A model generated the notes under the pieces. That model did no database searches, was not told where the DNA came from, and worked only from the letters and a program-made list of their open reading frames with translations. From Amoebophrya sp. A120 (Eukaryota > Protista > Dinoflagellata): a stretch of DNA of 64,000 bases. The position numbers were made by a program, and so were the translations under genes. The stretch spans positions 5,932,476-5,996,475 of the forward strand of contig CAJINV010000002.1 of NCBI GenBank assembly GCA_905178155.1. Reading direction: 5' to 3'. Positions 1 through 64,000 of the stretch are shown here, in pieces (the stretch's first letter is position 1; every line of letters begins with the position of its first letter).

Positions 1-166
1 TTAAAAAGTACTGTCATTGGTACACGTACAAATCTTACAACATAAAAAGAACTTCTACTATTCGGACTATAATCGGATTTGAATGCTGCTTTTTCTAGTA
101 TCGCACAGCAAATTCCTGCCGCAACCACCGCTAGCACTCAACCTTTGTGCCGTTCCTACTTCATCT

Positions 167-3100
167 TCACCCCAAACTCTGCAAAATCTGCAGATAGGTT
201 TCGTTCTCCGGCTCAATCCCCACCGCTTTTTGGATACAGTCCATCGCCATTTTTTTCTCCCCCAGGTACACATGCAAACTCGCCAGATTTGCGTAGCACA
301 CGTGCAAGTTCGGATCCAAATCCGTTGCTTGCGTGTAGTAATCAATCGCCTCCTCCACCTTATCCAACGATTGCATCACGACCCCGAGGTGTGCGAGCGT
401 TTCGGACAGAGAGATGTCGTTGTAGGTTTTTTCAGCAGATGAACCAGAAGACTTTATTGCCAACTTCTGCTCATTCGGATTTGCATTTGCATCGCCCGCG
501 GCCACCGCTGGTGGATTGCTGTTGTTGGCAACTAGTACAACTTCCTGCCCATGCGTTTCCAAAATCTTTTTCACTTTCTTGAACATGGTTTCCGCCTCTT
601 TCCAGCGCATTTCCTCGCATAGTTGCTCGGCCAGGTGGAAGAGATTGGACGGATCGTGACCCTTGTACGCTTGGGTGTCTGAAATAGGAGGTGCGGTGGA
701 TATTACTGGTGTAGTTTGGTCGTCCACTGCTCCTGCCGGCGTTTCAAAAGCTTCTGGTGGTAATCCTTGTTGAGGAATTTCCTCTAATGTGGTTTCTTCT
801 ACCTTTGGCGTCTGGTACAACATTTCTTCTGCTATTTGTTGTTCATGATCTGCCGCTCGCGCTCGTTCCTGTTGCGCCTTCCTCGCGGATGTAGTTTTGT
901 TTGCCGGAGTCGTTGCGGAAGTTAAGTTCATCGGCTCTTCAACTGTAGAATCCACAGGAGCTGTTTCTTCAAGATCCGCGGGGGCACGCGAAGCTACGTC
1001 CTTCACCTGCTGGTGCAGCCCAGTCGCTTGAAAATTCTGGCTGCCCTCGATCGACACCGAAGGCGGTAATGGCGAATACACGTCGACTGTGCTTTCCTCT
1101 TTCACAGAGTCGAGTATTACCTCCTGTGCGGAGGTTTCGGTCGCGAGAGTAGAACCTACTAGAAGTGCAGCCGCTGCGCCAGGTTGTTCCTCTGGCGGCT
1201 CCGCGTAAAATGCGACCTGCTGCGGAACGAAGTTAGGCGTCGAGCTGGATAATTTTGCACTTTTCTTGTCTTGTTGTTGTTTTGTGGTCACGATTTTCCT
1301 CGTCATGCTTGAATTCGCTGTACTGCTTGATGATACGGCGCCGGGCCCGGTGGGGGCAGAAGTAGTAGAGGCCGCTGGCGCAGCTCCTGCTCCTGCTCCG
1401 CGCGCCGAACTACTCGATGAGACCGTGTGTTTCGGCGACTTGACCCCGCCCCTAGGCGCTGCCAACGCTTCCAACCTGCTGGCGTCGCTTTTCGGTTTTG
1501 AAGAGGCGCTATTCGTCGGTTGGAACGTGGATGAGTGGGAGACGGATTTCTTCTCTATTGCTAATTTTGGACTCGCTTTATTGCTACTACTTGAAGTTGT
1601 TCCTCCACCCTTCGCCGATCTGCTCGACAAACTCCCGCCGTGCCCACCGGACGAGGAGCCACTACGACCACGTTGCTGTTCGCGATGTAAAGAGCTCGTG
1701 GACAAACTTCCTGAGGTGGAGCGCAGTTCGCGAGAGGGGGAGGACGGGAGGGATTTTGCAGTTTTCGTCTTCGTCGTCGCATTTTTGAAATGAGTAGTAC
1801 CAGAAGCACCTGGGCCTGATGTAGAAGAAATGCCAGCTCCAGGTCCAGCTCCTCCTGAACTACCTCGCGAAATAAATGCGCGGCTACTTGTACTAATATC
1901 CTTTACGACAGCACTCCGACTCGCCGCAGAGGTTCTTGGACCACCGACGACCATATCTTTCTCTTCGAACGACACCGAAGCTGACTTGCTGTGGTTCCAC
2001 GGAGGTTTCTGTTTCGGACTAGTCGAAGATTTCCGCCGCGCATTTTCGGCCTGGAGCTCCATCGCACGTTGCGCTTCCATTTGTGCCAGCTTCAATTCTT
2101 TTTCCTTCTGTTTCACCTTCGCCTTTTTCGCCCCGGCGAGAAACTTATCGGCCTGCTCCGGAAACACGTTCACCAACTGGGCGTCGAAGTAGCCGCCCGA
2201 AACGTTTTGCGCGGCCACGACCTGCCACGTCGGGTCTTTCGTCCCGGCGGACCGGTTTTCCCGGATGTAACTGGATGCGTTCAAGTTTTGCTCCTCGTCT
2301 TGTTGTTCACCATCCCCGTCTACTCTCTCCGGCGATTTCGCCAAAGTGCTCGTACGGTTCAGCCACTCGCTCTGCCCGCCCTTGTTGTCCACAATCCGGC
2401 TCGTCGGGCTCGGTGACCGAGATTTCTGCCGCAGTTTCGCCCGGTGCGCCGTCTCGCTGTGTCGGTCGCCGAGGAGGAAATTCGGCTGTAAATCCAAATC
2501 CTCTGCTGCCGAATCCCGGATGTCTTCGAAGGATAATTTGTCTTGCGAAGCTGCGGACTCGTAGGTTTCCCGATTGGAGTAGGACATGCGGAGATCTTCG
2601 CTTTCCCGGTTCTGCTGCATGGCCGCGGACAGACGCTCGTCGGTGAAAGGAATCATGCCGGTCGTGTTTGGTGCGCCGCTGCTTCGAACTGTGCTTCTGG
2701 CAGCACTCTCAGCTGATTGTTCCGCTGCGGCTAAATTGTTGTTTGCGTCCTCTTTCGGGGAAAATTTGTTTCCATGGTGGTCTCCTGCCACATCCACCTG
2801 CACTACTCGATCTGGCGTTCGGATCCGGATTCGCACCCCGCCCTCCGTCGGGCTCGTTTTCACCACGTCGGTTTGCTCGTCTTGACTCCCGTCAACGATG
2901 GTCCTGACGATAGTTTTCGGGGCAGAAGAAGAAGTTTCCGCCGCGGGGCCAAGTAACGCCGCTTTCTCCCGCCTCAACTTTTCCAGTTCTGCTACTATTT
3001 CATCGGCATACGGTCCCTGGTAGTGAATTCCATTGTTCAGCCACTGCTTGATATTACCAGTTGAAGAACTGTAATCGTTCATGTTGACCATGTTCTTATC

Positions 3101-6100
3101 CTGGCCTGCGACACCAGCATTTCCACTTCTCGGTGATAGTATCGTGATCTTAACCGAATTCGGTGACCCCGGTGACTGTGTCTTGTTTGTCCCCGCGGGT
3201 GGAGATTTTGATCGTTCAACCAGTGCTCTCGACCGATCCAAGATCTCCTGCAATTCCTCCGTCGAGGTACGGATTTTCGCCGTCGCTGTCGTCCCGTTGG
3301 GGGAGGGCTCGCGCTTTAAAATTGACTTCGGACTAGTTGCACTACTGGAAGAACTGGCACCAGCATCGTTCTTCATTAGCTCTGGCGCTGTACCAGCAGC
3401 TCCACCAATGTAGGACGAAGAACTGGAAGTAGAAGCCGCTGCGCGACCAGACGCCACGTTCATAAATTTCTTGTCCACGGTGCTTTTGATCACCACCCGG
3501 GTGCTCGGCGGACTGGCAGAGCTACTGGCTTCACTGACCTCCATGAGCGGGGAGAGGGGTGCGGTGGTCACGGTCATCGGCCACACGGCGGGTTGGTTCG
3601 CGAGAATGGCGGCGTTGGCCGAAAGGTCGATGGTGTGATCCGAGAATTGTGGGAGCTCGGTTCTCAACTGTTCGTTCGCGAGAAACTGCTGCTCGGGTAG
3701 GTTTCTGGCTGACGACTGTCTCATTGTGTTCGTGTTACTACTGTTCGAGTTCGAGTTCGGTGGAAATACCACGTCGCCGTTGGAAATTGAAACTTCGTTC
3801 TGATTCCCGATCGTCGTGGCCCGCCTGGGAGAGGTTTGTTGCTTTGGCGAGCGGGAGCTGGAGAGTCTAGTTCTCGGTGATCCGGAGGAGGCTCTAGGGG
3901 GAGACGTCGACGAGGCTTGTCGTGTTAGTCCTTCTGTCACTGTTGCACTTCCACCGGCGTTGTACACAACATTTTCAACGACCGTAGTTGTTCCACGAGG
4001 ACCAGGTTCTTGTTCTCCCACAACTGTCGGCGACGAGGACCCGTGAACAGCAGGAGACCCCGGACGACTTGTTCTGATCCTTTCATCCGTCAATCGGATT
4101 ACCTCTCTTTCCAAAACTAGTATCCTCGTTCTCGCCTGCTCCAGCTTGTTCTGCAAGACAAAGTTCAACTCGGAGTACTCCACTGCTTTCTTCTCCAAAT
4201 GGTTCTGCAGTATCTCGCCTTGTTTGATCTTTTCCAACTGGGAAACAATTTTCTCCTCGAATTTCTCGTTTTTCAGTTTTAAGTCTGTGTTCAAATTGTC
4301 CAACTGCATTTTCTCGTGCTCGTAAGCCGCATGCAACAACTGATTCTGAGAAGGAATGTTGAGCGTCGGCGCGCCGCTGGGGAGAAGGGAAGAAGTGGCT
4401 CGCAATTTCGACGCAGTGCCTGGGTTGGAGGAAGACTGCCCACCTGGTGAGGTCAAAGAATTGCCATTCACCCGACTCCCGGGCGTGTAGAACATCATCG
4501 CCGGGGACTTGCTGTTCATTTTCTCCAGAAAATCGCTCCCGGCGGACAAAGTGTTCGGCGTTTTCAATAAGTGACTATGCATCGGACTCCCCCCATCGGA
4601 AACGGACAAGAAGCCGGCGTTGTTGTTCATCGCCCGTCGTCTTTCGTCTTCGCAGAGTCTCTGCAGTCGGTGCCGCTCGTCGTCGAACTGGATCTGCATG
4701 CGGCGTTTTTCTTCCTCCAACAGCTGGACCGTCTTTTCTTTGTTTTGCTTCTGCAGTTGGTTTTCCGATTGCAAATCCTTCAATTTCTCGGCCAAAGTGT
4801 CTTTCTCTATGGAAAGCTTGGAAAGAAAAGTTTCCTTTTCCAGCAATTCGTCCTGCGTGCGCAGCAGTTGCCGCTTCAGACGCTCGGAGTCCTCCTGTTT
4901 TATTGGGGGTGTTGGAAAAAAGATTCAGATGCATAATTGATGTCGTCATGTGACGTGTGTTGCTAGACCATTCTCTCTAGAAGACCACAAAGCCGAGGGG
5001 AACAAGCAGGAAACAAATCCGCTTGCTGTAATGTTCAAAAACAAAAGCTTACCTTCGCCTCCCCCATGATTTCCTCCCTTTTCCTCTCCCCGGAAATCTC
5101 CACTTGCTCCCGCATTCGGGTCAATTCTTCATTTTTCCGCACTTCCGCTTCTAAATCGAATTTCAAATTTCTCACTGCCTCCTCCAATCCCTGCTTCTCA
5201 CACTTCACCTCTTTTAACAATGCCTCCAACTTGTCATACTCGTGCTGCAGCTCTTCCTTCTCTATCCCCATTTCCCGGTTGTTTTTTTCCAAGTTCTGCA
5301 AATCCCAGTCCTTCGCTTCAAACGATTTTTGCATCTGCAGGACCGTTGCTTTTTCTTTTTCCCGCAAACTTTCGATTTCAGTCCTCAACCTTTCCTCCAT
5401 TTGATCCTTTTTCGCGAGGATGTCTTGCTTTTCTTTCGACAGACTTGCGACAATCTTTTCCCGTTTCGCATTCTCCTCGTCTAAAAACTGCCCCTTCAAC
5501 AGTTCGTGCCGGTTGCTCTCCTCTAGTTTCAAGTTTTGCGTTTCCTCGAGTTCGAGTTTCGTTTTTTCCAAGACCTGCTCCAATTTCCGTACTTGTTTTT
5601 GCAGCTCCCAATTTTCCGCCGACATCTGCTGTTATGCATTGCAAATATGTCTGGATCTGGGAGGAAGATGCAAGGTCTGTCATGCTTGTCTGGAATGACT
5701 GAAGAGTTTGTGATGCGTGTCCAAGAATGAATGAATGAATGAGTGACGCCCCCTGACGCACCTCGTCGATCCGATCGCTTCACCAGTTCTTCTTTCCTGG
5801 ACTGCCACGAATGCAAAACGCAGCCAGCTTGTCACGCATACATATTAACCAGCAAGCGATTTCCCGGTCCGACGGCCCCTCTTACTCCGGTTTTCGACGA
5901 CACACGCTGTGTCGCCTGTGGGTGAACCGGTACGCCATGCGTACATGGACGAAACCCCGATTGGCCGTTGAGCCACCCCCACGGCACCTACCGACTCTCC
6001 CCGAGCCGGTACGCGTGATCAACAAACACCACTAGTGCCTACTGCTAGCCAAGCTAAGTTGTCGGGGTTGTTGCCGAAGGTGAAGCTTGTCGGCTTAGCA

Positions 6101-9100
6101 GTTCTTTTTGTAGTGGGGGGGAGGAAAAAAGGAAAAACCTGGGGTCGGGGCCGAGGGTCGTAATCTCTTTTGCGAGGGGGTCGAGTCAGCGCCCTGCTTT
6201 CTCTGTCGTGCACTCATGATCCCGGCAAATGAGCCTCATGCTGCTTTCAGCAATCCGACAGGTGAGCTCCCATGAGCTTCAATTTGTAAGGAGTTTTTTG
6301 GTTGGCCTTCTTTCCGCCACGACCCTCAGCTCCCTGGGGTTCTTGTCCTTCTCCTCGTGATTCAGGGTTTTTGCACCCGGACGAAGAGGGTGCAGCAAGC
6401 AGAAAAAATGAAAAGACGACCAGTCATTGGAGCCATGTGCTTTGATTCTTTGTGGGGGTTTTGCTACTACTACGAACGGGGGGGCTTTCTGCTGCTACGA
6501 ACGGGGTATGGGGCTGCTGCTTCTGCCGCTCAGATTGCTACTGTTGCCGCCTCCGGCTTTTTCTGCGTGGCACCCGCCACTGCTACTGCGCTTGGGCTGA
6601 TACTACTACCGCCGGGATTATTCCTGCTACTACTACATACCCGAGATTCGCGCCGTTGTGCCCGTCCCACGCTGCTGCTGTGCGGAGTTGGCGCCCAGCA
6701 CCACCCGGACTACTACTACTACTGCTGCCGCCACTGCGGCTTCTTTCTCGGCGCCGGCTTCCATAACCTGTTCTTCTGTCCCGCAAAGTCTTCTTTTTCG
6801 TCTGCCTCGAAGTTCGTCCGCTCGTCTGTGCTTCTGCTCGTTGTGCTTGTCCTCGTCTTTCTCGTCTGTGTTCTGGCGTTGTGCAGGGAGAGAGATCCCA
6901 TTGCTTGTCATGCAAAAACGCAGCTTGTCATGCGAAAAGCGCAACACTAAGCCGCGCAAATATTTCTCATGCTTGGCTGTGCATTACAGAGCATTCACTG
7001 TTCACAATCCAGCATTAGAAGTTTCCAGACCCAGACATTATCTTTGCATTTGATAGCTCCTGATTCAAGTTCGACTCCGTTTTCAACGTCTCCGCCCCGG
7101 ACTGGAGCTGCTTGGAGTTTTGCTCCAACATCCGGATTTTCTCGAAATTCTGCTCCATAATCGACTCTAACTGCCGGACTTGCTTCTCGATTTCCAGTTT
7201 TTCCTCGAACAAAATCGATTTTTCCTTCTTCACTTGCTGCAGTAACTGCTGGACGTCCTCCACCTCGGATTTCAGCCCGTTGACTTCGGTCTGGTGCTTT
7301 TTTCTCAGTTTGATGTTCTGCTCCTCGAATTCGTTGTATGCGGTTTGGAGTTTGGAACTGTTTTCCGCTGTCAGTTTATCTACAGAATTAGCTTTTTCTT
7401 TCTTCAGTTCCTCCACTAGTAACTGCAGTTTCTCCACCTCTTTCTGCTTCGCTTCCTCGAATTCCGCATGAAGCTGCACCAATTCCTGGAGTGCGCGGTC
7501 GGACTCTTCCAGCTGTTTTTGGTACTGCTGGACTTGCGACTCGTAGGTATACACCGCTTGCTGGAGCTGCAACGACTCGGAATCCAGCTGCGAAAGCTCG
7601 GCGTCTGTGGTGTTATTTTTTCATTTATCGAAGATTTCTGCTCGTCATGCGACATGAGAAATGTATTGAAAACTACACGAGAACATTAATTGAAGTAGTT
7701 CCTGTAGTATCACCAAAATCTAATGGCAGCAATAGCAAACTTTGGATTTGTTGAAAACATGAAACTCAAGTTGTACCATGCCAAAAAATACCTTTTCCTT
7801 GTTGCACTTCGATGTAGTTCTTTAGCCGGTCTAGGATCGCTTGCTCTCTCGCCTCACCGTCGAGTTTCAGTTTTTCCTCCTTTTCATACTTCGTTTTCCA
7901 TTCGAGAAGTCTTTCTGACAAATTCAAAATCTCCTTCTCGATCAGCCGCATCGTGTACTCAAACTCCGCTTTCTTCTCAACTGCAGACACCTTGAACCCC
8001 AGCTCCTCCTCCTCCGAGTAAGTGGTCAGCTTTGTTGTACTATTGTTTGCGCCGTTCAGCTGTGAAGATTTGATGTCTCCCTGCAGAAGTAGTTGATGTC
8101 CACCTGTTGGTCTCGGTTTCGCTAGCAAGGTTGTCAACCGACCGAGGTTGGTTGTCGGCGAGGATGTTCTGGAGAAATCCAGGAGCTGCTGCTCGCTGGC
8201 CAGACCGCCGCTTATCGTTTTCCGCTCTTGCTGTTCAGTACTCGCATTGAGACCATTGCTTCCCGCTGTGCTGTTCGCACTATACGTTTGGTTCACGTCG
8301 ACCATCTGTCGCTTCAATTCCACCAACATGGGCGTATACGATTCGTACAATTCCCGCGCCACGGCGTTCCGTCGCTCCCACAGGTACTGTGCTTCTTTCG
8401 GCGCGGAAATACCGAATTTGATCTCCTCCGGCTTCTTCGCCAACGCCTTGCGCATCGAGCTAGACAGTGCCGAGTTTTCTCGCTGTCGCTGTTCCGGACT
8501 GGTGACGCTGCTGGCGAAGGCGGTGGGGGAAAGGAAACTGCTGTCTTTCCTCCCGGTGAGGATCGAGCTGGAAACCGCCTCGGTCAAAATCTCCACGTCT
8601 TCTTTGGTCAACCGATGTCCTCCTGCTTCGTTACTATGTTGTGCCTCACCGCTTCCATCTCTATTGTTTACCTTGTTGTTCATCCCACCTATCGACGCCG
8701 TTGCAATCACAGACGACACGGACATGAGTCTTTTCCTCAGAATTTCGTTTTCCTGGTCTTTCTTTTCTATCTCTCCCGTCATCTTCGCGATTCGCTCTTC
8801 CACTAGCGTCACCTGGTCGACAAACTCTTCCATGAGCTGCTGCTTTTCCATTAATTGTTCCTCCAAAAACAAAACCTTCTCCTCGTGCTCGTTCAGCAAA
8901 ACGTCAATCCTCTTCTCCGATTCCTGTAGCGTGTCCGCCAAACGGGCCTTAATGGTGAGGAGCGTTTTTGTGTTGGCGAAATTTTGGCTGTTGTTGTTTG
9001 CAGCAAGAAGAACTCCTACGTCCGAGGTGATGGAGGCGTCGAGTAGTGCTTCACCAGCATTGTTCATTGCATTGTTTCCACCAGCCTGTGCCGTCTGCAA

Positions 9101-12100
9101 CAGCGCAACCTGGGAGTCCAGTCTGTTCGATGGCCGGGTTGTGTTCTTGCTCGGCGAATTCGATGCGGACGACGTCAACCGTGAAGATGGACCCCGACTT
9201 TGACTTTGTCTGGCTCCCGCTGTATTACCAGCACCACCGTCACGAAACGAAGTGCTGCTGGCAAAATTCCCTGTTGTGTTGAACTCGGACAAGTCCAAAC
9301 TGCAGACTTTCTGCAGCTCCGTGTAGTTCCAGCGGCTCTGTTTCAGCTTTGCCTGCCACTTACTGATCGTCTGCTGCATCTTCGCAAGCTCCCGATTCTT
9401 TTCTGACAATTGCTTCTGCATGTCCTGCTTCAGCTGCGCGTTTTGCTTTCTCATGTTCGTCTCAAATTCCTCCATTGTTTCCTGTTTTTCGTCTAACAAC
9501 TTCGACAACTGCTCCACTTTCTGCTTGTACTTCGCGATTCCAATCGACTTGTGGATTCGCTTATCGACAGTGCAAAAGTATCGCTGTCGTGATCGTCGCA
9601 TTGGTAATAAACTGCATCGCAGGTTTTTTCTGAAAGAAATATGAAATTTGTCATGCAGATAAAGGTAAGAAAGAGATGAAAGAGCGCACACTTGTTCTCG
9701 CGCAGCAGAATTTTTCCAATGAGTACGAGCATTAATTGATGCTTTTGCGGTGCATATCTTTCCTTTTCTTTCTCGAACTCCAGCTCCATCTGGAGTTTCT
9801 CCTCCTCCTTCTCGTCGATCTTTTTCGACAATTCTTGCTCCCGCAAAAGCTGCGCCTCGATGTCGTCCCGGAGTTTTCCGATCTCGCTCACTTTCGCCTC
9901 AATCGTTTCCTCCCGGTGGGCGAGTTGCTTCTTCAACTGGTCTATGCAGTGCAAAAGTATCGTAATCATACTATTAATTACGTTTATGCATTACAATTTT
10001 TTTCTCAAGGCAAATCCGCATTACAAATTTTATTTGTATTGCTAAGTCGATTTGTCGTGCAATTTATACTAGTACGATGCTTTTGCAATGCATATGGGCA
10101 AGCTCTTTGATCTTCTCTTCCTTCTCGTGGACCACGTCCAGTTTGTCCTTTTTCACCGCGGCGAGTTCCTGCAGGTAATTCTCCTCCAGTAGGTGCTTCT
10201 CGTTCAGGTGTCGCGACTTCAATTCGTTCAGCGCGGTATTGCCGTCCTGCTTCACCTTGTACATCTCATTGGACAAATCCGTGTTCTTCTGCTTCCACAA
10301 CTGCAGCTCCTCAAATATTTTTTTCTCCTCCTTCTGGATTTTCTCCACCTGGGTTTCCGCCTGCTTCTCCAGTTGCACCAATTGCGTTTCTTTCAGTAGC
10401 AAGGCTTTCTCCTCTTCCTTCTTCGCGTGCAGATCCGACTGCAGGGTGACGCACTTTTCGTCCAAATTCGCCTTTTGCTTCTCCAGGGTTTCGTAGTTCG
10501 TGAGCATTTATCAAATGCAAAAATGTCTGGGTCTGGAAGATTGGAACTTGTGATGCTAACTTTGGAGTCTAGAAAAATCTGTAATGCATGACCAGCAAGA
10601 GGAGTCTAGTTTGTGCTACGCGGGGAGGGCGTTTGTCATGCGGAGTAGGCATCAGGAAGCCATCTCAAAATCTGTGATGCGCGATCGTGCATTACAGACA
10701 TCCTGGGTCATGCAAAACATGCATGACAAATCTCAGAATCTTCCAGACCCAGACATTTTTACAATTGATAGCATTTTCGTCAGTTGCTCCTCCTTCGTGG
10801 TGTGGACCCGGAGGAGTAAGAGAGTATCAAATGCAAAAGTGTCTGGGTCTGGAAGGATGCAACTTGTGATGCTGAGTTTGGATTCTACAAAAATCTGTAT
10901 TGCATGAACAGCAAAAGAGGTCCAGTTTTTGCCACGGCGAGAGGGCGTTTCTCATGCGGTAAAGGCATCAGAGAGCCCTCACAAGGGTTTAGGGTTTAGG
11001 CACTAGAGCATGCGTCACAGACTTCAGGAGTCATGCAAAGTGTGCATGACAAACCTTGCATCCTTCCAGATCCAGACATTTTTGCATTTGATAGAGAAAA
11101 TACTCCAGCAAGTCGGAAAGCAGTTGCTCGGTCTGCTTCTCTATCCTGTGCAAAAGTATCGTACTCGTATAAATGCAAATCTTGCATTACAAATCTTGTT
11201 CCCAAGGCAAATCTGCATTACAAATTTCATTTCTCGCGCAGAGGAAATTTGTCATGCGATTTATACTAGTACGATGCTTTTGCATTTCATATTCTCCTTC
11301 TCTTCATATTGGGTGAGAAAATCGATCTTTACATTTGTGGACTGCTCGTTCAGGGATTTTTCCTCTTCCAGCGATTTCTCGAAGTCCTGGTCCAGCAGCG
11401 CCTTCGTCTCTTTCAGCTGTTCCTTGATGTCGGAGAGCCCCGTGCCGAAGTCCACGTCACGGTGAGCTTTCTTCATGTGCCTGGATAAGTAGAAGATTGT
11501 TCTGGAGGAAACTCACAAAATCTCATGTTTATCTGTCAAGAACAACACGAACATACTAAGTGGAGTCGTGACCCACCGGAGCGCGAGTCACAGTATTAAG
11601 ATTAACTTTGCAATGAACACGCACAGGAATCTTTGTCACATGAAATGAAAATCAGGATTAGAGTACAGCAATTTCGCGCTGTCGTCCTCCATCAATCCCT
11701 TGGTGCTGCATTCGCTGTGCAGGTGGTCCAGAAACTTCCGCACCTTCTGGTTGAACGCGTGCCGTCTGTTCACCATGACTTTCTTCTCCACCGAATGTTC
11801 GTCCAATTGCCTTTTTTCCAGCTCTTTCACCGTCACGTTCAGGTTTTTCTCCGCTTTTTCTACCAGGTCCGCTTTCTCCATTTCATACTGCTGCCGCATT
11901 TTCGCGATCTGCCTTTCCGCATTGGATTCCACCTCGAGCAGTTTACTCTGCTTCTCGTCGTAGATCTCTTTGTTCAACGCTTCCAGTCTCGCGATCTCCA
12001 GATTCGCTTCCCGGAGCCTTTTTTCCGCGTCAATACGGAGAATTGCCTGCTCCTTGTCGTCATCTTCGTTGAAAAAAAGCTTTGACTTCCGGGCCTTGGA

Positions 12101-15100
12101 TGCAGTTCTTGTTCCACCTCCTGTACCGGTCAGTTGCATAATTTCTCCCCGCTCTACCGCACCACTTAGGAGACTTCTGGGACTGGTGGACAGCGCCACA
12201 TTATCAAATGCAAAAATGTCTGGGTGTGGAAGAATGCATGTTTGTCGTGCTTGTCTGGCATGACTCTTAAATCTGTCATGCACGTTACCGAATAGCGCCA
12301 GTTTTCTGTCATGCAGAAACGCAGGCTGTAATGCAGAATAAGCAACACCTAGACGCTCAGAAACTTGTCATGCTGAGCCAGCACTTGTGGCCTCATCATG
12401 AGACGCCACCCAGCATCACAAGTTTCCAGACATCCAGGGATTTTTACTTTTGATACACATGCTCGTCCTGTAAATGCTTCAACTGGTCGTGCATGGACTC
12501 AATGGTTGACTGTAGTTCCATATGGAATGTAAAAATCCCTGGATGTCTGGAAGGGTGCAACTTGTGATGCTGCATTTGGGTGCTAAAAAAACCTGTATTG
12601 CATGAACAGGAAAAGAGGTCCAGTTGTTGCTACGCAAAGAAGGGATTTCTCATGCGGTAGGAGCATCAGAAAGCTCTCGCAGAATCTGTGATGCTAGGCA
12701 TGCATCACAGACATCATGCCTCATGGAAAATATGCATGACAAACCTTGTACTCATCCAGACCCAGACATTTTTGCATTTGATATTCCACCACATCGTCCA
12801 TTTGCTTTTGGTATTTTTGCTCGATCACCAGCCTTTCTCTTTTTTCCCGCTCCATGTCCTCCTGTAGCGTGAAATAATCGTGATCTTTGTCCTTCAGCTA
12901 TCAAATGCAAAAATGTCTGGGTCTTGAAGTGAAGAGTCATGCTGTTTATGCATGACACAGAAGGTCTGGCATGGAAGCTCCAGCATCACAGGCTTCGAGA
13001 AGCTTCCGCAATGCCGAATCCGCATGACAAATCCCCCACTTTGGTGACAGAAAGTGGGCAGCTTTTGCTACCTATGCACGAGAGATTTTTCTGTGTTCTG
13101 AAATGCGCATCACAAGTTTGTATTCTTCCAGACCCACACATATTTGCAATGCATATCAGCTTCTGCTCCAACTGCCGCACCCGGGCCTCCAGCCGCTGCT
13201 TCTGCAGTCGGATGTCCGTCAACTTCGTCATCAAATCGACCTTGTTCTCGGATTTGCTTTCGCTCGCGTACTTGCTCGCGGCGTCCTTTACCTGCTGCAT
13301 CAGGTTGTCGCGCTCTTCCTGTTTTCATTTCTTGAGGTGGACGCGCAGGATGACGACAGTGGCAATCCTGCCGGGTCATGATCGGAAAAAGAAAGAACAA
13401 ATGCATGCAAAAAATTTTTCTTCATCTTCCACGCGAAGTAAAAAATCGATTGCCAATAGTACCTGATGCTGTTTCGTCATTTTGTTGACACTGAGCCGGT
13501 TTTTCTTCCGCTCCTGGAGCAGCAGCTCCCGCTGGCGCTCGATCTCCTCTTCCAGCTGCTTTTTTTCCCTTTCGATGTCCTTGTGATTGTTTTCCACGCT
13601 GATCCTTTTCTGCTCGACGATCTTCAGCTTGTGCATCGTTCGTCGGTGCGACTCCTCGGACTTTTGCACTTTCTCCTTCTCCTCGCTCAACTGCTTCTTC
13701 AGATCCTGGTGCCCTGACTCCAGAGACTGCAGATACTGCTGCAGCACCGGGTTCGAGTGCGGATTGGTCGCTGCAGACGTGGTATTCGTTTTAGTACCAT
13801 GACTGGGTGGCCCTTCAGCTAACTCATAGACCGTGCTGTCGCGATCATGAATGCGGGAACTAGAGCGGCTTCCGGCGGAAAGAGAGTTCGCTGGTGGCGG
13901 CGTTTGATGTAGTCTAGACGCTGCACCATTTGCGTTTTGCGTTGCCCGCTGTCGCTGCGGAGAGACAGACGGCGTTCGAAGCTTGGAGCCGCGGAGCGCG
14001 CCGGGTGTTGTACTACTAGGATTCGTTGCAGATGAAGCAGCTGCCGTTGTACCACCAGCACCTTCAGAAGATGGAAGCTGCCTCGTTTTCCGGCTGTTGT
14101 CTGGTGGGAAGTCAACGTTGTTGTAGACCCTGGGATCGGTAGGCACATGGTAGTTGATCGCTGGGATTTGCTGTAGTTGCCCTGTTCTCTCGTCGATATC
14201 CACCAAATTGATCGACGGATTTGAAGATATCGCAGAAGTCGTCGTCGCTACTGCACCACCAAGGCCGGGTAAAGACACTACGGCTTCTGCTTTGCCTCGG
14301 TCAAGAACTGCATGCTGTTGATGTTCTCCCGACGCGGATAGTGGCGGCGTTTCGTCCTCGGAGCTGCCTTGGCTCCTTCCCGGGGGGAGAACCACTTTTT
14401 TGCTTGAGGAGGGAGAGGACGATAGTTTCGAAGCTGACTGTTGCTTAGCGTCTGTTTTCGTCGTCCTCGCTTCAACAGCTGTAGCTGTTCCCTGTTCAAC
14501 ATCTCGCTGCCGCCGCAACACCTCCGCGTGGTCGTCCGCAGCTGCTTTCGACGTTTCCGCTTCTTCCAGCAGACTATCGATCGCGCCGAACCTCTTCACC
14601 ATTTCCCTGGTCATACTGTGCGCCGACGCGTCGTGGTAGCTCGGAACTTGATGTGAAGAAGCCAATGCTGAAGCTGATGTCGTGTCGACAACTTTATGCA
14701 ACGAAGACGACGACGAGGACGAGCCAGACGGGACAACTTTATTAACACCATTATTGCTATTCGCGTTTTCGTTTCTTCGGTTCGGATCTATTTCATTGTT
14801 CCCGCCCTGGAGTTGTTCTGTCCCCGATTCTGGATCGTGGTAGAACTGGTTCGCCGCCGAAGGGATGCTGTTGATCTTCACCCCTGTCGGTGGCTGCACC
14901 TCCGTCGAGGCCACAGAGCCGTCGTCCACTTGCAGGTCTAGCATCGGTCGTTGCTCGAGGACTTCTACGCCTTCTACAGTAGTAGATACGGGCGGATACG
15001 TGCGCGGCGCTTCCAGTTCGACAGAATTAGAGCTTCGCGAGATCATCACGGCGGAGTTGGAAGTCGCTCCCGCGGCAGCCGTGGTAGTTGATGGGGGGTC

Positions 15101-15901
15101 ATTGCCATTTACAGCTTTATTTTCTTTTCGTCCGGGTCCGAGCGACCCTGCTTGTACTGTCTCGCCAGGTAGCTTTATTAGGTTCTCTGTCGTCTTCCCG
15201 CCAATAGTTGCACCACCACCCTTCTCGGAATGCGAGCTCTCGTCTCCGCCATCCAAGCCGTAGAACATCCCGCGAAACTCCTGCTGAAACTTCGGACTGG
15301 GAACGCTGACCCGATGCGAATTGTTGTTCAGGAAATTGTTACCACTCGCGGAAATAGACGCCGACTGCTCCCGACTGACCGAGGCAGAGACCACCTCCAC
15401 ACTGCGCGAGAGCGAATGGCTTCGCGAGCTGCGGTTACAACTGCCCGGTCGTGCTGCATCATCTTCATCTCCACGATTTATTCGGCTGAAATCCAGGTTC
15501 ACGGAGTTGGAGTTGCTGTGGCAGCGTGAAGAAGTGCTGTTGTTGTATCTTTCGGCGACCAAAGACTCCACCGCGGTGGCGAGCGCGGATTTATTGTGCT
15601 GCTGCACAGTTGTTCCGAGAGCCGCGAAGGAGGACGACGATGAAGACGACGAACCAGAACTTCTCCCGGCCACTCCAGCACCAGGCGCCACTGCCTGCGT
15701 GCCGCCGAAGAGAAGGACATTGTCCGGATTTGTCAATCCAGCTGTCGTCGAGGTGGGGGCGGAAGATTTGTTGATCTTCCCGGGCGTTGTGCTAGTCGAG
15801 GCTGCTGCGCCCTGAAGCAGTCGCTCCGAGATGCGGCGTTGCAGAGAGCGCCGCTTTTCCTCGGAATTCATGGCAGGTGGTTGCTCCTGGTGGTCTTCCA
15901 T
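167..15901 (-). CDS. Giant coiled-coil / low-complexity protein with C-terminal TPR repeats (~3,929 aa, 14 exons)
   Basis: Hand-spliced exons total 11,790 nt, an open frame from ATG 15901 to stop 167. It has four GT-AG introns (4895-5052, 7605-7791, 11481-11666, 13319-13462) and nine introners. The middle is E/K/Q-rich heptads and the C-terminus is TPR-like ([30 protein letters not shown]...[13 protein letters not shown]). Confidence 0.8.
5633..7055. mobile_element. Introner family A carrying a ~1.15-kb nested insertion
   Basis: TIR tatgcattgcaaatatgtctgg / ccagacattatctttgcatttgata, degenerate TSD gctgt/gctcc. Removal gives in-frame NQEQMSAENW. Confidence 0.8.
9562..9756. mobile_element. 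Introner family B (degenerate)
   Basis: tatcgacagtgcaaaagtatc...gatgcttttgcggtgcata, TSD tcgct/tcttt. Removal gives KEKERIHKSIG. Confidence 0.75.
9943..10094. mobile_element. Introner family B
   Basis: tatgcagtgcaaaagtatcgta...tacgatgcttttgcaatgcata, TSD tggtc/tgggc. Removal gives ELAQLKKQL. Confidence 0.9.
10509..10770. mobile_element. Introner family A
   Basis: tatcaaatgcaaaaatgtctgggtctggaag...cttccagacccagacatttttacaattgata, perfect TSD gcatt. Removal gives KMLTNYE. Confidence 0.92.
10825..11093. mobile_element. Introner family A containing telomere-type repeats
   Basis: Family A TIRs, TSD gagag/gagaa. Removal gives EYFLLLLRVH. Confidence 0.9.
11142..11291. mobile_element. Introner family B
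   Basis: tatcctgtgcaaaagtatcgtact...agtacgatgcttttgcatttcata, perfect TSD ttctc. Removal gives EEKEKQTEQL. Confidence 0.92.
12202..12455. mobile_element. Introner family A (variant right TIR)
   Basis: Perfect TSD cacat. Removal gives QDEHVALSTS. Confidence 0.9.
12521..12783. mobile_element. Introner family A (variant left TIR)
   Basis: Perfect TSD ttcca. Removal gives DDVVELQSTI. Confidence 0.9.
12899..13155. mobile_element. Introner family A
   Basis: Family A TIRs, perfect TSD tcagc. Removal gives EQKLKDKDH. Confidence 0.92.
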
Positions 15902-16888
15902 GTTCACTGCTGCTCAAGCGCTCTGGTGATGTTGTGCAGCACTCCGCATCTACAACTTCCGGAAGTAAGCGCTCCTACGGAAAGTCGTGCCGACGAAAGC
16001 GATACTTCAACACAACTTTTTTCAGAAGAGCATTCTCATCTTCTGTGGCCGGTACGTCCTCAGGAACCATAATTTCTCGCCATCTTAACCGCCACCATTG
16101 CCACCTCGGCCAGGAAGACAAGCGGGGCCCTTGAAGAACCTGCACGAGCTACTTGTGCAGCTGCTTGTGCAGCTAGTACGTGACAACAAGATCGATCGCT
16201 TGTCGGGTCTCAATTTGATCAGATACAGATAGACGAGCCAGAAAAAAAGAAAACACTTGCAAAAAGTGCTTCTTTACACGACGTTACGAAAGTGTCTTCG
16301 CTCCGCATCTCGAACTGAGTCACTCACGGATTTGCTGCGATTTCAGACGACTCATGACCCTCATCACGAGATAGGGCCCCTCAGAGAAAAACGATGCTCC
16401 TCGTCGTAGTTCCCGCTGAGCCGATTGATGTAGACTAGAGGACGACGCTGGCAAAAATCAAAAAATCACAGCACACTCTTGTGTCACAGATCCAGCTGCA
16501 CTTCTGAAGAAAAAGATTTTGCAGACGCGACACTATGGCGGAACATTAACATACTCACCTTACTAACGATGGCTGTTGGACGGGAGGGTACTATTTCCCG
16601 TCGTGTCGAAAAACTCCGGAAGTAGTCTTGCTGATCGAAAAAAAAGTTCGCGAAACAGATGACAACGACGACGACGAGTGTCATGATTCCCGACGTCGCA
16701 TTGAATCCAAATATGACGACGACGTGGAATACACGCGCACGCTCTAATTTCAATTTGGATTCTTGGCCAATATTTCGATTACTGAAAGATCACAATGATC
16801 CGTAGTGTAAGTAATCCTCCTCAACAACATCTAGAAACATTTTACATCAGCTCTGCACAGATGAATTGTACTAATAGCCATTAGGTTT

Positions 16889-19800
16889 TCAGATTGAGCC
16901 GGCAAACGCAGCCATATTCTGGAACCGCAACACTGCAGCATCGAACGCTCGGACGTCTTGCCTCCCTACAGTTCCTCCACCTGGACCTGCAGAGGAGGCT
17001 GCGCCTGCACCGCCTGTGGACAATACTGTTCCGTTGAAGAAGCCACTCACGGCCGCACTTGATCTTTCCTCGTGCATCAGTTCCTCCCCGAGTGGGTCGG
17101 TGTTTGCTGGCAAAACGCCGTGCAGAACCTCTACGGCTTCGCGAATGCTCTGGTGCTCGGTTTGTGGCGGTTTTATTACAGGCGACGGCTTTATTTGCAC
17201 TGGCTTGGCGAAAAACGAATCCGGATTTCGGTTCGAAGGCAACATGTCTTGGAGCTTGTGGGAAGAAGAGGCAAACGAGTTCTTGTTTCGGTTCACTTTT
17301 CCCGTGTTGCGGTCCGTGGGCGGACACCACTCTTCCAGGTGCAGAAACCGGCTCAGGCTGGAGGTAGTGGGAGTAGTTTTTGATCAGACTTATTTCATCT
17401 TTTATTTTCACACAACACAAATTCCAGTGTGCACCTCAAACTTTTGACCGATGCTACGAAAACGCAATACAGTTACGGAAAAATCCATCTATCATAAGTA
17501 CCCAAAATCCGCCTCGTCCCCGTCCGGGTCCACAGTCATGTGCGAAATAATTTTCCCCTTCTGCAATTTCGTCAGAAACGGAGACTTCCGGAAGTCGACC
17601 AGCTGTTTGTTGCTGGCGCAGTACCAGACGCCCACGTCTTTGCTGCACTCGATAAAGCAGTTCACGATGAGATTCACCAGTTCCTGATGGGTTTCCATCG
17701 TCGTCATCACCGACATTTTGGTGATCTGAATCGGCTGGATCCCGAGGAAATCCGTTTCAAAGGTCGGCTCCGGCGTTTCAAAGGCGTTCCTTCTCATCTT
17801 GTACTTCGGATCTGTGGTGTATCCAGACGGAGAAATCACTACCGCAGTACACACCCGTTTTCAGTTGCAACGTGAGCATGGTCGTGACGTTGATTCTTCT
17901 ACTTGCATCAACGAAGGAGCTGCAAGATTTTTCAGATCTGTGTTTCACAAGTAATTTAAGTACATACAAGTGTGATGAAATAGAGACTACATCGATGAAA
18001 CTTGTGATGCATTGATTTCGAGCGTGTGCTGTGATAGATTTGCGTTGAATATGTTGTCCAGCGTTTTCCCCCTCCGTCGTGCGTGGTCACCTGGCGGGAA
18101 AAGGAAATCATCAGGCCGCCCGCTCGACGTCGTAGTCTTGCTCTGTCGTATATCCACTGCAAGAGTATCGCGCTCGTAGTCATTGCAGTTGTGCATGACA
18201 AGTCTCACGGCACTGATCTGGTACCTGATACCGCATGACAAACTGCGTTTTCCAGATTAGTAAAAGTTCTGCTGGTGCACTTTGAACTACAGCCAGTAAG
18301 TACGCATACCAATAATAGCCGCGTCCGCGGAGGTAGTGAGGTCATGGCGGTCTTTTTGTCTTCACGCCAAAAAAGGACGCAACTTCTCTGCCCACCATGC
18401 CATCGTGGGTAATGTTATGCACGACGGCACGGCGGTCGCTAAAAATCTCAATCCAGAGGCGGCCTCCTTTTGGTTTCGAATCGAAAAGCCTTCCCCGCAT
18501 GCTATGGCCCCGCCAGGGCCCGCGCCAGGGTCGGCCTCCTGGGAGCCCCAAATCGGGCCCATAGCATGCGGATTGGCTTTTTGCTTTTGGCGGACTTTGT
18601 TTTTTTTGTTTTTTTTTGTCAAAATGCCGCATCTTCTGGCCTTCAGTCCGCCTCTGAAATGGCGGATCTTGAAGGCGTCTTGTGCGGGGCCCGGATGTGG
18701 GGCAAAATCAGGCCCATACCATGCGGATTCGCTGTTTTTTTCGGAGCGCTGCTTTTTGGGCGCCCATTTTTGGGCGCCCCAAATCGCCAGAAACTAAGGC
18801 GGTGGGCGCCTCAGAAGGGCGCCCCTTTTGCCGGCTCCCCTGCGTCGTTTTATCCAGTGCGAATCGATAGTTTTCGACCGGGCTTGTTTGCTATCAAAGC
18901 CCCGGGCGCTTGATAAATGGAAATTTTTTATGCCCAAAAACACTTCCGGCCGCTTGGAAACTGCCGGTCGTTTTGGATAAGACATGTCAAAAAGATCGCT
19001 AGGTTAGAACGTTCGTGACCTCACTACATACGATAACGATACTTGTACTTTTGCAATGCATAATGCGCTCCGCCCTCTTCTTCTTGAAACACTAAATCCT
19101 GCTGCTTTTTTTCCGCCAACGCGTTCTGGTACAATGCGTTCTTCGCCGGATCCGCCACGTTCGCGGGATCCAAGGTCGGTTTCGGCCGCGCCTTGGCCTC
19201 GGCGCTCACTTTCGCGACCTCCTCGCGGTAGTTCTGCAGGGCCACCGAGTCGCACAGTGCGTGGAGCAGGCAGCTGAAGGCGATTTGGCGAATTTTGCTG
19301 AACCGGGGCAGGGCTCGCTGCAGCGTGGAATGGATTTCCGGGAGCCGGAGCAAGTGGATCCGCCGGAAACACTCCCACACCGACCCCTTCATCAAACACT
19401 CGTAGAGTTCCAGGTCGATGCGCTTCCTTGCGGTTATTGTTTGGCTGTCCACAGCGGCGCGACCAGTTGACATTCTGGGCGGCCTGCTGGACGAGGAGGA
19501 GGGTCTAATATTATTGTTGGCGAACGCTGAAGACGAGGTCTTTATCGTCGTGAACAAATTTTTTGTGTTGTTCCCCGTCCTGGCCAGCGCACTCCCAGGC
19601 CGCTGATGGGAGATCGGGAGATAGTATGACCCGCTCAAACGTCACAATCTCAAACGTTGCAATAGAATATGGAAATCTGTGATGCAAGAGTGCATGATCT
19701 ATGCAATTCTCATAGGATTGCGCATGACAAGTGCCGGAGCCTCAAACCCCACTACAATCATCTGGCAAAATTTGTATTGCAAAAGGCGAAACGCTGCGCG

Positions 19801-22800
19801 AGTCTGTCATGCTCATCATGCAACACAAATTCCAGACTCTATTGCAACGTTTCAGATTGTAACGTTTGAGCAAGTTATAGATAGCCGGACAGGTTTTTAT
19901 CCGCGTTCGTCAAATACCCGGCGGGAAGCGTCTTGTTCGAATGCTGTATCTTTTATGCCACAGAAAAAAGCTGGCAGGTCACATTTGTAATGCAAAAATA
20001 AATACACAAGAAAATCTGTATTGCGTATCCTAAACGGCATGCTATGAGGCCGCCCATGACAGATTTTTCTGTGTATTTATTTTTGCATTACAAATATGCC
20101 CTGCCAGTTTTTTTCTGTGGGATATCTTTCGCACCAGCGCGGCGCCAGCGGAACTTGTTGCCATGTTTATTTTAGTACCAGGTTGATCATGCTGTGTAAG
20201 AACGGAGGAAGTCGAGGACGCGTTTTTCGCACTGGATATCCTGTGCAAAAGTATCGCACTCGTATTGCATTCATGCATTACAAATCTCTATCTTGAGGTA
20301 AATCCGCATTACAAATTTTATCTCTCATTCTGAGGAAATTTGTAATGCATTTATACGAGTACGATACTTTTGCAGTTCATATTAGAAATTCGGTAGCCAA
20401 CTTCCAGCCGCAGCACGGTTTTGACCAGCTCGCTCAGCTATCCTGAGTAAAAACGTCCCCACACCAGAGGCAAGATGGGGAATCTGCTAGACAAATCAAC
20501 GAGCTTTGCTTGTTTCGCATGACAAGTCTGGCCCCGTAGTGTAATCCTGTGCAGGTAGTTCACCAGCATCACAGATCTAGCACATCGTGCTGATTATAGC
20601 ATCACAAGTTACAAAACACGACTAGAAAACGCTTCGCATGGGGCTCCGCATGACAAACTTTTTATTTTTGGCATGCAGATTTGCATGACAAGAACTCTGG
20701 GGTGGGGATGTTTTTACATATGATATCAGCAAGTAGTGCATCAGCCGCTCGTCAGAGTACGGAAGATATCAAATGCAAAAATGTCTGGGTCTGGAAGGTT
20801 GGAACTTGTGATGCTAACTTTGGACTCTAAAAAAATCTGTATTGCGTGACCAGCAATAGGAGCCCAGTTTGTGCTACGCGGGGAGGGCGTTTGTCATGCG
20901 GGATAGGCATCAGGAAGGCCTCTAAAATTATGTGATGCCAGATCATGCATTACAGACATCCTGAGTCATGTAAAATATGCATGACAAACCTGGCAATCTT
21001 CCAGACCCAGACATTTTTGCATTTGATAGAAGACCACCCGTTGTTGAGCTGCTTGATGGGTCGGTTGAAGGGATGAACTGAAAACCGCTGTTCAGCAGGT
21101 TCAGGGGCGTGATAATGTCGGATGAGGAAAGAAGCACTGTGTTTGTTTTTTGGCATGATGCGATAGCGATTATACGGAAACAGATACTGGTCGTCAGCAA
21201 AGTTTGCGTGATGAATTAACACCCACTGAACAATTTTAGAATCTTCATCTTCGCTAGAAGAGAGCTGTTGCGGTGCCACGTCGAACTGCATTCGAATTCA
21301 AATTTATCAACAGGAACAATAGAAGACGCTTACCTCCATTCCCGGTGCCCATCTTTTCGCCACCCAGTTTAGAGTACACACGCTGCCTTCTCACATCTTC
21401 TGCGCGTATCCGAGGGGAACAAATTTAAGGTTTGTTTTCATAGAGATCGCAGGATCAAAGCTTTAGAAATTTTCACCCCTGCTGCCTTGACCTTCTATTT
21501 TGGCCCGAAGATGAGCTGCACGAAGATGCTGGTACAACATGTCATGCAAATGCGGACTTACAGTTACAACTAAACGACTGGTACAGTTACGGCAACATGC
21601 TGCTTTTCGGCGCAGGGGGCTGACCCTGAGAAACTTTTACCTGAGCGTTTTATACAGACAAGAAAACAAACTTTTAGATGTCATCAGCATAAGAGATCGA
21701 AGAATGTGGTCGAGTTCACCGACGATGGCCTCGACGACGCGCGCTTTGTTATGCATTCTTGCAAATATGTCTGGCTCTGGGTGTGGAGAGGTGCAAACCA
21801 TTCTATGGATGACAGCTAGCACTACCACACAAAACCAAATGTCGACTGCATTGCATGAGAAGCAACCGCCACCAGTCACTTTTTGCTACACGGAGAGGGT
21901 TTAATATCATGCAGGCGCGGGAGCAAGAATAAGCGCACGCGAGACCGGTGATGACATGCATCCTAGTCATTGCAGGCACTGGTACAAATCTGCAAGGCAA
22001 AAATCTGCATTCACTGTTCATCACACGAGCCAGACCAAATATGTATGCGCGGTTGATAATTGTGCAACTTGGGCAAGAACTCGGAGTGATTGTCCAGCAA
22101 GCCGTCGACGCTTGTCTCGGTGTACAGTTGCGCCAGGATAGTTTCGTTTACGATATCTAGCTCTTCTTCCACCGAGGCGGCACCGACGTCGCCGAGAATC
22201 AAATCCACGTCTTATCATTTGTAAAAACGTCCCCACCCCAGAGTTGTCATGCTAAACCAAATGCGACACACTTTGCCCCCCCATTGTACCATGGCCGTGT
22301 CATGTTGGGAAGCTAAGGGCTGGGCGTCCCTGTCGTTCTCTAAACCTTAAAACGGTAGCCACTTACTCGACAAACTCTAGGTAGAATAAGTTTGGACAAA
22401 GTGATCACTACCGAGAGACAACAACAAAATAAAAGCTCCTGGGACGGCTGCGGCGTGAGCATTTGTTGCTATCTGGGTAGGGATAACGTTGTGTGCAAAC
22501 CTAAACACTAGCGTCAAGGCCCTAAACACACCATGGCCGTGTCATGCAGATTTGCAATGACAGAAACATTTGTAATGCGCATCTTCATGAGAGGTATTTC
22601 TAGTGGTGTTTTGGCATTTGTAATGCTGTAACCAGGATGAGCAGATGGATTTGTGATGCGTTTTTCCCTGCTAACCTGCACTACACTGCGTACCGCAACT
22701 TGTAATGCGTGACCTCCAAAAGTTCTAGGTTTGTGTTGCAAAATCCCCATGTTGACTCTGGGGTGGGGATGTTTTTACTCAGGATACGTCCCCGTTGGAT

Positions 22801-23054
22801 TCGAAGTACAGCCGTCTTTTCCCTTCGATCAACTCCACGCCCCGCTGGCGCAAATTTTGGAAAATGCTGTAGGGGTCTCGGAGAAGCGCGGCATTCAGCG
22901 AGTAGAGCAGATACCCCCGGGCTTTCGCCAAGGCCAGCGTGTCCCGCAAACCAACAATGGTTCGCGGCTGTCGAAGGGTGTTCGTTCTTGCGCTGGCGGT
23001 TAGTGGTTTCACCGCGCCGGTCGGTGACTTAGGAGTAGTTGCGCGCGGCATCAT
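16889..23054 (-). CDS. Hypothetical multi-exon protein interrupted by 8 introners and about 5 GT-AG introns
   Basis: Exons join in frame after removing each element plus one TSD (e.g. SNGDVDLILG, GGLPYSDERLMHYLLSELVKTVLRLE, VRKIQHSNK, SGYLPISHQ) and GT-AG introns (e.g. 21088-21175, 17839-18090, 17358-17501). The join across 18151-19062 is less certain, so the 3' part could be a separate gene. No domain recognised. Confidence 0.55.
18151..19062. mobile_element. Degenerate introner family B with a nested ~730-bp GC-rich insertion
   Basis: tatccactgcaagagtatcgc...tacttttgcaatgcata. The TSD is no longer recognisable. Confidence 0.65.
19625..19879. mobile_element. Introner family D
   Basis: ~45-bp TIR tatgacccgctcaaacgtcacaatctcaaacgttgcaataga / tctattgcaacgtttcagattgtaacgtttgagcaagttata, perfect TSD gatag. 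Confidence 0.9.
19954..20124. mobile_element. Introner family E (fold-back type)
   Basis: ~65-bp TIR arms (tatgccacagaaaaaagctggcagg...tttttttctgtgggata) around a short loop, perfect TSD tcttt. Confidence 0.9.
20237..20381. mobile_element. Introner family B
   Basis: tatcctgtgcaaaagtatcg...cgatacttttgcagttcata, TSD ctgga/ttaga. Frame restored (YRISNAKN). Confidence 0.88.
20439..20725. mobile_element. Introner family C
   Basis: tatcctgagtaaaaacgtccccacaccagag...ctctggggtggggatgtttttacatatgata, perfect TSD tcagc. Confidence 0.9.
20767..21028. mobile_element. Introner family A
   Basis: Family A TIRs, perfect TSD gaaga. Internally very similar to 10509-10770. Confidence 0.92.
21750..22058. mobile_element. 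Introner family A (degenerate)
   Basis: tatgcattcttgcaaatatgtctgg...ccagaccaaatatgtatgcgcggttgata, TSD tttgt/attgt. Frame restored (PKLH-N/K-ARVVE). Confidence 0.75.
22213..22786. mobile_element. Introner family C with a ~290-bp internal insertion
   Basis: tatcatttgtaaaaacgtccccacccc...ggggtggggatgtttttactcaggata, TSD cgtct/cgtcc. Confidence 0.88.
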
Positions 23055-24272
23055 GGTATCGCAACACTTCTGTGACACAAAAAATTAGGGATGCACAAAA
23101 CAACACGACCTCCTTGTTGATATCATTTGATGCTAACAACGGACAAAAATTGGCGAATGCAGATCTAAGTCCAGGTCATGTCAATACATAGTTGTCTCAG
23201 CTGAAGATAGAAGCGACCGCGTCCCTAGGCGTGCGTCAAGACACCAATAACTTCAATTGAATTCATACCGTTCTACATTTTCATCTTTGCTCGGACCGCA
23301 AAATAGAATTCGAGCGCGTCCTCCATGGAGAAAGTAAAAAACGAAAAACCAGCACGATCACGAGAAAGCCGAAAACCACGCGACGGATGAAAGCAACGAT
23401 ACCAGCCTCCTTTTACTTTTTGCGATGTTTGTCTACTTTCGCCTCGCCATACAACAAGAGACGAAAGTCCTCTTCTCACGATGAAGCAAGTGCTCTCACA
23501 ACTTCTTTTTTCGCTCGAAATCTTCTCCCCATTCGTATCTTGCTGGAGACATCCACCTCAGACACGTTTGATATCAACATTCGCTCACAGTCCCTCTTTT
23601 TTTTTGTGTGAGCAGCAGCCGAACCCGAACATCTTCGAAGTGGCCCACAACATAAACAGGCAAGCCCAGGTCTATGTTGTTGCAATCGCTGATCTGCAGT
23701 CGTGTTGAAATTTCTGCACCAGAAACAAACCGAAAAATCAAACATACGTCCTCCTCAGCAAAAAATTCTCCATGCCAACAAATTTGATGTATAATTTACA
23801 CACAATTATAACTACGAAGTGAAAGTCGTTCGTTGATTTTTTCCAAAGGTACGTTGTAAAGTTGTTCTGTCCCGGTACTAGCGGTAAAGGTCAGGATTTC
23901 TTCAATCATTCCTTCGCAGTCAGAAGGTGAAGGGGTGCCAAAAATATGTTTTAATTTCTCCAACAGATAAACAAAAACATGAAATTCATTGCTACGCATC
24001 TCAATCAGGACGTAATAGTAATTCTATCTTGGTCGCGCTTCCTTAAATTTGTTCACTCTCTGCTCTCTGTCCACGTTCACGTCGTGCATGAGCTTGCAGA
24101 TGAGCGCTTCATGTGGTAGGTGTTCTACGTCGAAGTGGTTATAATGTTTAATTTCATGTAACTTTACCTTTCTTTTAAGTTTCTTTTTCGTCCTACTTGT
24201 ATTTCATTTTGAAATCAAAATGAAGCTACGTAGCTTCATTTCGATTTTTCTTACAAGTCCAGTATACGCCAG

Positions 24273-26509
24273 TCAGTGATACTCGTCACCACCGCGCCCG
24301 CCAACGGCGTTGTTCGCCGGAGCCTCGTTCTTGTGCGACGCCATCGTCGTGCCAGACTTCTCGTCCGGTTGTTCATGGGAAGAAGGCGCTACTGTAATTC
24401 CTTCTGTGGACGTGGGGGTGGTATCCGAGTCGTGGTGAAAAATGATTTCGGTGAGAAATTGATGCTGTTCTTCTACTCCGTCCTGCTGGTGCTGGAGCTG
24501 CTCGGTGAAGGACGCAGCAGATTGGGTTTCTTGATTTCTGCTTCTTCTCCACTCTTCAACTTTGTCTCCGGCGGCTCGAAGAGTTTCACCCTCGGCAAGA
24601 ACCCCGTTCCCAGCAGCCTCTTCCCCAAGTGCAGCCGCCAGGGGAACATCAGAGCTGCCCTGTGTGCTTCCGGAGCCACCTCCTCCATTAGGTGTGGGCT
24701 CCTCACTTGTTGTGGTCGTGCCAGTGCCGCGCCCCCCGCGACCACCTCCACCGCGCCGTCCTCCGCCACCTCCGGCCGCTCCCGCCGTCGCAAACGCAGC
24801 GGCGGCTGCAGCTATTCTGCCACCGGGCGGGTCACTTGCATTTGCTTTCTGCCCACCCCCCGGGGGAACTTGAGCAGAAAGAGCACTCGGACCATGAGTG
24901 TGGATCGAGCTCCACTGCGCAGCAGAAACACTACGACCGGGCTCGGTCACAGCCTCCATCATCGATGAGGAAGACGAGGACGTGTGGTCCACGTACCGAC
25001 TCGTCGTGGTGTCCTCACCGGCTGTTCCGCCAGCGACTCCCCGCCTTGCGATGGAGCGGACGCTGAGTGGCGGAGAAGATGAGACGGAGTGGTCATTTCC
25101 GATCAGTTGCGCAGCGTCCTTGTCTTCCTCCGCTGCAGCCTGCGTAGTTTTGGGGTGTGTCACATGGTCGTGGCGCTGCGTGAGGGACCACGAGGGGCCG
25201 CCGTAACCTTTTTAGTTCGTTGTTCATATAATTATAAGTATCATGTTCTGAACTTGAACAAGTGAAAATCTTATAACAACACAAGCATCTCGCAAAACAT
25301 GCTGGTGTATCATTTGAATGATAGTTATCCTTCACGACCACGTTTACTATTACCATCGTTGTTGATCCGGTTCGTGATTGGTTGGTTTGCTTTGCTCTCG
25401 GGGTCTCGGTTCATGAATGGTTGGTTTTCTTGGCTCGCGGGGTCTCTTCTCTTGCCCTCTGCTTCCACAGCCTGTGCAGCGCCGTGCAAAAGCAGATTGG
25501 CGAGTTTTCCCTTTAGCAACTTCATCTTCTTCATTGCCCAAGCACCACGTCCATTATTTCCTGGAACGCCACTGCCTTCGCTCGCGGCGAAGGACACAGG
25601 AGGACCGCCTCCGCCGCTTCCACCCCCACCATCACCAGAACTGCCACTTGCCTGTGGAACTGCTTGCGTTGCTGGTGCAGCTTGTGAAGCCGGTGGCAAA
25701 GCAGGCTTTGTGCGCCGGGGTCGGTTGCCTCGCGCGAACGAAGCTGCAGCACTAGCAGCTGCACTCAAGGTGGAGAAAGGCCACCACTTCTTTTTCTGTT
25801 TTGGTTCCTGTTGCCGGCTTGGGGGAGATGCAGGAGCAGTCGGAGGAGCTAGTAGCGGTGTTGTAGGTGAAAAACGTGAAGGAATCATATTACTAAACGC
25901 CAGGCGCAGGCTTTCCATCCGCTCTTGTTGTTCCATCATCGACGATCCGGCGGGTTTATTTTCTCCCTGCTGCGTGTCGTGTACAACTTCCGGGTTGTCG
26001 TCGTTCTGTTCTTGTCCTTGTATGAAGGCGCGTGGGCGGGGCGAGAAGAAAACCACGCTCGCATGGTCACCTTAGTAGTTCTGGGTTTGTTCATCGTCCT
26101 CTGGGTGCTCGTCTGCGTCGTGCTGGTCAATCGTGCCAGTTTCGGTTAGTATCACCGAAGATTGATGGTGTGTTGCCTCCTCGTCGTCTGTGGCTGCGAG
26201 AACGACCGCTGCGGAGCGACGAGAGCCTGTTGTAGCAGGTTGTGCAGCTGCGTAGTACTTCTTCATCGCGATCTTACCGGGGGATGAACTGCTTTCCTTT
26301 TTCCCGACAAGACCATTGTCATTTGTCGAACCGGCCACAAGAATCGCTGTGGCATTGAACAGGACTCCACAGAAGTCGAAGAGAAAGAGCTGGACCAAGC
26401 ACTGGAACTGGACATGCATGATCAGCGCGATCATGCCCATCGCGGTGGTCTTCGAGTCCGATGTTGCAGCGGGCGGTTTCCGCCGCCCAGTGCTCCTAGA
26501 AAACGGCAT
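24273..26509 (-). CDS. Hypothetical low-complexity protein with a hydrophobic N-terminal segment (possible pseudogene)
   Basis: Three consecutive G/S/A-rich ORFs. 26072-26509 and 25325-26056 are in the same frame, split by one TAA. An AT-rich probable intron lies at ~25210-25335. Confidence 0.35.
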
Positions 26510-28048
26510 TGTGTTGAAATTTCTCTTCCTTGATCAATAAAAAGAAACTCGAACAGAAGTCTTCAGTGAAATAGACCGTACATTTTTGTTGAGGATAAGA
26601 ATGGATATTTGTCACAGGGAGTACGTTGTCGATGAAATTTCATTCTAAAAGGCTGAAAGTCTCGTATCTTCGATAGCGGAGGCATAATGCCCAGCACGCA
26701 AACTATCGAGGACCAATACGACGCGGATACCGAAATACGATTGTAACGAATCACCGTCCAGGTCGACTTTCCGGTCAATCGAGAGTCGATAACGTCGTTT
26801 TCCCCGATGAAATGCTAGTTACCACAAATACGAAAACGAAAACGAGCCACGATACAAGGTACGACCCCGGATAGAGACACTTCTTTTGAAGTGACAGTTA
26901 AAGGGACAGATAAGAATCTGAGCCCACTTTTCTCACGCTTTGTGTACCAAGCAGTACCAGCGGAAGCGAGAACCAAAACGGAAGCATAAATTGTCAATGG
27001 GAAACGCCGCAACATCTGGCTCCCATGATGAAACGACATTTAGTCGTAATGAAACCACTCACTTCATCCATTCTGTGTAGTATGAAGATTGTGTAACGGT
27101 ATACAATTAAAAAGTCACTGTGATACATGATGCGCAAGCACCAGCAACATCTTCAAATTCAAGAGTGACTTTGGACTTGCGAGCTTTATCAATACTTATG
27201 TTCAAGAAAGCGAAACAACGAATGTAAATAAAATAGCTGCCAATGGTAAGTATTAGTATTTATGATAAAATCACGATGATGAAACTCAAATCATTCCCAC
27301 GCTTTTTCATATTTGTCCTTTGCTTTATTTCTATGAATCGCGTCTAGAGGTGGCGGCCACTAGATCGCGACCACCGACAAAGGTGTAATACACCATCACC
27401 AAATAAACTGTACAGAAAGACAAAAAAGAAGTTCGAGTCATGTGATTTTCAATGGGAAAGAGTACAACACTTGACTGGCAGGAATCCGCTGCCAGGATGG
27501 CACTCCACGCTAGAAAAGTTCTATATCAATGATGTGGCAAAAAGCTTAAAAATAAATCGAAATCTGTGAGTGAATCTTTACGAGTTCACAATGACAAACA
27601 AGCTCAGCCCACCTTCGCCTTTTTTGCGGCCGCCGGACACGACCATAAATCATGAAGCATAGGCAAACCGGCGTATGTCACACGATTAAGTGCTACAAGC
27701 ACAGACTTCTAGAAAAATTGTTTTTGAATTACTACTTTCTTAGGCCCCGGAAAACCATGATGTCACGGTATTTTTTCGTGATGACGATGAAGATGCCCAG
27801 GTATTTCTTGCCATTGTCAACAAGTTCATGATCGAAGGAAAAACATACTGGACAATCTATTATCTGGGATTTTTGCAAACAGCAGAGGTGTACGGTCAAT
27901 CGGGTTTGGTAGGCTCCTTCCCGTCGCACTGTTTTCTTTTTTGTAGCAGTACTACGTGGTGGTGGATCTTACTTAGTTAGAAGATAGTAAACAACTCCTT
28001 GCTTCACGCGCAGCAACCTCTCAGTTAATCCAGACCCCCAGTCAACAT

Positions 28049-31000
28049 TCAGTTCGCGCGGGCCAGCGTCGGACCCAGTTCTCGGCGCAAGATAGCGGAG
28101 AATAAAAGAGGGAGATTCGAATTGCCGCGACGACCAAGCGCCGCCTCGATGAAGCCCACGGGACTGCTGCTGCCGCCGCTTACCTCTACGGAGTCGGAGT
28201 CAGAAAGGTTGTAGAATTCTTCCAGAAACAAAAGGACAGCTGCACGGTGGGCGGATGGGAAACCAGCGCTCGTCCTGCTACTTTCCGGGTCCACAAGAGC
28301 GTCCTCTCCAACACGTACCGTCGTCCCTGTACCCTTCGGTAGTTCGCTGACGACATACTTCAAAAGCGCGGTGGTCAGAAACGTGAACACCAGGCGTTGG
28401 TCTCGCTGCAAGGAGTGTCCGCTCGCGTGCGGTCGAAAATGCGCCGTGTGCTCTGGGGCGAGAATCTGGCGAAGCAGGCGCACGACGGGAAAGGCTGCTA
28501 GGTTGTTGTTCATTTGTTCTTCAGCTACAGGACCCGCTGGGCGTCGGGGGCCGTACAAAGCGAGATCATCAAGATGAAAAGCACTACCTCGGCCGCCACA
28601 TTTAGAAGCACTGTCTGAAGATGCGTGAGCGCCTGCAGCGGCCCTGCTGCCGTCCCCGTGCTTGTCTTCGAAAACACAACTGGAGGCACGACTCACAGAA
28701 AAAAGCGCCCGCATGGCACCATTGCGAAATTTGGTGGCTTTTTCTAAAATGTTACTCGTTGATGTGGAGAACATTGGACGTCCATCACCGTGTCGCTGCT
28801 CTTCTTGTGGAGGTTGATTATGTGACAACCGCGCGTCCGCCCAGCTTAGTGCGTGCAAAACCGAGCGAAACACGTATCGCACGGCAAGAATTAGATGGTC
28901 AGCAGAAGTACAACTAGTGGCGGCCGAAGCCGACGCCGAAGCTGCGCTCCCGTTTGTGTCACCACCAAGACGGTCACCACGATGGCACCAGTCGGCCACC
29001 CCACGTTCGTTCCTGCGGGGCCTCGTTGTTCCACCTTTCTGCAATAGCAACACTTTTTCCATTCTCGCAAGCAGCCGGGGCAGCAGGTGCTCGGCGAGGA
29101 AGGTGGAAAACGCGATCGGTCGCATGGATAGAGAATGGTTCTCGAAGTCTTCCGCCTCTTCGTCCGCGTCTGCCTGCGAGAAAGTTCGGTGCAACGTTAT
29201 CTCGTGCGCCTCCACGCCACCGCCCCGCGCCAGCAGGGGGTCAGGTTGTGCTTGTTCTCTCCCACCCCTCGTCCCTACGATTACACGCACCACCATGTCC
29301 TCCGGCCTGGCCGTTCTTGGTCCATCCGCGCGGTCAGGAGCGGCGTTCAAAAACCCTAACCCGCCGACAGGTGGTTCTACTAGATCTTCTTGCTGCGCGC
29401 CGGCTTGTCTTTCACGTGCAGCAGGCCGAAAAACGTCTGGAGGTTGTGCTGCACCTGCTGGGGCAGCAGGAGCGATAATCCGCTGGTCGTGCTGTTGTCC
29501 TTGCCGTAGCCGCTGCCCCCCGGCGCCTGGGCCGCCGTCAAATGGAACTGCATGGCCAACAGCACGCTGCCGCCCAGTAGGTGCGAAGGTTGTTGCGCCT
29601 TTCTTCCCCAGCTTGGATACCAGCTCGTGCAAGAGTGGATAAAGTCTCTCGACCTGCTCCGACTCCGACATCGAGGAGAAATGAATTTCCATATCGTCCG
29701 AGAGAAATAGAAATTCGTTGTTTATGGAAATGGAAGGACCTCCCCCCTGTTGATCCCTATGTTCAAAAGGAAATTTCTCATGCTGGACGTCTGGATACAT
29801 ACACAAAGTGGCCTTGTCTTTGCAGACAAGGCAAGTACTGGAGGCATAAGGTCTGGCTAAACAAGTATCTATGTGCACGGCTAGCCCCCCAGCAAGCCAG
29901 ACGTCTCTGCTGTATTGCGGTTAGAACGCTGCAAATACAGATTGCCTGAGTCGCAGAATAATGACTTTAAGTACCTGGCACCGCTTTTGCCTCCGCAGCA
30001 GTTGTGTTTATGCAAGACAGAGGCATGTTGAAGAAGATCAAGATGACAAAGACAAGACTTCAACTTGTACACATAAATCAGCAACACATATCACCCTATC
30101 TTGTACCATTCGAGGAAGGGAGGTAGATCCAAAGTTTTTACTACGATAGCGATACCGTCATCAAAACCTCCACGATCGCGGAAGCAGCTCGTATGGACCC
30201 AGGCCGCCCGGTGATTCACGTACTGCATCAGCAAATCTGCGGCCGCCCGCATGGCCGCGTCAGCTTGGAGCTGCAGGTGCGCGAGTTTCTTCTTCATCTG
30301 TCGCAAGAGTTCGCTTTTGTCTTTGTTCCTTTGATGCGCAGCTTCAGGAGCTTCTTCTACCTGTGAAGATGAGTTTTCTACTCCTCCGAAAGTGGTGACT
30401 ATCTCCTGCGCCAATGTGTGCTTTTCGTGCTCCAGCTTCACAAAATCGTAGATCCAGCCGGCAGCGACCTTTTTCCGTTTTTCCGGAATAAAGACGCCAG
30501 TATCTCGTAACCCATTCGCATTTCTCATCTGCGCTGAGGGGCGGGAAGATGAAGACGACGAGGAGGACCTTGCTAAACCAAAGCCACTGGGGAGATGATG
30601 GTCGGGCGACTGCTGATGACGAAGGGCTTCAGCTTCACGAAGTCGTAAAGATGGATCCCGAGTACTAGGAACTACACCGTCGTTCGCCGCTGCAGCTACT
30701 TCACGACTCGTTCCTCCAGCAGCCCCAAGAATAGCAGAAGTAGTCCTGCTAGTACTCTCGCCTGTTATACCAGCAGTTTCATCCACAACCTCCTCGACCC
30801 GGTAGAGTGTGTGTACTACGCGGTCCAGCGAAGCCGCGGCGTTAGCCAGGTCTTGAAAGGCTTCAACCGCTTTGTTCCTCGGCCCGTCCTGCGTGCCGAC
30901 AGGGTTCTCTTGTTGATGTAGTTGATGGGTGTTTTGCCGGTCGTGTGGTCCTCCCAGTTGTCCTTGTCCTTCTTCCATACGACTTCTACCCACTGTTCCG

Positions 31001-32283
31001 CTCTTCTCTATTTCCGAAGAACCTTCTTTGCTCCCACGAACGCACCGCCCACGGGACCAGTGCGATTTAGACTTCAGCGGTAGAATCTCGTTGAAGAATC
31101 GCATCGCATCAGCGCCGGGGGGTAGAAAGTCGTGCGCAATTTTGGGAACCAAAATGTTTTCGTCGACGTCTAGCAATTGAAGTTCGTTGGTGGATGGCGT
31201 TGAAGTGGATGTCGCACTTGTCGTAGGTCGCACAGCAGGACGAGGACTTATAATGTGTCGCGGCTCGGATGCATCTTTTCCCCGCACAATTTGGTCCTGC
31301 AGCGAGAAGCAGGCGGCGCCAGCTCCTCCTCCTAGGTGTTTAGCATTGGCAGCAGCTCCTGCAGCAACATCTTGACTAGACGGGCAATCGTGAGGAATCG
31401 GGTGGCGTTCATCTGCTACAGCAGGAAACGGCGTGTCCGACACGTCTTCCAGGGCATAATCATGATCAAGAGCTAGTAGTTTCACCGGAACTGGTTTTGC
31501 ATCTTTTGGTATGCGAGGTCCAGATGAACAAGCGGTAGATGAAAATCCAGGCGGGGACGAATTTGCGTGATTATTGTACGGCAAAGAGGTGGACCCCCCC
31601 GACGAAATAAATGGTGGCGATGTTATATTCTTGCATCCTCGGTAAAGATGTGCAGCTCTCGCGGTACCTGAGTCGTCGTGTTGAGGTACTGTCGTCGGAG
31701 CGGCTGTTGCTCCTCGTTCAATTGGAGGAATTTTTGTTTCACCATTAGTACATCCTCCATTCCTCGTCGTGGTCCTATCCTGCGACAGACTGATTGCTGT
31801 TGTCGTTAGGTGCTCCCACAGTTGAGTTAGCCCCGCTGAAAACGACCACGAAGCTCCTGCTGACGGTGCTGGTCCTGCGTCTAGTTCTGCTTCATGCGGC
31901 GCGTGGTAAAACGCAGAAGTGTGTTCCGGTTCCTCGCCTGCACCTCCAGCTCGAAAAGACGAGCACAAACCTGATGATCCATCGCCCGTCCACCTGGTGG
32001 AGCCTACAGGTTCTCTACCGCTTCTTCTTCCCCGCCCACCAGCGAAAAGATTGCTGCTGCAGGACACAAGGCGCAGCTGATTGGTGTGGAAGTTGATAAA
32101 GCTGTTGAATAACAATGCAGTCGTTAAAAAAATAGTACACCTTGGAGCGGGCTTCGGTTTCTTGAGCTGCTTGTCCATACAGTTGTGGAGTTGTAGATGT
32201 CGGTGTGAAAAAATCCTGCTCCACCGTGTCGCTACTTGTCGTTGTGGCCTTGCGGCTGGTGAAGATAATATTGAAAGTGACAT
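28049..32283 (-). CDS. Hypothetical ~1,300-aa protein with a possible degenerate zinc-finger/RINGv-like segment
   Basis: Two long ORFs joined by a plausible GT-AG intron 29838-30106, giving WVHTSC...FLECTCLVCKDK. Hydrophobic stretch near the N-terminus. Confidence 0.55.
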
Positions 32284-33707
32284 GTTGAGTGCCCTCTTCT
32301 AGTACTAGTTCTAGTTGTAGCGCACAATTGAATATGAATAGTGTCGTTGTCGTATGAGTATCGAAATACAAATCATAATCATCAATCAAGAAACGGAATC
32401 ATCTCTATTTTCGATGCTTTGATGAGTCACCTTCAATCCTGAGGAAAAAAAAAAACAAACGCAGAAATTGCGGGTCGTCGTGAGGTCGTACCACTAGCTA
32501 CACATGATCCACACTGCTGCGCTTCATAAACCTTAGGAAAAAATAGATACTCAGCAAGTACACGTGATTCTTTTATCGTTGTATCTGATCACCGCCGTAT
32601 GTCGTCGAGAACGACGAGCTTTTTGTTTCTGGAACCTTGATGTTTCATCCGCTGAAAACACATACAGAAACATTTCCGACTTCACTTTCCTTCCTAGCAA
32701 TGATTATCCTCCTTCTTGAAGATCAGCCACGAGGAAAAATCCTGTTCCTGACCATTGTAATTTCGTCCTCAAGCAAAGAACCGGCTCCGCCAAACCAGGA
32801 GATGAGGAAGAAGTAGAACACGACGATCATTCGCCCGACCCAAGATGGTGGTGACGCGATATTTCAGTAAAAATCTACCACGACGTGCTTGACGAAGTGA
32901 TTCGTTTTCTTTTTGCTCCTTGTGCTACTTCTCGACTGTGAAAAGAATCTCCACGGGCTGACGCAACGAATTCGATTTCAACATCCTACATAGGTTTTTA
33001 AAACCAAAACAGCAGCGGTGTGCCATTTGCATTTGCTATCACATGAGCTAACAATACGATATCTTATTTATCTTTCAATTGCGCCAGCTTCTCCGGAGGG
33101 AAAGGAGTCTCAAATCGTGTCAACGATGTTCGATTTCTGTCGATTTTTTTTACTTAAGTATGGGGGTGTCTATTTTGGGGCCACTCGTGCGATCTAGATA
33201 TCGTGCTCGTGATAGAGAACTTTGGAAACTAAATCTTTCTATGAGGTGGCTTCTAATATGTTCTTTCTCTTGGGGTCAAGAAAAGGGGTAGAGGCGTAGC
33301 TGTGGTTGGGGGGAATGGAATAATCTGGATTTATACCTAAGACTAACATGCTGATTTTATGAATGTCGCTATTACAACTGAAGATGCAAAAAGAACGTTC
33401 TCTGCCTAAGAGCTCTCTAGCTTAGAACTCCGTGCTGCTATGCGCATGGATAAGACATTATACACTTTTACTTTTTTAATTGGATGCTGGGCAAAACTAC
33501 TGCAGGAAATGAAAATTATACATAGCTGTATTTCATCAAGATTATATCGTTCATCATGAGTAACAAGTAGTAAGAGGACGACGTGCTGTAATGTTCCTTT
33601 GTGTGTGAGTTTACTCTATGATATCTAATTTCGATTTTTATAAACTCATCTGTATCTCTGCGTTCTCTGAGAAGGATGAGATGCAGCACCGTCCTTCCTC
33701 GTCAAGA

Positions 33708-36700
33708 TCAAGGCTCTGGTCCATCATTAAAGAGTTGTAATTGTGTGCGCAAAACGTTGACGCATGCCCGCAGCGGATTTATTTTCTTACTGCTTTTGCC
33801 CGTCTCCGTCATTCTCGTCATTTCCTTTGCTCTACTTCGTGAACCTCCACCTGCTACTTGTCTACTAGTACGGGGAGTAACTCTACTTCTGGCCCCTGCT
33901 TCCGCGATTCTACTCGTGGTTCCTTTCTTTCGCTGCTGCTGCTTGATTTTCTTCCCAGTTGTGGTGAGCTTTTTCATTCGCTGCTGCTGCTTCTGCTTCT
34001 TGATTTTCCCAAAACGTTTTCTTTCGCTGCTGCTGCTTCTTGATTTTCTTCCTAGTTGTGGTGAGCTTTTTCTTGCTCCGCGCGGCTCCTGGGAAGACGG
34101 AGAATCATGTTTATCTTCGCTCTTCTTGTAGTTTTCATCACTACTGGCTTCCGGCGCCGCGGAAAACTCCGAGTCCGACACGACGTTCTCCAAGTAGTCA
34201 TTCAGCAGCGCACGCACGCACTTAGCCTGGTCTCTTGCTAGTCGGGAATAGGAAATTCTAGCGGGGAGTGTAGTTTCAGACGCAGCTGCGGAGTCGATTT
34301 TCTCGTGCTGTCCTTGCTGCGGTCCGCTTTTCGAGAGATACTGCAGGAGTCGCTTTTTTTGCGTCTCTTTCCGCTCTGTCACCGTTGATTCCTCCACTTT
34401 GGAAAAGTCCAACCAACCCGTGACCAGTCTGGTCTTCTTCTTGCCCGCCCGCACTCCTGCTGTTCCGCCCAATGGTGGCGAGGGGACCCGGGAGGTGATA
34501 GTCTTATCAGGCACTACTAGTCCTCCTGCAGTAGTAGCACTAGCGTTCTCCTGATTATTCATCTGTGCTTGTGGTCCCTGTGTAGTTCCGGCCGCCGCTC
34601 GTTCCACGAATTGCGCCTGATTTAAGTCGAGTCGTAAAACATCCCAGATGGCCGCGCGCTCCATGTGTGTGGGAAGCTTCTCGTAGCCGCCGCCCAGGAG
34701 GTGGAAGAGCAACAGCCCGATGGAATGGTACTCCGTTTTGAAAGTATCGGGCAAATTCCCGCACGGGGGCGCGCACGAGGGGGTGCCGTAGTTGTATCGC
34801 CAAAGGTTCTCATCTTCCGCCCCCTTGGTTCCAGCAGGGCTTGTTGCTGAGCAAGCAAGTCCGAAGTCAATAATTTTCGCGACGTAACGGCGCGGCGTGG
34901 TTGTATTTTTGTCAACAGGGAACACCAAAACGTTCTGTGGCTTGACATCCAAATGCACTATATTCTTCACCTCGTGAAGGTATTGGAAGGCGGCTGCGAG
35001 CTGGTAGGCGACATCGAGGCGGTTTCGCTGCCCGTCCCTCGTCCGTGAGTTAAAGTCTGGGTGGGTGAAGCGTTCCACTGACGGAGAGGCGTTTTTTTCC
35101 ATGTAGAGATATTCCGACAGCGTCTTGGCATTTTCGACAAGCTCCGTCTCGATGTACAGAAAGAACGGGACAAGAGAACTCTGGCTCTGAGTACGGGTCA
35201 TCTGTGCGGCCACTGGTGCTTGCGCTCCGGCTTGTTCTTCGGGCAGTTTCGGGGACCATCGCGCAGACCGGGAAGATAAATCTTCTCCCAGCTGCGCGAC
35301 ACCGGACGACCCGGTGGAACTGTTTCCTGTCATCTCCGACACCGCAGAAGAACTACCTGAGCCTAAGCTGGTGCCCCGTGGCTTTGCTCCGGCACCGGAA
35401 CTACCCCCGGCAATACTTAATCTTTTCATTTCAGCTTCTGGAGCTGCACGACCACCTCCCGGAAGGACCCCGCTCTCAACATCGCGTTCAACACGAGTTC
35501 TTCCACTCCTCGCGTAGTTGCTCTCCTGGTTCCCACCAGTTTGAAGAAACTCGTGCAGGGCGCGCGCACGCTCACGCACATCGTCCGCTGGGTCTGCCGC
35601 CGGTGCAGCGTGCGCCAAGATTTGCCGCAGGTCTCGCTCCGCGGAGTTGTTCTCTCTTGTGAAATGACCTGATGCACCAGCAGCACCCCCGGCGGGGGAC
35701 AGCACCTCGGACACAGCGCTAAGGCTAATTTCCGGAGGTGGGTCGTCCCCAAAACCCATGGAGAATGGCGTAGTACCTGCGTAAGGGAACGGAAAAGCCG
35801 GCGCCGGCGTGGCTGGAAGAAGGCCGTCGTCGAAAGAGAAAGATTTTTGTTGCATCGTAGTTCTCGTATGGAGTCGTAGGGGATCCTCCCCGGCACCATC
35901 ATCCTCCGGCGCCAGTGCTCCTGCAGCTGCATTGTTCGCAACTCCGAAGTAGTACGGGTTCGGACTGGAGGGTAACGAAGCATCCGCTCGGAAGTCAAAC
36001 GGGCAAGAGGAGGGCTGGTCTGAGCAGGAGTAGCTTTCTTCGCTGACCACAGACGGCACACGACGATGCTGGCGACCACCTTGATGCGGCCCACGAGCAG
36101 GAACCACCAGTGGCGCTGTTGGCGCGGAAGCTAATTGGTGAGTAGAAGCGTGGTGGGCAGCAACTACTGAGGTGCCTAATTGTCCTGCAGCCTGAACCGC
36201 ACTGGCGGTGAACGGAAACCGAGGTGCAGGAGCTGGAGGGTGGTGCTGGTGTAGTTGTTGTGTCGCGAAAGTAGATGTAGAAGAAGAACCTCCTCGTTGT
36301 TGTTTTTGCGCAGGATCAAAATTCTGTTGTTGCTCTACGAGCAGACTCGGCGAACCCAACCGGGGCTGCGGACTCAGCAGTTTCCTTGTATACACGAGGC
36401 GCTCGACATCTTTGGGTTTGTTTCCCTGGTGCGCCGGGTCCTCTTTCCGCGGGGTGTGCACCATCTGCAAGTCGCCCGGCAGCGGCGCAACCTGGTCATT
36501 CCCTTCTTTCTCCAAGAGAGCCTGCAAATTCTCCGCGGACGATGAGAGGGCGCGAGCTCTCACGACCTGAACAGGTTCCTCTCCATTTTGCTCTCCTTGC
36601 AGCGACGTCAGTCGTCCGAGATTCTTGTCCTCAGTTGCCCAAACAGACTTGAACTGGAGGAAGGGGGATATCAATTCTCCAGCTTGATCGTGTAGTTCCA

Positions 36701-37673
36701 TCATTGAGTGTTTTTGTCCTCCCTGCTCTCCGAACACACTGCTTCTGCTTGATGACCCAAGAACATCCTTTTTGGTACTACCCTGCCGCATCTTTTCCAA
36801 AGTCTCCCCTTGCAGGCTGCGCAAGGCCGCCAACTCCTCCAGAACCAAAACCGCCGCCTCCCTGTTGCGCACCTCAATCACTTTGACAGCGGAGGATATA
36901 ATTTTTGGTTTTTTAGCACCCAGATCTTGATCTGAGGGTGTTTCATCTTCCACGTGATCAACGTTCTCATGGCACTCGTACACCGCCCCAAAGCCGCCGG
37001 TGCCCAGCGTTTTGTACTGTAATTCTTTTGCGATTTTTCCTGCTACGATCTCCTGCTCCGAGTAGCGCCAGTCCCGGCATTTTCGGTTAAAGAGGACATT
37101 GTCAGCGTCGAAATAGATCTGGTTCTCCTGAAAGTACTGTCGCAGCGCATTATTCCCCCGCTGGTCCCAGGGCGTCCCCGCGCGGGTCGAGACCGACTGC
37201 AGTGACGTCTGGCGCTTGATGAGACCGGGTTGCTCCGGAAGCGGACCGAGGTCGCGGCTACCACCGGTTGTTGTCTTGGGGGCATTGAGATCATCGACCA
37301 TGAAACCCGAGAACGCATGGTTGTCGAAGTTCGAACCTTTCTGACCTATCGGAAGTTCATCTCGCAGCGCTTGTTCCTGCCGCTTTGCCGCAACGACAGG
37401 CCGCGGCGCAGCAACTGCTGGTGGAGCACGTGTAACAGGACCTTCTGACTTTTCTTTGTCTTGGCGCTGCTTCTTGTGTAGGATTGACGCGCATTGTATC
37501 CACAGAAAAAAACCCATCCACATCCATTTTTTGCACGACAAACACAGAGTTTTATGTATGTTTTGCATGACAAATTGGATGTGGATGGGTGTTTTTTCCT
37601 GGATACATTGCAGAGTCCTCGCGTACCAGAGAAACACCGCGGTAAGGAAGAAACGCAAGGCGATGAAGGCCAT
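33708..37673 (-). CDS. Ser/Thr protein kinase, eIF2-alpha kinase-like, with signal-peptide-like N-terminus and a very large kinase insert
   Basis: Motifs LGTGGFGAVY, AVKVI, FLYIETELV..KTLSEYL, IVHLDVKPQN, KIIDFGL, YGTP and PTHMERA (TxMER as in eIF2-alpha kinases). Confidence 0.75.
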   Translation of the reverse strand: MAFIALRFFLTAVFLWYARTLQCIQEKTPIHIQFVMQNIHKTLCLSCKKWMWMGFFLWIQCASILHKKQRQDKEKSEGPVTRAPPAVAAPRPVVAAKRQEQALRDELPIGQKGSNFDNHAFSGFMVDDLNAPKTTTGGSRDLGPLPEQPGLIKRQTSLQSVSTRAGTPWDQRGNNALRQYFQENQIYFDADNVLFNRKCRDWRYSEQEIVAGKIAKELQYKTLGTGGFGAVYECHENVDHVEDETPSDQDLGAKKPKIISSAVKVIEVRNREAAVLVLEELAALRSLQGETLEKMRQGSTKKDVLGSSSRSSVFGEQGGQKHSMMELHDQAGELISPFLQFKSVWATEDKNLGRLTSLQGEQNGEEPVQVVRARALSSSAENLQALLEKEGNDQVAPLPGDLQMVHTPRKEDPAHQGNKPKDVERLVYTRKLLSPQPRLGSPSLLVEQQQNFDPAQKQQRGGSSSTSTFATQQLHQHHPPAPAPRFPFTASAVQAAGQLGTSVVAAHHASTHQLASAPTAPLVVPARGPHQGGRQHRRVPSVVSEESYSCSDQPSSCPFDFRADASLPSSPNPYYFGVANNAAAGALAPEDDGAGEDPLRLHTRTTMQQKSFSFDDGLLPATPAPAFPFPYAGTTPFSMGFGDDPPPEISLSAVSEVLSPAGGAAGASGHFTRENNSAERDLRQILAHAAPAADPADDVRERARALHEFLQTGGNQESNYARSGRTRVERDVESGVLPGGGRAAPEAEMKRLSIAGGSSGAGAKPRGTSLGSGSSSAVSEMTGNSSTGSSGVAQLGEDLSSRSARWSPKLPEEQAGAQAPVAAQMTRTQSQSSLVPFFLYIETELVENAKTLSEYLYMEKNASPSVERFTHPDFNSRTRDGQRNRLDVAYQLAAAFQYLHEVKNIVHLDVKPQNVLVFPVDKNTTTPRRYVAKIIDFGLACSATSPAGTKGAEDENLWRYNYGTPSCAPPCGNLPDTFKTEYHSIGLLLFHLLGGGYEKLPTHMERAAIWDVLRLDLNQAQFVERAAAGTTQGPQAQMNNQENASATTAGGLVVPDKTITSRVPSPPLGGTAGVRAGKKKTRLVTGWLDFSKVEESTVTERKETQKKRLLQYLSKSGPQQGQHEKIDSAAASETTLPARISYSRLARDQAKCVRALLNDYLENVVSDSEFSAAPEASSDENYKKSEDKHDSPSSQEPRGARKSSPQLGRKSRSSSSERKRFGKIKKQKQQQRMKKLTTTGKKIKQQQRKKGTTSRIAEAGARSRVTPRTSRQVAGGGSRSRAKEMTRMTETGKSSKKINPLRACVNVLRTQLQLFNDGPEP
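37497..37605. mobile_element. Introner family F (in frame, stop-free)
   Basis: tatccacagaaaaaaacccatccacatcca...tggatgtggatgggtgttttttcctggata, perfect TSD cattg. Confidence 0.9.
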
Positions 37674-38898
37674 TGTGACGTTTGATTTTGCGCTATTATT
37701 CCGGTGTCCACTTTAAAAAATAGATAATGTTAATGTGATGTTTCCTTCGGTCAAAATTTCTTATGCATTTTTACTCGATCATACAATTTATCTTCGTTCG
37801 CAATAGCTCACTCAGTGCTACGAGTGGTGTGCAGTTTAATTTTGTTTTTGGTTTGAGGCACTTTCCGGAGGACAAAGTGAAACCTTTACCTTGAATCAAT
37901 GAATTAGAGTTGAACATAGAAAGTATAGTAAGTGCTCCGTTCGTTGTATACAAATCTCAAATTTATGGTGCCACTTCACTTCTACTTGTTGTACGCTGAG
38001 GAGGATTACGTATGACGACGGTATCAAGGAGATCCTTTTTGTCCTTCGGTGAAAAAGAAAAAGTGCTAAATTGTCTCCACGACGATATAGGTTTCGATCG
38101 TCGATGATCGTCGACCAGGTTAAGGACTCATTTTCATCGTGTTTTTGCTTGGGCCTGCAGATCCTGCTTGTTGTTGTTGCGCATGTGCATTTCATTGATC
38201 CACAGCATTTTTCACATTCAGATTTTAATTTCATCAGCGTATCATCTGTTAGATCAATTGTGGTCAGATCGCTTCTTTTTTTAGATTTTCAACATCGTAG
38301 TTGCTTGACAGGCAAGAGCAAGAGGCAGTTCGAGTACAAACAGCTCGGTTGATACGACGCTTCGGTGCTACAACTGTATATATAACTTTTCGTGATGAAG
38401 AAGAAGCGTAGTCGTAGAAAAATGCGTAGCACAACAAGGTTCGCAAAATCATGGATCGCACACGGCATGCCGCTTCGCCTTCGCCTCTGACTATGGCTTC
38501 GATTTTTCCTCAACATGCTAGCGCTTTTATGCATCACAACATCCACAACTAGTTGAGCAAAAATTTCTTGGAAAATGCTTCACAAATATTTTTCGCAAAA
38601 AAAAAATAATGTCATATCGCAGTGCGATTGCGATAATGTCAAATGCTTGCGCATATCAGGCATCTTGTTGTTCGTGTTTTATTACTGTGCATTTTGCTGT
38701 TGCTGTTCTTATCTTTACCCCGAAATGATATAGATACACTCCAAAAAATCAATGAATCTATGGCCTTTCAGGCGGTCTTCATGCCAAAAATGTCGTGAAT
38801 AGATAAACGATAAACGACCCAACAAGTGAGTAAAACACCGGACAGCATTTTCTCTAAACGGGTTCTTTCTTCATCATTTCCAAACGTACAGGCTCCGT

Positions 38899-41735
38899 CT
38901 ACACCATCCCCGACCTCAGCCCGGTGACAAAGGCGATAAAAAGTGAATTTTCCGCCAACTGCGTGCCCAGCTCGGCCAGAAACAGCTTCCACACCTGGAG
39001 TTGAAACCACTTCTTGGCGTGCACCGACCCGGAGTTCTGGAGGATAGTTCTATCCACTGCAAATATGTCTGGGTCTCGAAGGTCGGAACTTGTGATGCTG
39101 CGCTTGGATTCTAAAAAAATCTGTATTGCATGCGCAGCAAAAGGAGTCCAATTTTTGCTACGCGGAAAGGGCATTTGTCATGCGGGGCAGGCATCAAGAA
39201 GCCCTCAAAAAGTCTGTGATGCTAGGGCATAGTACATCACAGACGTCATGGCTCATGCAAAACCTGCATGACAAAGCTGCACTCATCCAGACCCAGACAT
39301 ATTTGCAGTTGGTAGGTTTCCCGGATCTGCAACGAGCTGTATCGCAGTTCCTCATCCAGTAACTCCAACGACAACCGGCCCTTCACCCAGGTCATCCAGC
39401 CGATGAAGGAAGCCAGGGAAATGGCCGAGTACTTGTACCAGCTCTGGTAAATCTGCTTCTGGTTCCAGAAGTACACCGACGAGAAATGCAGGGTCGTCAT
39501 GTAGGACCCTGCGCCGATGTAGTGCAGAATGTTCCAAAACCGGAGAAACATGGTACCGTACTTCCGCCCCCCGCCCAGCCGGAAAATGTTCAAACACAAT
39601 ACGGAAGAGAGCCACGTGACCAATCCAAACCGGATGCGAAGAATGCGAAACCGCTCCAGCTCCATCTCGACGAAAGAGCTCGTGCGCGGAAGCTGCTGCT
39701 GGTTGTCGCGTGAAGTAGATGAAGTAGTAGGAGCTGCTATTTTATAATTTCCGCTCTTTTCTTCTACGACTCGAGATGACGTTCTACTTGCGGCCGTCGT
39801 TTCTACTAGATCGCCGCCGTGAACGCCGTCGTGAAGAAGTTGTTTCAGTACAGTGAAGTAGTTCTGGGAGTGCGCAAGCGCAGTCCCGAATTTCGCTTTC
39901 AACTGCGGCAGACGAGAGTCGCGTTTGATCTCCGCCCTTGTAGTTGCGGAGTGGAAAATTTTTCTGAACAAATTGCGGAGACGGGAAGCGGCGTTCGAAG
40001 CTGATGAGTTCGCAGTCTTTGCAGCAAATATGCTAGTGCAGCTGGATGAGCAAGAGGAGGAGGCGACTGATGCATCTTCTCTGCTAAAAATTCGGTTTGC
40101 CTCGAAAAATCGGACTTTCGAGGGCGAGGGTTGTATTTTCTTGTTCATGATCTCAACGAGGTGGCATTTTTTCGGCTGTACTGCCTTGGCGTCTTTTCCA
40201 ACTCCGGAGGACAGACGAGTATTGCCATCGGCACCTTCAGAAGTATCACCCGTGTCCTGTCCGGGGGGAGATGTACTCGTACCGCTCTTGCAATGACCCA
40301 TTGTCTCCAAAAGCGTCGGTAGATGATGGCGCGGCTGGCTATTTTCTCTCTGATCAACAAAGCACATGTTCTTGCGGGTCTCGTCTTGCGGCTCATCAGA
40401 ATGATCCTTTTTCGGCGGTCTTACCGCGCCGGTGATGGAGCTGCTGCCTTCCCCAATCGGATCGTTGTGGGCAGATACTAGCATCGCCAAATTAGCACAG
40501 CTGCTCGTCGTGGACGACGCATTGCTAGAGGACGTGTTACTGCTGCAGCTGCTGTTTTCTCCTCCGGTGCTAGTACTCGCCCCGGCAGCTCCTGCAATTG
40601 TCGCCGTTTCATCCGCAGCCATTTCGGTTTTATTTTGCTCCTGTTCGCTTCGACTTTTTTTCAGCATGGACTTCAAGTCGTTGCTTCTGCTAACCGGGCT
40701 CAGCGGCGGGCTGCCCCTGGTCGTCGCTGTTTCAGGTCCATCATGTCGTGTGGTCACTGCGTGACCATGGGAAGTAGATGAAGACAATAGGAACTGTCTA
40801 CGAGCTGTAGCTGAAGAGCAGCAGGCGGTACTTCTAATAGCGTCCCTCTGAGGAGCAGTATGCACCGTAGTGAACGAGGAAGCGATAAATTCCTGCAACG
40901 AGATCTTTTTCCCCACTACCGGCAGCAGAATTCCCCACGCACAGCAAGCAAATATATGCAGCGCAAAAGTATCGTACTCGTACTAATCGCCGTCTCGCAT
41001 GACAGATCCACCAAATAAGGTGAATCACCATTACAAATTGAATCTTTTTTCTTGAAAAAATTTGTCATGTTATTTCTACTTAGTAGAAATACTAGTACTA
41101 GTAGTACTAGTACGGTACTTTTGCAATGCATACAACACGTGGTTCAACAACTTCGGCCACCCGGCGCGTAAGTTGTGCGAAATGGTGGCGGGAAATTTCG
41201 GATTTTTGTCGGTTAGGTAATACAGCAGAACCGGCAACACGTGGTTGGCAAAAAAGAAGATCTGCACCAGTTTCAACTTGAACAAATCTTTGTCATCCAG
41301 CGTCGCGCGCCAGATCTTTCCCGCCGACTGCAGGCTGGCGTCGAGCTGTTGGAGAAACGTGGAAATTTTCAAAATCACCTCGTGCGGACTCGAGGTAAAT
41401 TGGGACTGCGTGATCAAAAACTCCGCGAAGGAGGAGGGCCGGCGGAGCAAATTGGTTTTGCAGGTGGTGAAAAAATCTTGAATCTTCTCGAGCGACGATC
41501 GACGACGGGTGGATGAAACGCGCGGACGCTGCTGGGGGAGGATTTGTTCCTCTTCCTGGTCTTGCGCCGTGAATTTTTTCTCGACATCATCGTCGCAACG
41601 CTCGGTTGGATTGTTCATCTCGCTTTGCCGTTCTTCATCGCCTAATGTGTTTTTCGTCTTGAGCAATGAGGACTCTCCTCGACCGCTCCGGCAAACGCTT
41701 TGCGTAACGACTGGCGCGTGAGAATGTGGCTTCAT
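38899..41735 (-). CDS. Hypothetical multi-pass membrane protein (3 exons)
   Basis: ORFs 41076-41747, 39246-40916 and 38899-39174 join in frame after removal of two introners (NHVLACCAWGIL; QIRETILQNS). Several hydrophobic segments. Confidence 0.65.
39051..39314. mobile_element. Introner family A
   Basis: tatccactgcaaatatgtctgggtct...agacccagacatatttgcagttggta, TSD agttc/ggttt. Confidence 0.85.
40955..41132. mobile_element. Introner family B
   Basis: tatgcagcgcaaaagtatcgtact...agtacggtacttttgcaatgcata, TSD aaata/caaca, with an internal tactag expansion. Confidence 0.85.
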
Positions 41736-42505
41736 CCTGCTTGACAATAAACTTGTGACTACCTTCTACACAGATTCGACTTAGAAAGAAGCGTCTCTAC
41801 TTGTTCGGTCGTTTTCCTCGTGCCGATCTACACCAAAACGATTGCAGATAAGAAAATCGCGCTGATTTTTCAGCACCGAGTGCAGTGCAATGAACTTCAC
41901 TATGATGCACTTGTTTCAGTGGCGTGTCTCGTATATTTCAACTGGCTCGTTTGAAGAATTCTCTCCGCGTGGCATGCCGCAGCTGTACCTTCCCTTTCGC
42001 ACGCCTTTGTTCTTCTCTCTGTAGCTAGCCTCGGAAGCACAATTGCATTTTTGCGTGGCGAACACTAGGTGAATGAGGCGAATGCTATGCAGTACTTCTT
42101 CGGAGCACATGATCAACACGAAAACAAAAGCCGCCTTTGTAGTTTCTAACGTTATGTTGACATTTCATCTCACTCTCCGGACACTCACATGATATATAGG
42201 AATTTTTGGCAAAGATGTCAACGCTGGGACACAACGCTGTAATAAAGAAGTAGAAGTTTCTCATCCTTCGAATACAGGAAATCCGCAGAAAGCACATGGA
42301 GGGGAGCAAGATAATCCTCGAAACGGAAAGCAAAATGATGAAAATTGATCATGTGGCTGAATGGGAATGATGATTCTACATGCTGTGCCACAAAACTACG
42401 TAAGTTCAACGGTGATCTACTTTTGCGGTAACTCCGTTGCTTTGTGAGAGAAAGGAATATTAAAGTACAAACCCCAGATTCTGATTCTACATTTCTACGA
42501 GGCTT

Positions 42506-44231
42506 CTACGATCTCCTCCTCTGCCCTCCGGTTCTGGGTGGACTGTTGTGCGGCCGTTGGTTATTTGACGCCCTATTCTGCCGAGTTGTACCAGACGGAC
42601 TGGGACCCCCGTCCTCATCGTCCACACCGCTAGAAGTTATGATGACAAACGCTTGCCCCCCACTGTTGCCTCCTTCACTTCCACGACCTCCCCCGACGTT
42701 TGTTCCGGAGGTCGTGGATGTTGAACCATGCATGAAGGGATCGCCCCCCGTGCCGAAAAAGCCTGGCGGCATACTTCCGAAGAACAGCTGCTCAATCAAG
42801 CTCGCGGGGTGCTGCTGGTCTTGCCGGGGTGGACCACCTCCACTGCTCGATGAACCGCGCATCATCATGGGGTGGTGGTGCATCATCCCTCCCCCGCCCA
42901 ACATCATCCCCGGTAGTGGTCCGCCTGAAAAGCCGTATCCTGTGCAAAAGTGTCGTACTCGTACTAATTGCAAATATGCATGACAAATGTTTTTCCCAAG
43001 GCAAAACAGCATTACAAATTCCAGTTTCCTTCTTGCCAAAATTTGTCATGCAATTTATACTACGTACGATACTTTTGCAATGCATAAGCCGTCCTGAATC
43101 ACGATTCGCGGTTGCCGCGCCCGCCGCCGCATGTTGTCCATTTCCTCGGCACCTTCCCGCGTTTCCTCCGGACTCGAGTGCAATAATTGCATCTCGTGGT
43201 AGGTTATGCATTGCAAATATGGCTGGGTCTGGAAGAATGCAAGTTTGTCATGCTTGTCTGGGATGGCTCTTAAATCTGTCATACACGTTACCCAAGAGCC
43301 TCATTCTTCTGTCATGCAGAAACGCAGTTGGTCATGCAGAATAGGCAACACCTAGAAGCTCAGAAACTTGTCATGCTGCGCCAGCACTTGTGGCCTCCTC
43401 CTGATACGCCACTCAGCATCACAAGTTTCCAGACCCAGACATATTTGCATTTGATATAGGTCAACGTGTTGGGGATTTCCTTCCTGCACTGCGGACAGGT
43501 GTTGTGCAGCCGGAGCCAGTATCAAGTGCAAAAATGTCTAGGTCTGGAAGAGTGTAAACTTGTCATGCAGATTTTCCATGACCCATGAGGTCTGGAGTGC
43601 GGGACTTAGCACGACAGACTCTGCGAGGTCTCTGCCATGCCTATCCTGCATGAGAACCTCCCTCCCAACTTGGTCTTAAGTGGACAGCTTTTGGCACTCA
43701 TGCAACGCAGATTTTTGTATGCTTCAGATTTACCATCACAAGTTACCACCTTCCAGAACCAGACATGTTTGCATTTCATAGCCAGCCGCACAAGCAGTCA
43801 AAGTGATAGGCGGACCCGCAACACAGCACCGCCATCGTCGGGTCCTTTTCCTGGCAAACCACGCAAACCTCTGTTCTCGCCAGCTGCTTGGCAAACTGCA
43901 CCTTGTCCAGGTCGGCACTGCTGGAATTGGAATTAATACCAGCACCTGGCGCGCTACGGGAGTTCGACGCGCCGGCATTCGGAGTGCTTCTGTTCACCAC
44001 GGCAGCCGGTGCGGGCGGCACGTTTGCGGCAGAGTACTTTCCGCTCCGTGGGTGCGTAGTTGTAGACGAGGGGCTGCTGGGCTCGTTATTTGCATTTCTA
44101 CTTTGCTGCAGGAAGCCACCGGAGGCAGAGCCAGTGCTGCTCGAGGAGGCACGCATGAGCAAGAGGATGTGATGAGAATGTGTTCCCCTGAGGTAAATAT
44201 CGGATGAATTTATGTTTTTCTCGTCCTGCAC
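42506..44231 (-). CDS. RING-finger protein (putative E3 ubiquitin ligase); 5' end uncertain
   Basis: After removing three introners the RING is rebuilt: CVVCQEKDPTMAVLCCGSAYHFDCLCGWLRLHNTCPQCRKEI. Confidence 0.8.
42936..43086. mobile_element. Introner family B
   Basis: Family B TIRs, perfect TSD agccg. Confidence 0.92.
43205..43456. mobile_element. Introner family A
   Basis: Family A TIRs, perfect TSD taggt. Internally similar to 12202-12455. Confidence 0.92.
43520..43780. mobile_element. Introner family A inside the RING domain
   Basis: Family A TIRs, perfect TSD gccag. Confidence 0.92.
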
Positions 44232-46763
44232 ACGGAATCAAAAATGATGTCGCGGCCGGCCGTGTGCTACTGACTATGAAGAAAGAGTAGTACTTTGTTG
44301 TACTTGTTCTTTTTACTGACAGAAACAACTAGAACAAGTATTTTGCACCACCAGTTTCTCTTGACAATTTTGACTTGGCCTCAAAATGCTCCAGTACTTA
44401 CTTCATCACTCGTCGTTCAATAAACGGCAGGGAAGTAGTAGTAGTTGATACTCAAAGTGGACTCCATGTGGTTGGGTTTGAAACCTCTGCGAAAAAATTT
44501 AGTGTGAGATAGTTTTCTGTCGCTGTCTCAGAGCGAGAATTACTACTACTGGTCTGCCCGGAGGCATCTAAGCAGTTGGCATCGAGAAAAAAAAAAGTGT
44601 GCCCCGGCAAATACCTACAAAACAAAAATTTAAAGTTGACCGATTTTCTTATTTTGCGAAAAAAGCGATCTTCATGAGAAAAAGGTACATTGAGAAGACT
44701 TTATTCACCGAAAAATCAACCGACACTTCTAAGGACTTACATTTATATTCATGTGCGCAGGCGCCGGCACGCGCGCAACGAACACAAAATAGGAGAAGCT
44801 GCTTCGAGGGCGGCAGAGCTCTAGCCCAACGCCGTCCCATAGTTCCGGACGTTTTTATTTTCATACAAAGCAGACACTGGGATAACAGGTCAAGAAGCTC
44901 TAGGTCACTCGGTGGAGGTCTTCAAACATAAACTAAAACTGTATAATTTCGTCGCTGGTAGATATCGACGACAAAATCTGTCAAACAGAATTCAACCGAC
45001 TCGTCATTCTGTCGCCTCGAAACCACGAATTTCTCTGGTGCGTTTTAGATTCTGTAAAATCAAACAAACAGGTTGTTCAAGAAAATCATCTTCTTCTAAA
45101 TCCAAAGTCGCCGAAGATTAATTCTTTTTCAAATCGAATTCAAACCAAATTCAAAACTTCAATGTTTCAGGTCCTCATGGTGCCACTGGACACCTGTGGC
45201 GAGGGTCAATCATTTTGCAAAAAAAGTCAGCAGCTGACATGCCTCACCACAGAACCTGACCCAGGTCTGGTCGTCATCCCAAGGAGTGCGCGCTTTGGTT
45301 CCAATAGTCGCAAGCAGACTCCCACTACTCATCGCCCGCTCCTGGTGTTGTACCGCTCGCACACCATCCTCGGCGAGCATGTAACGTCAACGATCTCACC
45401 GAGCGCCCTCCGCCGGTTTGTGAAAGGAAAGCGCCAAACAGAGCCTAGCTCACCGGGAACCCCTCCCGCCGGCCGCAGGCAGCAAGGGGCCGGGCCGCGG
45501 AGGTGGGAGACACCACATCCAAAGGCCACACTACACGAGGGGGCTACACTATGCTACTCGCCCGGGTGAATATGAAAAATGATCGCCCAGCCTTTAGGAG
45601 GGCGCATTGCTTTTGTTGCAGGGCGAGAAAAGAGACGCCTGGCCCTTCGGTTACCACCGTCGCGGCCCGCGCGCGTCGAACTCCCGAGACCACCATGTGC
45701 GGAGCAGCAACTACCGCAGAGACAATAAATCTCCCTGAAGCAAGACAATTAGCCACGCAGCGACAGCATTGGGCGTGGGCGACCACACTCACAAGCGAGC
45801 CCGGCGGCCTCGCTTGTCGGGCTTCCAGCCATCCATTCCAAGCGATGCCACAGGCCTTCGCGCTTCGATGCGCTTTGCCAAAACACGAAGAAGGACACAG
45901 GGCGCGCGGCATTGCTAGCCCTAGCTGGCGAATGAAAGACGAATATTGTGCGCGCGCGCAGCGCGCGCGCCCCCAGAATACCTTTGCCGCTGCTGCTGCG
46001 GGGGCTACCTGGCGGCATTCATGCATGCTGGCAGTCGAGTGGCCCAGGCCCTAGAGTCAAGGCGTGGCTTCGCCGTCGAAACCACGAATTTCTCTTGTGC
46101 GTTTTAGATTCTGTAAAATCAAACAAACAAGTTGCTCAAGAAAATCATCTTTGAATCAAGTGAAGTGAAGTGAAGTGAAGTTGAAAAGATCTCCTTTCCG
46201 AAGCTTGCGCCCTCGTCCAGAGATCCCGGCACTGTTACGCCGTCCCACGGAATCAGATAGTTTTGCATGCAACGTGGAACAGACCTAGGTGGGTTTAAGG
46301 ACCCAGGTGGCATTCGAGAGACCCAGAGAGAGGACCGGACGCAGGAAGAGCAACCACTGATGCTAGAGGCAGTGGACCTACGGGCGCTCCCCAGTCCCCC
46401 TCCAGGGATCCGGACTCCCCTTGGGACACATGGAAAAACCGAAGGCAGCTGAGGTGCACGCGCTCAGCTGTCAGACAAACCGATGATACCCCTTCACTGG
46501 CAGGAAGTCCCTCAAGGTATCACAACACTTCCGGGGGGAAGCGGCAAACCGCCTTACCTACATACGTACCGACGAGAACTACATGCTGGCCAGGCAACTT
46601 AGAATGGGAAAGCTGGGATAACTTACCAACCCGGAACAAGAAAAGATAACAACTGACCACCGCAAGAGGCACCCTGCTAAAAAATAGTAAAAGCCGCCCG
46701 CGGGCAAGGACTAACAGCTTAAAGGTAAGGGGGGACTCAGCAGCAAGCAGACAGAACACGACT

Positions 46764-46911
46764 TATCCTGTGCAAAAGTATCGCACTCGTAGTAATAGCA
46801 ATCCTGCATTACAAATTTTTTCCGACGGTAAATCCGCATGATAAAATTTATTTCCCACGCTGAAGAAATTTGTAATGCATTTATACGAGTACGATACTCT
46901 TGCAATGCACA
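46764..46911. mobile_element. Introner family B inside array spacer 2
   Basis: tatcctgtgcaaaagtatcg...cgatactcttgcaatgcaca, perfect TSD cgact. Confidence 0.88.
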
Positions 46912-47469
46912 CGACTAGACTGACTACCACGACGGCACAATGCACCACCGAAACCGAATATCCGAACTGAGCGATGACACAAAGAAGAAGAACCCATGAA
47001 ACACGACAAACATAAACACCACGTAGGGGGGACATCTAATCAGCAGGAAAAGTGCTAGAGACTGCCCGCACATCAGGGACAAGAGCAGCACATCTTTTCC
47101 CGCCGAATTTGTAAGCAGGCGTGCAATATTCTAAACACAATGAACCAGAACTGTACCTGGGAAGCCAAGGTAACCAAACAGCGAGTTTTTCTGGTGCGTT
47201 TTAGATTCTGTAAAATCAAACAAACAGGTTGTTCAAGAAAATCATCTCTTTCAAGATTGAACCGCCAGGGTCCCTCGAAAACCCAACGGACAGACACCAC
47301 GTCCGCCCAAAGCCACGACGCATGGGGCCAACGCAATTCCATTTCCAAGGCGGCCGAGAGGGCCCAGATGCACCCTCTCCCCTCGATTGATCGGGCCTGA
47401 TTGGTGCCTAACATAAAACATATCATGCCACAGACCACACCAATACCAGAGCGATCACGCAGAGTGCCC

Positions 47470-47640
47470 AATTTCAAAAGGAAATTGGCGGGCCTAAGCA
47501 ATTTCAAAAAGAAATTGGCGACCTGAACGGAATTCAAAAAGAAATTGGCGGGGTTGATGGAATTCAAAAAGAAATTGGCGGCCCCGAGACAATTCAAAAA
47601 GAAATTGGCGGATCTGGGCAATTTCAAAAAAAAGTTGGGA
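47470..47640. repeat. 30-bp-period tandem repeat (5 full + 1 partial unit)
   Basis: Constant a(a/t)ttcaaaaagaaattggcg followed by a variable ~9-10 nt. Confidence 0.9.
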
Positions 47641-49558
47641 ATAAGTTGGAGACAAGTTCAAAATTAGTTGGGTCAGGGATTCTTAGTATGGGAAACAGAA
47701 AAAAGTTGGCTTCCAACTTATTTCCAACTTTTTTTTGAATCTGGCGAAGGGAGATTCCTCAAGACCTGGATCCTCTTGAGTTGGCGTGCTTTACTGCATG
47801 CCCCTTCAAGTACGAAATCCCCCATCCGAACCGCTGTCGAGAAGCCTTTCGGCGTGAAGGTCGACCCTATCAATGCCCCGCAAGCTACGCCCCAACACCC
47901 TGAAAGGAAGAGGGGCAGGAAGCGATCACGAATGAAAGCCTTTACACAAAAAGCGCGCATCCGAAAAAATAAACCCAAGCCCCGCTCAATTTCACGGAAA
48001 AATGAAAAGTGCGTCTTTTTGAATTCCTTTTGAAATCATTTTGCATTGTTTTTAGCATAAGGCGCTTTGGAGTTAATCGAAGCCACGAATTTCTCTGGTG
48101 CGTTTTAGACTGTTCTGTAAAATCAAACAAACAGGTTGTTCAAGAAAATCATCTTCTTCACCGAGGCCAGGGCCTTCAGCCAGGCATTGCCATTGGTGGC
48201 AGGCAGGAGCCTCCGTTCTCCTGGTTGTGGGCAGAAAAACCGCGATGAGCGAGAAACCCCGCACTCATGCCCCGCCGGCCCGGCTATGTTCCTTCCAAAA
48301 TCCATGTAGCAAACAGCGCCAAGATGCAAGCATCCCAGAAAATGTCAACACCTCAACCGGTCACCCGCAGCTCCCGGTCAACACCTCAACCGGTATTTGA
48401 GGCCAATCACCCGCAGCTCCCGGTATTTGATGAGGCCAACGCGTCCTCGAGATCCAAAACAGGGAGCGGAACAACAGGAGGGCGAAACCATCTACATCCA
48501 CCAAGCCAGCCCAGCACATGATCGCCTGAAATAGAGGCGCCCGCGCGCTGCACCTTCCGACGCAACCTCCTGACCGACGGCTCCAAAACAGGGGCGACCA
48601 GACCCAGCGCTGCCTGGCCTATAACACCCAAGGCCCACTTGCACCCGACCCGGAATTAGGACCCCCTGACGGAGAGGGGAGAGCTACACGTAGCGGCGCT
48701 TGCTACGTATGACGCCTGTCATTGACAATTCTGGTGCGAAATGGAGATAGCTACGAAAGCCAAACCAGGGCACTGCCGAGGCTAGCATGCCGACCAGGAA
48801 GCCCGTGCCAGAACAAATACGGGCGGAAAAGAACTCCAGAGCCGCTGCCCAAAAATGTGAAAGAAAACCTAACCCAAAGATAGCCCCACCAAAACGCCTT
48901 GCAGTTTGTAGCGAAAGTAGTTTGCCAACCGACACAAAGAAAGCACCCGAGCAATTCCTTCCAGAAGATGAGACACCGGCGGCGCGCCGCCCAATCCAAA
49001 AGCCGCCCAGGCGCCTGGGTTTGTAATCAGAGTCCGAAATTGCCAAGAGAGAAACTTGCTTGGTGCGTCGCTGAAACTCCGGCACACGGCCTCGTCGTGC
49101 CAAAGCTGAAATGCCAAGCCCCCTAGTACCCGGCCACCTCCTAGTCTGACCCCCCGGATACAGAAACCGCGAATTTCTCTGGTGCGTTTTAGACTGTTCT
49201 GTAAAATCAAACAAACAAGTTGTTCAAGAAAATCATCTTCTTCACCGAAATAACAAACATGCGCGCTCGTCTGCTTCACCGAAATAATGAAGAGGCTGAC
49301 ACGTCAAAGTAGGTTGCTCAAGGCGAGTAGCCAGGCGCAATTCGCGATGGGCGAAGAGCTCGCCCGAAGTCCCCATCTTTCCATCTGTGCACGTTGCAGA
49401 AGTTGCGTCTTCCTGCCAACCGCTCAACTTTTCACAAACAGGAAGGGAGGCCAACCCAAATTCGCCAGCAGCCTCAGAGGCCAACTGATTAGAAAAGGGA
49501 CCGGCCCGCTGGCGGCAGGCCGGTGCCTTTCATCGACAACCCCAGACTGCGGCCGGGG

Positions 49559-49697
49559 ATTTCAAACGACAGTCGGGAATTTCAAACGGCTAATCGAGAT
49601 GCCGGCCATTTTCAAACGGTTGATCGAGAATCTGGCCAATTTCAAACGGTTGATCGAGATTCTGGCCAATTTCAAATGGTTGATCGAGATTCGGTCA
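49559..49697. repeat. 30-bp-period tandem repeat (about 4 units plus a partial)
   Basis: Unit aatttcaaacggttgatcgagattctggcc. Confidence 0.9.
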
Positions 49698-50845
49698 AGA
49701 GTTGGTCCAAACTCGGTCCAAATTTGGTCCACATATACGTATCCGTGTCTGGATCAATTTTGGATCAAATTTGGACCAAGTTTCCTCTCCGGCAAAATGG
49801 AGTGGCGAATCAACCAGGACTGCCCGCGAGGGAGCGCATCCAACTCAGAAATAAAGCAGTCCACGCACCAGCGCCAATCAGCCATGTTTTTGGCGTGTCC
49901 CAATCTCCTTACGCCGCCCGCAGCTATTGCGAAGCTTCTGAAAGCTTCGCGAGAAGCGACCACGGCGAATTGCTTCTGTGTCTCGCCAAGTGCGGCACAC
50001 ACCAAGGACCGGCCGAGCCCGCGGACGCGGGCATGTGCTGACATGTCATGTGGAATCCTACACGGCCCCAGTGGGGGCCGCGCATTTACGCAACCCCTAC
50101 CCCTCACATACACTCCAAAAGCCGCCCGGGTGCGCGCCATTTGTGGCGCTTGTGCGTCGAAATGGGTCGATGACGGTAAGAAAGGCGCACACAACGCGCC
50201 GTCAGACTCGGCCACATCGAGAGCTATCTAAAAAAGCGAAGTAGAAAACTGCGCGCTGATGCCTTCCTCTGGGCGCGCGAAATTCGACTTGAATCGGCCA
50301 CGCGCGCTCCGTGATTTATTTCTGCCGGGCGGCGGCAAAGCCTGAAGTTCCAAACTTTTGAAATTGATTTGAATTGCGTTGCATTTACTTTTAACGCCGC
50401 CTGCTTCTGAGTTAATAAAATCAAACAAACAAGTTGTTCAAGAAAATCATCTTCTTCAAACAGGAGCGAAATTTCATCGAATCTAGGATTTTTTTTATCG
50501 GAACTACAGGTAAAGGGTCGCTGGGAGCTACAATCTCAATTGGCTAAAGATATCGCATCTTGCTGGAAATCTTCTCAAAACTAGCTCACAACCATCAGAT
50601 CAAAGATACAACACCTCCCATAAACTCGCGATCTCCTGCGGCTGCGCTTTCGAGAGAAAGTAGGTGTACTCACTCTTATCTCATGGTGAACGTTTTGTCG
50701 TGTGATCCCCGTCGTCATCAAGGTCAAAACTTCAACAATCCGTTTAGTTGTAGAACTAGGATTTGGCTTAGGCTTTTGTTCTCAACGAGTTCTTCGTCTG
50801 TGGTAAACTACTTATTCTCTTTTTCTGTCCCATCATAATTCTTCA

Positions 50846-51337
50846 TCAGAAGAAAGCCGCCACTTTCTTCTTGGTTTGCTCATCCATTTTCGATGATGAA
50901 TTTGAGCCACACACTAGCTCGTCTTCTGCCGTATGATCTTCCGTTCGGCTGGTGTCGTTTTCCTCCATCGCGGCAGCTTTGTTCACAGTCGTGGTCAGAG
51001 TCAGTTTTACTCGTTTCTCGTTCTTCGGGAGGGCGAAATTTGGGTTGCTGTTCCGGACGATTTTTTTCTCACCGTCTAGTTGTACCCCGTCCTGCTCGTT
51101 GTCGGAGTTCGCGTCCTGGAAGTCTTCGTTGTGGTCGTCATCTCCACCTTCACCCCTGTTTTCCGAACCGGAAGACTTCATGTACGAGTACACCGCCGCG
51201 GCACCTGCACCCACGGCCAAAACCGGGGCGGCAGAAAGCATCGCTGATCCGCCGACCACCGCAGCAGCACCACTGGCGACCGCGGAAGCGCAACCCGGTG
51301 CGCACATGCCGGCGGCGACTGGAATTAAAGCGGCCAT
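50846..51337 (-). CDS. Small hypothetical protein with an Ala-rich hydrophobic N-terminus and an acidic middle
   Basis: Single ORF from ATG 51337 (MAALIPVAAG...), co-oriented with its neighbours. Confidence 0.5.
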   Translation of the reverse strand: MAALIPVAAGMCAPGCASAVASGAAAVVGGSAMLSAAPVLAVGAGAAAVYSYMKSSGSENRGEGGDDDHNEDFQDANSDNEQDGVQLDGEKKIVRNSNPNFALPKNEKRVKLTLTTTVNKAAAMEENDTSRTEDHTAEDELVCGSNSSSKMDEQTKKKVAAFF

Positions 51338-51806
51338 GGTGATGAAGATGGGGATCGATAGAGAAAGTTTAATATTGAAGTTTTCTTGCAATTACAACGA
51401 GGCAAGGTTTATTTTGTTGTTCTCTTACGACAGTCACAGTTAGGGTTCCTACATCTCGTTCTCGTGCTTGACATTGTCATGATTTTGAGAGCAAAAAAGG
51501 AAATATCCATGGTCGATTTTGTTGGACTGAAAGCGATGTAAGCGAGTGTTGTTTCAAGAACTTGTGAAGAAAGATGCGTTTGTTCTATCTGGGCTACTCA
51601 CACTCTCTCTCGCGACAAACGAATTCTGTTTTATACGAGAAAAGCTTTGCGAGTCATAAGATTTCTAAGGAACAGGAGACTCATACGCGAACGAGTCACC
51701 GCATGTGGCGGTAGCCTCTATTGGTGGCGTAGATCGCACCACTCGAGTGTTCATTTGAACGTCTCGTTACTATGTCTTTGGCCGGTTATGCCGTGCTACC
51801 AGTTTC

Positions 51807-54518
51807 TTACTTGCAAAACACTTGGCCCTTTTGTTCGAGTCTGGTACATTCAAGTAGAACCTGGCCACCGGTACTAGGATTTGGTGCTCCCGTTTGCTGG
51901 CTTTCGTCGCTTTTCAAAAAAGGACTGTTCGCTCCTGAGTCGTGCGGATCTACATCCTGATTTGCCTCATTGACTGCGCTAGCGTTACTGGCAAAGTCTA
52001 TTCTTATTGCAGCCTGACGAAGTTGCGGTTCCTCTCCAATCTCCCTCCCCGTCTCCGTGCGACTGCTTTGCGGCGCAGTTGTGGGAGCCTGCTCTACTGC
52101 ATTGGTTATCGCGTAATTATCGGCTCCTCCTGTCGGACTAGTAGCTTTCGCGCTTGCGGTCGGGGAAGATGTTCTCGGCGCCAACTCCACCTTCTCACCG
52201 TCCACATCGAGACAAGTAATTTTCCGCAAATTGTGTCCACAACACAGAGAGGTGCAAGCGTTTTTCCCGTTGAGTCCAGTGTTGCAGTTCACGCGCAAGC
52301 CCGAACAACGAAACAAGCGGAACGTTGCTGGCTTACTTTCCGTAACTTCATTTCTCGAGGGTAGCAGCTCCAGAATCGTCCCCTGTTCCAGCGAGAGCAG
52401 CACTTGCGCCAGCTTCACTCGGCCAATGTCCCCACTGCAGAACAACAGCCACAGAAACCCGTCGTCGCATTTCGCGGCCGGACAGGGCGCCTCTATCTCG
52501 CTGCACAACGGAAGTGACGTCGCCCACAGCATGGTGAAATGGGTTTGCGAGATTTTCTTCCAGGGAGGTAAAACGTTTGGCGAGGCGGTCGGTGGTTGTG
52601 TCGATGCATTTGTTGGAAGCCAAACGATCTTTGTCCTCTCCAACACGCCCTGGAATCGTTTCTCCGCGGCGGTACAGGGAGCTACGTTCTCTTTGAAGAC
52701 CTATAGATTGCGATATGGATTTTTCGTGTGCTGTATACACAATACATCAAGAATGAGTGGAGGAGCAGCCACTCCTGGTGAAGGTGATGCTTGGCCCCCA
52801 AGAACCACCTCAGAAGCGTATGCGAACAAAATCATACCTCATCCCCCTGATATTCCACTTCCGCCGTGTAGACCCGGTATTTGATCAAATTTCTGACCGC
52901 GTACAGAGTAAACCGGAGCGAACCGATGCACCGGAGCCACTCGCTCTCCAGATCCAAGTCTGCCAGAATGCCGATCGTCAAGTGAAGGAAGAACGGCCGG
53001 GGGGGTGGTGTTGTAGATGTAGTCCTGCTTGCGGGGGAGCTCTTACTTTTGTCAAACATGGAAAGTTTCCACAAGTCTAAATCTCTTTTCCTGTTTTTCA
53101 CAAGTGCCAAAGCCGCGGATTCGACCGACAGTGGTTCCTTGGATAGGGCCAGCAGCGTGGAGACCAGGGCATTCCCGCTCCCCGCCGGAATGTGCGCGAT
53201 CGGGGTGGCGAGGGGACTGTTGTGTATCAGCTTTTCATTTTCTCGACCATACGAGGAGTCATTGGCATCACGGTCATTTTGCAACTGACAATCGTACAAG
53301 CCCTGGTAGATTTCGTGCACCAATCCGTCACCGGACAGAACAGCGATCGCGTCGTAGGAAGCATGTTTATCTCGACTTGTGGGGTCGTTTCTTGACGCGA
53401 CGGCGCCAAATTTCTGACCTACGTATCCGTGGGAAAAATCACTTCTAGTACCAGCATGAGCTTTATTATCAATGTGCACACGTCCCAGCAATAAAGCCAC
53501 GACAAGCAGCACCGCAATCAGACAGGACATGCCTCAATGTTGAAATAAAGTCAACTTCACAACAATGTGATGCTCGGGATGCTGGTAGGAAGTGCACAAT
53601 CTCCCACATCGATACCACAAATTCCCTTGCGTGTCCCGCGTACTGGGTCGGCACAAAATCAACATCAAGCTGAAACTTCTGCTCCAGCAAGGGTTTGAGC
53701 TTCCGCTCCCACAGCTTCAAACTTTTCCCGGAACCGGATTTTGGATTCAAAAAAAACAAAATCTTTCTCGTCGACGTTTTGCTTCTTGGTGCAGCTGTGT
53801 CGACCCCAGTTGATAGAGAAATAGACCCCGAACAAGAAAGTAGCGCCCACGTGTTGATCCTATCCACTACCTCTTTCGGATCCGCGGGTGGCTCGACGGC
53901 GAAGAGAAGCTGCTGTTGATCTTTGGTTGTACCCGGGGCACCAGCGGCTTGTTGCTGCTGAAGCCCCCGGTGGACTTGCTGCGGAAAGAAGGGTTTCGGG
54001 ACCCCCACGTCGCTTTCCTTCGGCACGCAGGGCAGGCAGCAGCAGCTTTCGCTGTCGAGAAAATGGGGCTGGCGGAGCAAAGGATAGTGGTGGAGGAAGA
54101 CTAAGAAATTCTGTTTATTCGCCGGATCGACAACCGCCGCCGCTCCGTAGACATCCTCCTGGGCAAACACCAGCTTCCCTTTCCCGTCTGCCAAAGTGAG
54201 AACCAGCAAGGAAGAGCAAGTGGCTGGGTCTGTATTTTCGTCCTCGGTGTCTTTCTTGTTTTCATCAGCTCCGACGAGACGGATCTCGTGCTGGTCTTCG
54301 TTCAATTGCGCTAATTCTCTTGAAGTAGAATTATTGCCCCCAAAAGAACTTCTCAGTCTTCGCCTCTGCTCCTCGCGGGTCGTGGGTACAAACTCGATGC
54401 TTCCGATCACTCTTCGATTTGGAGAAGAGGCTGTAGTTGGTGCACCAGATGACCCTTTATCGGTATTCGCAGCCGGAGCAGTGCTGCTCGACGAGGAGGA
54501 GGAAGCGACGCCGGTCAT
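51807..54518 (-). CDS. SPHK: Sphingosine kinase (DAGK catalytic-domain family), 3 exons
   Basis: Motifs FFLNPKSGSG, TQYAGHA, SGDGLVHEIYQGL, IPAGSGNAL, ADLDLESEWLRCIGSLRF and DVDGE. GT-AG introns at ~53417-53615 and 52701-52837. Confidence 0.88.
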
Positions 54519-55203
54519 GATAAAGCAACAAAGTGAAGCTGGAACAAGAGGGTAAGGCTACATTCCACAACGAGGATTTTTGTGCGCAAGAAGAACAAAC
54601 ATCAACACAACTTCTACTTCTTGACGATAGTTATACGAATTAAGTACTAGAATCACGATCACCAGCGGCGTTGCATGAAAAAAAGTGCAGAATCACGATA
54701 AAAATGGACTCAAACTCAGTGCCTCCCTCGTCGGACAAAAAACATCAGAATCATGATGGCCATGACGATCGTAAATTATTATATTGACCGGTCGAACAGT
54801 GTATTTCTGATTGTTGCTCCGCGACGGGGTCAAGGTCGTGCGTCGCGACGTTGAGCTCTACAGTGTGTTAATTTCCAGTTTAATTGTTCGTTTCTGAAAT
54901 GAGATAGAGATGGCGTCGAACTGAGGGGACAACTGTCACAATTGATATTCTTGTCACCAGCGCCGTTGTCTCTCGTCTCGCATGTAGATGAGTCCGTCGA
55001 GCTGTTGGCAGTATTGCCTTTTTACACAAAAATGCATTTTGAAAAGGAAAAACCAAAACGCAAAAAAAAAGCGAAACGCGAGAATAATGCATCGCTTGAT
55101 GAAGGATACCCAGCTACTTGAAACGGTTCGTAGTGCATTCCTCATTTTTTTGGAAACGTCTTGTCATCTATCAGCAATATAGAAATCTGAAGCTGGCAAC
55201 ACT

Positions 55204-57545
55204 TCAGCGATGTCGCTTCCAGAAATCCTGCATAAAATCGCGGACAATTTGCACGGTTTCTAGCGTTTGTGCGTTGTAGGTCGTCACACGATATCCTGCG
55301 CAAAAGTATCGCGCTCGCAGTAATTGCGCTTATGCATTACAAAAACAAATCTCTTTCTCAAGGTAGATCAGCATTACAAATTCAATTTGTAATGGTGAGC
55401 TAATTTGTAATGCAATTTATACGTAGTACGATACATTTGCATTGCATACGCGAATTGCGTCGCTGTCGATCCCCAGCGGGTGGGAGCGGATGTCCAGCCA
55501 GCCCAGGTCCTCCGAGGTTTCCTGCAAAAATTTTGCAACCAATTCGGGGCTATCCTGTGCAAAAGTGTCGCACTCGTATTGCAATCATGCATTACAAATC
55601 TTTTTCTTCAGGCAAATCCCCATTACAGATTTTATTTCTCATGCTGAGGAAATTTGTAATGCATTTATATATACGAGTACGATACTTGTGCAGTTCATAG
55701 GGGTTTCGCCCGGTCTGCCCGTCGCCGATGGTAAAGACAATGTTCATGCGGGACCGGAATTTCGGGTCCGTCACGAAGGTGCTGTAAAATTGCTCGCACT
55801 CGTTGTCGATGAAATTGTACAAGACGTTGGCCCGCGTTTTCGCGAGCTCGTCGAAAAATTGGAGTCCCCCCTGCTCCAACATCCAGTTCGTCGTCAACTT
55901 GCCCAGCCAAATCGCGAAAATGACCGGCACGTTGTAGATTTTGTTGTCTGCGGTCTGAAACTTCCACCAGTTGCACATGGTCGGGGTTCCTGGTAACACA
56001 GCATTTTCCTCCAGCAAGGCCTTTCGGATAATGGTGTAGCACACGCCGCTGGTCGAGAAGTTTTTGTGCGCCGCGGCGTAGAGCACGCCGTACTTGGAGA
56101 CGTCGATTGGCTTCGACCCTAGATTCGCACTCGCGTCGCAGGCGAGAATCTGGTCCTTCGGGACAATTTCGTAGGGGAAATCGTGAAACTCAAACCCCTG
56201 GCGCGTGTCCGCCGCGGTGTAGTGTGTGTAAACTGCTTTTCTTGAAGATGTTGGGGTTTTCTTGTTTATTTCTTCATCTTGTGTAGTAGTTTTCAGAAAC
56301 TTCCAGTCTCTCTCGTAGTCGTTTGATAAGCTGAAGTATGAACTGCAAAAGTATCGTATTCGTATAAATGCATTACAAATTTCCTGAGCATGAGAAATAA
56401 AATTTGTAATGCAAATTTACCTTAACAAAAGGATTTGTAATGCATGATTGCAATACGAGTGCGATACTTTTGCACAGGATATGAAGAAGAGATTCTTCTG
56501 CAGCGGACAATCCGTCACTTCATTCACCTCCAGGTTTATCCTGAGTAAAAACGTACCCACGCCAGAGTTGTAATGCAGCTTTGCAAAGACAGGAAGACTT
56601 GTAATGCGCATCCCCATCAGAGCCATTTCCAATTGTGTTTTGGAATTTGTGATGCTGTGAACAGGATGAGCAGATGAATCTGTGATGCGGCTGCACTTGC
56701 TAACCTGCACTACACTGCATAGTGCAACTTGTCATGCGTGACCCACAAAACTCCTAGGTTTGTGTTGCAAAATCCCCATCCTGACTCTGGTGTGGGTACG
56801 TTTTTACTCAGGATAAGGTTCGGCAACAGTTCTTGGAACAACTTGGCCTCGTTGCGCGACTTCTCCGACCAGTGCCCGTTCATGATGTAGTTGCAGGCGA
56901 GTATCGTATTTAAAAACGTCCCCACCCCAGAGTTGTCATGCAGATTTGCAAGCACAAGAGCATTTGTAATGCGCATCCCCAAGAGAGGCATTCCCCGTCG
57001 TGTTTTGGAACTTGTAATGCTGTAAACAGGATGAGGAGACGTATTTGTTCTGCGGCTTCCCTTGCTAAGCTGCACTACAGTACAGCCTGCAACTTGTCAT
57101 GCGTGACTCACAAAACTCCTAGGTTTGTGTTGCAAAATCCCCATCCTGACTCTGGTGTGGGGGCGTTTTTACTCAGGATAGCGAGCTTTTGCGACTTCCC
57201 CCCGTCGTGTTTCACGGCCCGACCCAGCAGATTCATCGGGATCGCCGCGAATTGCAGCGTCGCTCCGCCGTTGAAAAAGTGCACTTCGTGGGTCTCGGTC
57301 GGGATGTTCAGCAACTTGCGGAAACTGGCCTCCGCCTCCTCCATCTCGACGTGAAAATTTCGGGTCCGGTAGCCCATTTCCGTGACCGACAGCCCCAAAT
57401 CCCGCGTGTCGAGGAAGTTCTTCTGCGCCTGCTTCAAAACCGGCAGGGGTAAAACCGCACAGCCCGCGGACAGGTTGATGGCACGCCCGTAGTTCTGGGC
57501 CAGATTAGCCGCGCGGCGTTCGGCGGCGACAGCTAGACGATTCAT
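55204..57545 (-). CDS. PSAT1: Phosphoserine aminotransferase (SerC/PSAT), interrupted by five introners
   Basis: Motifs NLSAGCAVLP, LSVTEMGYR, GGATLQFAAIPMNL, GHWSEKS, DASANLGSKPIDVSKYGVLYAAAHKN (PLP lysine), RSRMNIVF and IRVTTYNA. Frame restored at the junctions translated, and all five elements have 4/5 or 5/5 TSDs. Confidence 0.93.
55292..55448. mobile_element. Introner family B
   Basis: TSD cacga/cgcga. Removal gives DAIRVTTYN. Confidence 0.88.
55551..55699. mobile_element. Introner family B
   Basis: TSD ggggc/ggggt. Removal gives GRNPELVAKF. Confidence 0.9.
56337..56481. mobile_element. Introner family B, opposite orientation to 55551-55699
   Basis: tatgaactgcaaaagtatcg...cgatacttttgcacaggata, perfect TSD tgaag. 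Confidence 0.92.
56537..56815. mobile_element. Introner family C
   Basis: tatcctgagtaaaaacgtacccac...gtgggtacgtttttactcaggata, perfect TSD aggtt. Confidence 0.93.
56902..57180. mobile_element. Introner family C
   Basis: Same 279-bp length as, and close similarity to, 56537-56815. Perfect TSD gcgag. Confidence 0.92.
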
Positions 57546-58180
57546 TTTGGGTAGTGGACAGTGCAAGTGCTGTCGAAAGAAGGGAAAGAAAAGGTGTTCG
57601 ACTTTGATGTTTGCGTTTGATGCCTAAAGGTAGCTTATATCAGAATTGTGACGGTAGAGTTGACTTGGTACTCAACTCACCCTCGCAGAGGAGGAAGGCC
57701 TGTGTTTTTTGTTTCTTTGGCCCCGTTGAAGAAAAGAGTAGGATAAAGTAGCTCGTCCCTGTTTCTCTCCCTTGTTACACTGTTGCATGATCTACTGGCC
57801 TTCCTCTCGAGATCTCCCTCATCTCTCGTAGAAGGAAAAGCGCGCCGGAGCGCTCATTGTGCAGTTCCAATGCTTGAACTTGGCGGCCATCTTGAATGCT
57901 AACGAAGTTTCAGCGTTCTTTGTCGCGTGCCCAGAGATAGAGGTGCATCATTTTACTCGGAGTGCCTTTACCTTTTCGATTAAAAACTAAACTTTTAGAA
58001 CATCAGCTTCAACACGATAACGCGCACCAAAAAATCGGACCAAGATCAAATGCAGACATACCATTGCGCTCTCCAAACGTCGAAACATGCACAAAAACAA
58101 ATAAAAACGCCGGGCTTTAATCTCAATCTCAAACGTTCTACCCTGGAGCATTAATTCACCATCACCATTCAGCATTTCCA

Positions 58181-59032
58181 TCAAAACCCTGCTGCCACGA
58201 GGTACTTTTTGATTTTGTCGTCCAAATCACTATTCTTCGCCAGATTGCTCAGCTCCAGCTGTTTCCCCCGCTTTTTGAGGATTTTGGGCTTTATCGCTTT
58301 CAATTCCTCGGACGAAAAGACACTTTTTTTCAATTCCTGCAACAGAGAATTCGCGTCGCCCCAGATTTTCGAAATCTTCAACCGGTACCCCTGCGTCGCG
58401 TAGCTGGCGCCGGTGAAGAGCGGCATCTGCTCGGCATAGACCGGGAGATTCCCGGACGGCGTGCGCCGAACCAGGTAGGGCAGACGGGAAGACGAAGAGC
58501 TGGTGCAAGATTGGTGTCGCCCTTCAGAGTCGTGCTGTTGCTGTGAGTCCGAGCGGATGTTGTGGCTCGATGGCGATGAGTTGCTGGTGGCCGACTGTGC
58601 CTTTTTGTTCCGATTTTCTTCGTAGTTCGTGAAAGTGTGAGAAGCGCTTGTGGTCGTCGTGCCAGGATTCGCGGTCGAGGAGGTATTAGTTTTGCCGCTA
58701 GTTGGTGTTGCAGCTCTATTTCCGATTCCGATGTCATTGTGCAAATGTGCGGGAATTTTCTCTTTCCGGTACTTGATCTGTAAAACGCCACGTGTTTGTT
58801 GGAAACAAAATCGCTGCGTGCTGCCTAGTACGGTCGTTTGTTCAACGAGATTTGATATGTTGGCTCTGTGTCCCGGTTCGAACGGCTGGTCGCACAATCT
58901 TCGGCCAAATGTAAGGTGAGGGAGACTTGAACTGGATGACTGCGAATGAAAGGAAGTAGAGGCATGCGCGCACGCTTCTAGGAGGTTCTTTGGTCGTGCT
59001 GATGAAAAGGTTAGGAAACTACGTTGCTTCAT
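58181..59032 (-). CDS. MRPL49: Mitochondrial ribosomal protein L49/Img2-like
   Basis: C-terminal YLVRRTPSGNLPVY...KISKIWGD...IKKYLVAAGF. The N-terminus is S/R-rich, like a transit peptide. Confidence 0.8.
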   Translation of the reverse strand: MKQRSFLTFSSARPKNLLEACAHASTSFHSQSSSSSLPHLTFGRRLCDQPFEPGHRANISNLVEQTTVLGSTQRFCFQQTRGVLQIKYRKEKIPAHLHNDIGIGNRAATPTSGKTNTSSTANPGTTTTSASHTFTNYEENRNKKAQSATSNSSPSSHNIRSDSQQQHDSEGRHQSCTSSSSSRLPYLVRRTPSGNLPVYAEQMPLFTGASYATQGYRLKISKIWGDANSLLQELKKSVFSSEELKAIKPKILKKRGKQLELSNLAKNSDLDDKIKKYLVAAGF

Positions 59033-60827
59033 GTTCGTTGCGCTTCTTTCTTATCATGGGATATACTCCTATGACGTTGTGCGGACTTCTTATGTACTTT
59101 GGTGCCCTCATCATGATCGGCACAAACTGGACCGAACATTTTGCATTTTCTGGACCACTACAACTCGAGTCCCCCGTCATCCGAAGTCTTCTAGTTACGG
59201 CTACTCTACTACACCAACACCATCACGGCGACCTGTTTTTCGTGAGACAGGTTGGCAGCGGGCGGGGAGGTAAAGCTGGTCCCTTGCCGCCATGGCTTCA
59301 TGGAAGTTCTCAGCCCCCACGCGCTGCTGGGCGATCACCTTGGCGGCATTTCGCTTGAAATTTTCGCCGTCCCCTGGGACGGCGACCATCCAGCGCGACG
59401 ATAGTGAGAGCGGTAGCGCCCAAGGGAGTGGCCTCATGCCAAAGCTGGCAAGCGGAGACAATGCGGGCGCCGCAGAGAATCTGCATCAGGCAAAGGGCTG
59501 CTTCAAGGAGGAGGGGCGCCCCGCTGGCCATTCCAGGGCTTGCTACGCCCAAAGTGTGGGGCCCAATCCGTCAACAGGCTAGGCACACCCACCCCGCGCA
59601 GGGTCGGTGGCGCGCAACTACGCAACCAAGGGCGGGGCCGGGAAAGGGCGGCCGGGGGGCGCCGCCATCGCATCCCGACACAAGAATCCGCTCCGAGCAA
59701 GCTGGCTCGCGCGGAGGGCCGGCGCCGGCCGGCCGAAGGGAGGCAGTGGCGCGCCCTGCTTCAGGCGCCTGCTGCCGCTCCCGGCGCGTCTAATTCATTG
59801 CCGCCCGCCGACCTCCGGGCGCGGTTCCTTGTCCCATGCGGCTACGTTGGTCCTGTCGCTTGCATTTGGCGGGGTGCGTGCTTTCGATGACCCGGCGCCA
59901 CACGTGCCACCCCCGCCATTTCTTGCGCCCCACCGACCGCCCCCACCCCGGGAGCATAAGCCAGGGCAGACGCTCCTTGGATAGATCCACCCACCCGGCC
60001 CGAAAGCGTATCCGTCACTCACGTCGCCGCGTAAGGCGTCACGGAAGTTGGGGCACCGCGTCAATGCTCCCTGCACCCACGAAAGCGCGACCGCCCTTGC
60101 ATTACCGCAGTCGACGCAAGTTCTCCACACGAAAGGGCCACAAACCCTGTAAAGTTTCCGCGCCCGCTGAGGTTGGGCAGCTCTCTCGGCGCCTGCCACC
60201 GACTCGCAACACCATGCCCCGCAAAGGCGCGCCAGGCGCAAAACGCTCGGCCTCCTTCTGTGTCTCCTCGATCACCTGGCAGCATTGCTCCCAGGCGCGC
60301 GCGGCATCTGCCCCGGTGGCGAAGATTCGGGGCGCCCCGCGAAGTGCTCTGCTTCAAAAACGCCGGGCAAGCCGGTGGCACGCAGCGCGCTGCCCTGCTT
60401 CTGGAACAGTTGCGACGCCCGCTCTGCTTGTTGGCTACAATACCACGCGATCAATCGCCAGGCCAGCGAATGATGTTGCAGCCGAGTTACAAACTACAAA
60501 CGCAAGGTCTATGAAATGGCACTGGCAGCAGGACGAGAACACTCTCCATGGATGGATGCAGGGCGAAAAACAAAAATTACAGGGCGTCCGTCTCTGTCGA
60601 GAGTTTACTTACTTGAAGATATCTGGCGTCGTTGCTACACCTTGTTTCCATGCAGGTCAAGTGTCGGAATCGATCATGAACATGATTCCTATCCAGTCAG
60701 CAACTTTGATTCGGTGTACAACCGGCGGCGGGTGAAGGGGTTCTTGGCTTTTCTTTCAATTTCACACTCACGTCCCGCAACATCCAAATCTATGCATCAA
60801 GACACCAATACATAGTGATCGATGTTC

Positions 60828-61487
60828 TCACGTCCCCAACGGCCTTAACGCAGCTGGTATTTCAAATCCAAACACGGTATTTTCCTCGTTTTCCAGCTTT
60901 TTCGCGTCTGCCACGGCCGCGAGTATGGAATCAATCGAGGTTTCTAACACCATTCCCGCCATGACGATCTCGTCCAGAATGTAATTTACCCGGTCGAAAT
61001 GGTAAATCAAATCCAGCTCGCAAACGTTCTCGAAGCACGTGTCCAGCACTTGGACGAAGACCTGAGAATTTGGAAGTTTTAGTTTATTCTCAGATAAAAT
61101 TGTATGCAATCATCAAACTCTAACTCTAACTCATGTCTCAGGCACATTCTCAAACTTTCTTCGATGAAAGTGATGAGGTGGATCGCTCGTTTCTCAACAA
61201 GATTGCCCTGCTACACATACCTGCAACAAGTCCAGCACACCGAGCTCTGACTCCGCGTCGTCGATGAGGAAAATGAAGTACAGTGTCGCGTAGTGTCGGT
61301 ACACGATCTTGAACGACGGGTCATCGGGATCGTGGGCGAAACAGCAACACAGATCGTCACTCCGTTTTGACACGATGCCGTGCACGGTCTTCAGGATCTG
61401 CTTCTGCACGTCAAGGGGCGTGTCGACGTAGAAGCGGGTTAGCCGAGGCTTCCCCTGGTTGTTCACTATTATCACCGATTTTATCAT
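60828..61487 (-). CDS. AP3S: Adaptor protein complex small (sigma) subunit, most like AP-3 sigma
   Basis: MIKSVIIVNNQGKPRLTRFY, IVYRHYATLYF, ESELGVLDLLQ|VFVQVLDTCFENVCELDLIYH, GMVLET. GT-AG intron 61062-61220. Confidence 0.9.
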
Positions 61488-62246
61488 GATAGTGCTGTTG
61501 GTATAATTGCTGTTGGTCTTGGTGATACTCTGGCAGCAGCTCGGGTTCTATCTTGTTACGCGAAGCTGTGGTTCTTTCAAACCTTCTGCAATTCGTCGCC
61601 CTGACTTACGGTAGGGGGCCAGGAAACGCAGACCACGGGCGGATAATGCTCATTTTTATTGTTCTGACATTAGGTATGTCTATGTGCGCTTCTTCGAAGG
61701 CATTATCACAGGAGGAACAGCACGCATCGGCGCGTCTACGTGTTTAAACAATCCTCATAGGTCCAGGTCGACGCAAAAGGAAACGGCAGTAATCCGCATC
61801 AGCATCACATATGAGGTTCTTGGTGCCCCGCACCAGGACAATTCAAGTACAGACGTGCGTGACCACGTCTCCAGCGCAGGCGAGTTGTGATATGCGTGTT
61901 CTTGTAGCCTACCAATTACATCTTCAGCTTTGTTGTTCGTTGAAGAAGGAAAAACGCAAAAATGGAATTCGATCTCGAAGTTTACGCCAGAGAACACCAG
62001 TTGTCCACGGACACGGTAAGGCAGCAGAGCGCTCCTGCGTAAAAAGTGACCGCACAAGCACAACGACTAGCACGAGGGATTTGCTATCACTAGGTGGCAT
62101 CATCGCAACATGGGGCTCACTACCATCCGCTACTCTTGGATTGCTGCACTCCTGCGTATTGTTGAACTTTACTCAGTAACACGAGCCTCAAAAGTATCCT
62201 ACAAAGTCGTGTTGTATATTGTAGATCACCATGAAATTATCCTTCC

Positions 62247-63787
62247 TCACAACTCTTCCCGCAGCGCTTTTCTCCACTTCCCCCTCCTAAACGTCGCGAC
62301 CACCAACCGGTCAATGTAGGGTTTGGAAATTTCGAATTTTTCCACTTCGAACCAGCTGGATTCCTCGAGGTACTCGCGGAAGTCGGCAAGCCGCTCCTTG
62401 TGCCGCAGCATGTTGTCCACGATCACTTTGCTGTTGTCCTTGAGAATATCTTTTTCCACCAAAATTTGCAAATCCGACAGAAACCGCTCAGGCGGGTCGT
62501 GGTCGAAGATGACCAAGTCGAAGCCGGAGTTGTCAATGTGCGAGTGGATCGCCGGGGCGATGTTCTCAAACTCCTCCGGGTCGGTCAGGTCGAAGGTCAA
62601 CGGATTGTAGTGGATCAGATCCTCGGAAGATTTGGAGCGCTTTTTTGACGCCGGTGATTGTGCTTGCAGGCAGGGCTGTAGCTGCTTGGTTGTCGATGAC
62701 GTGCCTTGCGCGGGAAGCTCGGCGAAAGCTGGAAGCGGACTGTTGTTTCGATGATTGAAGGTTTTGCGTACTTAAACGACAGGGTTGAGTAAGAATTTCA
62801 ATTCTTTCCCTCTTCATCTTCTGCTCGTCAAAAATCGCTGCGCATTTGCATTTCACTATGTGAAAAAAATGAAGATCATCAAAAATCCTCTTACCCGTTC
62901 GTGTATCTCTGTAGCGCCTCGCGCACAAATTTCGTGCCTTCCGCTTGCCAACTCTGGTTGTCTTCCGTGGCGATGACGTTGATTTGCTCGGGCCATATCA
63001 CCTTCGGCTGTTCGCCGATCGACTGCAAGATTTTCGCTAACAACCGCAGCGTCCCATCCCCCAAGTGTGACCCGAATTCCAATATGTTGAAGTGCCAGCC
63101 CGCCTGATAACAGGTTTGTGGAATCATATTCATAGTACCCCGGGGGCCGCCGTGTCGCGACAATTTTTCCGGGTCCTCTCGATGTCCTGCAGCGGTGCTG
63201 GCAAAAACATCGCTTTCGGCATTGCCTGTGCCAGCCTCCTTTACCACAGCTAGCATCTCTTGCTGAACCTCCGAAAACCGGTCGAAGCTCGTTCTTTCCA
63301 AGACCTTTCCCTTCTGATCCCCCAAAGTCAGCCCGATCCGCATTCTCCTGCACTCCGCCTCCATAGCGTTCACGAAGACACTAATGGCGGTGGCAGGGGT
63401 CGTTCGGGAAGTAGAAGAGATGGTTTGTAAGCTGTTTTTGACGGAATGATGAACGATGCCGTGCGCATCGCCAAACTTGTACGCGTCAAATGTTGGGTCG
63501 GCGTCGGGGTCGGGAAAGTGCTCATGCACCTCATCGATTCCGCCAAGCGAAACGCGGTTTTTGGACTTGCCTACCTTGGCCGTCGTGGAGGACGCGGAGG
63601 GAACAGGCTGGGCAAGAGCGCTGGAAGAAGGGCTTGTGCTTATGTTGGTGAGTAGAACAAACGAGGAGATGCTGCGAAAGCCGAAGGTCAAATGTCGTGG
63701 AGATGAAAGAACACTGCGGCCAAGATGACACCGTGGTGTTGGGCGACGTTGCTCCAGTGATGTGCGACACGAAAGAAAGGCGGTCAT
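62247..63787 (-). CDS. Catechol O-methyltransferase-like SAM-dependent methyltransferase
   Basis: Motifs LGDQKGKVL, ILEFGSHLGDGTLRL, FDLVIFDHD and VIVDN. GT-AG intron 62740-62894. Confidence 0.7.
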
Positions 63788-64000
63788 CGTCCTAGTCGGT
63801 ACGTACGTGTATGTTGTTGGTCATGGAAAGAAAAAATCGCGTTGCCACCAGAACCGCTCGACAAGAGGAACCGGGCAAGCCGGGACGCGTATCCAGTGGG
63901 GCGCGGCCGGTGCCTGTTAGTTGGACTAACAGCGTATTTGTAGGAGCGGAGCACGTGGTTAGCAAATCGAACTTCCGTTCTTGGTGTAGAGTGCGAACCG

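What the first reader, a model, noticed from the sequence alone, without database searches (positions are those of the whole stretch)
5633..57180. 29 non-GT-AG introner introns obey one rule: TAT...ATA termini plus a 5-bp TSD, removed with one TSD copy
Seen: at least six unrelated TIR families share the same termini and a 5-bp duplication (17 perfect, 11 partly decayed, 1 lost). In every junction translated, removing the element plus 5 nt restores the frame, including conserved PSAT and RING motifs. GT/AG is unavailable in register at junctions such as CTTCA|TATC...CATA|CTTCA. Canonical introns coexist in the same genes. Established: Amoebophrya spp. are reported to have abundant non-canonical introns with inverted and direct repeats, and their splicing mechanism is unresolved. 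Inference: seamless, hairpin-guided RNA excision of MITE-like DNA transposons by a second splicing activity.
Basis: partly seen in the sequence, partly recalled or inferred. Interest (0 to 1): 0.72.

Follow-up and report, generated by a model that had tools for sequence, protein, structure and literature searches.

The report
Transposon introns cut at fixed offsets
In the marine parasite Amoebophrya A120, small transposons already known to sit inside genes are cleanly removed from the messenger RNA without the usual splice signals, and here every cut that can be placed falls one base before and four bases after the element, a spacing likely read by an altered host spliceosome.

Summary
Real, and largely published. 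The window is Amoebophrya sp. A120. Its introners, TAT+7+AAA ends and 5-bp repeats are in Farhat 2021; Gozashti 2025 notes '5-bp TSD, TA/TA termini' for one family. All 29 elements exist and I add two. Corrections: two lack an exact TAT/ATA end, one lies inside a larger skipped segment, and the families are related. Spliced-transcript contigs lack element+5 nt at 22 elements (12 singly, 10 by summed length); DNA contigs retain three elements whole. New as far as I could search: decayed duplications fix the cut. All 8 informative junctions fit only one register, 1 nt before TAT and 4 nt after ATA (chance 0.016), so the mRNA keeps a hybrid 4+1 duplication; Farhat lists this border as unknown. 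None of 30 is GT-AG, both orientations are spliced, and terminal triplets are conserved while duplications decay. The enzyme is unresolved: altered spliceosome about 0.5, nuclease plus ligase about 0.35. The scan earlier noted a similar element in Prorocentrum.

The parts
5633..7055 (-). Element 1 (1,423 bp; ends like #7 and #22). Intron = element plus 4 nt left and 1 nt right in window coordinates; same for all below
   Evidence: Contig skips 5628-7055; registers -3..0 fit
9562..9756 (-). Element 2, decayed duplication, weak folding
   Evidence: Contig piece ends at 9556; registers -2..0, inferred from one piece end; whole in a DNA contig
9943..10094 (-). Element 3 (150-bp family)
   Evidence: +5 by summed length
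10509..10770 (-). Element 4 (260-bp family)
   Evidence: +5 by summed length
10825..11093 (-). Element 5 (260-bp family)
   Evidence: +5 by summed length
11142..11291 (-). Element 6 (150-bp family)
   Evidence: +5 by summed length
12202..12455 (-). Element 7
   Evidence: +5 by summed length
12521..12783 (-). Element 8 (260-bp family)
   Evidence: +5 by summed length
12899..13155 (-). Element 9 (260-bp family, opposite orientation)
   Evidence: +5 by summed length; orientation
17820..18051 (-).
18151..19062 (-). Element 10 (912 bp), duplication 1 of 5 identical
   Evidence: Contig resumes at 19064 and gene model P0010 fits only +5 at register -1
19625..19879 (-). Element 11 (singleton)
   Evidence: Gene model +5; contig piece ends at 19618
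19954..20124 (-). Element 12 (singleton)
   Evidence: Gene model +5
20237..20381 (-). Element 13 (150-bp family)
   Evidence: Gene model +5, excludes register 0
20439..20725 (-). Element 14 (280-bp family, opposite orientation)
   Evidence: Gene model +5; orientation
20767..21028 (-). Element 15 (260-bp family)
   Evidence: Gene model +5
21750..22058 (-). Element 16, decayed, weak folding
   Evidence: Gene model +5, excludes register 0; whole in a DNA contig
22213..22786 (-). Element 17 (574 bp, 280-bp family with insertion)
   Evidence: Gene model +5
37497..37605 (-). Element 18 (singleton)
   Evidence: Perfect duplication; not covered by either read lay; frame test uninformative
39051..39314 (-). 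Element 19, RNA 5' end TAC instead of TAT
   Evidence: Joint 39046>39316 in X1 and X4; registers -4..-1
40955..41132 (-). Element 20
   Evidence: Joint 40950>41134 in X1 and X4; registers -3..-1; P0001 agrees
42936..43086 (-). Element 21, RING gene
   Evidence: Joint skips 156 nt
43205..43456 (-). Element 22, RING gene
   Evidence: Joint skips 257 nt
43520..43780 (-). Element 23, inside the RING motif, opposite orientation
   Evidence: Joint skips 266 nt, X1 only; orientation
46764..46911 (.). Element 24: 150-bp family copy with one ACA end, inside the 5,261-nt skipped segment
53424..53614 (-).
   Evidence: Joint 53418>53615 in X4; registers -1..0
55292..55448 (-). Element 25, PSAT gene
   Evidence: Joint 55285>55448; registers -1..+1
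55551..55699 (-). Element 26, PSAT gene
   Evidence: Joint 55545>55700; registers -4..0
56337..56481 (-). Element 27, PSAT gene, inverted relative to #26 (89% identical)
   Evidence: Joint skips 150 nt; orientation
56537..56815 (-). Element 28, PSAT gene
   Evidence: Joint skips 284 nt
56902..57180 (-). Element 29, PSAT gene
   Evidence: Joint skips 284 nt
4895..5052 (-). Canonical GT-AG intron. Others: 7605-7791, 11481-11666, 13319-13462, 17358-17501, 21137-21333, 52701-52837
   Evidence: Contigs, length sums or gene model
45128..50388 (-). 5,261-nt segment skipped in RNA contigs, reading GT...AA (two other registers fit equally); not of the TAT type
   Evidence: Joint 45127>50389 in X1 and X4

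Best explanation
These are non-autonomous TIR DNA transposons (the known A120 introners) that sit in either orientation between 5-bp duplications and are absent from spliced transcripts, where every placeable cut falls 1 nt before the terminal TAT and 4 nt after the terminal ATA, and they are likely removed by an altered host spliceosome that reads the U-A-Y at intron positions +2 to +4 and would set the 3' cut by distance from the terminal AUA instead of by AG. Shown: elements, 5-bp duplication, both orientations, loss of element+5 nt from transcripts, one register for all 8 informative junctions, conserved terminal triplets. Because 1+4 equals the duplication length, an insertion at any site regenerates the original mRNA. 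Inferred: mobilisation in trans by one integrase-like transposase system; pairing of the two ends to bring the cuts together; the spliceosome as the enzyme. Descriptive part about 0.9; the stated confidence is for the whole mechanism.
For: Skips are element+5 at 14 of 14 junctions whose edge is read from contigs (12 with both edges), and only register -1 is common to them; random registers would share one in 1.6% of trials, or 9% without the two junctions inferred from one piece end, where the intersection is still -1. The predicted mRNA reproduces the coordinates of a 12,655-nt contig at 11 of 11 checked positions, within 1 ambiguous base. Gene model P0010 fits only -1 at #10 and excludes 0 at #13 and #16. 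At -1 the 5' ends are AT 11, CT 9, GT 6, TT 4, and the 3' ends are 16 different dinucleotides in 30. Terminal triplets deviate at 1 of 180 positions while duplications differ at 23 of 150 (about 14 expected if neutral, P=1.5e-5). For the spliceosome: 7 of 7 host canonical donors are GTA and 5 of 7 GTAY; the single deviant end (#19, TAC) matches the host's GTAC donors; Farhat did not detect U1 or snRNP27 in A120 and SNRNP27K loss goes with +4 U donors in fungi (abstract); a non-introner segment here reads GT...AA; spliced #2 and #30 fold weakly.
Against: No biochemical evidence. A fully free +1, -2 and -1 has no spliceosomal precedent that I know (recalled; Fritillaria keeps AG-AC/AT). No conserved branch-like A is visible apart from the terminal ATA, 5-7 nt from the 3' cut. 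TAT is also the transposon end, so its likeness to GTAY may be chance (about 1 in 6 registers). 25 of 28 short elements fold strongly (z <= -3.7), as a structure-guided nuclease would need. The register rests on 8 junctions from contigs of one study, which show only the major form; raw reads laid were from a non-matching strain. No informative copy lies in the minority orientation of its family. Published A120 rows list duplication lengths from 2 to 11 and a Mutator family with 8-9 bp, so the rule is not universal for A120 introners. The conservation test is partly circular: 28 of 30 elements were found by motif or inverted repeat.
Confidence: 0.5

Rival explanations
1. A spliceosome-independent nuclease plus RNA ligase recognises the paired TIR ends and makes a staggered cut at -1/+4.
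For: Symmetric signal (ATA at 30 of 30 3' ends, TAY at 30 of 30 5' ends), both orientations, no AG or G+1 bias; strong hairpins in 25 of 28 against none in 6 canonical introns. The Euglena code is also a short paired motif with unequal overhangs, N3 and N5-6, and its introns are excised as circles. SOS splicing is ITR-triggered and uses RTCB. Two of 3 A25 rows with a 5-bp duplication also list -1/+4 although A25 ends start TTA (28 of 60 rows seen), which points to geometry.
Against: Weakly folding #2 and #30 are still removed; the terminal 3 bp are predicted paired below 0.15 in 9 of 28. SOS splicing is imprecise. The -1 register is the one that puts U, A, Y at +2 to +4 as in host donors.
Confidence: 0.35
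2. There is no single register: cuts vary inside the duplication and the common -1 in this window is coincidence or a family-specific habit.
For: Farhat Fig. 3 legend calls the splice sites variable relative to the hairpin; the chance of a shared register is 0.016-0.09; published family rows show other offsets.
Against: 8 of 8 contig junctions and 3 further gene-model junctions agree; perfect duplications make aligner positions arbitrary, which explains apparent variability; 3 of 5 A120 rows with an automated 5-bp duplication list -1/+4 (header).
Confidence: 0.1
3. The elements are excised from DNA in transcribing nuclei (like ciliate IES removal), not from RNA.
For: Absence of the joined form in DNA was not shown: one search listed 15 of 1,133 joints and did not count all.
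Against: DNA-run contigs at depth 42-46 hold #2, #16 and #30 whole with no differences, and others run from exon into element ends. The contigs that lack elements also lack GT-AG introns. At the 6 contig junctions with a mismatch in duplication positions 2-4 (#1, 2, 10, 20, 25, 31) the transcript-upstream copy is kept each time, unlike a symmetric DNA cut with random repair (inference).
Confidence: 0.04
4. Ordinary splicing at nearby cryptic GT-AG sites.
For: Six elements start GT and two end AG at register -1.
Against: 0 of 30 are GT-AG; no GT/GC/GA-AG pair in any equivalent register; no same-length GT-AG pair within 30 nt at any of 30; contig junctions are exact.
Confidence: 0.01

Closest known systems
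Introner elements / non-canonical introns of Amoebophrya sp. A120 (Farhat et al. 2021, PMC7789003)
   Same: Same organism; inverted-repeat motif TAT, seven variable nt, then AAA; 3-5 nt direct repeats with a 5-bp example in Fig. S19; hairpins; mixed with canonical introns.
   Different: The paper gives repeats as variable, no terminal signature and the border position as unknown. Here the TAT class has 5 bp throughout and one register, -1/+4.
A120 introner families of Gozashti et al. 2025 (PMC12130899, supplement file 8), esp. fam38
   Same: TIR DNA elements of matching sizes; fam38 noted as '5-bp TSD, TA/TA Termini', filed under Ginger with Copia-like homology; fam56, fam74 and fam160 rows list splice_5 = TE_start-1 and splice_3 = TE_end+4.
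   Different: No rule is stated in the passages read; automated duplication lengths scatter from 2 to 11; no coding copy lies in this window; family identity of my elements was not tested.
Euglenid nonconventional introns (PMC12501133; review PMC11282704)
   Same: MITE-like origin, no GT-AG, short paired terminal motif with unequal overhangs, coexisting with canonical introns.
   Different: Motif CDG/CH'G with overhangs 3 and 5-6 and a purine starting the 3' exon; here UAU/AUA with 1 and 4 and no exon preference. Circular products are shown there and untested here.
SOS splicing (AKAP17A-CAAP1-RTCB; PMC12779559)
   Same: DNA transposons removed from mRNA, inverted ends, not GU-AG.
   Different: Imprecise, multiple sites, leaves indels; here constitutive and seamless in the major form. 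Factors not searched in A120.
Fritillaria borealis non-canonical introns (review PMC11282704; PMC13326754 listing)
   Same: MITE-derived introns with TIR and duplication removed by an adapted spliceosome.
   Different: Preferred ends AG-AC and AG-AT; here only +2 T is fixed among the four terminal bases.
Introners of Polarella, Symbiodinium, Micromonas (bioRxiv 10.1101/2020.10.14.339549; PMC11282704)
   Same: TIR elements creating introns, some in both orientations.
   Different: They recruit G(T/C/A) and AG from the element or the duplication, so target sites are constrained; here target sites show no preference.

Membership tests
A120 introner elements (Farhat 2021) | Genome is Amoebophrya sp. 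A120 | tested here: met
   P0001 100% identical, named A120; P0010 matches the spliced model
A120 introner elements (Farhat 2021) | Inverted-repeat motif TAT + 7 nt + AAA | tested here: met
   End profile against paper section 11
A120 introner elements (Farhat 2021) | 3-5 nt direct repeat at the borders | tested here: met
   5 bp
A120 introner elements (Farhat 2021) | Spliced, non-GT-AG, repeated | tested here: met
MITE (non-autonomous TIR DNA transposon) | TIR, fixed-length duplication, no coding capacity, multicopy | tested here: met
   no Pfam hit in 4 of 4 ORFs scanned inside #1 and #10; very high summed depth over elements in the DNA run
MITE (non-autonomous TIR DNA transposon) | Cognate autonomous transposase element | not testable with these tools
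   No genome held; Farhat found no transposase in A120; Gozashti reports fam38 with Copia-like homology
Ginger DNA transposons | Expected termini and duplication; integrase-like transposase | tested here: inconclusive
   Ends are TAT/ATA (TGT ends for Ginger are recalled); Gozashti's text says fam38 lacks Ginger termini and TSDs while its table files it there; no ORF to test
U2-type spliceosomal intron | GT/GC-AG ends | tested here: not met
   0 of 30
U2-type spliceosomal intron | Lariat intermediate, snRNP dependence | not testable with these tools
   No matching raw reads
SOS splicing | Imprecise multi-site excision leaving indels | tested here: inconclusive
   Major form is seamless at all junctions read, but contigs drop minor forms
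SOS splicing | Dependence on AKAP17A, CAAP1, RTCB | not tested
   No query sequences or genome in session
Euglenid nonconventional intron | 5'-N3CDG...CH'GN5-6|R signature | tested here: not met
   Ends are N-TAT...ATA-N4; first base of the 3' exon is unbiased

The most novel reading that the evidence does not exclude
A120 runs a second splicing code, N-UAU...AUA-NNNN, executed by a dedicated precise nuclease-ligase or a machine free of GU and AG, whose 1+4 staggered cut turns any 5-bp-duplicating transposon into a seamless intron at any site and in either orientation, which would explain tens of thousands of intron gains.
Probability: 0.35. Interest if true: 0.85.

Novelty: already known. Interest (0 to 1): 0.55.

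Why it matters
How about two thirds of A120 introns are removed is an open question, and the published work could not place the cut. A fixed -1/+4 register turns an apparently signal-less set into a code with one invariant U at +2 and a measured 3' end. It says where to look for branch points or circle junctions and which bases to mutate, and it explains why insertions are harmless only when the duplication is 5 bp. It also allows correct re-annotation of intron borders, and comparison with the Euglena code and SOS splicing as separate solutions to transposons in exons.

Tried and rejected
No whole genome is held, so no search for long transposase-coding copies or genome-wide register. No listed holder is on record as RNA; X1 and X4 are taken as RNA because they also lack GT-AG introns. 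A 'longer' protein search with the exon 19066-19617 found nothing; the representative search and cluster look-up then gave P0010. My first solution for the 17358-19063 gap failed until element 30 was recognised. Target sites show no palindromic symmetry or consensus. No preference for G at intron +5 at 5' ends over 3' ends. ORFs inside #1, #10 and the 5.2-kb segment have no Pfam hit. Rfam: nothing at gathering score in the window, only weak miRNA-hairpin matches in 44400-50700. Farhat Table S4 (nine top A120 motifs all N-T at the 5' end) fits -1 but was not counted as support, because aligner preferences can produce it when duplications are perfect. A bulge-helix-bulge model was rejected on recalled geometry and because direct repeats cannot pair. 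Scan look-ups by sequence and by place returned nothing.


Full report
1. Observation. Two more were forced by transcript data: 17820-18051 and 53424-53614. Over 31 elements, flank identity is 0.85 at an assumed duplication of 5 and 0.21-0.30 at all other lengths from 1 to 10. Two elements lack an exact TAT/ATA end (#19, #24). Interiors group into four multi-copy families and singletons, but all share TAT-N7-AAA ends and an inner GCAT[GTC]ACA repeat (93 of 96 occurrences inside elements), so they look like one transposon system, not six unrelated ones. Copies lie in both orientations in the same gene, for example #26 and #27, 89% identical and inverted.

2. Identity and prior art. An exon between #19 and #20 is 100% identical to a protein named Amoebophrya sp. 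A120. [quoted passage not shown] Its figures (3, 4, S19-S23) are not held and may bear on novelty. Gozashti 2025 (PMC12130899: passages; all 58 A120 rows and 28 of 60 A25 rows of supplement file 8; files 13-14 not searched) notes '5-bp TSD, TA/TA Termini' for fam38. The elements are therefore known.

3. Are they spliced? Contigs of two runs guessed to be RNA, which also lack GT-AG introns, skip exactly element+5 nt at #1, 19-23, 25-29 and 31 (12 junctions with both edges). For #2-6 and #7-9 the contig length requires 25 and 15 extra nt plus canonical introns, and for #10 and #30 10 nt; the model reproduces 11 of 11 checked contig positions within one ambiguous base. Gene model P0010 gives +5 for #11-17 and may not be independent of these contigs. 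#18 was not covered; #24 lies inside a larger skipped segment. No canonical pair exists in any equivalent register, nor a same-length GT-AG within 30 nt, at 30 of 30.

4. Where is the cut? With a perfect duplication the cut cannot be placed; mismatches place it. As offset of the 5' cut from the first T: #1 -3..0, #2 -2..0, #10 -1, #19 -4..-1, #20 -3..-1, #25 -1..+1, #26 -4..0, #31 -1..0. Only -1 is common. Under random registers from -5 to 0 a common value occurs in 1.6% of trials; leaving out #2 and #10, which rest on one piece end, the intersection is still -1 and the chance 9%. P0010 independently of my piece reading fits only -1 at #10, excludes 0 at #13 and #16 and allows -2..0 at #30. 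So the intron is N-TAT...ATA-NNNN and the mRNA keeps four bases of the upstream copy and one of the downstream copy. Three of 5 A120 rows and 2 of 3 A25 rows seen with an automated 5-bp duplication list the same offsets without comment; the others do not, and annotated borders depend on the aligner. I found no statement of this register in seven literature searches, the reviews read in passages (PMC11282704, PMC11453091) or the Roy preprint, which does not mention Amoebophrya (passages). Roy 2023 and Huff 2016 are not held.

5. What is the signal? Target sites show no consensus. At -1 the first base is any of four and the last two take 16 forms; only +2 T, +3 A, +4 Y and the 3' ATA are fixed. 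Terminal triplets deviate at 1 of 180 positions against 23 of 150 mismatches between duplication copies (P=1.5e-5 under a neutral rate); the test is partly circular because 28 of 30 were found by motif, but in the stretches covered by contigs every non-canonical joint listed was of this type except the 5,261-nt one. Folding is strong in 25 of 28 short elements and absent in 6 canonical introns, yet weak in #2, #16 and #30, and the terminal 3 bp are predicted unpaired in 9 of 28 (25 shuffles each). Short end motifs therefore seem to matter more than a long stem (inference).

6. Mechanism. Insertion by a transposase making a 5-bp stagger is inferred; no coding copy is in the window. Because 1+4=5, removal restores the pre-insertion mRNA at any site and in either orientation. 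For the enzyme I favour an altered spliceosome (0.5): host donors are GTA in 7 of 7 and GTAY in 5 of 7, U1 and snRNP27 were undetected, SNRNP27K loss is associated with +4 U donors (PMC10581693, abstract), a GT...AA segment is skipped in the same window, and Fritillaria offers a precedent (PMC13326754 seen as listing and reference passages only). A structure-guided nuclease plus ligase (0.35) is the close rival: symmetric signal, no branch-like A, free 3' end, and precedents in Euglena (PMC12501133, passages and Discussion), diplonemids (PMC12621601, passages) and SOS splicing (PMC12779559, part 1 of 13 and passages), which however is imprecise. Nothing here separates the two directly.

7. Limits. 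One window, eight informative junctions, contigs of one study showing only the major form, no matching raw reads, no informative copy in a family's minority orientation, and other A120 families with other duplication lengths. An earlier scan note (e1-7693921) reports a similar element-plus-duplication skip in Prorocentrum cordatum; I did not test it.

8. Verdict. The addition is the fixed -1/+4 register with conserved ends, which answers a point left open in print and makes the mechanism testable. Interest 0.55.

Noticed in passing
window 45128-50388: RNA contigs of both runs laid skip 5,261 nt downstream of the ORF at 50846-51391(-). In RNA sense it reads GT...AA (AG...GA and AA...TG fit equally), has no 5-bp duplication and only a loose inverted repeat near its ends (1 of 300 shuffles scored as high). 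A second kind of non-canonical intron, or a structural difference.
   Followed up: partly
window 45017, 46075, 47170, 48077, 49161, 50416: An ~80-nt repeat (89-97% alike) recurs every 0.9-1.25 kb with unique GC-rich spacers; no Rfam family. Two 30-bp tandem arrays (47473-47638, 49578-49692) lie between.
   Followed up: partly
window 46764-46911: The one copy that need not be spliced on its own, being inside the skipped segment, is the one whose end changed at the second base while its duplication stayed perfect; a single-case control for selection on the ends.
   Followed up: partly
150-bp family (#3, 6, 13, 20, 21, 24, 25, 26, 27): 8 of 9 copies lie in one orientation relative to the minus strand; possible insertion or splicing bias.
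   Followed up: no
window 5633-7055, 18151-19062, 22213-22786: Three long elements carry extra interior DNA (nested or captured); ORFs of 150-224 aa in the first two have no Pfam hit.
   Followed up: partly
window 167-15913 (-): One 3,929-aa predicted protein with nine elements and four canonical introns, supported over 4000-16201 by a 12,655-nt contig.
   Followed up: partly
P0004: A 129-aa database protein 98% identical to the exon before element 10 reads on into a similar element end, suggesting an unspliced or genomic record from a close strain with the same insertion.
   Followed up: no
whole window: All genes examined lie on the minus strand, as expected for dinoflagellate unidirectional clusters; a kinase-like ORF (33708-37712) and an adaptor-complex small-chain-like gene (about 60800-61490) were recognised by eye only.
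   Followed up: no

Follow-up and report, generated by a model that had tools for sequence, protein, structure and literature searches.

Probable serial insertion of five different elements at one 3′ UTR site in Amoebophrya sp. A120, with likely removal of the stack as a single intron

DNA transposons usually duplicate 2–13 nt of their target on insertion. The trypanosomatid elements SLACS, CRE and CZAR make a long target duplication at each insertion; they enter the multicopy spliced-leader RNA gene in one orientation and encode a reverse transcriptase. CRISPR arrays alternate repeats of about 23–55 nt with even-sized spacers of about 20–70 nt.

Tandem insertions in which neighbouring elements are separated by a target copy are described for Drosophila R1 arrays and P-element dimers; in these, one family repeats, 8 or 33 nt are duplicated, and R1 occupies multicopy rDNA (sections of PMC5932611). 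In the passages of the other papers on which we draw, the Helitron2 elements CRe-1, CRe-2 and CRe-3 of Chlamydomonas, which are non-autonomous, usually make duplications of 7–19 nt and occasionally of 44–443 nt (PMC3627910), the related HINE/DINE-1 elements carry central tandem repeats (PMC4067079), and the LINE Dualen leaves duplications that exceed 50 bp in over half of its insertions (PMC9977147, where a 126-bp duplication is cited for R9). The non-canonical introns of Amoebophrya average 120–240 nt, and U1 snRNA was not detected in Amoebophrya, according to the part of PMC7789003 used here.

Layout of the array and its repeat

The window, meaning the whole stretch of 64,000 nt analysed, contains six copies of a repeat, X, all in one orientation and 43–85 nt long, alternating with five spacers of 0.83–1.17 kb. 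These are copies X1 (45012..45096), X2 (46070..46152), X3 (47176..47247), X4 (48077..48160), X5 (49163..49244) and X6 (50416..50458; 43 nt, identical to copy X5 over its length). The outer copies join unique flanks, and copies X2–X5 each sit between two elements. A 26-nt core pattern of X matched six times with no mismatch and never in 100 shuffles, which bears out the six co-oriented copies proposed in an earlier note on this DNA. In pairwise comparison the copies differ by 0–7 substitutions over 37–75 columns. All four differences between copies X3 and X1 fall within the first 14 nt of copy X3, which may be assignable to spacer S2 instead, whose right end may extend to ~47189. The earlier note had also held that neighbouring copies share variants; this stands for a 3-nt insertion in copies X4 and X5, but not for a G/A variant in AAACA[G/A]GTT that follows no order from copy to copy, copies 1, 3 and 4 having G and copies 2, 5 and 6 having A. 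The latter needs one recurrent change or a conversion, which counts against serial insertion.

Contigs or reads from 4 of the 11 runs listed were compared with the array. X appears to occur at this locus only, since the summed depth at 48110 was 244, roughly 5.5-fold that of unique unitigs (~44) where five local copies cover the base (a rough measure), and the loose-end consensuses at X edges (two among those listed) were letter-for-letter mixtures of local junctions. A scattered repeat clustered here by chance, which the earlier note had allowed for, is at odds with this depth. The X core was absent from the viral and metagenome contigs scanned, X had no Rfam match at E ≤ 5, and it shows no folding (z = −0.67). 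The junctions flank/X1, X2/S2, X4/S4/X5, S5/X6 and X6/flank are spanned by DNA unitigs that show 0 differences and have the depth of single-copy sequence; the order of the cassettes is unproven because short-read unitigs break within X. No other strain with X was found among the eight matching runs, which come from two studies and bear one organism label, and no empty (pre-insertion) allele was seen, which counts against serial insertion.

The spacer elements and their ends

Relatives elsewhere were found for four of the five spacers (S1, S2, S3 and S5). S1 (45097..46069; 973 nt), with an intact A end at its left, belongs to a multi-copy family: a diverged unitig over 45111–45565 had a depth of 145.9 compared with ~44 in unique unitigs, and an RNA-type record fits 45097–45437 with 1 difference before 458 nt of other flank. 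S2 (46153..47175; ~1023 nt), with an (AAGTG)n tandem repeat at its left end, has at least one further copy, its second variants being at depth 42–47. Nested in it (46764..46912) is an inverted-repeat introner/MITE of ~150 nt and very high copy number; most of the 4577 contigs from DNA run X1 map to this element and one similar element. S3 (47248..48076; 829 nt) has an intact A end at the right (...GAGTTAA) and a core (47473..47739) of 5.6 × 30-nt tandem repeats followed by a ~117-nt palindrome (fold z = −6.5). It is 85–89% identical to two relatives, L001 and L002, and internally deleted relative to L002; judged by alignment, S3 is a left-truncated, internally deleted version of a larger element. 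Another S3 copy stops at 48076 with a different flank. S5 (49245..50415; 1171 nt), with its intact A end at the right, carries 3.8 × 30-nt repeats (49578–49692) and a palindrome (49702–49783); in two other contigs the similarity stops at 50415, beyond which their flanks differ, and a relative of 1056 nt has core and end in common with it. S4 (48161..49162; 1002 nt) is single-copy in the DNA run, being covered by one unitig (48125–49199, depth 42.8), and it had no relative among the contigs of that run, a point against serial insertion.

The earlier note had called the spacers different in sequence, which is correct in that no two align along their length, as they would after an old tandem duplication. 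The difference is incomplete, however: S1, S3 and S5 share a homologous A end of ~80 nt that starts TTAA/TAAA, and the 11-nt motif AAAAGCCGCCC is common to S2, S4 and S5, its core having exactly these three occurrences in the window. No significant terminal inverted or direct repeats were detected inside any one spacer. The repeat patterns of S3 and S5 were not present in viral contigs, the phage collection contained nothing that matched the array, and Rfam gave nothing beyond sub-threshold miRNA-type matches on the two palindromes. A weak hit of S3 to Ribosomal_L23 (E = 2e-4, below the cut-off) was rejected, with substitutions spread 11/15/13 over codon positions and single-base gaps, and the motif C[CT]AGGG[CT]C, noticed post hoc close to the inner ends of three elements, was dropped as it is missing from the matching end of L001. 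We found no description of the array or the element family in the literature, although repeat libraries may still contain these families; four motifs were absent from 12 of the 14 supplements of PMC12130899, and one motif from one supplement of PMC7789003.

S1 lies in the opposite orientation to S3 and S5. In inverted orientation its left A end resembles the right end of S5 (z = 4.6) and of S3 (z = 3.6), both pairings being unmatched in 300 shuffles and ranking as the top 2 of 45 end pairs. Similarly, the left end of L001 matches the inverted right end of L002 (z = 20) over a terminal ~100 nt, and the A end is found inverted on either side of the same core (L001 compared with L002 and S3). One intact and one truncated end, a Helitron2 trait, is seen in S3 against L001/L002 and in L001 against L002, and S1 and S5 keep intact ends. 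Copies outside the array stop at 45097, 48076 and 50415 with other flanks and without X. L001, an S3 relative from another assembly and the one outside insertion readable at both ends, is a 1104-nt element between 36-nt direct repeats (3 mismatches) unrelated to X; one of these adjoins the A end, and the other adjoins the point where homology between L001 and L002 breaks off (chance ~1e-13). A 30-nt loose end in the DNA run matched L001 exactly, and the L001 family is therefore also present in this genome.

Because L001 has its own unrelated 36-nt repeats and copies elsewhere lack X, the best reading of X is a long target-site duplication that is regenerated at each insertion, the elements, which are non-autonomous, keeping one intact end. 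These observations agree with the earlier proposals of stepwise growth, with the repeat copied at each insertion, and of insertion that makes a very long target-site duplication. The duplications in the array are about 85, 58–73, 72–75, ~80 and 43 nt, and that of L001 is 36 nt. All five insertion events have one X edge in common (45091–45097 in the numbering of copy X1), a pyrimidine/purine junction; the bases preceding the duplication are T-rich in two of four readable cases, with no common target motif, and no tested feature accounts for the clustering of five insertions within a few bases. The A ends fold weakly (−0.7 to −3.5 kcal/mol). S2 and S4 have no detectable A end, which counts against a common mechanism. 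No additional A end was found within the window, and a GC-rich block at 59.2–60.5 kb has no flanking direct repeat.

The host gene and the probable splicing-out of the stack

The array lies inside the 3′ UTR of a minus-strand gene whose ORF (50846..51337; 163 codons) encodes an acidic, low-complexity protein with no family from the protein atlas. Besides this ORF, the array has a DAGK_cat gene and a RING-like ORF as neighbours; the earlier note had named the RING and kinase genes and missed the transcribed 163-codon gene, which sits between array and kinase. RNA-type contigs cover the host gene without gaps (50389–51440/51510) and then jump across the stack to a last exon (44858..45127, minus strand) made of 31 nt of the S1 end, copy X1 and the downstream flank. 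The segment removed, very probably a non-canonical 3′ UTR intron, is 5,261 nt long (45128..50388, minus strand; GT..AA, with a 2-nt ambiguity). It opens with GT, takes in five elements and four copies of X, and begins 458 nt downstream of the stop codon. The spliced product retains 27 and 31 nt of element ends plus 43 extra nt of target, copy X6 being kept in the upstream exon.

The joint 45127/50389 was present in both RNA-type contig runs, from two samples (depth 214.9 in run X3 and 77.6 in run X5), and in none of the joints listed for DNA run X1. Since the RNA-type contigs jump across it, the whole 5.3-kb stack is very likely spliced out as a single intron. The RNA status of runs X3 and X5 is the tool's guess and both come from one study, so the joint may instead be a DNA deletion in those cultures. 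Exact S4 pieces occur in these runs at low depth (3.2–4.9), consistent with unspliced precursor, and spacer RNA amounts to ~2–6% of exon depth. The raw-read RNA run X9 gave 4 reads at <90% identity, which say nothing on expression.

The first and last 60 nt of the intron pair at −41.5 kcal/mol, a value reached in 0 of 1000 shuffles and equal to the best of 1029 windows, with 35 of 41 pairs Watson–Crick. These ends derive from two separate, oppositely oriented elements, S1 and S5. Two inverted ends from independent insertions 5 kb apart appear sufficient to define an intron, which supports pairing-guided splicing and makes the locus a natural test of how non-canonical introns of the Amoebophrya type are recognised. 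It also indicates how transposons could gain safe havens through splicing of this kind.

Origin of the array and comparison with known systems

We propose that five different non-autonomous elements of ~1 kb inserted serially at one 3′ UTR site. Their parent elements would carry imperfect inverted A ends of ~100 nt. An enzyme supplied in trans would nick the target and join one intact A end, copying would proceed inward from that end and halt at a variable point, and a second nick on the opposite strand, 36–85 nt away, would create the duplication; the X edge at 45091–45097 is probably the recurrent nick site. Since S1 and S5 are oppositely directed, their A ends make up an inverted repeat that the organism's hairpin-guided, non-canonical splicing probably exploits, and splicing would keep the stack out of the mRNA and render further insertions nearly neutral. 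Precedents are described in parts of PMC3627910, PMC9977147, PMC5932611 and PMC7789003. Serial insertion with duplication is very probable, and the whole explanation, including the hairpin-closed intron that removes the stack, is likely. A DNA-level, one-ended enzyme (HUH/Helitron2-like) is our tentative choice over reverse transcription or repair, and falls a little short of an even chance.

Target-primed reverse transcription, with the elements as RNA passengers of a non-LTR retrotransposon making widely spaced nicks (Dualen/R9-like) and the A end as the RNA 3′ end opposite a 5′-truncated end, is unlikely. It would explain one intact and one truncated end, the variable long duplications known from Dualen (part of PMC9977147) and the pyrimidine/purine junction at the common X edge, and non-LTR elements are present in Amoebophrya (part of PMC7789003); but no poly(A) or shared simple-repeat tail is seen, the A end occurs inverted on either side of one core, a single target takes both orientations, and the internal 30-nt repeats and palindromes would seem more like DNA-binding sites. 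Quite unlikely is repair capture, whereby dispersed TTAA-ended transposons with inverted repeats were copied to patch a recurrent break at the X edge, or unequal exchange between copies of X piled up alleles that each held one insertion. The mixed orientations, microhomology of 10/14 nt at the S2/X3 junction, the unordered G/A variant and the internal deletion of S3 relative to L002 fit such repair, yet in S1, S3, S5 and L001 the exact stops at the A end suggest that ends were recognised, L001 has the same signature at an unrelated site, and stacking by exchange still requires independent insertions at one spot.

Very unlikely, in our judgement, is a host-run CRISPR- or integron-like trap in which an integrase archives mobile-element pieces at X as the repeat or att site and the intron, once excised, serves as a precursor for silencing. 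The repeat–spacer layout, the mobile families of the spacers, the gene-proximal position of the youngest-looking unit (X5 = X6) and the transcription and excision of the stack would suit it; against this, L001 shows the duplication signature without X, X does not fold, the spacers retain their own transposition ends and are scarce as RNA, and no recombinase, Cas or RT family was found in the 75 of 207 ORFs scanned. The chance that unrelated sequence was joined via a shared repeat during assembly, a caveat of the earlier note, is remote: unitigs do break inside X, but they cross most junctions without differences, and the RNA joint connects both outer ends of the array. Most improbable is a reading of X as a recurring micro-exon or a small RNA gene whose copies are set apart by diverged introns or spacers. 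X is open in one minus-strand and two plus-strand frames and its indel is 3 nt, but copies X2–X5 are skipped in RNA-type contigs, the host ORF ends well upstream of the intron, and Rfam gave no match to X.

A further reading, rather improbable, is that the elements belong to a class of eukaryotic mobile DNA not described before, which has TTAA ends, inserts by one-ended copy-in and re-cuts the edge of its own duplication, with a stagger clustered near 40 and 80 nt. If so, the stagger would correspond to about half and one turn of nucleosomal DNA, the site would act like a CRISPR repeat in accumulating unrelated elements, the host would mask the resulting array by splicing from one inverted element end to the other, and the 5-kb RNA so removed could be a silencing record.

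Together, these results suggest that a eukaryotic genome can build a CRISPR-shaped array without CRISPR machinery, by repeated insertion and long target duplication, and point to a mobile-element family with 36–85-nt duplications, far above the DNA-transposon norm. X is unlikely to be an att site, a spliced-leader gene or a CRISPR repeat. Its copies of 43–85 nt and spacers of 829–1171 nt differ from those of CRISPR arrays, and the contigs show the stack removed as one piece. A Pfam scan of 75 ORFs, from the 207 with ≥100 aa, gave no cas1/cas2 or effector family. The shared attachment site per cassette suggested earlier is not supported, as the elements occur elsewhere without X, the L001 duplication is different, and, unlike an integron site, X is not a palindromic fold; no recombinase family was found by Pfam in ORFs inside or adjoining the array. 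A spliced-leader-type target is likewise unsupported: the locus resembles SLACS, CRE and CZAR in its long target duplication at each insertion, but X is apparently single-locus with no Rfam match, not a multicopy RNA gene, the elements lie in both orientations, and they have no A-rich tail and no RT family in the ORFs scanned.

Like R1 and P-element tandems, the array has elements in a row with a target duplication between neighbours and repeated insertion at one site; unlike them, it has five different elements in both orientations, 43–85-nt duplications and an apparently single-copy site. With CRe and Replitron-1/N1 (parts of PMC3627910 and PMC10288648) it shares one intact end, a truncated or fuzzy other end and variable duplications, and it would share one-ended copy-in. 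In contrast to Helitron2, there are no terminal hairpins or 8–15-nt asymmetric inverted repeats, the ends being ~100-nt imperfect inverted repeats that start TTAA, and unlike those of CRe, all 6–7 duplications seen are ≥36 nt. A T-rich target, as in CRe, precedes the duplication in two of the four readable cases. No Fanzor or Rep gene was found by Pfam among the 75 ORFs scanned, out of 207 with ≥100 aa. Dualen likewise makes long, variable target duplications at insertion, but the array elements are non-coding and tailless, with inverted ends.

Like the Amoebophrya introners (described in parts of PMC7789003 and PMC12130899), the array intron is non-GT-AG, has paired ends and is of transposon origin, and small elements of the window begin TAT-N7-AAA, as part of PMC7789003 describes. 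An introner, however, is one repeated element with an inverted-repeat motif (TTA-RR..G or TAT-N7-AAA) and a boundary direct repeat of 3–5 nt, whereas the array intron is 5.3 kb long, lies in a 3′ UTR, is imprecise, consists of five elements and four X copies framed by the ends of two insertions, starts GTAAATGC, and has just 2 nt that fit either side. The known parallels of the array are R1 double insertions, the long duplications of CRe and Dualen, and the hairpin introns of Amoebophrya.

Layout of the array and its surroundings

The array (45012-50458) is best explained as five stacked non-autonomous elements with long target duplications between them, probably masked by a composite intron in the 3' UTR of a host gene. 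All six copies of the repeat (X1 to X6, 43-85 nt) claimed in an earlier note are present as described, and a 26-nt core gave 6 matches compared to 0 in 100 shuffles. Copies 4 and 5 have a 3-nt insertion in common, copy 6 matches copy 5 without a difference for 43 nt, and a G/A variant occurs among the copies without order along the array. The first 14 nt of copy X3 (47176-47189) contain 4 of its 4 differences, and a depth-73 unitig extends 10 nt into this copy; these bases may represent the end of spacer S2, joined by microhomology.

The five spacers (S1 to S5) show no alignment along their length, which rules out an old decayed tandem duplication. Nor does the repeat appear to be a scattered interspersed element. 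In the DNA sequencing run X1 (distinct from repeat copy X1), unique unitigs had a depth of 43-45, and the base covered by five local copies reached a summed depth of 244, approximately 5.5-fold, summed depth being a rough guide only; among the loose-end consensuses listed at the repeat edges, 2 of 2 were exact mixtures of the locus's own junctions. Zero-difference unitigs of this run span flank/X1, X2/S2, X4/S4/X5, S5/X6, and X6/flank, indicating that, within the tests made, the array is real rather than an assembly artefact. The repeat had no match in Rfam, and its predicted fold was not unusual.

The window is eukaryotic, and a phosphoserine aminotransferase exon has named matches that include dinoflagellate proteins (Symbiodinium 65%, Effrenium 64%). 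The host gene, a 163-codon ORF on the minus strand (51337-50846) with no Pfam family and no atlas relative, ends ~390 nt before the array. Many introner-like inverted-repeat elements of 150-280 nt, in several families and with a TAT-N7-AAA start, interrupt genes within coding sequence (9.9-13.2 kb, 20-23 kb, 39-43.8 kb, and 55-57.2 kb), and two of them draw thousands of run X1 contigs; TAT-N7-AAA is the motif given for introners of one Amoebophrya strain (PMC7789003). These features suggest that the DNA comes from a syndinian resembling Amoebophrya. A GC-rich intergenic element of ~700 nt (18328-19032) has internal palindromes and 17-nt terminal inverted repeats (TA-GTGAGGTCA ... TGACCTCAC-TA), the TA at both ends being possibly a TA duplication. 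A 1.3-kb block between genes (59230-60520; 62% GC), which matches nothing in Pfam and lacks flanking direct repeats, is possibly another insertion.

Spacers as mobile elements

The spacers are mobile elements. For S1, a diverged unitig reaches depth 146, and another, almost identical copy departs from the window sequence exactly at 45097; further variants were found for S2, S3, and S5, and S4 is single-copy. Other element copies end at 48076 and 50415, both in ...GAGTTAA and with different flanks. From its first base, the S1 left end shows homology to the right end of S3 and to that of S5 (S5 z 4.6, S3 z 3.6, the top 2 of 45 end pairs), and S1 therefore lies in the opposite orientation; we refer to this ~80-nt end, which starts TTAA or TAAA, as the A end. 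In both S3 and S5, a palindrome comes after a run of 30-nt tandem repeats. The 11-nt motif AAAAGCCGCCC, found in one orientation at 46689 (S2), 48998 (S4), and 50117 (S5) and nowhere else in the window, is a possible binding site. These element families may already be in existing repeat libraries.

S1 may itself be composite, since an internal piece (45750-45990) recurs at ~90% identity within another RNA-type contig (782 nt at depth 19), where unrelated sequence borders it on either side. At the left end of S5 (49240-49287), overlapping the end of X5, 14 nt (CTTCACCGAAATAA) are repeated 34 nt apart, a pattern that template switching may have left.

A search with the S3-repeat pattern returned two loci in another assembly, L001 and L002. 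The L001 element (1104 nt; 85% identity to S3 over 700 nt) has the A end at its start and is flanked by 36-nt direct repeats unrelated to X, the sole outside insertion readable at both ends. In L002 and S3 the A end is inverted relative to L001 and lies on the opposite side of the shared core (z 20), suggesting a parent with imperfect inverted ends, of which L001 kept the left and S3 the right, each being truncated at the opposite side. L001 also holds, at 708-1283 and 0.7 kb from the S3-family element, a 417-nt insert (67% GC, ~95-nt internal repeats) between direct repeats of 75 and 84 nt (79% identical), likely a second long-duplication insertion. In L002 (873-913), the A end overlaps the final codons of a minus-strand frame 483 codons long; both this element and S5 (n = 2 only) have the A end facing the upstream gene at that gene's 3' end.

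Probable removal of the stack from RNA

Contigs joining 50389 to 45127 were found at depth 215 in run X3 and 78 in run X5, two runs of one study that are presumed to be RNA and have depth following genes; the joint was not in DNA run X1. The skipped segment of 5,261 nt on the minus strand starts with GT and ends with AA, with a 2-nt ambiguity, and the cut points lie 27 nt into S5 and 31 nt into S1. Exact pieces of the single-copy S4 occurred in both runs at depth 3.2-4.9, as expected of a precursor. Pairing between the two terminal 60-nt stretches of the skipped segment (-41.5 kcal/mol) equalled the best of 1029 windows and was reached by 0 of 1000 dinucleotide shuffles. Paired ends are likewise described for Amoebophrya non-canonical introns (PMC7789003), but the pairing arms here come from two separate insertions.

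Proposed insertion mechanism and known systems

Direct observation shows that the repeat is local, that the spacers are dispersed and have precise A ends, that a long duplication is present at an unrelated site, that RNA-type contigs carry the joint, and that the ends pair; serial insertion of the elements is what we infer. Parts of X on both sides of each spacer measure about 85, 58-73, 72-75, ~80, and 43 nt, and the edge at 45091-45097 is common to all five duplications. Each insertion would attach one intact element end where the target is nicked, and another nick, 36-85 nt from the first, would leave the duplication behind. S5 is probably the latest insertion, and splicing across the inverted ends probably allows the site to tolerate further insertions. 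Duplication lengths in the array and L001 lie near 36-43 and 72-85 nt (n = 7, one ambiguous, too few for a test), close to a half turn and a full turn of nucleosomal DNA.

The array is very probably neither an integron nor a CRISPR locus, the readings put forward in the earlier note. The window has 207 ORFs of 100 aa or longer, and the 75 of them that were scanned include no recombinase, reverse transcriptase, transposase, or Cas family. From the note's suggestion of target-primed insertion with a very long target duplication, the long duplication stands, being seen also at L001, and reverse transcription is retained only as a rival. Reverse transcription with distant nicks may account for the duplications, for which Dualen provides a model (PMC9977147), or the elements may have been acquired by repair capture.

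For serial insertion, the closest precedent is the one-ended transposition with variable duplications of non-autonomous Helitron2 (PMC3627910). The elements would work like Helitron2 without being classed as such, because they lack its terminal hairpins and show no consistent T-rich target, the bases before the duplication being T-rich in 2 of 4 readable cases. Replitron-1 also makes duplications of variable length, but its terminal repeats are direct (PMC10288648). Arrays from repeated insertion are already known, and those described involve one family and short duplications (PMC5932611); here five different elements are stacked with long duplications.
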